A DNA stretch of 29,796 bases. It comes from an uncultured Enterobacteriaceae bacterium. GTDB lineage: Bacteria > Desulfobacterota > Binatia > Bin18. The translations under genes were made by a program, and so were the position numbers. Location: assembly GCA_964618735.1 (NCBI GenBank), contig CAZUFQ010000003.1, positions 1 through 29,796 of the forward strand, given 5' to 3'. The notes under the pieces are model-generated. The model was not told where the DNA came from and did no database searches. It saw only the letters and a program-made list of their open reading frames with translations. The first letter of the stretch is position 1; every line of letters starts with the position of its first letter. Below, one piece after another: positions 1-29,796 of the stretch.

Positions 1-1
1 G

Positions 2-913
2 GCGGGCGCGCCGGAAAAATTACAGATCCTCTATGGTGTGGCGGGGGAGCGGCGCATCACTGAAATGGAGCTCGATTGGTTGCCAGGTTACGAAGGCGCA
101 AAGCCGGTGCGAATTGGCAACGCGGCCCATCAACAGAATCAGCTTGATGTCTACGGTGAAGTCATCGACACCCTGCACTTGGGACGCCGCATGGGCCTTG
201 ATGCAAACGAAGATGTGGGGCGCGTTCAGAAAGCTCTTCTCAAGTTTTTAGAAACAACCTGGAACTCTCCGGATAATGGCATTTGGGAAGTGCGGGGTCC
301 GCGCCGTCATTTCACGCACTCAAAAGTTATGGCGTGGGTTGCGATTGATCGTGCGATTAAAGATGTCGAATGTTTTAGAATGGAGGGACCCGTAGATTCG
401 TGGCGGCGACTTCGACAACACATTCACGAGCAAGTGTGCAGCGAAGGCTTCGACAAAGATTTAAACGCCTTCGTACAGTACTACGGGGCCAAGACACTGG
501 ACGCGAGCCTCCTCATGCTGCCGCTGGTAGGCTTTCTCCCAGCAACTGACCCACGCATGAGAGGGACAGTGGCGGCTATCCAGCGGGGACTCATGCAGGA
601 TGGATTTGTTGATCGCTATCGTACGTGTGAGCACGTAGACGGTCTGCCGAGCGGCGAGGGCGCATTTTTGCTCTGCACCTTCTGGCTGGCGGATAACTTG
701 ACGTTACAGGGACGTTACCAGGAGGCTCGTGACATCTTCGAGCGACTCCTGGCGCTACGCAATGATGTAGGTTTATTAGCGGAACAGTACGATCCCCGGG
801 CGCGCCGCCTTGTGGGCAACTTTCCCCAAGCCTTTTCTCATATCGGGCTAATCAACACGGCGCGCAACTTGACGCGAGCTGGCGGCCCTGCCGAGGACCG
901 GCCGCGCACCTAA
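2..913 (+). CDS. Glycoside hydrolase family 15 (glucoamylase/trehalase-like), 5'-truncated by the window edge
   Basis: The frame is open from base 2 (AGAPEKLQILYGVAGERR...). GH15 motifs: QLDVYGE, DNGIWEVRG, HFTHSKVMAW, EGAFLLCTFW, LLAEQYD, GNFPQAFSH. Confidence 0.93.
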   Translation, partial: AGAPEKLQILYGVAGERRITEMELDWLPGYEGAKPVRIGNAAHQQNQLDVYGEVIDTLHLGRRMGLDANEDVGRVQKALLKFLETTWNSPDNGIWEVRGPRRHFTHSKVMAWVAIDRAIKDVECFRMEGPVDSWRRLRQHIHEQVCSEGFDKDLNAFVQYYGAKTLDASLLMLPLVGFLPATDPRMRGTVAAIQRGLMQDGFVDRYRTCEHVDGLPSGEGAFLLCTFWLADNLTLQGRYQEARDIFERLLALRNDVGLLAEQYDPRARRLVGNFPQAFSHIGLINTARNLTRAGGPAEDRPRT

Positions 914-914
914 A

Positions 915-1219
915 CTATAGGGAAAACACACCAAGCTATGGGACGCGGAGCGAGGGCTTTTTCTCCTCTCCCTTGAGGAGCTTTGCCCAAAAAGTCAAAA
1001 AGACTACTACCGGTTGCCGGGTACATACTGCGGGAGCCCAACATCTTGTGTGGGAGCCCGACTTTTGAGGCAAAGCCCCCTTGAGGGAGAGGATACAGGA
1101 GAGGGTGATGTCTGCAGGCATCCCCTCACCCTAGCCCTCTCCCCCAAGGGGCGAGGGAACCGGCAGCCGAGAAGGCTCACATCGGTGTCGCTCCACATCT
1201 TGCTGTAGCGTTTCTATAG
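915..1219. mobile_element. MITE-like element, copy 1 (CTATAG termini, internal head-to-head REP palindromes)
   Basis: The left end CTATAGGGAAAACACACCAAG (915-935) matches the reverse complement of 6146-6166 exactly. The right end (1190-1219) is an imperfect inverted repeat of that terminus. The internal unit 1122-1157 matches the reverse complement of 6031-6066 at 35/36. Confidence 0.75.
979..1077. mobile_element. Nested 99-bp MITE with ~17-bp terminal inverted repeats and a 9-bp target-site duplication
   Basis: TIRs are GCTTTGCCCAAAAAGTC (980-996) and GACTTTTGAGGCAAAGC (1060-1076), complementary at 15/17. They are flanked by the direct repeat CCCTTGAGG (970-978, 1078-1086). The uninterrupted site is visible in copy 2 (6084-6120). 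Confidence 0.75.
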
Positions 1220-1278
1220 GAAGCGAAGCTACTCTAGATCGTACGCCACAAGGTCGACAAGTGTCCTGCTAGCCTAAC

Positions 1279-1318
1279 GTAGGGGCCAACCGGAGCCTGC
1301 CCTGAGCTTGGCGAAGGG
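1279..1318. repeat. REP-like remnant (GTAGGGGC start plus CCTGCCCTGAGCTTGGCGAAGGG)
   Basis: GTAGGGGC also occurs at 9709, 18813 and 23329. The CCTGCCCTGAGC..CGAAGGG string resembles a widespread intergenic repeat (from memory). Confidence 0.45.
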
Positions 1319-1389
1319 TGTCGTTCCATAGTACTTTTCTGGAATGTACGAATCTTTGCATTTCCAGCGCTCCGTGTCGAACTCTCCTT

Positions 1390-1851
1390 TCACTCCTCAT
1401 CTCGGCCATGCACCTCAGCAGGAGGGCACGTTGCTTCGACAGCCGTAAAAGGCTCCAAGATTGTGTATCGATGCTTGGCTTCTTTCGGGACTATCCATGA
1501 ATCGCCCGGCTCCAGCACCACTGTTTGGCCCTCGATTTCGAGTTCCGCACGCCCACTAATCACGTACCCCGCTGTCTCATAAGCGCGTTGAGTGAGGGAC
1601 TTGCGCTTACCTGGTTGTTCATCTTCCCACAAACGTATGGAGATTTTGACCCCTGTCGCCAGATATTTCTGACCGTATTTGCCGCGCGGCGAGTACAGAG
1701 CATTAACTTTAGTAATACTAGTGTCGCGATGCGGCTGCGCCGGAGCGACTGAGGCGGCTTGTGTTTGCGTAGCCGCGCTTGGCTCTCTCTTAAAAACCAT
1801 TCTACCATCATCAAGATCCAATGTTGATTCCACAGGTCGCGTTGTCGCCAT
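1390..1851 (-). CDS. Cupin-domain protein (153 aa)
   Basis: Cupin motifs YETAGYVISGRAEL and LEPGDSWIVPKEAKHRY. The start is placed at MATTRP because GAGG lies just upstream. Confidence 0.88.
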   Translation of the reverse strand: MATTRPVESTLDLDDGRMVFKREPSAATQTQAASVAPAQPHRDTSITKVNALYSPRGKYGQKYLATGVKISIRLWEDEQPGKRKSLTQRAYETAGYVISGRAELEIEGQTVVLEPGDSWIVPKEAKHRYTILEPFTAVEATCPPAEVHGRDEE

Positions 1852-1865
1852 AGTGGTTACCTCAT

Positions 1866-1902
1866 AAAAAAACAAGGCGCTACTGGACAAGCCAGCAGCG
1901 CC
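1866..1902 (-). terminator. Intrinsic terminator-like hairpin between the large YsnF gene and the cupin gene
   Basis: On the minus strand: GGCGCTGCTGG-CTTGT-CCAGTAGCGCC (11-bp stem, one G-U pair) followed by TTGTTTTTTT. Confidence 0.65.
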
Positions 1903-1940
1903 ACGCTCTCGTTCAAAGGAACGGCCGCCGTCAGCAGGCG

Positions 1941-3599
1941 CTACGCCGCCCGTGAGTGGCTACGAGCAGACGCCTCTGCTGGCGAATACCCCTTCACCCG
2001 TTCCCAGGCATAACGAATAGAATCTTTGACCTCCTGCCATGTTCCCTGGTGGTCCTTTTCCCAGTCGCGCTGCACATCGGACTCGATGGTCGCCCAGTCC
2101 TTACCAGTGTAACGCTGGTCCTCTGCGAGCATATAACCATAGCGATATGCCGGTTCGTAACGATCGGAGGTCTGACCCCGGTTGGCGTACAACGTATTGA
2201 AGTTGCCGCGAAAGTCGTTGGCATAGTCTTCGTAATTTCGGGCCGTGGTTCGCGCTGAAGCCTCAGCGGGAGAGTATCCCTTCACCCGTTCCCACCCATA
2301 ACGGATAGAGTCCTTGAACTTCTGCCATGTTCCCTTATGGTCCATTTCCCAATCACGCTGTACATCAGATTCGATAACTGCCCAATCTTTGCCAGTGTAC
2401 CGCTTGTCATTGGCGACCGTAGAGCCGTAGCGATAAGCCGGCTCGTACTGCTCATAGGTATAGCCTTGTTTGGCGTACAGCGTATTGAAGTTGCTGCGAA
2501 AGTCGTTGGTATAGACATCATAACCACGCGTTTGGACGCCAGCGTTTGCGCCGACATTCTCGACTTCCACCTCAGTGCGGCGCACCTTGTCGTTCACAGT
2601 CTCCGTACGCTGGTTCACGTCCTTACTGACTATAACTTCTTCCACAACACGGGCCTGCTTCGTTACTACTGCTTCCTCGCGGTTTTCGCGGACTTCAACA
2701 ACCTCTTCCTTAAAAGCATTGAGGTCTGCTTCACTGGCGGCTCGGTTCACCGGGCGACGCTCTACTTTTACTTGTTCATCCCGGAGTTGGACCTGCTCTT
2801 GCACTGGCTTTTCCGTCATATGGCTATAGACGCGTACTGTACCCCCCGGAACAGCCCGCTTGCCGACTTGCACTTCTTCCTCCACGACCGGGATGGCGGT
2901 GGTTTCTCCAGTCGCTTGCCGAGTCGTGGAAGTTGGGGTAGGTCTGACTGGCTGCGCAGACGTACTCGCCGTACTAGCTGAAGTAGAAACAGGCGCAGGC
3001 TTGGCAGGCTTAGGAATAGTCTGCTGTATAGGGACTTCTTTAGGCTCCATTTTTGCGTTCGGATCATAGCCGGTCCATCCACTCTTTCGCCATTCTTCTA
3101 CCCGACGGTCAATATCTACAGCGTTATGGCGCTCAAAAATATTGACGGCCCGATCAATCATCATCTCATCGTCAGTGCTTACCGACACCAGCGTGTTGCC
3201 GCGTCGGATGCCTTCAGCATAATATCCGGCTTCCTCCTCAGGTACGCCAACATCCATTAATGATCCGATTAGTCCGCCTGCGGCCGCCCCGACTCCAGCG
3301 CCGAGGAGTGTCGTGGCCAGAGGACCCACCGCGAGCACTGGACCAACGCCGGGAATAGCTAACACGCCCAAGCCGACCAGGAGTCCGCCGAGACCACCCA
3401 CAAAGGCTCCGGTGCCGGCTCCGGCGGCCGTGCTACTCATACCCTCGCTCGTTGTCGTTGTAGCCTCTGAGGGCTCGCCGGAGGCGTTTCCTGCAATGAG
3501 GCTGATGTCTTCGCGACGAAAGCCGTTATCCATGAGGTCACGGACAGCGCGCTCTGCATCACTTCGTTGATCAAAAATGCCAACTACTGATTTTGCCAT
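1941..3599 (-). CDS. Multidomain stress protein: YflT/general-stress-17M-like N-terminus with Gly-rich hydrophobic hairpin, YsnF/AvaK (DUF2382) domain, two C-terminal 96-aa repeats
   Basis: VVGIFDQRSDAERAVRDL...GFRREDISLI; GAGTGAFVGGLGGLLVGLG...IPGVGPV; IPVVEEEVQVGKR...VRV...EEV.V.K; two copies of EPAYRYG...DW..IESDVQRDWE...GTW. Confidence 0.88.
   Translation of the reverse strand: MAKSVVGIFDQRSDAERAVRDLMDNGFRREDISLIAGNASGEPSEATTTTSEGMSSTAAGAGTGAFVGGLGGLLVGLGVLAIPGVGPVLAVGPLATTLLGAGVGAAAGGLIGSLMDVGVPEEEAGYYAEGIRRGNTLVSVSTDDEMMIDRAVNIFERHNAVDIDRRVEEWRKSGWTGYDPNAKMEPKEVPIQQTIPKPAKPAPVSTSASTASTSAQPVRPTPTSTTRQATGETTAIPVVEEEVQVGKRAVPGGTVRVYSHMTEKPVQEQVQLRDEQVKVERRPVNRAASEADLNAFKEEVVEVRENREEAVVTKQARVVEEVIVSKDVNQRTETVNDKVRRTEVEVENVGANAGVQTRGYDVYTNDFRSNFNTLYAKQGYTYEQYEPAYRYGSTVANDKRYTGKDWAVIESDVQRDWEMDHKGTWQKFKDSIRYGWERVKGYSPAEASARTTARNYEDYANDFRGNFNTLYANRGQTSDRYEPAYRYGYMLAEDQRYTGKDWATIESDVQRDWEKDHQGTWQEVKDSIRYAWERVKGYSPAEASARSHSRAA
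1944..2522 (-). repeat. Intragenic tandem duplication, 288-bp (96-aa) period
   Basis: Unit 1 is 2235-2522 (YDVYTNDFRSNFNTLY...KGYSPAEASARTTARN). Unit 2 is 1944-2234 (YEDYANDFRGNFNTLY...KGYSPAEASARSHSRAA). Confidence 0.95.
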
Positions 3600-3601
3600 A
3601 G

Positions 3602-3994
3602 TTACTGCTCCTTTCTTTTGCGAGGCTCTGAATATTCTACTGTGGCGTCCTCACGCCGCAGTTTCACTGTTTGTGACTGCTGCACTTCAGTCTGCTGTAG
3701 AATAATGTGTAATTCCTCCTTGAGAAAAAGATGTTTTTCTACGACCAGGACTTCTTCTACGACTGGAATAATCAAGGTCGTCCCTTCACGACGTATAGAC
3801 GGCGCTGTCTCTACTCGTTGATTGATGGAATGGCGCTCGACCACCACCCGCTCTTGTCGTAACGGCTCATCAATGACTTCCTCGTGCTCATGGACTTGCT
3901 TTGAGATCGTGACGCTGCCGGATTCTACCACTCGTTTCTCCACACGTAATTCTTCTTTGATGACAGGAATAACTTTGGACGCGTCTTTACTCAT
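3602..3994 (-). CDS. YsnF/AvaK (DUF2382) domain protein (130 aa)
   Basis: IPVIKEELRVEKR, IPVVEEVLVVEKHLFLKEELHI, VKLRRED. It ends 2 bp before the start of the larger YsnF gene. Confidence 0.9.
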   Translation of the reverse strand: MSKDASKVIPVIKEELRVEKRVVESGSVTISKQVHEHEEVIDEPLRQERVVVERHSINQRVETAPSIRREGTTLIIPVVEEVLVVEKHLFLKEELHIILQQTEVQQSQTVKLRREDATVEYSEPRKRKEQ

Positions 3995-4025
3995 TAGATT
4001 TCCTATTCAGAGCAGTGATGGAAAT

Positions 4026-4041
4026 TGCAAAATCAATACCA
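4026..4041 (-). promoter_or_regulatory. Sigma-54 promoter for the YsnF-YsnF-cupin unit
   Basis: TGGTAT-TGATT-TTGCA, 31 bp upstream of the ATG at 3994. Confidence 0.72.
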
Positions 4042-4376
4042 TGCTCAATCCCCTCACCAGGTGGGCCACAGACTCTCTTTGACGAGTGAATCACTACAAC
4101 GAGCGAGATATTTTGCCGACATTTTTCTTCAGATTTTCTAGTAGGCTCTCTAGCAGGGCCCTAAGGAGTGGGCCCCGGTGCGCACTCAAACGGCCAAAAC
4201 AGTCTCAGGCGTCGTTGGCGCTCGTCAACGATCCTGCTCTAAGTAGAAGCGAAGATAGGAGAAAGTCTGAGACTCGGCCAACAAGGTTCACTAAAGCGAA
4301 GCTTATTCACAAATAGTGACTCTCTCAGTCAGGCGGATGCATGGGCCTGCCTGGTGAAGAGGGCTGCGCTCTATAT

Positions 4377-4392
4377 CGGCACGAGACTTGCA
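4377..4392 (+). promoter_or_regulatory. Sigma-54 promoter for the DUF4142 gene
   Basis: CGGCAC-GAGAC-TTGCA, 74 bp upstream of the ATG at 4467. Confidence 0.8.
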
Positions 4393-4466
4393 CTTTATGT
4401 AGAGATACTTTCTGAGGAGGGACATTGTATGAATGTTAATTCACATCCTAAAAAAGGAGCACAGCA

Positions 4467-5099
4467 ATGAATACTCGGTTTATCACTGGCCTGGTAGGCT
4501 TGGCAGGCGGTTTCTTGTTGCTGATCGGCAATACCTCCGCCTTTGCCGACGAAGCGAAGAATGATCCCATGGCCCAGTCTTTTCTGAAAGAAGCCGCACA
4601 AGGGGGCATGACGGAGGTCACCTTGGGACAAATGGCGGCGGAGAAAGGGCAGAATGAAGCTGTTAAGAACTTCGGCCTCCGTATGGTGAAAGACCACGGG
4701 CAAGCAAACGAGGAACTCAAGAACCTCGCTAAATCAGAAGGCGTGACTATACCGTCTGATATGGGAAGCGAGGGGAAAGAGCTACAACAACGCTTGCAGA
4801 AGCTCTCTGGCGCTGAGTTTGACCAGGCCTACATGCAAGAAATGCTGAAAGATCACAAAAAAGATATAGAAGCGTTTAACCAACAGGCCCAGAATGGGAA
4901 TGACCCAGAAGTAAAAAATTGGGCCGCGAAAACTCTGCCAACGTTGCGTGAACATTATCAGCTGGGGCAGACAGCAGCAGAAAAAATCGGTCTGAAGACC
5001 TCGGCTGCCGACTCGACTGATCGCCTCAGTTCGAGCAGTAAGAGCGATATGGAAAAAATGTCTCCTCCAGAACGGATGGGAGCAGCGCAATCGCGCTAA
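4467..5099 (+). CDS. Exported DUF4142 (ferritin-like) protein
   Basis: Signal peptide ending SAFA. FLKEAAQGGMTEVTLGQMA, VKNFGLRMVKDHGQAN, FDQAYMQEMLKDHKKDI, TLPTLREH. AAGGAG RBS. Confidence 0.92.
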   Translation: MNTRFITGLVGLAGGFLLLIGNTSAFADEAKNDPMAQSFLKEAAQGGMTEVTLGQMAAEKGQNEAVKNFGLRMVKDHGQANEELKNLAKSEGVTIPSDMGSEGKELQQRLQKLSGAEFDQAYMQEMLKDHKKDIEAFNQQAQNGNDPEVKNWAAKTLPTLREHYQLGQTAAEKIGLKTSAADSTDRLSSSSKSDMEKMSPPERMGAAQSR

Positions 5100-5125
5100 G
5101 AACAGCTTGAATCAAGTGTCGCGAG

Positions 5126-5163
5126 AGAGAAGAGGTCCCTCCTCACCTACCTCTTCTCTTTTT
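5126..5163 (+). terminator. Terminator-like hairpin between convergent genes
   Basis: AGAGAAGAGGT (5126-5136) and ACCTCTTCTCT (5149-5159) form a perfect 11-bp stem, followed by TTTT. Confidence 0.6.
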
Positions 5164-5942
5164 CAAGAGGCGGCTTTTTTCCTCCCCCGAGCCGCCTCTC
5201 CTTTTGTTTCTACAAGAGAAAATTCCGCTACTAGAGGAACGTGGTCGGAGGCAACAATAGCAAGCGGGCTTCTGTGCAGAGTCAATTGTTCAAGCTGCAA
5301 GGTAGGGTCAAAGTAAATATGGTCAAGATGAATAAGTGGGAGCACTCCTGGATACGTTCGTCTATGCCCAAGATGATAGCGGACATCAACACTTTCCAAG
5401 TGAGTAGCCAGTAAGCGTGACGGTAAACCCCGCACCCAGTCGTTGAAGTCGCCCAGCAACACTCGAGTGCCAGTTAGCGTTGTATCCCCAAGGATCCCTG
5501 AGCCAACCAGCTTCCGCGCCTGATGTCGTCGCTCGCCAAACGTCAAGCCTAGGTGCACATTAAAGACATGTAATAAATGGCCAGCGGGCCACTCGACATC
5601 AATGCGCAAACACGCGCGCCGTTCGTGTCGACGCCAGCTTAGGTCATAGTTGGTCGTAGAGCGAATAGGAGCCCGACTCAACACCACGTTGCCATACGAG
5701 GCGCCGCGCAAACGACGCGCTTCGCCAAGACAATAGTGATAAGATAATTTATCCGCGAAAAACTGCCCTTGGTTGAGTTCAGAAACGCCTCCTTCAAGAC
5801 AAATAACTTCCTGCAAGGCAATAATATCAGCGTTGAGTTCATGGAGGACTTTCACTATGCGAGCGGGATCGACTTGTCGATCAAGTCCACGACTCTTGTG
5901 AATGTTATAGGTGGCGACCCGGATACGCGGTAGTTTGCTCAT
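5163..5942 (-). CDS. Endonuclease/exonuclease/phosphatase family metal-dependent hydrolase (YbhP-like, 259 aa)
   Basis: VATYNIH, DIIALQEV, YGNVVLSR, VFNVHLGL, LLGDFND, LDHIY, ASDHVPL. The start is placed at MSKLPR; the RBS is weak. Confidence 0.9.
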   Translation of the reverse strand: MSKLPRIRVATYNIHKSRGLDRQVDPARIVKVLHELNADIIALQEVICLEGGVSELNQGQFFADKLSYHYCLGEARRLRGASYGNVVLSRAPIRSTTNYDLSWRRHERRACLRIDVEWPAGHLLHVFNVHLGLTFGERRHQARKLVGSGILGDTTLTGTRVLLGDFNDWVRGLPSRLLATHLESVDVRYHLGHRRTYPGVLPLIHLDHIYFDPTLQLEQLTLHRSPLAIVASDHVPLVAEFSLVETKGEAARGRKKAAS

Positions 5943-5962
5943 ACCTTTGCAAGACCCTGGTG

Positions 5963-6166
5963 CTATTGGAGAGCGTAAGAAACAGCAAACTGTGGGATGG
6001 CAGATAGACAAGAAAGAGCGGCTTGCGATACCCTCGCCCCTTGGGGGAGAGGGCCAGGGTGAGGGGAAAACCTACCTTCGGCGCCCTCTCCTGTTTCCTC
6101 TCCCCTCAAGGGAGAGGAGAAAACATCGACATTGTGTATCCACATCTTGGTGTGTTTTCCCTATAG
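5963..6166. mobile_element. MITE-like element, copy 2 (inverted relative to copy 1, no nested insert)
   Basis: Terminus 6146-6166 is identical to 915-935 (reverse complement). The REP pair lies at 6031-6066 and 6084-6120. The opposite terminus is degenerate, near CTATTG at 5963-5968. Confidence 0.7.
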
Positions 6167-6232
6167 GGGCGCTCACGTTCGCTGGGCAGATTCGAGCTGC
6201 AAATCTCGATCGTCATGGCGCTCGACTCTGTC

Positions 6233-7453
6233 TTACGCCGCCGCGGTAGAAGCTTTTATGCGTTCCCGCGTCAGAAATTCACGGAAACACGGCCAAAGGT
6301 ATTCTTTGCCTGCGATCACGACTGCCTTAAAATTGTCGGCCCAGAGTTCGCGGAAGAGCCCAATCATCGAACTCTCGTACGAGGAAAAGCCGGTCGGTTT
6401 AATTTCGCCATAGCCAAAGAGATTACACATAGCGCAGAGTTCCCGCGCAGCGGCCAGTGTGGCGGGATTATCCGAGGAAAAATTATCCCCATCCGAGCAA
6501 TGAAACGCATAGATATTCCACAGGCTGGGATGATAGCGATCACGAATAATCTCCAAGGCTTTATTGTACCCCGAGGAGATCAACGTGCCGCCAGACTCTC
6601 CTTTGTGAAAGAACTCCTCTTCAGTTACTTCTTTAGCTTCTGAGTGATGTGCAACAAAGACCAGCTCTACATGTTGATACTTTGTGGAGACAAACTGGTA
6701 GAGCAGAAAGAAAAAACTGCGGGCCAAGTATTTCTTCACCGTATCCATCGAGCCCGACGTATCCATAATGCAGATGACCGCCGCATTCGAGTCTGGTCGC
6801 ACATCCTCCGTAAAATGGCGGTAAATCATATCTCTTTTGTTAAATGGAAAACGCTCTTCCTCCTCCGTCAGCCTCGAAGCAGCGGGGTCTTCAGTAGCCT
6901 GGGACGCGGCGATTTTACGTTTGATGCGGGAGATCGCAGTTTGCCGTTTGTCTAGACGAATCCGTATGCCCGCTTTGCGATAGCCCTTGCGTTTATGCAG
7001 GCGTTCCGAGAGTACTTCGCGCAAAATTTTGCGCTCCATGTCGGGCAATTCTAAGTCCTCAAACATGATCTCGATGAGTTCCTCTAAGTTCACATCGGTC
7101 TCGTAGTAGTCGGCGCCGGCTTGATCTCCAGCTTGAGGCTGCCCTTGCCCTGGCCCTTGTTCTCCCCTTTTTCCGACCACTTGTCCTCGCTGCGCATTGC
7201 CATCGCCCTGCCCTACTCCTGGCGTATTTTCGCCGTAGATGAAGCGGTACTCTTTGATCCCTCGGATAGGAACTTTGACGATCTTGTCTTTGTCTTTCCC
7301 AATGATCGACTCCTCAGCAAGCAAATCTGCGATGTTGTTCCGAATGGACTCCCGCACCTTCTGCCGGTGTCGCTGGCGGTCTCCCGCGCTGCGGTCTGAG
7401 CGTAAGGAATCGGATGAAGAATATGGTCGAAAAATGGTTGCCGCGATGGCCAT
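6233..7453 (-). CDS. yeaH: YeaH/YhbH (DUF444) family vWA-like protein (406 aa)
   Basis: DRQRHRQKVRESI, KVPIRGIKEYRFIYG, FEDLELP, MDTSGSM, VFVAHHSEAKEVTEEEFF...ESGGT, NIYAFHCSDGDN. AAGGA RBS before MAIAAT; directly downstream of prkA. Confidence 0.93.
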   Translation of the reverse strand: MAIAATIFRPYSSSDSLRSDRSAGDRQRHRQKVRESIRNNIADLLAEESIIGKDKDKIVKVPIRGIKEYRFIYGENTPGVGQGDGNAQRGQVVGKRGEQGPGQGQPQAGDQAGADYYETDVNLEELIEIMFEDLELPDMERKILREVLSERLHKRKGYRKAGIRIRLDKRQTAISRIKRKIAASQATEDPAASRLTEEEERFPFNKRDMIYRHFTEDVRPDSNAAVICIMDTSGSMDTVKKYLARSFFFLLYQFVSTKYQHVELVFVAHHSEAKEVTEEEFFHKGESGGTLISSGYNKALEIIRDRYHPSLWNIYAFHCSDGDNFSSDNPATLAAARELCAMCNLFGYGEIKPTGFSSYESSMIGLFRELWADNFKAVVIAGKEYLWPCFREFLTRERIKASTAAA

Positions 7454-7514
7454 ACGTTTTTCCTTTAAAACGGATTTCAAAGGATCGAGAGGTGATAACC
7501 CTTCCCGAGAGAAA

Positions 7515-9446
7515 TTAATCCTTCCATAAGTTATTGGCGGCATACTTGAGCACCACGTCCACGCAGTACTCACAATATCCTTGCTCTAGCAGACTGCTCA
7601 CCATCGTGTGGTACTTACCGATCTGCTCTTCATCTCGCGTCCGCGCCTTGGTGATCACCCGGCTGATATCGCGCACCGAGTTCGTCAGTTTCTTCTCGAT
7701 CGCTTCTTTCAGAGGTTCATAGCTCTTGTATGTAATCGTTTGTGCACGTCGCGAGGCCGCCCACAAGTAAGCAATGACTTCTTGACGGAATCCATCAGCA
7801 GCTGAGCCGATAATAGCGATCTGCTCTTCTACGGACTTAAGAAAACCCTCATCCGGCTGCAGTTCCTCGCGGGTATTTCGGTCCTTCACTCTGGTCTTGT
7901 TGACAAACGCTTCGGCGTGATCCAAATAGTTCTGGAACAACGCGTCCGCCTGCGCTTGATAGGAGTACACAAAGGCTTTGGTGATTTCTTTCTCCAACAG
8001 CTCCAAGTAGTCTTTATGAATAGTATCTTGGAGAAACTCCAGGTACTGCTTACGCAGATCGTCGGTAATGTCTTGCTCCTTGACCATAGCAATAAGCGTC
8101 TCACGGACATTGATCGGATTGATGCAGCGGCCGGACTCCGCCAGAGCGTTATCAAGCGCCTTCATGATGAAGCGGGTCGAGACGCCGCTCAGCCCTTCCC
8201 GTTTAACGTCTTCGCGTAGTTCCTGGAGGTTGATCTTTTTCGTGCGGCCTTTCTCCACCACTTCTTCACCATTGTAGAGTCGCAATTTGGTGATCAGGTC
8301 ACACTTTGCGGTTGGCTCTAAGCGCGACAGTATGGCAAACATCGAAGCCATCTCCAGGGTATGCGGGGCCACGTGTGCACGGAAAGAGGACTTTTTCAAA
8401 ATCTTCTGGTAGATTTTTACCTCTTCGGACAGGCGTAGGTTATAAGGGACTTTGACGACAACGATACGGTCGAGAATAGCTTCGTTGGTATGGTCCGCTT
8501 TAAATTTTTGCCACTCCGCTTCATTGGAATGCGCCACGATCACTGAGTCCACATAGATCGTGCCGTGCCGTCCAGGCGCAGGAATGAACTTCTCCTGGGT
8601 GGCGGTAATCATCGCATGCAGATATTCAGTCTCATTTTTAAAGACTTCGATGAACTCCACCATGCCTCGGTTGCCCACGTTAAAGGCTCCGTTGAGCTCT
8701 AACACGCGCGGGTCGCCTTCAGAATATTTGTCAAGCTTGGAAATATCCTCGGAGCCGATCAACACCGAAGTATCTTGGTTATTGGGATCAACCGGCGGCA
8801 CCACGCCAATGCCTTTGCGGTTGCGTTTAGAGAAGGAGACAGTAACAATCGGCACATCTTCGTAGCGGGCCTGATACTCCTCCTTCAAACGGAAGCGGCA
8901 GGTGGGGCACAGATCTCCTTCGATATGGACGCCAAGCATCTGCTCGAACTCTTTGCGCAGGTGTCGAGGAATAAGATGCAACGGCTCCTCGAACATCGGG
9001 CACCCTTCGATAGCGTACACAGGGTCGGTTTCTTCCAACGCGCGCTGCAACTTTTCAACAAGTGAACTCTTGCCCGAGCCTACGGGCCCCATCAAGTAGA
9101 GCACTTGACGGCTTTCTTCCCCCTTCAATGAAGCGGAGTGAAAATAGCGACTAATCTGCGCAACGGTGCGCTCGATGCCAAAGAACTCGTCCTTGAAATA
9201 GTTATAAACTTTCAGATTGTCGTCTTTATAAAGCCGCTTGACGCGTGCATCATCAGACTGGGCAATATCGTACATTCCCTGGCCGAGAAGAAAGTCGTAC
9301 AGACGGGCATGGGCTAATTTAGGGATGCTGGGATCTTCTTTGATCTTTTCAAGATAGTCAAGCAACGTTCCCCGCCACTCTTTGTTCTCTCGGCTCGTGC
9401 GATCAGTTTGAATCACTTCAGCAAACGAAGTCTTCCCAATTTCCAT
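7515..9446 (-). CDS. prkA: PrkA/YeaG family AAA+ serine protein kinase/ATPase
   Basis: Walker A GPVGSGKS; GCPMFEEPL; GVVPPVDPNNQDTSVLIGS; GAFNVGNRGMVEFIEVFK; IVAHSNEAEW; EAILDRI. AAAGGAG RBS. Confidence 0.96.
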   Translation of the reverse strand: MEIGKTSFAEVIQTDRTSRENKEWRGTLLDYLEKIKEDPSIPKLAHARLYDFLLGQGMYDIAQSDDARVKRLYKDDNLKVYNYFKDEFFGIERTVAQISRYFHSASLKGEESRQVLYLMGPVGSGKSSLVEKLQRALEETDPVYAIEGCPMFEEPLHLIPRHLRKEFEQMLGVHIEGDLCPTCRFRLKEEYQARYEDVPIVTVSFSKRNRKGIGVVPPVDPNNQDTSVLIGSEDISKLDKYSEGDPRVLELNGAFNVGNRGMVEFIEVFKNETEYLHAMITATQEKFIPAPGRHGTIYVDSVIVAHSNEAEWQKFKADHTNEAILDRIVVVKVPYNLRLSEEVKIYQKILKKSSFRAHVAPHTLEMASMFAILSRLEPTAKCDLITKLRLYNGEEVVEKGRTKKINLQELREDVKREGLSGVSTRFIMKALDNALAESGRCINPINVRETLIAMVKEQDITDDLRKQYLEFLQDTIHKDYLELLEKEITKAFVYSYQAQADALFQNYLDHAEAFVNKTRVKDRNTREELQPDEGFLKSVEEQIAIIGSAADGFRQEVIAYLWAASRRAQTITYKSYEPLKEAIEKKLTNSVRDISRVITKARTRDEEQIGKYHTMVSSLLEQGYCEYCVDVVLKYAANNLWKD

Positions 9447-9539
9447 GAATTCTCCTTTTCGAGCGCTCTCTCAGTTATATATCTGGGGAGAATATCAACC
9501 CAAAAGAGGGAAGCGCGACGTGTTTCCACAGCAGACAGG

Positions 9540-9555
9540 AGCAATCCCTGTGCCA
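9540..9555 (-). promoter_or_regulatory. Sigma-54 promoter for prkA-yeaH
   Basis: Perfect TGGCAC-AGGGA-TTGCT, 93 bp upstream of the ATG at 9446. Confidence 0.85.
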
Positions 9556-9708
9556 GTAAAACTTCTTACTCTTGGAAAAAATCTACTGCGTTTCCGCTTC
9601 AGGTCGCTTAAGGCGTGAGTGTTTTTTCCTACAGTCTTACTGTAGGTTCATCTACACGGAACAGTTCGCTTCTCCCGAGATTTCTGCGCGGTCCATCTCT
9701 TTTCATGG

Positions 9709-9735
9709 GTAGGGGCAAGGTCGCCTCGTCCCTAC
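9709..9735. repeat. Degenerate GTAG-type REP palindrome
   Basis: GTAGGGGCAAGGTCGCCTCGTCCCTAC, similar to the perfect palindrome at 18813-18840. Confidence 0.55.
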
Positions 9736-9801
9736 CCCCGGCGTGCATATTCCTGGAAGCCAGAATTTAATTATGCATACCTCCGCTAAAGATAGACTTC
9801 G

Positions 9802-9817
9802 TGGCACAGGAGTTGCT
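9802..9817 (+). promoter_or_regulatory. Sigma-54 promoter for the DUF4383-DUF1080-like unit
   Basis: Perfect TGGCAC-AGGAG-TTGCT, 40 bp upstream of 9858. Confidence 0.85.
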
Positions 9818-9857
9818 CCCTATATAACATAAGCTACAGAGGTTTTCTCAGAGGTTA

Positions 9858-10337
9858 ATGATTATGGGAATACGTTCTTTTGCTTCCCTAGCGGGGCTTG
9901 TCTACCTTGTGATAGGGATTTTCGGCTTTCTACCGGGCCTCACCCATGCTCCTCCAGCCGGGGCCCCGCATTTGGCGTTTGCGACGAATTACAGTTATCT
10001 CTTTGGCTTGTTTCCCGTTAACCTCCTCCACAATGTTTTTCACATTGCGATTGGATTGTGGGGCTTTCTAGCGTCAAGCAGTCTCGCGGCTTCGCGCACC
10101 TTTGCGCGCGGCGTAGCCCTTCTGTACGGCGTCTTGACGTTCATGGGTCTGTTCCCAGGGTTGAACACCGTGTTTGGCTTGCTTCCGTTATTCGGACATG
10201 ACGTCTGGATTCATGCAGGCACGGCGTTAGTCGCCGCTTACTTCGGCTTCGCCGCGGCCCTGGAAGTCACCCGGGTGCGCCGGGCCGGGGTAAAGAGTGA
10301 AAAAGTAAAAGTCTATGAAGACCGTCCACACGCTTAA
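9858..10337 (+). CDS. DUF4383 family membrane protein
   Basis: GLVYLVIGIFGF, LFGLFPVNLLHNVFHIAIGLWG, DVWIHAGTA; four hydrophobic segments. The start may be 9864. Confidence 0.85.
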   Translation: MIMGIRSFASLAGLVYLVIGIFGFLPGLTHAPPAGAPHLAFATNYSYLFGLFPVNLLHNVFHIAIGLWGFLASSSLAASRTFARGVALLYGVLTFMGLFPGLNTVFGLLPLFGHDVWIHAGTALVAAYFGFAAALEVTRVRRAGVKSEKVKVYEDRPHA

Positions 10338-10367
10338 GCGCGTTCACACGTCGTACGGAGAGTCATT

Positions 10368-11096
10368 ATGTTGAGAGGGCCACTACACAAGCGGATCGCC
10401 GCCATTCTCCTTCTAGGTCTCGTTGAGAGTTTATTCCTTGTTGCAGTCAAGACGGCGGCGGCGCAATCGGAGCATCCTCTGAGCCTTCAAGATGTGAGTA
10501 CTCCCGCCGCCAAAAGCGTGACTTTCGATTTTGACCATTTTCCTACCGGTTCAGTTTCTGATGATTTTGTTCCGGTTCTCAGTGGGGTAGGACAGTCGAT
10601 AGTGTGGCAAATTCGCACGGAACCCACGGCGCGGAGCGGTCAGAAAGTCCTGGCCCAAACAAGTAGTGAGGAAGGTAATCCTCGTTTTCCCCTGTTAATC
10701 TACAAAAAACTTACGGAAAAAAATGTTGAGGCGGGGGTATCCTTTAAGCCCATCTCCGGAAAGGTGGATCAAGCAGGGGGACTTATTGTTCGTTATCAAG
10801 ATCAGGACCACTTCTATATGGTGAGCGCAAATGCGCTAGAGGATGAAGTCCGGCTGTATAAAGTCATTGATGGAGTCCGTCATCCCATTGCGGGCGCGAA
10901 CACACACATAGGGACCGGAGAATGGCATTGGATGAAGCTTATTGTCAAAGACAATCATTTCCAAGTGTTCCTTGAAGACGCCTTGCTTTTCGAAGCCGAC
11001 GATACGACCTATCCTCAAGCAGGGCAAATCGGCTTAGCAACAAAGAGTGACGGAGTCACCGTGTTTGATGATTTTTACATTACTCCGCTTGGTTAA
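10368..11096 (+). CDS. Exported concanavalin-A/LamG-like (DUF1080-type) beta-sandwich protein
   Basis: Signal peptide ending AAA. VSFKPISGKVDQAGGLIVRYQDQDHFY..ANALE, WHWMKL, GQIGLATKSDGVTVFDDF. Confidence 0.72.
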   Translation: MLRGPLHKRIAAILLLGLVESLFLVAVKTAAAQSEHPLSLQDVSTPAAKSVTFDFDHFPTGSVSDDFVPVLSGVGQSIVWQIRTEPTARSGQKVLAQTSSEEGNPRFPLLIYKKLTEKNVEAGVSFKPISGKVDQAGGLIVRYQDQDHFYMVSANALEDEVRLYKVIDGVRHPIAGANTHIGTGEWHWMKLIVKDNHFQVFLEDALLFEADDTTYPQAGQIGLATKSDGVTVFDDFYITPLG

Positions 11097-12198
11097 CATA
11101 ATCACTTCTTGTTTTGTTCTCAGGCGCCATCGATAAGCTTTTCTCTCCCGGGGCTTTTCCCGCGAGGGAAGCATGCTCGATTTCAGCATTGATTTTCCCT
11201 CCTATGAGAATAAAGGCGGCAGTAAGGTAAAACCAGGTAAGCAAGATAATCACCGCGCCGATGCCGCCATAGGTCGCATTATACGAGGAGAAATTCGCTA
11301 CATAATAGGAAAAACCTAACGAGACAATGATCCAGCCGATGACAGCAAACATAGAACCAGGCGTGACCCAGCGCCAGCGTTGGCTGACGTCCGGAGCGAA
11401 GTAGTACAAAATCGCCAGGCCTATCATTAAAAGCATGATGGTGACGGGCCAGCGCAGGATATTCCACACCAGCGCAAATACATCTCCCAGACCCACCTCG
11501 CTCGCGAGCCAGTTCCCCAGTTGCGGGCCGAACATGAGTAGGACTGTCGCCGCAATCATAAATAAAGACAACCCTATGACCAGCAACATTGCTAACCCGC
11601 GCACCCTCCACCATGGCCGACTTTCCTCCACCCCGTAGGCTCGATTGAGCCCGCTCATAATAGCCGAGACGGCGCTTGCAGCCGTCCAGAGCGCGACGAT
11701 AATGCCAAACGAGAGTAGGCCGCTATGCGGGTTATTCACCAGGCTGTGCAGATGATCACGTACAAGCGCGAGAGCCTCAGCCGGCGACGCCCGACCCAGG
11801 AAGTCCATCAGGTGATCAAGTAAGTTGGGAATAGGAATATAGCCCAGCAACGTGATGAGAAAAAGAAGAAACGGGAAGAGCGCGAAGAGAAAATAATAGG
11901 CGAGTTGCGCAGCCTGGCCGAAACAGTCGTCAGCGAGCACTGCATAGAACACCCGCTTACTGAGTTCAACGATGCTCAGGCCGCCTAAAATCCCACTCTT
12001 CACTTTGCCGCCAGCCTTTCGTTGTTGTACGGGTGCGAAGGATTCTACTGTTGAGTCTGGCGTTGAGCCGCGTACAGCAGCCTCAGCGTGAACGTGTCCA
12101 TTCTCCCCACGCTTTAGGTGCGTGATGGAGGAAGCAGACTGATATTCATCCCGAGGGAAAGACTGGTCTTGGCGGTTTCGCGTCTCCGAGGGCTTCAT
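11080..12198 (-). CDS. YihY/virulence factor BrkB family membrane protein
   Basis: AAQLAYYFLFALFPFLL, ALWTAASAVSAIMSGLNRAYGVEESRPWW, LYYFAPD, YNATYGGIGAVIILLTWFY. Its 3' end overlaps the convergent gene by 17 bp. Confidence 0.93.
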   Translation of the reverse strand: MKPSETRNRQDQSFPRDEYQSASSITHLKRGENGHVHAEAAVRGSTPDSTVESFAPVQQRKAGGKVKSGILGGLSIVELSKRVFYAVLADDCFGQAAQLAYYFLFALFPFLLFLITLLGYIPIPNLLDHLMDFLGRASPAEALALVRDHLHSLVNNPHSGLLSFGIIVALWTAASAVSAIMSGLNRAYGVEESRPWWRVRGLAMLLVIGLSLFMIAATVLLMFGPQLGNWLASEVGLGDVFALVWNILRWPVTIMLLMIGLAILYYFAPDVSQRWRWVTPGSMFAVIGWIIVSLGFSYYVANFSSYNATYGGIGAVIILLTWFYLTAAFILIGGKINAEIEHASLAGKAPGEKSLSMAPENKTRSDYVNQAE

Positions 12199-12263
12199 TC
12201 ATTGGCTCCAAGCGTAACGCTTCTCTGCTAGACACAACGATAAAACGATAACTGGTAATCTTC

Positions 12264-12279
12264 AGCAATCCATATGCCG
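12264..12279 (-). promoter_or_regulatory. Sigma-54 promoter for the YihY gene
   Basis: CGGCAT-ATGGA-TTGCT, 65 bp upstream of the ATG at 12198. Confidence 0.78.
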
Positions 12280-12457
12280 CAGAGACCATCAGTCGGCGCC
12301 CCTTGGCGACGGAGTAGTAAAATTGTCTACACTCCCAGGGGGAAACCCCTACACAAAGACCATCTCCTCCTACTGAGGCATTTCAGACAATTGTGGGGAA
12401 AGGGCTATTGGTGCGGCGCGCCGCCAGAGCGTCCAGCGAGAGAACCATGAACTGTCG

Positions 12458-12473
12458 CGGAATGAAATTTGCT
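12458..12473 (+). promoter_or_regulatory. Probable sigma-54 promoter for the 12630 gene
   Basis: CGGAAT-GAAAT-TTGCT has correct GG/GC spacing and lies 156 bp upstream of the ATG. Confidence 0.55.
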
Positions 12474-12629
12474 GAATCTTCGCTAGGGTAACAAGTAGGG
12501 TGATCACTTGATGTGAGTGGAGTATGGCGTGGAGGTTACACGCCGTTGATTCTCTGCTTCACGATGACACCGCGCTTTCCGTAGGGACGCAGCAGGCTGC
12601 ACCTCTCCAAAGACGAAGGGGTAAAACCT

Positions 12630-13586
12630 ATGTCAACAATCGAATGTGGTGTTTTTGACGGAATCAATCGCGCAGCAGGGGTCGTAGCAACATTGAGCGC
12701 ATGTGGGTTTAGCAGTGAAGATCTGAGTCTCGTCGTTCAAGAAAATGAACACACGTCAATAACGATAAGCACTGCGGCGAACGCAGCATCTTTCTTGTCA
12801 TCCCAGGCGTCCCTGCTTAATCCAAATCTTCGATACAGCCTGCTCATGGCCGACTCAATAACAGTGGGCGGCATTGGGCCGGTACTGGCGACCAGACCAT
12901 TCGCCATGGTGCTCGCCGGGACGCGGCGCATATCGGGAGCCGCCAATCTTATGGACGCCTTGACGGGGCTCCATATTTCGGACGGCAATGCCAGCACCTA
13001 TGCTGAAGCCGTTCGGCGCGGCGGATCGCTCCTGCTCATCAATGTCCCCGCCCATATGTTTGATCGGGTGCAGGACATTTTGCTTCTCCACCATGTCGTT
13101 GACTTATCACAACGAGTGCGACGATGGCGACAACAAGGATGGGAGCATTTTGATCCTCATGGCCTTCCTTGTACGCATGAGGAACTCAACCGTGAGCGGT
13201 TCCAACAGGCAAATGAAAACCGCCGCCGCTGCAGTTATCATCCCTATGAGCAAGATTTTCGCAGCCACTATTACCTCATGAGGGCGCCTGGGGACGAGCC
13301 TTATGAATACTATGCGCCGGCTTACCGCTATGGCTACAGGTTGGTGTGGGAGCGTGATTATCGCGGTAAGGATTGGTCTACGGTTGAGCCCCGCGCTCGA
13401 TGTCAATGGGAACGACAGGAAGGACAGTGTTGGGAAGCTGTCGCAGACGCCGTCTATTACGGGTTCATCAAAGGGCGGGATCATAATCAAGCATGGGGGG
13501 ACGCCATAGTCCAGGGAGCCTCTCCGAATTCCCCTCTTGAGTTCGAGGTTGCCGACAAGCAGACCGGACTGAGAGCGACCGGGTGA
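12630..13586 (+). CDS. YflT-like general stress protein; divergent paralogue of 1941-3599 without the DUF2382 domain
   Basis: GVFD..NRAAGVVATL...GFSSEDLSLV; GGIGPVLA; YAEAVRRGGSLL; VDLSQRVRRWRQQGW; EQDFRSHY...YAPAYRYGY...GKDWSTVE...WE. AAGGGG RBS. Confidence 0.75.
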   Translation: MSTIECGVFDGINRAAGVVATLSACGFSSEDLSLVVQENEHTSITISTAANAASFLSSQASLLNPNLRYSLLMADSITVGGIGPVLATRPFAMVLAGTRRISGAANLMDALTGLHISDGNASTYAEAVRRGGSLLLINVPAHMFDRVQDILLLHHVVDLSQRVRRWRQQGWEHFDPHGLPCTHEELNRERFQQANENRRRCSYHPYEQDFRSHYYLMRAPGDEPYEYYAPAYRYGYRLVWERDYRGKDWSTVEPRARCQWERQEGQCWEAVADAVYYGFIKGRDHNQAWGDAIVQGASPNSPLEFEVADKQTGLRATG

Positions 13587-13918
13587 AGCACTCTTCGTGA
13601 GATACGGCGAGCACCGCGTCATACTTGTCTCTTGCCTGTCTATTGTGGTTGCTTCTAATAGTAAATTTTCTGGCGCCGTAGAAGAAAACGTCGCGCCGTG
13701 CGCAAGAGCGGACTCCGTCCAACCTCGTCCACTCCACTGCGAACCAGACGAAGTCGCTCAAGCTGAGGAAAGACGCCCGTTGAGAGTACGCTCAGCGTCT
13801 CAACGAACCTAACAAGGCGGCCCCAGCGTGAGCGCATCTTTTCCCGGCGTTTTCATTCAGGAAAGCATGTTGTGAGACGAACGAACAAACTTACCAACGT
13901 GTGTGAGAGGAGGATGAG

Positions 13919-15133
13919 ATGCGAATTGCCCAAGTGGCGCCTTTGTATGAGCGCGTGCCCCCGGTGCTGTATGGAGGCACGGAACGAGTGGTTTCCTACT
14001 TAACTGAAGAACTCGTGCGTCTTGGCCATGAAGTAACGCTCTTCGCCAGCGGGGACTCACTGACCCGCGCCCGTTTAGAAGCTGCTTGTCCACAAGCCTT
14101 ACGGTTAGACCCCAATTGTCAGGATTCCATTGCGCCACATATCAACATGTTAGGCGAAGTGTACCGCCAAGCGTCGAATTTCGATGTCATTCATTGCCAT
14201 ACAGCCTATCTTGGACTTCCTCTCACCTCGTATGTGACGACGCCAACCATTCTGACTCATCATGGACGTCTGGATCTCCCAGAACAACAACCCATCTTTT
14301 GCGCCTATCCTAACGTCGCCCATATCTCTATTAGTGACGATCAGCGGCAATCCCTTCCTGAAATAAACTGGGCGGCAACAGTATACCATGGACTACCGTT
14401 GGACCTCTATCCATTCCAAGCGCAGTCGCCCCGGGCCTATTCGCTCTTTCTCGGACGCATCGCGCCGGAAAAGCGGCCTGATAGCGCGATTCGTATTGCT
14501 TGCCAGGCAGGCATCCCGCTGCGGATTGCTGCGAAAGTTGATCGAGTCGACCAAATATACTTTGACACAACGATCCGTCCGCTTTTAGATCATCCCCTTG
14601 TAGAATTTCTTGGTGAAGTCAATGAAGAACAAAAGCGCACTCTCCTTGGCGACGCGTTAGCGTTACTGTTTCCCATTGACTGGCCTGAACCCTTCGGCTT
14701 AGTTATGATTGAAGCGCTTGCTTGCGGAACCCCGGCGATTGTGCGGCGACGTGGATCGGCGCCAGAAATCATACAAGACGGGGTAACAGGATTTGTGTGC
14801 GAGACGGACGAAGAGATGGTCGCCGCTATCCAGAAGGTGCAACAGCTGGACCGGGGAGCGTGTCGTCGCGCCTTTACGGAACGCTTTTCTGTACAGCGTA
14901 TGGCGCAGGATTATCTAGCGATGTATAAAACCTGCCTTGCTCATACTAGTGGCGCGCAACGCCTGCCCACCGTGCGCCGCATGCTTCCCGCGCTGCCTGC
15001 GCGACGGCAGCAGACACATTCGAAGGTGTCTCCACCTCAGGGTGGGAATGCACTTCCTGTTTCTCCACCTCTTTCGCAATCTTCTAATCTCGCTTCACTG
15101 AATCCTGCGGTAATTTCCAACCGTAAGCAGTAA
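13919..15133 (+). CDS. Glycosyltransferase family 4
   Basis: MRIAQVAPLYERVPPVLYGGTERVV, FLGRIAPEKRPD, LFPIDWPEPFGLVMIEALACGTP. GAGGAGG RBS. Confidence 0.95.
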   Translation: MRIAQVAPLYERVPPVLYGGTERVVSYLTEELVRLGHEVTLFASGDSLTRARLEAACPQALRLDPNCQDSIAPHINMLGEVYRQASNFDVIHCHTAYLGLPLTSYVTTPTILTHHGRLDLPEQQPIFCAYPNVAHISISDDQRQSLPEINWAATVYHGLPLDLYPFQAQSPRAYSLFLGRIAPEKRPDSAIRIACQAGIPLRIAAKVDRVDQIYFDTTIRPLLDHPLVEFLGEVNEEQKRTLLGDALALLFPIDWPEPFGLVMIEALACGTPAIVRRRGSAPEIIQDGVTGFVCETDEEMVAAIQKVQQLDRGACRRAFTERFSVQRMAQDYLAMYKTCLAHTSGAQRLPTVRRMLPALPARRQQTHSKVSPPQGGNALPVSPPLSQSSNLASLNPAVISNRKQ

Positions 15134-15146
15134 GCGGAGGTTCATC

Positions 15147-17312
15147 GTGATTGCTGAACAGATACGCCCTGAGGAAGAATACTACCTGCTTGCATCAGCT
15201 TCCGCACAGCGTCGCCCCCAGGTCTTACTGAATCACGACGAGAGTTTTGCCATCTTTGACCTTGCTGGAGATATCCCGCTCGCCCGCCGTGAGGCGCACG
15301 GACTCTTTCACTGTGGTACGCGGTTTCTCTCTCGCTACGAGCTCCGCCTGAACGAGCAACTCCCTTTCTTATTGAGCACGAGCACAACATCTGGGGGAAG
15401 CCAACTCGTCACGTATCTCTCCAACGCGGACGAAATACGTTCTTCACAGCTTGTGATGCCTCGGGACACCGTGGCGGTGCGCCGCGAGAAGATCCTCTTT
15501 GCCGGCGCGCTGTATGAGGATATCTTCCTGCAGAACTTTGCCGCAGAGCAAGTCTCTCTGACGCCGACGCTTCTGTATGGGGCGGACTTCGCCGATATTT
15601 TTGAGCTGCGCGGCAGTCAGCGCGCTCAGTGCGGCAAGATCTTAGAGCCGCGTCTTCAGCCCGACCGGCTCACCTTTGCTTACCGGGGCTTAGACGACGT
15701 AGAACGCGAGACGGTGCTGTCGTTCCGCCCCACTCCCTCGCTCCTCACCTCCGACAAAGTGAATTTTTTGTTAACATTAGCTCCAGGTGAAGAGACGAGA
15801 TTGAGCATTACTATTGCGTGTCAGCTGAGTTCCGCCCCCTCTCAGCCCACCTCGAGCCTGGGGTCGGCTCTTACCACGCTCACTACCAAGCGCGAGAGAT
15901 GGTGGGCGCAATTTCCTCAGGTGTCCACCACTCATGAAGGCTTCAACGCCTGGATGAATCGCTCACTTCATGACCTTGCGCTGCTGCACGTCGAGACGCC
16001 CCAGGGAGCGTATGTCTCCGCTGGGATCCCCTGGTTTGCCACGCTCTTCGGCCGCGACAGCTTGATTACTGCATTAGAGACGCTGGCGTTTTTTCCTGGT
16101 CTGGCGGCGGAGGTGTTACGCATGCTCGCGAGTCTGCAGGGCCAAGAAAACGCAAGTGAACGAGATGAAGAGCCAGGGAAGATTTTGCATGAGCGGCGCC
16201 ATGGAGAAATGGCCGCGACCGGCGAGATCCCTTTTGGCCGTTATTACGGCAGCATTGACGCTACGCCGCTCTTTCTACTGCTGCTGGCGGAGTATGCCGA
16301 ACGCACCGCCGATCTTGTTTTGGTGCGGGAGCTCTGGCCAGCGGCGCTGGCCGCGATATGCTGGTTGGAGACGGCAAGCAACGAAAAAGGCTATCTTGTG
16401 TATGCGCGACGCACCACGCGTGGATTGATCAATCAGGGGTGGAAAGATTCACACGATGCGGTGATGCATGCAGATGGCGCGCTGGCGGAGCCGCCTATCG
16501 CGCTGGCGGAAGTGCAAGCCTATGTGTATGCTGCGCGCCGTCGCCTGGCTCATCTCGCCCGTCGTCTCGGCGAAGATGCGAGGGCGGAGGCTTGGGACGC
16601 GGAGGCAAGTCGCCTGCAGGAACATTTTCAACACGATTTTTGGCTTCCCGAAGAACACACGTTTGCCCTAGCCCTCGACGCGTACGGTAACCCCTGTCGT
16701 GTCGTGAGTTCAAACGCCGGGCACTGTCTCTACAGCCAGATCGCTACCGAGGCCCAAGCGCGTCAAATCATTGAGCGCTTCTTACAAGACGATATGTTCT
16801 GCGGGTGGGGAATTCGCACCCTCTCGTCGCAGGCGCGCCGCTACAATCCCATGAGTTATCATAACGGTTCAGTGTGGCCGCATGACAACGCGATTATTGC
16901 CGCTGGTTTCTCTCGGTATAATAGGATGGATCAGGCTGAACGCATTTTCTCCGCTCTCTTTAATGCGAGCGCCTACGGCGCTGATCATCGGCTGCCGGAA
17001 CTGTTCTGTGGGTTTCCCCAACAGGGACAACAGGGTCCAGTACCGTATCCGGTCGCGTGCAAACCACAAGCCTGGGCTGCGGGCAGTCTCTTTCTACTCT
17101 TGCAGGCAGTCTTGGGGCTGCATATTGATGCGTGGACACGGCGCGTGACCCTAGGCCGAGTGGTACTGCCAGCATGGCTCAACGAGCTCATAATTCGTGG
17201 GCTGCGAGTCTGTGACGCTCGGGTAGACCTACGAATTGTGCAGGGTCGTGCGAGTGCGGCAGTGGAAGTGTTAGAGAAGCAGGGCGACGTGGAGATCGTC
17301 GTACACGAGTAA
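15147..17312 (+). CDS. Amylo-alpha-1,6-glucosidase / glycogen debranching enzyme family protein
   Basis: AGIPWFATLFGRDSLI, EEPGKILHE, YYGSIDATPLF, NQGWKDS, YNPMSYHNGSVWPHDN, RLPELFCGF, ACKPQAWAAGS. GTG start with GGAGG RBS. Confidence 0.93.
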   Translation: MIAEQIRPEEEYYLLASASAQRRPQVLLNHDESFAIFDLAGDIPLARREAHGLFHCGTRFLSRYELRLNEQLPFLLSTSTTSGGSQLVTYLSNADEIRSSQLVMPRDTVAVRREKILFAGALYEDIFLQNFAAEQVSLTPTLLYGADFADIFELRGSQRAQCGKILEPRLQPDRLTFAYRGLDDVERETVLSFRPTPSLLTSDKVNFLLTLAPGEETRLSITIACQLSSAPSQPTSSLGSALTTLTTKRERWWAQFPQVSTTHEGFNAWMNRSLHDLALLHVETPQGAYVSAGIPWFATLFGRDSLITALETLAFFPGLAAEVLRMLASLQGQENASERDEEPGKILHERRHGEMAATGEIPFGRYYGSIDATPLFLLLLAEYAERTADLVLVRELWPAALAAICWLETASNEKGYLVYARRTTRGLINQGWKDSHDAVMHADGALAEPPIALAEVQAYVYAARRRLAHLARRLGEDARAEAWDAEASRLQEHFQHDFWLPEEHTFALALDAYGNPCRVVSSNAGHCLYSQIATEAQARQIIERFLQDDMFCGWGIRTLSSQARRYNPMSYHNGSVWPHDNAIIAAGFSRYNRMDQAERIFSALFNASAYGADHRLPELFCGFPQQGQQGPVPYPVACKPQAWAAGSLFLLLQAVLGLHIDAWTRRVTLGRVVLPAWLNELIIRGLRVCDARVDLRIVQGRASAAVEVLEKQGDVEIVVHE

Positions 17313-17316
17313 AGTC

Positions 17317-17342
17317 CAGCCCGGCGCTCAAACGCCGGGCTG
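17317..17342 (+). terminator. GC-rich hairpin just after the stop codon (no U-tract)
   Basis: CAGCCCGGCG-CTCAAA-CGCCGGGCTG, a perfect 10-bp stem. Confidence 0.45.
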
Positions 17343-17616
17343 ACCCCAAAAGGGAGCTCACGCTCCTTGAAACACCAGAACATAGAGGAGCTGAGTCTGG
17401 GGCGCTAGGCTTCGTTTGCTGAGCGCTACGATTCATCGTCGCGAGCAAGCGGTGCTAGAATTTTGTCAGGCATCCTCTTCCAACTCTCAACCACGATCCG
17501 GAATAAAAATTGCTGAAAAGTAAAGAAAAAGGGTTTCCTCTTTCTCTGGCTTCGCGCCAAGCTGCTTGGGACTCTGCAGCGCCGGCGTCAGTATAGAGAA
17601 AGGCGGGAGGGGAATT

Positions 17617-17973
17617 ATGCAGCATTTTATTACTTCTTGGCAATGGAGCGGATTGAGCAGAGAGAGATTGCTGACTTTGCTTACGGTGTTGCTGAGCGTA
17701 AGTCTACTAGCGTGCCAGTCGCCAGTGTGGTCTCCCACGGCGACGAGCATCCCTATACAGAGAACAGCTCTCTCTGAGCAGCCAGCAGAAAAGGGATTTT
17801 TTGTGCAGGCGGTTGTCCGTGGCATTGATGCTCGCACCGGCTTAATAGACCTAGACACCGAAGCCGGCCCTTTCTACGTAGTCGCGTCGGAAATTGATCT
17901 CGCGAAGCTCCATAAGGGGGATAAGATTGTCGTATACCTTCTCACCGATGACGCCCCAGTCCTACGTTTATAA
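17617..17973 (+). CDS. Hypothetical small lipoprotein (118 aa), beta-rich
   Basis: GGGAGG RBS; hydrophobic stretch ending in the lipobox LLAC; C-terminal VRGIDARTGLIDLDT...LHKGDKIVV pattern suggestive of an OB-like barrel. Confidence 0.65.
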   Translation: MQHFITSWQWSGLSRERLLTLLTVLLSVSLLACQSPVWSPTATSIPIQRTALSEQPAEKGFFVQAVVRGIDARTGLIDLDTEAGPFYVVASEIDLAKLHKGDKIVVYLLTDDAPVLRL

Positions 17974-18153
17974 CTAGGGAAATTGCTCACTCACTGTTTG
18001 CAATTCCTTGAGGCAACGTCGATTTCCGTAAAAGGAAGAAACGACATAGAAGTCCAGCGCGAGCGCAGATAACTAGGTTATATAATAAACACCAAAGTTG
18101 CATAGGCTATCGTCAATCGGCGTCAATCAAGCACAGTAAATAGGAGGATAGAT

Positions 18154-18693
18154 ATGAACACAACACAGCATTCTACGGATGAGATTCGTGAAGCCATCGA
18201 GCAAGGGTCGGTAACTGCAGAGTATCGTGCGGACCCACATAAATTGCTTCAGGAGTTAAATCAACTGCGAGCGACGGAGGTTGCGAGCTATCTACAATAT
18301 AAACAACATGCTTACATGGCGGTTTCCCTCTTCGCTCCTGGCCTCAAACCAGACTTTCAAGCTCACGCCAATATAGAGTTACAGCATGCTGATATGCTGG
18401 CCCAACGTATCCAACAACTGGGCGGGGTCCCGGTGTTTGATCTGTCTGAAATGGCTACGCAAGCGGCGCAAAAGGGAGTGCAGTCTGAGCAAGGAGCGAC
18501 TCTGACTGATATGATTATTGAGAATCTTTTGCTGGAACGGCGTCAAATTATGGCGTACACCGCGCTCATTCGGCAAACAGGAGATACCGACCCTACCACG
18601 CGTCGACTGTTGGAAGATATTTTGTCTACCACCGAACAGCATGCGAGCGAGTTAGCCGATTACCTGAAGCGCAGCGCTGAGACTCGCTCATAA
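18154..18693 (+). CDS. Ferritin-like (DPS-like/bacterioferritin-related) protein
   Basis: GSVTAEYRAD, LRATEVASYLQYKQH, ELQHADMLAQRIQQLGGVP, DPTTRRLLEDIL. AGGAGG RBS. Confidence 0.88.
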   Translation: MNTTQHSTDEIREAIEQGSVTAEYRADPHKLLQELNQLRATEVASYLQYKQHAYMAVSLFAPGLKPDFQAHANIELQHADMLAQRIQQLGGVPVFDLSEMATQAAQKGVQSEQGATLTDMIIENLLLERRQIMAYTALIRQTGDTDPTTRRLLEDILSTTEQHASELADYLKRSAETRS

Positions 18694-18812
18694 GCCTCAA
18701 GCAAATTTCACAGCATTTGCACATTGAGAAAAAAGTCTACACTCCTTGTTGTGAATTTGCCTTGAAACCCTGAAGCTGTGGGTCGTTTGACATCTTCCGT
18801 AGCTGGGATCTT

Positions 18813-18840
18813 GTAGGGGCGTAGCATGCTACGCCCCTAC
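18813..18840. repeat. Perfect 28-bp GTAG-type REP palindrome
   Basis: GTAGGGGCGTAGCATGCTACGCCCCTAC is its own reverse complement and lies between convergent genes. Confidence 0.85.
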
Positions 18841-18852
18841 GCCTATGGGATC

Positions 18853-20436
18853 TTAAAGTTGCTCTTCGATCGGCAAGAGCAAAAGAGAATTGAGGATGAG
18901 ACAACGCCACCAAGAGACATGAGGCTCGCTGGTGAAATGCACGATCTTCCCTTGTTCCGTCGCCGCCCACAATAGATCTCCGTCGCGGTCAAGCTCTACA
19001 TGGTAGGCATTACTTGGCTGCATTCCTTCTTCAATAAAGCGTGCAACCTCGGCGGCAAGTGCGGGGCTCTCGACGACAATCGACAACTCCGTGTTGAGGT
19101 AGATCGAGCGGGGATCCAGATTAAAGGAACCGAGCAAAACGGTGCGCCGGTCAACCATGGCAGCCTTGGTGTGAAGAGCAGCCGTAGACTTGCCTCTAAG
19201 CCACGTCCACTCTCTATTGATAAACCCTGCCAAAGGCTGCATCTCAAAAAGTTCTACGCCACAGCGTAGCAATTTCTTACGATACTTGGCGTACCCGGCA
19301 TGAACAATGGCGACATCGGTTGAGGCGCACGAGTTGGTCAAGATACGAACGCGGACACCACAAGCAGTAAGATCGCGAAGAAATTTCACTCCTCTATGGC
19401 CAGGGATGAGGTAGGCCATTTCGAGCAACAGCTCTTGATGCAACGTATCCCTAATCCTTTTCCGCAGTTCCGCTAAGACGCTCGACTCAGAAGTCTCGAG
19501 TTTATCCGGACGGTCGGCAATCACGGTTGCCGTGCCCCAGATGAGCCGCGAAGCCATGCCTTGGGCAACGGTAGTGAAACTCTCAAGATCGAGTTCTAAC
19601 TTAAAAGGCAGAGCCGCGTAGCTCACGACAGTAGGGTCGAGCTCGGCGACTAGGTGACGGAATTGCTCTGACGTCGATTGATCACCTACCACGGCCTCTA
19701 CCGGGAAGGCCCAGGTGCTGTTCCAAAACATATCAAAGCTCTTAGAAACCTCAGGCACGATCGGGCCGCCCACGAAAAGATCAAGGTCGCGGTAATTCGA
19801 TTGTTCATGGACCGAGAAGTAGTTATCACCAATGTTACGTCCGCCCACAATCGCCACCGTGTTATCTATAATGAAGGCCTTATTATGCATGCGGTGAGTG
19901 ATGTGAGCAGAATCGAAGAGGGTGTCCCAGAGGCGGACCGAGCGGTTGCCGAAAGGGTTATACAGTCGCACCTGGATATTAGGGTGCCCCGAGGTGAGGG
20001 CCAAAATATGGTCCTCACCTCCAGTATGCATGTCGTCGAGGAGCAGGCGCACCCGCACGCCCCGGTCTGCCGCTTTAATGAGCGCGTAGAGGAGAATGCG
20101 CCCGGTTACATCTTCTTCCCAGAGGTAGTATTGGGCGTCTATCGTTTTCTCTGCAAGCGTCGCAAAGGCGTAACGGATTCTAAAGGCCTCCCATCCAGCA
20201 GCAACTATAGCGAACCCGGAGGCGCCCGCGTGCTTCTCAGCGTACGCCCCGAAGAGCCGTCCTAAGAAAGTTGCTTCGGGCTCCGCGAGTGCGTACGAAA
20301 CTTCGTGCTCGCCTACTTGAACAGAGGAGAGAGTTCTCCTCCAAGCGCTTCGCAAAAGTGCGACAAGCACACTGACAAATAGGAATAAAACGATGAGAAC
20401 AAAACAGGTCAAAATCCACGACATCAATGAAACCAT
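18853..20436 (-). CDS. Phospholipase D family protein, cardiolipin synthase ClsC/YmdC-like
   Basis: Two HKD motifs (RMHNKAFIID, LHTKAAMVD), IDAQYYLW, VRVRLLLDDM, VGGRNIGDNYF, GSFNLDPRSIYLNTE. N-terminal membrane anchor; the exact start is uncertain. Confidence 0.9.
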   Translation of the reverse strand: MVSLMSWILTCFVLIVLFLFVSVLVALLRSAWRRTLSSVQVGEHEVSYALAEPEATFLGRLFGAYAEKHAGASGFAIVAAGWEAFRIRYAFATLAEKTIDAQYYLWEEDVTGRILLYALIKAADRGVRVRLLLDDMHTGGEDHILALTSGHPNIQVRLYNPFGNRSVRLWDTLFDSAHITHRMHNKAFIIDNTVAIVGGRNIGDNYFSVHEQSNYRDLDLFVGGPIVPEVSKSFDMFWNSTWAFPVEAVVGDQSTSEQFRHLVAELDPTVVSYAALPFKLELDLESFTTVAQGMASRLIWGTATVIADRPDKLETSESSVLAELRKRIRDTLHQELLLEMAYLIPGHRGVKFLRDLTACGVRVRILTNSCASTDVAIVHAGYAKYRKKLLRCGVELFEMQPLAGFINREWTWLRGKSTAALHTKAAMVDRRTVLLGSFNLDPRSIYLNTELSIVVESPALAAEVARFIEEGMQPSNAYHVELDRDGDLLWAATEQGKIVHFTSEPHVSWWRCLILNSLLLLPIEEQL

Positions 20437-20548
20437 AAAAATGAAAGATTAGATTGCATGAGGAGGATGAAGATAAGTCTCCAATTGTGTCGCATCGCTT
20501 GAGATTCTGACGGCAACATGCGTTGAATCGTGTTCATCCATACGATAC

Positions 20549-20564
20549 GGGCAAAAGTATTGCG
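20549..20564 (+). promoter_or_regulatory. Weak sigma-54-like site upstream of the DUF5132 gene
   Basis: GGGCAA-AAGTA-TTGCG has correct GG/GC spacing and lies 70 bp upstream of the ATG. Confidence 0.4.
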
Positions 20565-20634
20565 AACGCTTCCTCTCTTGCTAAGATTTGCTTAATTTAT
20601 TCTTGTAAGAACTTTCCTTCGGAAGGAGCGGCGT

Positions 20635-20889
20635 ATGAGCCTACAACTTGGACTAGGCGTTTTAGTCGGACTAGGAATTGCGAAAGCGAAAGCTGAACTC
20701 CTGCCCCAAGTCGGTGAGTCCCTTCGTCCTGTTGCAAAAGCCCTTATTCACTCTGGATTCACCTTTGTTAATAATGTACAAGAATTAGCGGCTGAGGGAA
20801 TGGAACACTTGAACGACCTGGTGGCTGAAGTGCAATACGAGCGATCCGCCGCCACCCCGGCTCAAGACGACCCCCCAAAGGCCGCATAG
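20635..20889 (+). CDS. DUF5132-like small membrane-anchored protein
   Basis: GLGVLVGLG...LRPVAKALIHSG...AEGMEHLNDLVAEV. AAGGAG RBS. Confidence 0.75.
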   Translation: MSLQLGLGVLVGLGIAKAKAELLPQVGESLRPVAKALIHSGFTFVNNVQELAAEGMEHLNDLVAEVQYERSAATPAQDDPPKAA

Positions 20890-20892
20890 CTC

Positions 20893-21089
20893 TCAGCAAA
20901 AGCTTGCGGGCAGCCTTGTCCTTCGGGGCGACCCTCCCGATTGTTTCGCCCAGACGAGTCCTTTGATCAATGGCCGCACCATAGCGCCCATGGGGGAAGA
21001 AGGATGGGAGCCACGATAACAGCGACTAACCCTATAAGACCCGTAGTTCCCCCTCCCCCTTCTGTAACAAGGTCTTCCCATATCGCCAT
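20893..21089 (-). pseudogene. Frameshifted DUF5132-like copy
   Basis: AAAGGAG RBS and ATG at 21089 give MAIWEDLVTEGGGGTTGLIGLVAVIVAPILLP. The family-like continuation MGAMVRPLIKGL lies in another frame after a C5 run (20992-20996 on the + strand). Confidence 0.65.
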
Positions 21090-21135
21090 AGGCTACTCCT
21101 TTCAGCGTTAACTGCTCAGCATTAACTGCTTTTCA

Positions 21136-21151
21136 CGCAAAAGGCGTACCA
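21136..21151 (-). promoter_or_regulatory. Sigma-54 promoter for the frameshifted DUF5132-like gene
   Basis: TGGTAC-GCCTT-TTGCG, 46 bp upstream of the ATG at 21089. Confidence 0.65.
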
Positions 21152-21266
21152 CTCTAGAGTAAGGAATTCGCTACACGCCTGTAGAGGTTTTTCTCTCTCT
21201 TTCCTCCCCTGCCGGCTGCTCTTCATATAACGAGCACTGATTCTTCCTTTTCTTCCGTACACGCTC

Positions 21267-21282
21267 TGGCGTCCTTCTTGCT
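21267..21282 (+). promoter_or_regulatory. Sigma-54 promoter for the CAP-domain gene
   Basis: TGGCGT-CCTTC-TTGCT, 38 bp upstream of the ATG at 21321. Confidence 0.72.
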
Positions 21283-21320
21283 CCCTACTCCACAAAATCA
21301 AATGTAATCGGTATGGATGT

Positions 21321-21848
21321 ATGAGGGTAACCGGTATTCTGGTGCTAATCGTCGTGAACGCCGTCATAGGAGCGGGCCCCGCGCCCCTCTCTCTTGCGCA
21401 AATATATAATAAGTCAACAATGGTCGAAGATGACGCCCTCTCAACGCGGCTTCTTGTCTTGCATAATCAGGAGCGGTCTCAGGCTGGCCTCTCTCCTTTA
21501 AAAGACAATCCCATCTTGAGAGAAGCCGCTCGTGAACATGCTCAAGACATGGCGGCTCAACAACAGTTGACTCATGAAGGAAGCGACGGCTCTACTCCCA
21601 GCCAACGCGTCGAACGGCGCGGCTATCACTATTCGCGCTTTGGCGAGAATGTCGCCGCTGGCCAACAAAGCGCGCAGGAGGTAATGCAAAGCTGGTTGCA
21701 GAGTTCATCGCATCGGCAAAATATTCTTGGCGACTTTAATGAAATGGGGGCCGCCCGCGCGCTCGATGCACACGGGCTACCATATTGGTGTGTAGTGTTT
21801 GGTAGTCCCTTACAAGTCAGATCCTCTTCTACGCCCGCGCACCAGTGA
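21321..21848 (+). CDS. Exported CAP (SCP/YkwD-like) domain protein
   Basis: Signal peptide; HNQERSQAGL, AAREHAQDMA, HEGSDGS, GENVAAGQ, WLQSSSHRQNIL, YWCVVFG. Confidence 0.92.
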   Translation: MRVTGILVLIVVNAVIGAGPAPLSLAQIYNKSTMVEDDALSTRLLVLHNQERSQAGLSPLKDNPILREAAREHAQDMAAQQQLTHEGSDGSTPSQRVERRGYHYSRFGENVAAGQQSAQEVMQSWLQSSSHRQNILGDFNEMGAARALDAHGLPYWCVVFGSPLQVRSSSTPAHQ

Positions 21849-21898
21849 GCTGGCGCCCAAGACAGCTGAGAATTGCTCGGGTTGCATGAGTCCTTACT

Positions 21899-22477
21899 TT
21901 ACCGGGAGCCTGGTGAGGAGCCTAACGTTCCTGGGGCTCCTGACATGCCAAGATTATTGTTAGAAGAACCATAGGGAGAGCTTCCAAAATTTCCCGGAGT
22001 TCCAGAATAGTTAGAACCAGGAGAGCCTAACCTTCCCGGCGCATTCAGAGAGCCAGAATTAGTGCTTCGATTACTATAAAAAGAACTCTCAGGCGTCATT
22101 GCGGTATTAGGACTTCCATAATCAGGGCTTCCGTAATTCGGACTTCTATAATCAGGACTTGCAAGAGGCCCGGTTGGATTAGACAAGGTAGACCCCGGAG
22201 CACCTAAGGTTCCCGGGCTGCCTAAGGCTCCCGGGCTGCCTAAGGCTCCCGGGCTGCCTAAGGAGTTGGGGGCGCCATAGTTGGGAAAAGATCCGAGAGA
22301 ACCGGGACTTCCCGGCGCTGTGCCGCCCCCTGAAAGTCCATTGGAGGGGGGCGGCCCGCCGAATCCTCCGGCCATTCCGTTCGGCGCGTTTCCTTGCGCT
22401 AAAACACATGGCACGGGCGCAGCAGCAAAAAGACCAGTCATAAAGACTGCCGCCCAATACGATTTTACATTGTACAT
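21899..22477 (-). CDS. Secreted Gly/Ser/Pro/Asn-rich low-complexity protein (192 aa)
   Basis: AAAGGAG RBS before MYNVKSY; signal peptide ending CVLAQ; mature region made of GSPG/GAPG and SP(D/N)YG repeats. Confidence 0.75.
   Translation of the reverse strand: MYNVKSYWAAVFMTGLFAAAPVPCVLAQGNAPNGMAGGFGGPPPSNGLSGGGTAPGSPGSLGSFPNYGAPNSLGSPGALGSPGALGSPGTLGAPGSTLSNPTGPLASPDYRSPNYGSPDYGSPNTAMTPESSFYSNRSTNSGSLNAPGRLGSPGSNYSGTPGNFGSSPYGSSNNNLGMSGAPGTLGSSPGSR
22203..22263 (-). repeat. 18-bp tandem repeat encoding (LGSPG[A/T]) units
   Basis: CCTAAGG(T/C)TCCCGGGCTG three times plus a partial fourth copy on the + strand. Confidence 0.9.
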
Positions 22478-22533
22478 AATAATCTCCTTTCTCAGGACGT
22501 AGCATACAATTGTCAGCTTTTTCTCTACGGAAG

Positions 22534-22549
22534 AGCAAAAGCTGGACCA
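22534..22549 (-). promoter_or_regulatory. Probable sigma-54 promoter for the Gly/Ser/Pro-rich gene
   Basis: TGGTCC-AGCTT-TTGCT, 56 bp upstream of the ATG at 22477. Confidence 0.6.
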
Positions 22550-22595
22550 TGACCACATGCTTCTGTCACAGCTTTACACATGGGCCCGTTTATCC

Positions 22596-22611
22596 TGGTA
22601 TATTCTTTGCT
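22596..22611 (+). promoter_or_regulatory. Sigma-54 promoter for the His-rich peptide-rhodanese unit
   Basis: TGGTAT-ATTCT-TTGCT, 67 bp upstream of the ATG at 22679. Confidence 0.72.
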
Positions 22612-22678
22612 CTTTTATAATTCTTGTCTTCGTCATGTTACGAGGACGCAAAAAATCCAGCGAAGAAAGGAACTGTGT

Positions 22679-22954
22679 ATGATGTCTCGTCTCAGTCGTT
22701 TATTGCTGATCATTGTCCCGTTCCTGGGAATACTTTTTTCTGCTCCTATTGCTTCCGCTTGGTATCCTCATCATCAGGGGCATTATTGGCGGCATCATCA
22801 TCGTTATCATCACTATTGGCGGCGCCACGCCTACCGGCCCCCCTACTATTATGATCGCGACTGGTACGCCTATCGTCGGCCTGATAGATACGAGCGCTAC
22901 AGCAGAGTCGATCCTTACTATTATTACGGGTACAGAGGACATCGGGATGACTAA
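22679..22954 (+). CDS. Secreted His/Tyr/Arg-rich small protein (91 aa)
   Basis: AAAGGA RBS; signal peptide ending ASA; mature WYPHHQGHYWRHHHRYHHYWRRHAYRPPYYY...GHRDD. Confidence 0.75.
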   Translation: MMSRLSRLLLIIVPFLGILFSAPIASAWYPHHQGHYWRHHHRYHHYWRRHAYRPPYYYDRDWYAYRRPDRYERYSRVDPYYYYGYRGHRDD

Positions 22955-22967
22955 CACCCGCGAGCCC

Positions 22968-23001
22968 CGAGAGGAACACAAAACCGCGCGTGTTCCTCTC
23001 G
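22968..23001 (+). other. Intercistronic stem-loop
   Basis: CGAGAGGAACAC and GTGTTCCTCTCG form a perfect 12-bp stem with a 10-nt loop. There is no U-tract, so it is more likely a stability/processing element than a terminator. Confidence 0.55.
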
Positions 23002-23029
23002 ACCCTTACGCTTTGATGAAGGACGAGGG

Positions 23030-23332
23030 ATGGCTGTGCCAAATCTAGTTGATAGAGTACAGGTGCAAAAGCTTCTCGACGAACGAGCACAGCTTATCGA
23101 AGTGCTCCCTGCTAAGGAGTATGAAAAAGAACATCTTCCTAAGGCGAGAAATATACCCCTTGCGCGTCTCACCCAGCAGACCACGGCAGTGCTTCAACGA
23201 AATCAACCGCTCATCGTCTACTGTTATGACGCCCAGTGAGACCTGAGCGCCCGGGCCGCGGGTCGGCTCGAGACGTATGGTTTTACTCAGGTCTTTCGCT
23301 ACCTCTTAGGCAAAGCAGTTTCATCTTTGTAG
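23030..23332 (+). CDS. Rhodanese-like protein, probable selenoprotein (UGA at 23237-23239 read as Sec70; CxxxxU)
   Basis: LIEVLPAKEYEKEHLPKARNIPL...PLIVYCYDAQ-[TGA]-DLSARAAGRLETYGFTQVFRYLLGKAVSSL-TAG. The sequence after the UGA supplies the S..AA..L...GF..V..L.GG-type C-terminal half of the rhodanese fold. Confidence 0.75.
23245..23269 (+). promoter_or_regulatory. Candidate bacterial SECIS hairpin
   Basis: Folded by hand: GAGC(23245-48)/GCTC(23266-69), a G-C pair, a bulged U, CCCG/CGGG, and apical loop GGCCG starting 15 nt after the UGA. Confidence 0.55.
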
Positions 23333-23586
23333 GGGCCACGCGGAAAACTGGGATCACATGCCGTGAGAAAGGCGAACGATAAAATGTAAGGAAAAAGCTA
23401 CACCTTTGTCGAGAAAGCAGAGACGGCTACGGATTCGTTGGAGAAAAAGAAATTTCTGTATCAGGTAGTGACTCATCGATTAGCCGGCAAGCAATCTTTG
23501 CAGCGCGCCCACAGCGGCGAACGCCGCGATAAATTTTTCGGACAATTTACAAGCAAGGAATTTCCCTTCCAAGAGCGCTCTATTTC

Positions 23587-23602
23587 TGGCACTGCTCTTG
23601 CT
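23587..23602 (+). promoter_or_regulatory. Sigma-54 promoter for DUF748-xfp-ackA-PLD
   Basis: Perfect TGGCAC-TGCTC-TTGCT, 30 bp upstream of the ATG at 23633. This also shows that the ORF-track start at 23438 is too far upstream. Confidence 0.85.
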
Positions 23603-23632
23603 CCTTCTATACGCCGAAGTAAGGAAAGCGTT

Positions 23633-25300
23633 ATGAGCAGACGTTGGACGTGGATTACTGCATCCTTTGCTATCCTTGTCGCCCTTCTGGTGGCTGCGAG
23701 CCTGCTTATTGACGGACCGCTCCGTGGTATTATGGAGCGCAGGCTCAACGCGAATCTCCAAGGATATACGGCTCGCCTCGGCGCGGTAGATCTTCATATG
23801 CTCGGCTTTGCTCTCGATTTGGAGGATTTGGTGATCGTGCAGAACGCCAATTCTAAACCTCCAGTTCTTTCTATTCCCAAGCTCAGCGCGAGTGTGCAAT
23901 GGCGCGCCCTCTTTGCCGGCCGACTCGTCGCTGATTTTCTCCTGGACCGGCCAGCTCTCTACATTAACCATAAACAAACCAAGAAAGAGATGGAGGACAA
24001 GGTCCCAGTGCAAGACCGGGGGTGGCAACGGGCGCTCGAATCGATCTATCCCTTAAAGATCAACGAGTTCAAGATTAAGGATGGTTCAGTCACGTATGTA
24101 GATGAGGGTCCCTTCCCGCCATTACAGATCAGTCAGCTCTATTTCCGGGCTGGAAACATTCGTAATGTGTGGTCGCCCGAGAATGTCTACCCCTCTGATC
24201 TGTATCTCGAAGGTCGAGTTTTTGATGAAGGACGGCTGCTGCTCGATGGGAATGCGAATTTTCTCGCCGAACCGCAAGTGGCGCTCAAGGTCCAATTAAC
24301 CTTAGTTAAAATTGCGTTAAATTATTTCCGTCCGCTTCTCGCACGTCACAATATCACGTTGCGGAATGGTACACTGACCGGAACCGGACACATGGAGTAT
24401 GCGTCTAACATCAAGTTCATCGATCTGCAAAATTTAACTATTCAAGGCGTACAATTGACTTATACCCACACGAAGCAGAGTACTCCTACGGAAAAGCAGG
24501 TCGCGCAGAAAACCGTCGAGGCGGCACAGCAAGTTAATAATAACCCCGAGATATCGGTACGCGCCGATCAGATTGACATTATCAAAAGCACCTTTGCTCT
24601 TGAGGATAAAGAGGTCAACCCTCCCTACCGTGTTTTCTTTGAAGACGCCGAGCTTCACTTGAATAACTTCACGAATCATCTGACTGAAGGGACCATGGTG
24701 GGAAAACTCACTGGGGAATTTATGGGCTGGGGCGACACCGCAATTGGCATGACGTTCCGACCCGAGACCAATGGACCAGATTTTGATATGGCCGTGCGTA
24801 TCGAGCCCACACCGATGCGCGCACTCAATGATCTCTGGCGGGCCTACGGGAACTTTGATGTCGTCGGCGGCCTCTTCTCACTCTATACAGAACTCAAGGT
24901 GAAGAACGGCGAGGTCTCTGGTTATATCAAGCCGCTTTTCAAAGACATTGACGCCCTTGATAGGCGTCAGGATAAAAATAAAGGAGTTTTTCAAAAAGTC
25001 TACGAGGGACTGATTGGCGGCATCTCGTGGATATTGGAAAACCGACCTCGCAGTGAAGTAGCGACGGTGGCTACGATCTCCGGAAAACTTGAGAATCCCA
25101 AGACTAGCACCTGGGAAGCCGTCTTCGGACTCATTCAAAACGCTTTTTTTAAGTCCATTTTGCCAGGATTTCTAAGATCTACAGGGCAGCCCAATACTCT
25201 AGAGCAGGCAAGTAATACCCCAGAGCATCCGAGCAACGACGAGACGATGCGTAAGGCGCGGGAGATGGCCAAGACGGCCAAGAAGCAACCGGAGCAATAA
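23633..25300 (+). CDS. DUF748 (AsmA-like) domain protein with N-terminal membrane anchor (555 aa)
   Basis: TM helix after MSRRW; beta-rich repeats; [52 protein letters not shown]. Confidence 0.8.
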
Positions 25301-25362
25301 ACATAACTTCCTGGTGGCGCCGCGGACAGAATGAGAAGGGTGCGAAGAAGAGGAAGACCCAT

Positions 25363-27729
25363 ATGGCGAATACGCTGTCGCTACATGAGATGAACGCCAT
25401 TGACGCCTACTGGCGGGCGGCGAATTATCTATCAGTCGGACAAATCTATCTCTTGGAGAACCCTCTTCTTAAGGAGCCTCTCCAACTAGCCCATATCAAG
25501 CCGCGGCTGCTCGGACACTGGGGCACGACTCCCGGCCTGAACTTTATCTACGTCCACCTTAACCGTGTCATCAAGAAGTTTAACGTCAACGTCATTTATA
25601 TTACTGGCCCCGGTCACGGCGGGCCTGGGATAGTGGCCAATGTCTATCTGGAGGGGACCTACAGCGAGGTGTACCCCAATATCACACAAGATGCAGATGG
25701 AATGCGGAAACTCTTTAAACAGTTCTCCTTTCCGGGCGGTATACCGAGTCATGTCGCACCCGAGACTCCGGGCTCTATCAATGAAGGGGGAGAACTCGGC
25801 TATGCTCTTTCCCACGCTTACGGCGCGGCGTTTGACAATCCCGACCTCATTGTGGCCTGCGTGGTTGGCGACGGCGAGGCTGAGACTGGTCCGCTAGCCA
25901 CCTCATGGCATTCTAACAAATTCCTTAACCCTATTAGCGACGGAGCGGTGCTGCCGATTCTCCACCTCAATGGCTACAAAATCGCCAACCCAACAGTGCT
26001 CGCGCGAATCAGCCATGAAGAACTCGAGAGTCTTTTTCGCGGTTACGGGTACACGCCTTATTTTATCGAAGGGGACGATCCCGCAGTCATGCATCAGTTG
26101 ATGGCGTCTACCCTGGACGCTGTGCTTACTGAGATCCGTGCGATCCAGAGTAAAGCCCGAACAGAAAAAAACCCTACCCGTCCCCGCTGGCCGATGATTA
26201 TTTTGCGCACCCCCAAAGGCTGGACCGGGCCGCGCACGGTCGATGGCGAGAAGACCGAAGGGTATTGGCGGTCGCATCAGGTGCCAATGGCGGAAATGGC
26301 GACGAAGCCTGAGCACGTCAAGTTGCTCGAAGCCTGGATGAAAAGTTACAAACCAGAGGAACTTTTCGATAAGACCGGAAAGCTGCAGCCGGAGTTGGCG
26401 GCGCTCGCCCCCACGGGGCCATACCGTATGGGCGCTAACCCTCATGCGAACGGCGGCATGCTGCTTAGAGACTTACGTATGCCCGACTTTGGCGCCTACG
26501 CCGTTGCTGTCCCTGACCCCGGCGCCGTGAACGCCGAAGCAACACGAGTGCTCGGGGGCTTCCTGCGCGACGTGATGCGCCTCAACCTGGAGTCCCGCAA
26601 CTTTCGGGTGATGAGCCCGGATGAGCTGACCTCGAATCGACTCGGCGCTTTATTGGATGTGACGGATCGAGCCTGGATGGCCGAGACGCTGCCGGAGGAC
26701 GATCATCTGGCCTCAAATGGCAGAGTGATGGAGATCCTAAGTGAGCACACGTGCCAGGGCTGGCTTGAAGGCTATCTCCTTACCGGTCGCCACGGTCTCT
26801 TTGCAACCTATGAGGCTTTTGTCCATATAGTAGATTCGATGTTTAATCAGCACGCGAAATGGCTTAAGGTCACGACTGAAGACCTGCCGTGGCGGGCGCC
26901 TATCGCGTCGCTTAATTATTTGTTGTCGTCGCACGTCTGGCGGCAGGATCATAACGGGTTCTCCCACCAGGACCCCGGCTTTATCGATCATGCTGTCAAT
27001 AAGAAGGCGAGTGTCATTCGTGTCTACCTTCCGCCTGACGCCAACACCCTTCTTTCCGTCGCTGATCACTGCCTGCGCAGTCGTAACTACGTCAACATCA
27101 TCGTGGCGGGAAAACAGCCGGCGCTGCAGTATCTCGACATCGACGCCGCAGTGAAACACTGCACGGCCGGGATCGGAATCTGGGAATGGGCGAGTAATGA
27201 TAATGGCGCCGACCCCGACGTGGTGATGGCTTGCGCTGGCGATATCCCGACGTTAGAGACCCTCGCGGCAGTGTCTCTTCTTCGAGATTACTTTCCTGAC
27301 CTTAAAGTGCGTGTCATCAACGTGGTTGACCTGATGAAACTCCAACCTCAAGAAGAGCATCCACACGGCCTGTCACATCAGGACTTCGACACTCTTTTTA
27401 CCACAGACAGGCCCGTGATTTTTGCCTATCATGGGTACCCCTGGCTCATTCACCGTCTTACGTATCGTCGGACGAATCACGACAATCTCCACGTCCGCGG
27501 CTACAAAGAAGAAGGTACGACGACCACACCTTTTGACATGGTGGTCCGCAACGATATCGATCGCTTCCATCTAGTGGCTGAGGTGATCAATCGGACGCCA
27601 AAACTTGGATCCCGTGCGGCCTATGTCAAGCAAGCGCTCCAGGACAAGCTTATCGAACACCACGAGTACATCACCAAACACGGTGATGATTTACCGGAAG
27701 TCCGCAATTGGCAATGGCGCAAGATGTGA
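25363..27729 (+). CDS. xfp: Phosphoketolase (xylulose-5-P/fructose-6-P)
   Basis: [25 protein letters not shown]-binding GDGEAETG...[39 protein letters not shown]. Confidence 0.97.
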
Positions 27730-27761
27730 AGAAGACAACGCGCGGCGAACGGAGAAGGACT

Positions 27762-28964
27762 ATGAGTAGCGTGTCGGCAACGCCTGCGATCCTCTGCTTG
27801 AATAGCGGCTCCTCATCCCTGAAATTCGCTCTCTATCAATGCAGTGACAAGGCGGAGACGCCGCTCGCGGTAGGAGCGGCCGAGCGTATCGGTCTCACAG
27901 GCGGCCGGTTGTGGATTCGTGGTCGAGACACGTCCACACGAAAAGAATCGCACGAAGATTTTCCTAACCAGCAAACGGCTGTACAGGCGGCCTTTACAGC
28001 TCTTGAGCGGGCGTCCCTACCGCAACCAGCGGTGGTCGGGCACCGCTTAGTTCATGGAGGCGCCAGTCACAGCGCCCCGGAACGTGTGACGCCGGAGCTC
28101 ATGGCCTCTTTACGTCGTCTGGTCCCGTTTGCCCCATTGCATCTGCCCGGCGAACTTGAGGGTATCGACGCGGTCGCAGCTCACTATCCCAACTTGCCCC
28201 AAGTTGTCTGTTTCGACACTGCCTTCCATCGGCGTATGCCGCAGATTGCGCAGCGTTTCCCTTTACCCCGGTCTCTCTGGGACGAGGGCGTTCGTCGCTA
28301 CGGCTTCCACGGTTTGTCTTACGAGTACATCGTGGAAACCTTGGGAACCGCGTCCGGTCGCACGATCATTGCCCATCTGGGCAACGGGGCAAGCCTGGCG
28401 GCGGTGCGAGACGGGCAGCCGCTTGATACAACCATGGGCTTCACCCCGGCGGGCGGCCTTATGATGGGCGCCCGCAGCGGTGATCTTGATCCGGGAGTGC
28501 TTCTCTACCTCATGGACGAGAAACACTATGCTGCGCGGCAGCTCGACCACCTCATCAACTATGAGGCTGGATTGCTCGGGGTGTCTGGTGTGAGTTCAGA
28601 CATGGAGACTTTGCTCGAGCGACGAGCCCTTGATTCTCATGCAGCTGAGGCGGTGGAGTTATTCTGCTACCAGCTGCGCAAACATATCGGAGCTCTTACG
28701 GCTGTCCTTGGGGGTCTCGATACGCTTGTCTTTACTGGGGGAATTGGGGAGCATGCCGCCCCGGTGCGCTGGGAAGTGTGCGCCGGGTTAACGTATCTGG
28801 GGGTGCAGCTTGATAGCCAGCGCAACACGGCTCAGGCTGATCCGATCAGTACGCCACAGAGTTCCTGCGCGGTGCGCGTCATTCCGACTAACGAAGATCT
28901 CATGATCGCTCGTCATACGCGCGCGGTCATTGTTCCTCGCGGCCCCAAATCTATACAGGAGTGA
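27762..28964 (+). CDS. ackA: Acetate kinase
   Basis: LNSGSSSLKF, GHRLVHGG, APLH, FDTAFH, RYGFHGLSY, HLGNGAS, MGFTP..G..MG.RSGDLDPG, FTGGIGE. The start is placed at MSSVSA (GGAGAAGGA RBS). Confidence 0.96.
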   Translation: MSSVSATPAILCLNSGSSSLKFALYQCSDKAETPLAVGAAERIGLTGGRLWIRGRDTSTRKESHEDFPNQQTAVQAAFTALERASLPQPAVVGHRLVHGGASHSAPERVTPELMASLRRLVPFAPLHLPGELEGIDAVAAHYPNLPQVVCFDTAFHRRMPQIAQRFPLPRSLWDEGVRRYGFHGLSYEYIVETLGTASGRTIIAHLGNGASLAAVRDGQPLDTTMGFTPAGGLMMGARSGDLDPGVLLYLMDEKHYAARQLDHLINYEAGLLGVSGVSSDMETLLERRALDSHAAEAVELFCYQLRKHIGALTAVLGGLDTLVFTGGIGEHAAPVRWEVCAGLTYLGVQLDSQRNTAQADPISTPQSSCAVRVIPTNEDLMIARHTRAVIVPRGPKSIQE

Positions 28965-28970
28965 ATAGTT

Positions 28971-29796
28971 CTGAAGCCTATCCTCACACCCGGCTCCAAT
29001 TGTTGGAGCATGCAGGAAGTCCAGGAGACCGGACTGCTTATTGATGGCCGCGATTACTATCGGGCGTTTTATCATGCTGCCCGTATGGCCCAGCGCTATA
29101 TTCTCATCGCTGGATGGCAATTTGACAGCACCGTACGCCTCCTGCGCGGGGAAGATGTAGAAGAAGGCAACGACGAGGTTTGTTTTCTGCCGTTTCTTGA
29201 CGGTCTTTGCAAGAAAAATCCTGAATTACGCGTGTACATTCTGGCGTGGGATTTCCATTTGATCTACGCGCTGGAGCGCGAGTGGTGGCAGAGGTACATT
29301 TTCAAATGGACTACCAATAGACAGATGCAGTTTCATTTCGATAATTGCCATCCGTTAGGCGCCAGTCATCATCAAAAATTCGTCGTTATCGATAGGCACA
29401 TCGCGTTTGTCGGAGGGGCGGATATTTGCGCCAGCCGATGGGATGACCGTGATCACCGAGTCATGCATCCCGAACGCCTCGGGGAAGGGGACACCAAACC
29501 GTACGGTCCGTATCACGAGATTCAATCATACCACGTTGGCCCGGTTGCTCAGCAGTTAACTGAATTATTTGCCATGCGCTGGCGGCAATCTGGGGGCGCG
29601 ACGCTTGAGCTTTTCCCATCGCCGCCTGTGTGTCGCACGTTAATGAAGCCTACTGTTGCGATAGCTGCTGCCCAGGTGGCGCTCAGCCGTACACATCCGC
29701 CTATGCTCTTCCCTCCTCAAGCTGGCGTCCATGAGATCTCCCACCTTTATCTCGATGCTATCGCCGCGGCTGACAAAATTATCTATATTGAAAACC
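28971..29796 (+). CDS. Phospholipase D family protein, 3'-truncated by the window edge; start codon uncertain
   Basis: ILTPGSNCW...LLIDGRDYYRAF...YILIAGWQFDS, LRVYILAWDF, HKD motif HHQKFVVID, GGADICASRWD. It is missing from the ORF track because there is no stop codon in the window. Confidence 0.88.
   Translation, partial: MKPILTPGSNCWSMQEVQETGLLIDGRDYYRAFYHAARMAQRYILIAGWQFDSTVRLLRGEDVEEGNDEVCFLPFLDGLCKKNPELRVYILAWDFHLIYALEREWWQRYIFKWTTNRQMQFHFDNCHPLGASHHQKFVVIDRHIAFVGGADICASRWDDRDHRVMHPERLGEGDTKPYGPYHEIQSYHVGPVAQQLTELFAMRWRQSGGATLELFPSPPVCRTLMKPTVAIAAAQVALSRTHPPMLFPPQAGVHEISHLYLDAIAAADKIIYIEN

Follow-up and report, generated by a model that had tools for sequence, protein, structure and literature searches.

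The window, by which we mean the whole stretch of 29,796 nt analysed here, comes from an uncultured soil bacterium and is about 14% intergenic. Pfam assignments place in it, behind candidate -24/-12 sites, genes for YsnF/YflT-like, DUF4142, PrkA-YeaH, DUF4383, BrkB and CAP-domain proteins, for two secreted low-complexity proteins and for a DUF748-phosphoketolase-acetate kinase operon (Table 1). YflT, DUF2382, PrkA/YeaH and a Dps neighbour make up the stress-type content, and many of the putative targets are envelope or secreted proteins. The relatives used for comparison were related metagenome contigs (L082, L083, L086, L087, L088-L091, L092, L094 and others).

Table 1. Candidate sigma-54 promoters and associated features of the window, and the activator genes of two relatives. 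Scores are from the matrix trained on relatives.
Feature	Position	Strand	Gene served or content	Match	Score (bits)	Grade	Counterpart in relatives
Sigma-54-type promoter TGGTATTGATTTTGCA	4026..4041	-	DUF2382 operon; GC 33 nt from ATG 3994	strict	5.8	credible on strict pattern and L082 conservation	L082 873(-), single spacer change
DUF2382 operon (Pfam)	1390..3994	-	DUF2382 (130 aa, YsnF-like), YflT-DUF2382 (552 aa), cupin (166 aa)
Sigma-54-type promoter CGGCACGAGACTTGCA	4377..4392	+	DUF4142 gene	strict	10.2	credible on strict pattern and L082 conservation	L082 1244(+)
Sigma-54-type promoter TGGCACAGGGATTGCT	9540..9555	-	prkA-yeaH; GC 95 nt from ATG 9446	strict, 11/11 consensus	17.0	strong	L082; L083; L094 (Binatia-labelled) 4599(-), downstream CTGTCTGC included
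prkA-yeaH operon (Pfam)	6233..9446	-	prkA (643 aa), yeaH/DUF444 (446 aa)
Conserved non-coding block	9556..9685	.	palindrome CCTACAGTCTTACTGTAGG (9626-9644) and T-tract, between prkA and DUF4383 promoters
Sigma-54-type promoter TGGCACAGGAGTTGCT	9802..9817	+	DUF4383 and 3-keto-disaccharide-hydrolase-like gene	strict, 11/11 consensus	18.2	strong	L082 3904(+); L083 1265(+)
Sigma-54-type promoter CGGCATATGGATTGCT	12264..12279	-	BrkB/YihY-family membrane protein	strict	14.9	strong	L082 7767(-); L086 BrkB homologue, CGGCACCTTCTTTGCT at 13680(-)
Weak candidate CGGAATGAAATTTGCT	12458..12473	+	318-aa YflT-like ORF, 158 nt downstream		7.2	low confidence	absent upstream of L082 orthologue
Weak candidate CGGAATAAAAATTGCT	17499..17514	+	118-aa lipoprotein-like ORF, ATG 17617		9.7	weak	L082 11208
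Doubtful candidate GGGCAAAAGTATTGCG	20549..20564	+	DUF5132 gene		2.8	doubtful
Probable sigma-54-type promoter TGGTACGCCTTTTGCG	21136..21151	-	small membrane-peptide ORF (40 aa, ATG 21089)	9/11 consensus	6.5	moderate
Sigma-54-type promoter TGGCGTCCTTCTTGCT	21267..21282	+	secreted CAP-domain protein; GC 40 nt from ATG 21321		16.3	strong
Sigma-54-type promoter TGGTCCAGCTTTTGCT	22534..22549	-	secreted Gly/Ser/Pro-rich 192-aa protein, true ATG 22477		13.0	strong	L091
Sigma-54-type promoter TGGTATATTCTTTGCT	22596..22611	+	secreted His/Tyr/Arg-rich 91-aa protein, ATG 22679	strict	19.7	strong	L091; L092
Sigma-54-type promoter TGGCACTGCTCTTGCT	23587..23602	+	DUF748(AsmA-like)-xfp-ackA, ATG 23633	strict, 11/11 consensus	23.8	strong	5' of DUF748 orthologues 74-92% identical (L086, L087, L088-L091, L094)
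DUF748 operon (Pfam)	23633..28964	+	DUF748, phosphoketolase, acetate kinase
NtrC-family activator	L086 7526-8887; L094 10001-11362		REC / AAA+ / HTH_8, GAFTGA and Walker A

A scan with the strict pattern YGGYAY-N5-TTGCW returned seven matches in the window, against 0.22 +/- 0.42 expected from its dinucleotide-preserving shuffles; they are the same seven that an earlier note on this DNA had listed as exact, with a chance estimate of about 0.2. All are intergenic, and each faces a start codon at a distance of 32-95 nt; the whole-window scan found no strict match in coding DNA. When coding and intergenic DNA were both scanned with a relaxed pattern (TGGCAC-N5-TTGCW, at most two mismatches), 23 matches were obtained versus 14 expected. 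Thirteen of these lay in coding DNA, which is the background level, and the ten in intergenic DNA were all aimed at a gene. Beyond the strict matches, three further sites fit 9 of the 11 consensus positions. The density of strict matches was 2.35 per 10 kb in the window versus 0.065 per 10 kb in a control set of unrelated bacterial prkA loci (10 matches in 1.54 Mb), a 36-fold difference. Sigma-70-like promoter matches showed no enrichment (13 found, 12.5 expected).

A weight matrix trained only on the sites of relatives, and thus independent of those in the window, gave seven window hits that scored at least 14 bits (a single one lies in a coding region), versus 0.33 in shuffles; at 13 bits or more it recovered seven of the window sites. 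Sites 4026, 12458, 20549 and 21136 scored poorly with it, the last of them despite its correct geometry. Within TGGCAC-N5-TTGCW the GG and GC are exactly 10 bp apart, the spacing that defines a sigma-54 promoter, and at every site except 12458 the -12 GC is followed, 32-104 nt downstream, by a plausible start codon that has its Shine-Dalgarno sequence. Two sub-types of the -24 element, TGGCAC and CGGAAT, were distinguished.

The nine sites with a counterpart in Table 1 are conserved at orthologous positions across L082, L083, L091, L086, L087, L088 and L094, with diverging flanks. L092, which does not have the gene for the 192-aa protein, does not have its promoter either. Many of the promoters stand in divergent pairs, as the earlier note had described, and such pairs recur in relatives (L082 7767/7882, L087 12614/12813, L088 722/1002). 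Among the checks which that note had proposed, motif density in coding and shuffled sequence, a matrix scan of the window and conservation in relatives came out in favour of its assignment of the sites to the sigma-54 type. Its twelve sites were all found at the positions and strands that it gave; the count of 11-12 was lowered to nine or ten credible ones, with 12458 weak and 20549 doubtful, and site 17499, near-identical to 12458, was added.

Together with the geometry, these results make it very probable that nine to ten of the sites listed by the note represent sigma-54 (RpoN) -24/-12 promoters of short stress, dormancy and envelope units, served by one or more activators encoded outside the window. 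At such promoters the sigma-54 RNA polymerase would wait as a closed complex, and firing would occur only upon ATP hydrolysis by an AAA+ enhancer-binding activator; transcripts would be expected to begin about 12 nt downstream of the GC. We infer the presence of rpoN in this genome, for which the GAFTGA activators of the relatives provide indirect support, as well as the identity of the acting activator and the switching signal; the likeliest activators would be at least one NtrC-family response regulator encoded elsewhere in the genome, resembling the autoregulated sensor-kinase/activator module of the relatives.

The earlier note had seen no activator in the window, and indeed a Pfam search of its ORFs gave no PF00158 hit, the incomplete ORF that runs off the right-hand edge being PLD-like; an activator would thus be encoded outside. 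In two more distant relatives, L086 and L094 (the latter labelled Candidatus Binatia), we found a module composed of a PAS-HisKA kinase, a REC / AAA+ / HTH_8 regulator and an extra hybrid REC-PAS-HATPase gene. It adjoins DUF748, BrkB and PRC-barrel genes and prkA-yeaH-spoVR, and a TGGCAC-N5-TTGC site stands at each of these and at the activator gene itself. The sigma-54 target genes of the relatives also include OmpA, Gly-zipper and MlaC neighbourhoods. The best NCBIfam similarities of this activator were to AtoC, NtrC and ZraR, all below the equivalog cut-offs, so that it is orthologous to none of the named systems. It belongs to a large family (8000 homologues at E < 1e-30), with paralogues in differing gene contexts, next to envelope genes in L098 and L103 and metabolic genes in L100.

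The proposal of the earlier note that back-to-back promoters share enhancers found no support. An enhancer would be expected about 80-200 bp upstream of a sigma-54 promoter. The enhancers of the relatives' module are tandem TGTCCC-N6-GGGACA palindromes about 31 bp apart, present in L094, L086, L097, L098 and L103; no site with at least 9 of the 12 arm positions was found in any intergenic region of the window. Likewise, no motif common to its inter-promoter regions rose above shuffled controls; the sole enriched hexamer, CTACAC, was not reproduced in relatives. Between the prkA and DUF4383 promoters, a three-way alignment showed high conservation over 9448-9685, collapsing over 9686-9790, and the non-coding block within it may be an enhancer or a DNA-bending region for this pair.

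How many activators would act on these promoters is a separate question, and several different ones could be involved. There is a substantial possibility, short of an even chance, that real sigma-54 promoters are here split among several activator regulons, the cluster being an accessory stress/envelope genomic island. The size of the activator family and the varied contexts of its paralogues, the two -24 sub-types and the want of a detected shared enhancer are consistent with such a split; against it, the same gene families repeatedly carry this promoter type across relatives, close to one activator module. A single general stress regulon is a reasonable though unproven reading of the gene content, and its stricter form, with one master activator and one enhancer per divergent pair, is possible but seems to us rather unlikely. 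The coherence of the stress, dormancy and envelope genes, the setting of the L094 module amid prkA, PRC-barrel, DUF748 and BrkB genes, every one with a sigma-54 site, the recurring divergent pairs and the conserved prkA/DUF4383 block argue for it. However, the inter-promoter regions share no motif above shuffled controls. The palindrome is missing from the window, and in L094 and L086 themselves it stands out only at prkA and at the promoters of the module. Moreover, just 46 bp separate the two -24 elements of the 22534/22596 pair, an interval too short to hold an enhancer, and the window scan found no sigma-54 site at Dps, the most classical stress gene of the window, nor at the GT4-GDE operon or the PLD gene of the same island.

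FlgR and CtcC are activators described as acting on the holoenzyme independently of an enhancer. An activator that lacks a DNA-binding domain, or does not use it, and engages the holoenzyme from solution would fit both the failure to detect an enhancer in the window and the tightest promoter pairs, whose -24 elements are separated by 46 and 115 bp. We regard this as improbable, given that the only activators observed in the lineage have HTH_8 and clear tandem palindromes, and that a motif missing from eight short regions is weak evidence of absence. Least probable by far is that the motif is the operator of another protein, a sigma-70-family or ECF promoter, or chance or repeat sequence: site 22596 does overlap a weak sigma-70-like match, but GG-N10-GC blocks one helical turn apart are a sigma-54 hallmark and do not match -35/-10 promoters, whose spacer is 16-18 nt, the consensus is identical to the canonical TGGCAC-N5-TTGCW, the asymmetric motif is in every case aimed at a gene, chance is excluded by the count of strict matches, and the flanks of the sites are unrelated, so the motif is not a repeat.

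Among known systems, the Klebsiella nif cluster (NifA/sigma-54) packs many sigma-54 promoters, divergent pairs included, into about 20-25 kb devoted to one physiological programme; a recognisable NifA enhancer, TGT-N10-ACA, is common to its promoters, and the cluster contains the activator gene. The window resembles it as a dense sigma-54 cluster with divergent pairs, but no shared enhancer was detected in it and it encodes no activator, and its genes are of the stress/envelope kind rather than for nitrogen fixation. General stress regulons are governed by sigma-B (YsnF, YflT and Dps in B. subtilis), sigma-S (E. coli) or EcfG/PhyR (Alphaproteobacteria, PRC-barrel), sigma-70-family factors under partner switching or proteolysis. 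Their content overlaps with ours in YflT, DUF2382/YsnF and PrkA, and in PRC-barrel and DUF2795 in the relatives; in contrast, the window promoters, being of the sigma-54 type, need an ATPase activator, and Dps is not sigma-54-linked. The module of the relatives is built like ZraSR, AtoSC and NtrBC, with a kinase and a regulator, a sigma-54 promoter and tandem palindromes 5' of the regulator gene, but differs from them in its extra hybrid gene, and no such module was detected in the window.

The survey of Francke et al. 2011 (PMC3162934), which named sigma-54 the "controller of the bacterial exterior", put its emphasis on the biosynthesis of polysaccharide, lipid, flagella and peptidoglycan. 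Many window targets are likewise membrane, periplasmic or secreted proteins (BrkB, DUF4383, DUF748/AsmA-like, DUF4142, CAP, two signal-peptide proteins), whereas the YsnF/YflT/PrkA-type stress proteins fall outside the theme of that survey. Control of prkA/yeaG by sigma-54 is already known in Proteobacteria. It was shown experimentally in E. coli (PMC4664914), where, as the earlier note had stated, yeaGH is NtrC-activated with sigma-54; the prkA-yeaH-spoVR operon of Rhizobium etli depends on RpoN1, NtrC not being its activator (PMC3188799), and the NtrC regulon of B. cenocepacia provides a further case (PMC5491218). Both E. coli and R. etli express the operon more strongly when starved or arrested in growth (PMC4664914, PMC3188799). 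The window has the same PrkA/YeaG kinase and DUF444 genes behind a -24/-12 promoter, but its prkA belongs to a neighbourhood of about ten sigma-54 units, spoVR is missing from the operon (it is present in L094), and no NtrC-type UAS was recognised in the window. The proposed mechanism is an ordinary one; what is unusual is its density, about ten promoters in 20 kb, and the gene set. The arrangement is confined to a sub-lineage, since a site was found upstream of prkA in only 9 of 80 GTDB prkA loci, those without it including many labelled Binatia.

A minor observation concerns the DUF4142 gene, whose ATG at 4467 is overlapped by a 13-codon upstream ORF (4430-4471).

The dense -24/-12 sites that the earlier note had described proved to be real. 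The strict pattern YGGYAY-N5-TTGCW was matched seven times in the window, against 0.22 matches expected, and all seven matches (7/7) were intergenic and directed at a start codon; as a control, unrelated prkA loci totaling 1.54 Mb were scanned and gave 10 matches to the strict pattern. In coding DNA, where an equal motif density would speak against the sites, the 13 matches with up to two mismatches to TGGCAC-N5-TTGCW represented the background level, while 10 were located in the intergenic DNA that comprises ~14% of the window. A weight matrix was trained on sites of the relatives only, and was thus independent of the window; the matrix scan that the note had proposed gave seven window matches of at least 14 bits (one of them in coding DNA), compared with 0.33 in shuffles. 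Scores of 13-24 bits were obtained, in descending order, at 23587, 22596, 9802, 9540, 21267, 12264 and 22534, and lower ones at 4377 (10.2 bits), 17499 (9.7), 12458 (7.2), 21136 (6.5), 4026 (5.8) and 20549 (2.8). A sigma-70 promoter scan of the window retrieved sigma-70-like matches without enrichment. Based on the enrichment, geometry, matrix and sigma-70 results, we accept as putative sigma-54 promoters 9-10 of the 11-12 sites originally listed, consider two others (12458 and 20549) weak or doubtful, and add 17499, a weak candidate absent from that list. Transcription from ten of the promoters is predicted to start 11-13 nt past the GC, at 4015, 4403, 9529, 9828, 12253, 21125, 21293, 22523, 22622 and 23613. 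With ~1 sigma-54 promoter per 2 kb, the window resembles nif clusters in density. We regard the sigma-54 reading of the sites as well supported and probable.

Conservation, which the note had suggested as a check, pointed in the same direction. Protein searches with DUF4383 and DUF748 led us to related metagenome contigs, of which L082 (from ENA) is syntenic with the window at ~78-95% protein identity and retains the sites before DUF2382, DUF4142, DUF4383 and BrkB and on the prkA side; where the partner at 12458 is weak in the window, the L082 site is a better one. The related contig L083 retains pair B (9540(-)/9802(+)) completely, and L091 retains pair E (22534(-)/22596(+)) and the single site at 23587, before DUF748. 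In another relative, L092, the Gly/Ser/Pro-rich gene is missing and exactly the promoter of that gene is lost, the neighboring one being retained; therefore, each -24/-12 element tracks its own gene. Before DUF748, the promoter is still present in relatives whose protein is only 74% identical, although the sequence around it is unalignable.

The window ORFs were annotated from Pfam and NCBIfam (see table). None of them contains a sigma-54-interaction domain, in agreement with the earlier statement that the window encodes no activator, and no sigma-54 site was found upstream of the second PLD-family ORF (29010-29796). The nearest named homologues in protein searches were from Binatia, Tectomicrobia and Methylomirabilota, and the AsmA-like DUF748 protein suggests the presence of an outer membrane; for these two reasons, an initial assignment to Chloroflexi/Ktedonobacteria was abandoned.

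Predicted genes of the window and their coordinates
Feature	Coordinates	Strand
GH15 fragment	38-913	+
Cupin	1390-1890	-
YflT-DUF2382	1941-3599	-
DUF2382 (YsnF-like)	3602-3994	-
DUF4142	4467-5099	+
Endonuclease/exonuclease/phosphatase (EEP) family	5163-6011	-
YeaH/DUF444	6233-7573	-
PrkA	7515-9446	-
DUF4383	9858-10337	+
3-keto-disaccharide-hydrolase-like	10368-11096	+
BrkB/YihY	11080-12198	-
YflT-like protein, 318 aa	12630-13586	+
GT4 + glycogen-debranching-like enzyme	13919-17312	+
Lipoprotein-like ORF, 118 aa	17617-17973	+
Dps	18154-18693	+
PLD-family protein	18853-20436	-
DUF5132	20635-20889	+
Membrane peptide, 40 aa	ATG at 21089	-
CAP-domain protein	21321-21848	+
Secreted Gly/Ser/Pro-rich protein	21899-22477	-
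Secreted His/Tyr/Arg-rich peptide, 91 aa	22679-22954	+
Rhodanese fragment	23030-23239	+
DUF748 (AsmA-like)	23633-25300	+
Phosphoketolase	25363-27729	+
Acetate kinase	27708-28964	+
Second PLD-like ORF, HHQKFVVID motif	~29010 to 29796, past right window end	+

The YflT-DUF2382 gene carries a 273-nt internal tandem duplication (1963-2523). Since its C-terminal repeat is also found by tblastn in the 318-aa ORF, whose N-terminus is YflT-like, the latter probably represents a further stress protein of this family. The pair E promoters would drive the genes of two signal-peptide proteins whose composition is extreme, Gly/Ser/Pro-rich on the minus strand and His/Tyr/Arg-rich on the plus strand, neither of which has a known family; the gene of the former contains 18-nt (PGxLGS) tandem repeats at 22194-22263. 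Upstream of DUF4142, a 13-codon ORF (MNVNSHPKKGAQQ, 4430-4471) has its own Shine-Dalgarno sequence and a stop codon overlapping the DUF4142 start (ATGA). This ORF, of which L082 keeps a part, may provide translational coupling or serve as a leader peptide.

In contrast to the promoters themselves, the enhancers that divergent pairs had been proposed to share found no support. No exact k-mer was common to at least three inter-promoter regions, the search for inverted-repeat half-sites gave only region-private palindromes, and spaced dyads in the window regions did not exceed shuffles; Gibbs sampling of these regions reached an information content of 10.7, against 9.3-9.8 in shuffles. Two candidate sequences were discarded: GGMAAAAWMWCTCRC, derived from two promoters, was not enriched, and GTCTTACT occurred at chance level. 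The top hexamer between the window promoters, CTACAC (Bonferroni P ~0.001), was rejected as an enhancer, as neither L082 nor L091 keeps it and the promoters of relatives show no enrichment of it in their upstream DNA. The palindrome TGTCCC-N6-GGGACA, found in relatives, is absent from the intergenic DNA of the window. Rfam gave no matches, either in the window or in the three relatives scanned. Paired -24 elements are separated by 335 bp down to 46 bp, and pair E cannot hold an enhancer between its two promoters. The lack of a common motif or palindrome, the lack of CTACAC conservation and enrichment in relatives and the tight spacing of pair E thus leave shared enhancers unsupported. The enhancer of pair B may lie in a block (9556-9685) that precedes the prkA promoter and that three close relatives have in common. 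Separately, a 28-bp motif, GTAAGGAAnnnGCTACACnnnTGTnGAG, occurs twice in the window (21159-21186 and 23386-23413; 0 expected), in the promoter regions of pair D (21136(-)/21267(+)) and of DUF748; in L091 it shows 2 changes and a different promoter distance, and its minus strand is a weak sigma-70-like promoter match.

Two more distant relatives, L086 (DUF748 74% identical) and L094 (NCBI GCA_036000905.1, labeled Candidatus Binatia; PrkA 86% identical), contain a three-gene module encoding a hybrid REC-PAS-HATPase protein, a PAS-HisKA kinase and a REC/AAA+/HTH_8 regulator. This regulator has the Walker A and GAFTGA motifs and resembles AtoC, NtrC and ZraR, scoring below every equivalog threshold. 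The L094 copy of the module has prkA-yeaH-spoVR on one side and the PRC-barrel, DUF748 and BrkB genes on the other. A TGGCAC-N5-TTGC site is present at prkA, where it is near-identical to the prkA site of the window, and at the hybrid kinase, the regulator itself, a PRC-barrel gene and DUF748. TGTCCC-N6-GGGACA palindromes (background rate 0.25 per 10 kb), mostly in tandem pairs ~31 bp apart, precede the module's own promoters, plus prkA in L094, and L097, L098 and L103 show the same arrangement near their paralogous modules. These module genes, sites and palindromes indicate that the wider lineage uses sigma-54 with classical enhancer-binding activators and that a module of this type is in physical linkage with orthologues of window genes. 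Among the 73-74% matches no activator orthologue of the window's lineage was retrieved, only paralogues or members of other lineages.

That prkA/yeaG is under sigma-54 control has been established both for E. coli, through NtrC (PMC4664914), and for R. etli, where the gene is RpoN1-dependent but not NtrC-activated (PMC3188799); the NtrC regulon of B. cenocepacia is a further case (PMC5491218). The other targets of the window, with their envelope and secreted bias, accord with the description of sigma-54 as a "controller of the bacterial exterior" (PMC3162934). Our search for literature linking Binatia to sigma-54 found no paper. The novelty lies in the genes involved: in an uncultured lineage, YsnF/YflT-type stress proteins and several DUF families are tied to PrkA. 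As a comparison set, the orthologous prkA loci of 80 GTDB genomes were discarded, and they serve as background control only, because PrkA is too conserved (best match 86% identical), taxon labels are mixed and most loci lack the motif, a good site lying within 600 nt upstream of prkA in 9/80. Exact look-up of the proteins of the window contig retrieved short identical Logan contigs only.

A single general-stress regulon with shared enhancers is plausible and unproven. More tentatively, and with considerable doubt, this uncultured soil sub-lineage (NCBI label Candidatus Binatia) might have shifted its general stress/dormancy program from a sigma-70-family stress sigma factor to sigma-54. The set would comprise YsnF/YflT-type, PrkA-YeaH, PRC-barrel and DUF2795 proteins together with envelope remodeling, switched in all-or-none fashion by a dedicated phosphorelay under positive autoregulation (hybrid REC-PAS kinase, PAS kinase and NtrC-type activator). 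Sigma-54 promoters are silent before their ATPase activator fires, and such an arrangement would offer tight, signal-specific switching, unlike sigma-70-family stress sigma factors, which compete with one another in a graded manner. Should it be confirmed across the genome, it would represent a distinct mode of stress-response organization, and the known sigma-54 control of PrkA-YeaH(-SpoVR), a widespread but poorly understood module, would reach more partner genes. The gene set nominates the uncharacterized DUF2382, DUF4142, DUF4383, DUF748 and BrkB as candidates for a functional link to PrkA, and such sharply defined promoters make regulon prediction straightforward in an uncultured lineage.

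The usual third gene of the prkA-yeaH-spoVR operon, spoVR, is present in L094 (1-948) and absent from the window (6012-6232), a repeat element occupying its place. This MITE/REP-like element (GGGGAGAGGGCCAGGGTGAGGGG core) has two inverted copies, at 915-1169 and 6019-6166, which flank a 4.85-kb cupin-to-EEP segment with promoter pair A (4026(-)/4377(+)) inside. In L082 (2951-3412), prkA and yeaH are gone and a 153-aa SpoVR remnant stands alone behind the conserved promoter. In the distant relatives, the sigma-54 promoter of the hybrid kinase gene precedes the called start by ~370 nt (L086 4916-5299; L094 7805-8192), a gap that must be a conserved long leader or else contain a small ORF missed in annotation. 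Downstream of the L086 activator gene (8930-9000), a 34-bp direct repeat (tcgatgtcacttaa[c/t]gtgtagattcgcttcttag) is present in two tandem copies. An activator paralogue with 73% identity resides in another stress and envelope island (L098, L103), which encodes an ECF sigma/anti-sigma pair as well as Gly-zipper, OmpA, DUF4398, Ysc84, MlaC, PRC-barrel and BON proteins; this island carries sigma-54 sites, and its palindromic enhancers are those of the module.

Follow-up and report, generated by a model that had tools for sequence, protein, structure and literature searches.

A probable selenoprotein gene of a widespread rhodanese–CBS-pair family, truncated at its 3' end

The 29,796-nucleotide stretch of DNA that was analysed (the window) contains what is most likely one member of a widespread selenoprotein gene family, whose products join a rhodanese domain to a CBS pair; a deletion has shortened this copy at its 3' end. 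Comparison with related loci indicates that the in-frame TGA of this family is very probably a genuine selenocysteine (Sec) codon, which would make the active-site motif C-x4-U.

The rhodanese open reading frame has 69 codons, ends in ...IVYCYDAQ and is followed by TGA (Table 1). Past the TGA the frame continues for 30 codons, reading DLSARAAGRLETYGFTQVFRYLLGKAVSSL, up to a TAG at 23330–23332. The original prediction of a 69-aa frame ending at a TGA five residues past Cys65, and staying open for 30 codons beyond it, was confirmed in the sequence. Against Pfam Rhodanese (PF00581, cut-off 22.2 bits) the 69 aa alone scored 35.8 bits, and the 100-aa read-through product, which covers positions 4–92 of the 102 in the HMM, scored 45.9 bits; the part past the UGA thus contributes rhodanese signal. 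The alignment of Cys65 to the catalytic Cys65 of E. coli GlpE falls in an invariant column. The N-terminus of the family, MPxxIDR, fits a start at GTG 23036 in the window (V-P-N-L-V-D-R). All 24 of the 24 database homologues of the 69-aa frame are 65–73 aa long and have the same final residue. The rest of the window contained no further TGA-split genes, only chance or adjacent-gene cases such as acetate kinase followed by an in-frame PLD-like ORF. The PrkA protein of the window has its best named matches in a 'Deltaproteobacteria bacterium' MAG (86% identity) and in MAGs assigned to the CPR (candidate phyla radiation) that are evidently mis-binned.

Table 1. Features of the rhodanese gene in the window, with positions, strand and the basis of each assignment.
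Feature	Position	Strand	Basis
Ribosome-binding tract AGGACGAGGG, purine-rich	23020–23029	+	Read from the sequence; could serve ATG 23030 or GTG 23036
Coding part before the UGA, N-terminal two thirds of the rhodanese domain	23030–23236	+	PF00581, 35.8 bits
TGT, Cys65, canonical catalytic cysteine of the rhodanese fold	23222–23224	+	Alignment to GlpE Cys65; AF2 model of a Cys-form homologue places it where the central strand ends
In-frame UGA, putative Sec codon (residue 70), five residues past Cys65	23237–23239	+	TGA/TGC comparison
Coding part after the UGA, 30 codons (DLSARAAGRLETYGFTQVFRYLLGKA + VSSL), and TAG stop	23240–23332	+	In-frame conservation in all relatives
SECIS-like hairpin, 7 bp in the window (23252–23258 with 23264–23270), loop CGGGU	23252–23270	+	Pairing conservation, RNAalifold, synonymous sites
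Deletion junction, about 30 nt of filler in place of about 520 bp of L091 (619–1138)	23317–23347		blastn and MAFFT against L091

The codon at the UGA position was TGA in 166 of 169 related loci and TGC (Cys) in the other three (L014, L065 and L070); TAA and TAG did not occur. Alternation with Cys at one position is a hallmark of Sec. The TGA-bearing loci span Actinomycetota, Chloroflexota, Dormibacterota, Acidobacteriota and others, and include Micromonospora sp. CB01531 (L067), Pseudonocardia sp. 73-21 (L021) and Ardenticatenaceae bacterium FR_9 (L022). A relative was found in at least 177 GTDB species, with TGA in 77 of the 80 genome loci kept. Among the 120 best full-length database homologues, 100 have Cys at the UGA position, in a C-x4-C loop; among the 150 best representatives of 50%-identity clusters, 99 end exactly at the UGA residue and 10 have Cys. 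The check named in the original prediction, whether homologues carry TGA or Cys at position 70, therefore gave TGA, and not TGC or TGT, in the close homologues, with the downstream frame conserved. The true terminators of the same family genes were TGA in 63, TAG in 46 and TAA in 19 cases; since TGA is the commonest of them, the code is not reassigned, and JGI proteins show a 'W' at the Sec position because the TGA was read there with table 4. The motif that follows the UGA, U-D-[LM]-S-P-R-A-A-x-R-L-E-x-L-G-F, is conserved, and the CBS pair comes next in all complete loci. Between the window and L091, a full-length relative that is 91% identical, pS was 0.29 and pN 0.014, and past the UGA there were 5 synonymous and 0 non-synonymous differences.

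A conserved hairpin starts 12 nt past the UGA, and most relatives have an 8-bp stem with a G-U/G-G loop. Pairing was kept in 96.6% of cells (135 distinct sequences), compared with 29–54% in slid registers, and RNAalifold recovered a 6-bp core from the relatives. In the Sec-form sequences, the third base of Arg5 is a purine in 141 of 145 (background 50%), Ala6 is encoded by GCY in 142 of 143, Ala7 by GCG in 142 of 143 (background 39%), Arg9 by CGG in 140 of 141 (background 30%) and Leu10 by CTY in 140 of 141; at all five of these near-fixed synonymous sites the base kept is the pairing base. The stem-site constraints were broken in 7 of 25 instances in five Cys-form genes versus 20 of 725 in Sec forms (Fisher 1e-5). 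The hairpin is held by selection at synonymous sites that is relaxed in the Cys forms; a role in SelB binding is predicted. Compensatory covariation was nearly nil (one U-A case) because both arms of the stem are conserved coding sequence, and the case for the hairpin thus depends on synonymous-site statistics from related, non-independent sequences.

In the window sequence alone the GC-rich hairpin is not clearly better than chance (positions 23237–23300: MFE −26.9 kcal/mol, z = −1.78, 12 of 200 shuffles as stable), and the comparative evidence is its real support. At the innermost pair position the window has the sole U among the 145 unique Sec-form sequences compared. A GC-rich hairpin following the UGA had been foreseen and is there; the register drawn for it (start at +6, bulged U, loop GGCCG) is specific to the window and not conserved, because it needs the G at 23249, which lies in a window-specific Ala codon (GCC) where the relatives have Pro (CCN). 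A search of the whole window against Rfam at a permissive E-value returned no SECIS family and no match at 23030–23332. A lower extension of the stem, in which Ser3 AGC would pair with codons 12–13, was rejected, as a pairwise column scan gave no consistent pairing. Ser3 is strongly biased to AGY (128 of 138), which the stem does not explain.

In principle, the TGA could be a plain stop in an ordinary nonsense pseudogene of a Cys-type rhodanese, with nothing translated downstream. Cys forms with TGC or TGT do exist one mutation away, the Sec machinery of the carriers is only presumed and the window copy is damaged anyway. However, the same codon is TGA in loci from several phyla and never another stop, the downstream frame is under purifying selection and the RNA-level constraint is tied to the TGA forms. 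We regard this explanation as very improbable for the window gene, and at the level of the family it is contradicted; the C-x4-U motif of the original prediction holds, and its TGA is not a private nonsense mutation. Just as improbable, in our estimate, is a TGA that is tolerated without Sec, be it through two polypeptides (a half-rhodanese and a CBS protein restarting at an ATG two codons on), near-cognate read-through or an alternative code. Codon +2 is indeed ATG in 82 of 145 sequences and is taken by gene callers as the start of the downstream gene, and some contigs have been translated with table 4 by JGI pipelines. Against this, codon +2 is Leu, Val or Gln in 43% of the sequences, including the non-start CTC; a rhodanese split within its active-site loop is implausible; the Cys forms consist of one continuous chain; these very genes end in TGA more often than in any other stop; and the position alternates specifically with Cys. 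A Sec codon accounts best for the family.

The window copy is a 3'-truncated allele produced by a deletion of about 520 bp. It departs from L091 directly past GKA, and the missing stretch of L091 encodes the final rhodanese helix and the CBS pair and takes in about 96 nt of the 3' flank; the last 4–5 codons after the UGA (tail VSSL) are junction sequence unrelated to L091. The window product is without the near-invariant D95, W96 and G100 and without helix 92–98 of the AF2 model. The complete rhodanese fold with its C-terminal helix (G-K-x-D-W) is found in the full-length relatives and not in the window copy, and the C-terminal CBS pair, deleted in the window, is present in L091 (PF00571, 41.6 bits) and in all complete relatives. 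The junction is identical in the Logan contigs L089 and L090, and an assembly artefact was ruled out by its occurrence in these two independent assemblies. The window, L089 and L090 represent one strain (one base differs outside a variable phosphoketolase stretch), the only strain from which the truncated allele is known. A handful of other loci (L081, L111, L144 and L149/L152) have decayed in a comparable way, through frameshifts or truncation.

Two parts of the original prediction do not agree with these data: the 30 residues past the UGA were said to finish the rhodanese domain exactly, while the frame of the relatives continues through the last rhodanese helix (...GKADW...) and the CBS pair; and a native protein of 100 aa was expected, while the relatives are 225–240 aa long. 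One may still consider the 100-aa read-through product a complete and functional stand-alone Cys/Sec rhodanese, the deletion having made, or marking, a natural short form. The start codon, ribosome-binding site, Cys65, UGA and SECIS stem are all intact, the part retained has no further disabling mutation, the Pfam alignment still covers most of the HMM, and single-domain rhodaneses of about 100 aa (GlpE, PspE) are common. On the other hand, every other complete relative has the CBS pair, the near-invariant residues and the helix are gone, the VSSL tail is junction filler, the allele is confined to one strain and comparable decay occurs elsewhere in the family. We consider a functional short form rather unlikely. 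The loss of the last rhodanese helix makes the function of the window copy doubtful, and we lean, by a small margin, towards a recently disabled relic over a working mini-selenoprotein.

In the full-length L091, Pfam detects both Rhodanese and CBS. The AF2 model of a Cys-form homologue (pLDDT 95.6) places both Cys residues within the strand-to-helix loop. If the UGA at 23237 is decoded as Sec, the active-site loop would read C-x-D-x-x-U, with Sec five residues past the catalytic Cys, and the hairpin at 23252–23270 would, by analogy with E. coli fdhF, bring SelB and its Sec-tRNA(Sec) to a ribosome stalled at the UGA. The Cys/Sec pair of the full-length protein might then form a selenenylsulfide or bind soft metals, and the CBS pair could serve as a nucleotide-sensing regulatory module. 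The window copy would yield 100 aa on read-through and 69 aa without it.

Members of the Actinobacteria (Rubrobacter among them), the Chloroflexi/Dehalococcoidia and the Acidobacteria are documented users of Sec (PMC1794560, PMC13326102). E. coli SelA, SelB and SelD (NC_000913) gave no tblastn match in the window or in any of the loci, with 854 kb of flanks, and the Sec machinery is thus not linked to the rhodanese–CBS gene. A tRNA search of the window found none. ARAGORN, applied to all 171 sequences, made a single tRNA-SeC call, 1.1 kb upstream of the gene in L086; it was rejected as a false positive, since the call falls within an MFS-type ORF of 431 aa and Rfam did not recognise a tRNA-Sec at the site.

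Gene neighbourhoods were compared in 83 related loci, taken from GTDB genomes and three others. In 41% of these, merB, merA, merR-type or DF-family genes (DF-family: (seleno)protein domain, NF049942) adjoin the rhodanese–CBS gene. The neighbours comprise merB, merA, merR/arsR-type genes, a DF-family thioredoxin-like protein and a DsbD-like membrane protein; the recurrent position is directly downstream of merB or the DF-family gene, near merA and merR/arsR-type genes, and a DsbD_2-like membrane protein neighbours the gene in 12 loci. One peroxiredoxin fusion was seen among the relatives. A further Sec codon, in the adjoining DF-family domain, would have demonstrated that these genomes use Sec; it was looked for and dismissed, every copy found having TGC or TGT. 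The window itself has no mer genes. A sigma-54 context had been proposed for the window gene: three perfect TGGCAC-N5-TTGCT sites do occur in the window, none of them directly upstream of the gene.

Gene context suggests that the family may contribute thiol/selenol chemistry to the handling of mercury and organomercury or to redox stress; the selenenylsulfide and Hg-handling proposals both draw on it. Rhodanese does not figure in the two large surveys of mer diversity that a literature search turned up. As a tentative and rather speculative proposal, the C-x4-U rhodanese–CBS proteins could form a selenoprotein family that is abundant yet missing from the catalogues and whose carriers are largely aerobic soil bacteria of the Actinomycetota, Chloroflexota and Dormibacterota (a relative in at least 177 GTDB species, at least 99 50%-identity clusters ending at U). 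It would act as a nucleotide-gated Cys/Sec relay in mercury/organomercury detoxification and be hidden from annotation by the splitting of the gene at the UGA. Such a relay might, for instance, shuttle Hg(II) between MerB and a MerA that consists of the core only, without the N-terminal metal-binding domain.

Gene callers do cut the gene at the UGA, as was predicted, and the resulting annotation error is systematic: the databases searched give a 67-aa 'rhodanese' fragment and a separate 'CBS domain protein', or a spurious Trp where the pipeline switched to genetic code 4. Recognition of the family would correct hundreds of records. If the family does use Sec, it would be evidence of selenium use in soil Gaiellales, Rubrobacter, Solirubrobacterales, Pseudonocardia, Micromonospora, Dormibacterota and Ardenticatenaceae, and the adjacency to mer genes offers a concrete hypothesis tying selenium to mercury resistance. 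Seen from the window alone, the result is a modest one: the family gene that it contains is broken.

Neither NCBIfam (June 2026) nor a 2026 catalogue of 119 selenoprotein families contains the C-x4-U/CBS subfamily. The rhodanese selenoproteins catalogued as forms 1–5 have UxxS, UxxG, CxU (NF041203, rhodanese_LYCAU), UxxG and UxxxxU (NF045694, TsoB), and none of them contains CBS or has CxxxxU (PMC13188914). A literature search found no paper that joins selenoprotein, rhodanese and CBS domain, and the deep-Sep and BSepDB papers mention neither rhodanese nor CBS. With the catalogued forms the family shares the rhodanese fold, a Sec in or beside the catalytic loop and a discovery mainly through computational Sec/Cys-pair screens. 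The x4 spacing recurs in TsoB (U-x4-U), but the family scores 27.6–28.6 bits against its model, for the rhodanese part only (cut-off 805), and has one Sec instead of two and no DsbD domain. In LYCAU the catalytic Cys is likewise kept with Sec downstream, whereas the family scores 17.3–24.9 bits (cut-off 115) and its motif is VYCxDxxU, not LYCAU. The U-D-[LM]-S of the family fits the notation of form 1, UxxS (Geobacter WP_010941598.1), a comparison of motif notation alone.

The closest solved rhodanese by sequence (E 2e-15) is the BH2092 rhodanese domain of Bacillus halodurans (PDB 3NHV, 3O3W), which is also closest by fold (rmsd 1.4 Å over 108 columns, 28% identity). It shares the C-x4-C loop (YCWGPACNGATKAA versus YCYDYQCDLSPRAA), but has Cys in place of Sec and lacks a CBS pair; its structure comes from structural genomics and, to our knowledge, no function has been assigned to it. 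The single-domain thiosulfate sulfurtransferases GlpE and PspE resemble the family in fold and in the position of the catalytic Cys, and are close in size to the truncated window product. The loop of the family is, however, two residues longer and has a second redox residue (Sec/Cys), the native family has the CBS pair, and the NCBIfam scores are about 20–25 against a cut-off of 102. The C-terminal half of the relatives matches by fold the CBS-pair (Bateman) modules of AcuB, CBSX1/2, MgtE and OpuCA, which bind adenine nucleotides or c-di-AMP (TM target 0.5–0.87); no solved entry covers rhodanese plus CBS (query TM ≤0.48), and the module is missing from the window copy. As in the E. coli fdhF SECIS, the hairpin lies within the coding sequence directly 3' of the UGA, with the stem starting at nt 15 in fdhF and nt 16 in the family, and an apical loop with G-U at nt 22–25 and 24–26, respectively. 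This candidate SelB-binding site differs from the fdhF element in having no conserved bulged U and a continuous stem, in which 8 bp close a 3-nt loop (or 6 bp a 7-nt loop).

The rhodanese gene of the window was read directly from the DNA (positions are collected in the table). As originally predicted, the 69-aa ORF stops at a TGA five residues after Cys65, within the loop leading from this residue to the next helix, and the frame stays open beyond it, encoding DLSARAAGRLETYGFTQVFRYLLGKAVSSL up to a TAG. The Pfam Rhodanese (PF00581) score was 35.8 bits for the 69-aa ORF and 45.9 bits for the 100-aa read-through, whose alignment spans HMM positions 4–92 of 102. Cys65 aligns in the same invariant column as Cys65 of E. 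coli GlpE; relative to GlpE, two extra residues lengthen the loop that joins the catalytic Cys to the following helix. A GTG may be the true start, because the N-terminus of the family reads MPxxIDR. Folding of the RNA 3' of the UGA gave z = −1.78, with ∼6% of shuffles folding equally well; no tRNA was found in the window, and an Rfam scan gave no match at the gene. The window sequence by itself is insufficient to decide the selenoprotein question; the relatives decide it.

All 24 homologues from the first protein search (identity down to 45%, lengths of 65–73 aa) terminate at the same residue, after VYCxDxx. DNA of relatives was obtained from exact-protein look-ups, a GTDB scan (one genome per species; the best 80 of 177 stretches encoding a relative) and a metagenome scan (the best 80 of at least 524 confirmed matches). 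The original prediction had proposed inspecting this codon in close homologues: among 169 motif-containing loci it was TGA in 166, TGC in 3 (L014, L065 and L070) and TAA or TAG in none. The post-UGA frame of the relatives reads D-[LM]-S-P-R-A-A-x-R-L-E-x-L-G-F..., then G-K-A-D-W and a CBS pair, giving read-throughs of 225–240 aa. Gene callers annotate this part as a 'CBS' gene of its own in the same frame, which, together with the 65–73-aa homologues, bears out the claim that they cut the gene short. Among the 150 best matches of an exhaustive HMMER search against representatives of 50%-identity clusters, 99 stop exactly at the UGA residue and 10 have Cys. This is the pattern by which Sec/Cys families are usually recognised. 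Reassignment of TGA in the carriers was ruled out, since TGA is the commonest true terminator of the same genes (TGA 63, TAG 46, TAA 19).

Among the carriers in the GTDB scan are Gaiellales, Rubrobacter, Solirubrobacterales, Pseudonocardia, Micromonospora sp. CB01531 and Acidimicrobiia, as well as Dehalococcoidia, Thermomicrobia, Ardenticatenaceae, Dormibacterota, Acidiferrales, Gemmatimonadales, Udaeobacter and a 'Deltaproteobacteria' MAG. Sec use is plausible across this host range: Actinobacteria (including Rubrobacter xylanophilus), Chloroflexi and Acidobacteria are documented Sec decoders (PMC1794560), and MAGs of Dehalococcoidia hold up to 46–49 selenoproteins (PMC13326102). Neither sel genes nor a genuine tRNA-Sec were found within the 854 kb of fetched loci. 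A tRNA-SeC called by ARAGORN 1.1 kb upstream of the family gene in a Chloroflexia MAG (L086) was treated as a false positive, because a 431-aa transporter ORF encloses it and no tRNA-Sec was recognised there by Rfam.

A profile search with full-length read-throughs yielded thousands of relatives. At the UGA position, the best 120 full-length database proteins have Cys (C-x4-C) in 100 cases and 'W' in 17 (P0025, P0055 and 15 others), the latter being JGI-predicted 'rhodanese/CBS' proteins. In the two W cases examined at the DNA level (L171 and L172) the codon is TGA, translated under table 4; the Trp is evidently an artefact of translating the contig with genetic code 4, which can disguise selenoproteins as apparent Trp variants. 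A high-confidence AF2 model (pLDDT 95.6, pTM 0.85) of a homologue in the Cys form has the first Cys at the end of the central strand and the second, at the Sec position, in a loop 1–2 residues ahead of the next helix, which is where rhodaneses have their catalytic cradle. The nearest solved structure, BH2092 (3NHV; 1.4 Å rmsd), has a C-x4-C loop as in the Cys forms, and the C-terminal half resembles the nucleotide-binding CBS pairs of AcuB, CBSX1/2, MgtE and OpuCA. No PDB entry covering both domains was found.

The RNA following the UGA was analysed in 145 unique TGA-form sequences (gap-free alignment, numbered from the U of UGA). The family stem comprises nt 16–23 and 27–34, enclosing a 3-nt loop (G, U/G, G/C); RNAalifold recovered a 6-bp core, and the core stem is within the individual MFE fold of 115 of the 145 sequences. 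Covariation is nearly absent (a single compensatory change, C-G to U-A) because both arms encode the conserved R-A-A-x-R-L-E, and shuffle controls were unimpressive. Synonymous sites carry the informative signal. Compared with codon use in the remainder of the same genes, Arg5 has a third-base purine in 141/145 (background 50%), Ala6 is GCY in 142/143 (51%), Ala7 GCG in 142/143 (39%), Arg9 CGG in 140/141 (30%) and Leu10 CTY in 140/141 (51%). Every fixed base is the one preserving a stem pair, and the neighbouring sites at Pro4, Glu11 and Gly14 are free to vary. Cells were paired in 96.6%, versus 29–54% with the 3' arm shifted by 1–3 nt. Violations of the constraint amounted to 7/25 in five Cys-form genes versus 20/725 in Sec forms (Fisher 1e-5), and in two of the five the hairpin is gone altogether. 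The geometry is similar to that of the E. coli fdhF SECIS (NC_000913; stem from nt 15, loop nt 22–25), the family stem starting at nt 16 with its loop at nt 24–26. The window hairpin has a C·U mismatch where the family has its innermost pair; the register originally predicted, starting 6 nt after the UGA with a bulged U, is not conserved and hinges on a base specific to the window. Separately, Ser at codon 3 after the UGA is AGY in 128/138 sequences (background 47%), which may reflect a second RNA-level constraint between UGA and stem; no consistent pairing partner was found in the family alignment.

In the window, a deletion has truncated what is very probably a selenoprotein gene of the rhodanese-CBS type. 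Its 302 retained nt are 91% identical to L091 (metagenome contig Ga0170475_100116321), which encodes a full 236-aa protein; between the two aligned blocks, 520 nt of L091 are replaced by ∼30 unrelated nt. The proteins do not differ from the UGA up to ...LLGKA, after which L091 continues with DWAASGLPTEGK... and the CBS pair, and the window with VSSL-stop. The loss of ∼520 nt contradicts the originally predicted complete 100-aa protein. A working mini-protein is the less likely reading: the deleted segment holds the near-invariant D95, W96 and G100 and the helix at residues 92–98 of the AF2 model. Over the 95 retained codons, 20 synonymous and 3 non-synonymous changes separate window and L091 (pS 0.29, pN 0.014), with 5 and 0 past the UGA; the post-UGA segment was therefore translated during most of the divergence, which has no bearing on the time since deletion. 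The junction is identical in two Logan assemblies (L089 and L090), which represent the same strain as the window (one SNP outside a variable phosphoketolase stretch). Frameshifted or truncated copies occur at a few other loci (L081, L111, L144, L149/L152), so decay of the family gene does occur. Overall, we lean towards a recent relic. In the phosphoketolase gene itself, 39 of the 40 differences between window and L089 are concentrated in one stretch, which suggests strain mixing or recombination there.

Neighbours within 3 kb were surveyed at 83 loci, of which 34 (41%) have a merB/DF-family (NF049942), merA or merR-family gene. ArsR-family regulators were found at 18 loci, DsbD_2-like membrane proteins at 12, MerR-family regulators at 9 and MerA at 8 (TIGR02053, 593 bits, cut-off 454; the match of the 484-aa representative scanned spans the whole 465-position core model). 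The adjoining upstream gene, on the same strand and typically overlapping or at most ∼10 nt away, has one of three products: an alkylmercury lyase resembling MerB (PF03243, 90 bits), the 'DF family (seleno)protein' domain on its own (NF049942, 91.7 bits against a cut-off of 70), or both of these fused. An LLM-type gene is a neighbour in 8 loci. Rosetta-stone fusions were also seen: P0052 (396 aa), a rhodanese-CBS-peroxiredoxin protein (AhpC/TSA, Redoxin), and a 566-aa read-through in L113 in which rhodanese(Sec)-CBS continues into an LLM-class oxidoreductase. The Cys/Sec pair could form a selenenylsulfide or chelate soft metal ions, and the protein might be a partner of MerB and MerA or of thiol peroxidases, the nucleotide-sensing CBS pair gating the Cys/Sec centre. 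Rhodanese goes unmentioned in the mer-diversity surveys retrieved by literature search.

Mer genes are absent from the window, where the gene is surrounded by PrkA/DUF444, DUF2382/YflT, Dps, PLD, CAP, DUF748, phosphoketolase and acetate kinase genes. The predicted sigma-54 context holds in part: three perfect sigma-54-type −24/−12 sites precede prkA, a DUF4383 gene and the DUF748 gene, but none lies directly upstream of the rhodanese gene. Matches with up to two mismatches number 23, versus 14 ± 3.6 in shuffles, and the window ORFs that were scanned include no sigma-54 activator gene. A segment flanked by the DUF4142 and Exo_endo_phos genes weakly matches two alphaproteobacterial families of 'CCUCCUCCC-motif' stress sRNAs, ar14 / CcsR1 (33.2 bits, E 0.009, under the gathering threshold); it has two hairpins whose loops are rich in C and U, and a terminal run of U. 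The region separating the small ORF upstream from the rhodanese gene contains a perfect 12-bp inverted repeat with no T-run after it, which may serve as a binding site for a regulator or form a hairpin in the RNA. Two odd, low-complexity ORFs nearby match no Pfam family, and both have hydrophobic N-termini that resemble signal peptides.

Positions of features in the window and in related loci (L-numbers)
Feature	Sequence	Positions	Strand	Remarks
Purine-rich RBS	window	23020-23029		upstream of rhodanese ORF
69-aa rhodanese ORF	window	23030-23239	+	ends ...PLIVYCYDAQ; read-through to 23332
Possible GTG start	window	23036	+
Cys65 codon	window	23222-23224	+	TGT
In-frame TGA	window	23237-23239	+
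Ser codon 3	window	23246-23248	+
Hairpin	window	23252-23258 / 23264-23270		loop CGGGU; family register
TAG	window	23330-23332	+
Aligned block 1	window / L091	23015-23316 / 317-618
Aligned block 2	window / L091	23348-23426 / 1139-1217
Variable phosphoketolase stretch	window	26530-26882		350 bp
Inverted repeat	window	22968-22979 / 22990-23001		CGAGAGGAACAC ... GTGTTCCTCTCG, spacer 10 nt
91-aa His/Tyr/Arg-rich peptide	window	22679-22954	+	…WYPHHQGHYWRHHHRYHHYWRRH…
219-aa Gly/Ser/Pro-rich protein	window	21899-22558	-	18-nt tandem repeat 22203-22263, GSPGAL units
Sigma-54-type site	window	9540-9555	-	TGGCAC-N5-TTGCT, perfect
Sigma-54-type site	window	9802-9817	+	perfect
Sigma-54-type site	window	23587-23602	+	perfect
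Sigma-54-type site	window	4377-4392	+	1 mismatch
sRNA-like match	window	5080-5204	+
Rejected tRNA-SeC	L086	1490-1572
LLM fusion	L113	451 onward
Mer-type neighbourhood	L008	3294-3998
Mer-type neighbourhood	L031	3237-3998
Mer-type neighbourhood	L046	1021-2115
Mer-type neighbourhood	L061	18-1469
Mer-type neighbourhood	L036	1424-1840

Overall, the original prediction of a hidden selenoprotein gene and its SECIS is very probably correct for the family and for the ancestry of the window gene; its more specific picture, in which the 100-aa protein is complete, is wrong. Interest is moderate for the family, with its mer linkage, and modest for the window locus itself. Rhodanese-type selenoproteins had indeed been reported from computational work: a 2026 review of 119 selenoprotein families and subfamilies has five rhodanese forms (UxxS, UxxG, CxU, UxxG and UxxxxU (TsoB)), none with a CBS pair and none written CxxxxU (PMC13188914). 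A rhodanese-CBS family is mentioned in neither the deep-Sep nor the BSepDB paper, and the family reaches the cut-off of no model in NCBIfam release 20, scoring 27.6 bits against TsoB (cut-off 805) and 24.9 bits against rhodanese_LYCAU (cut-off 115). A caveat is that U-D-[LM]-S, compared by motif notation, formally fits form 1, 'UxxS', which has a Geobacter representative.
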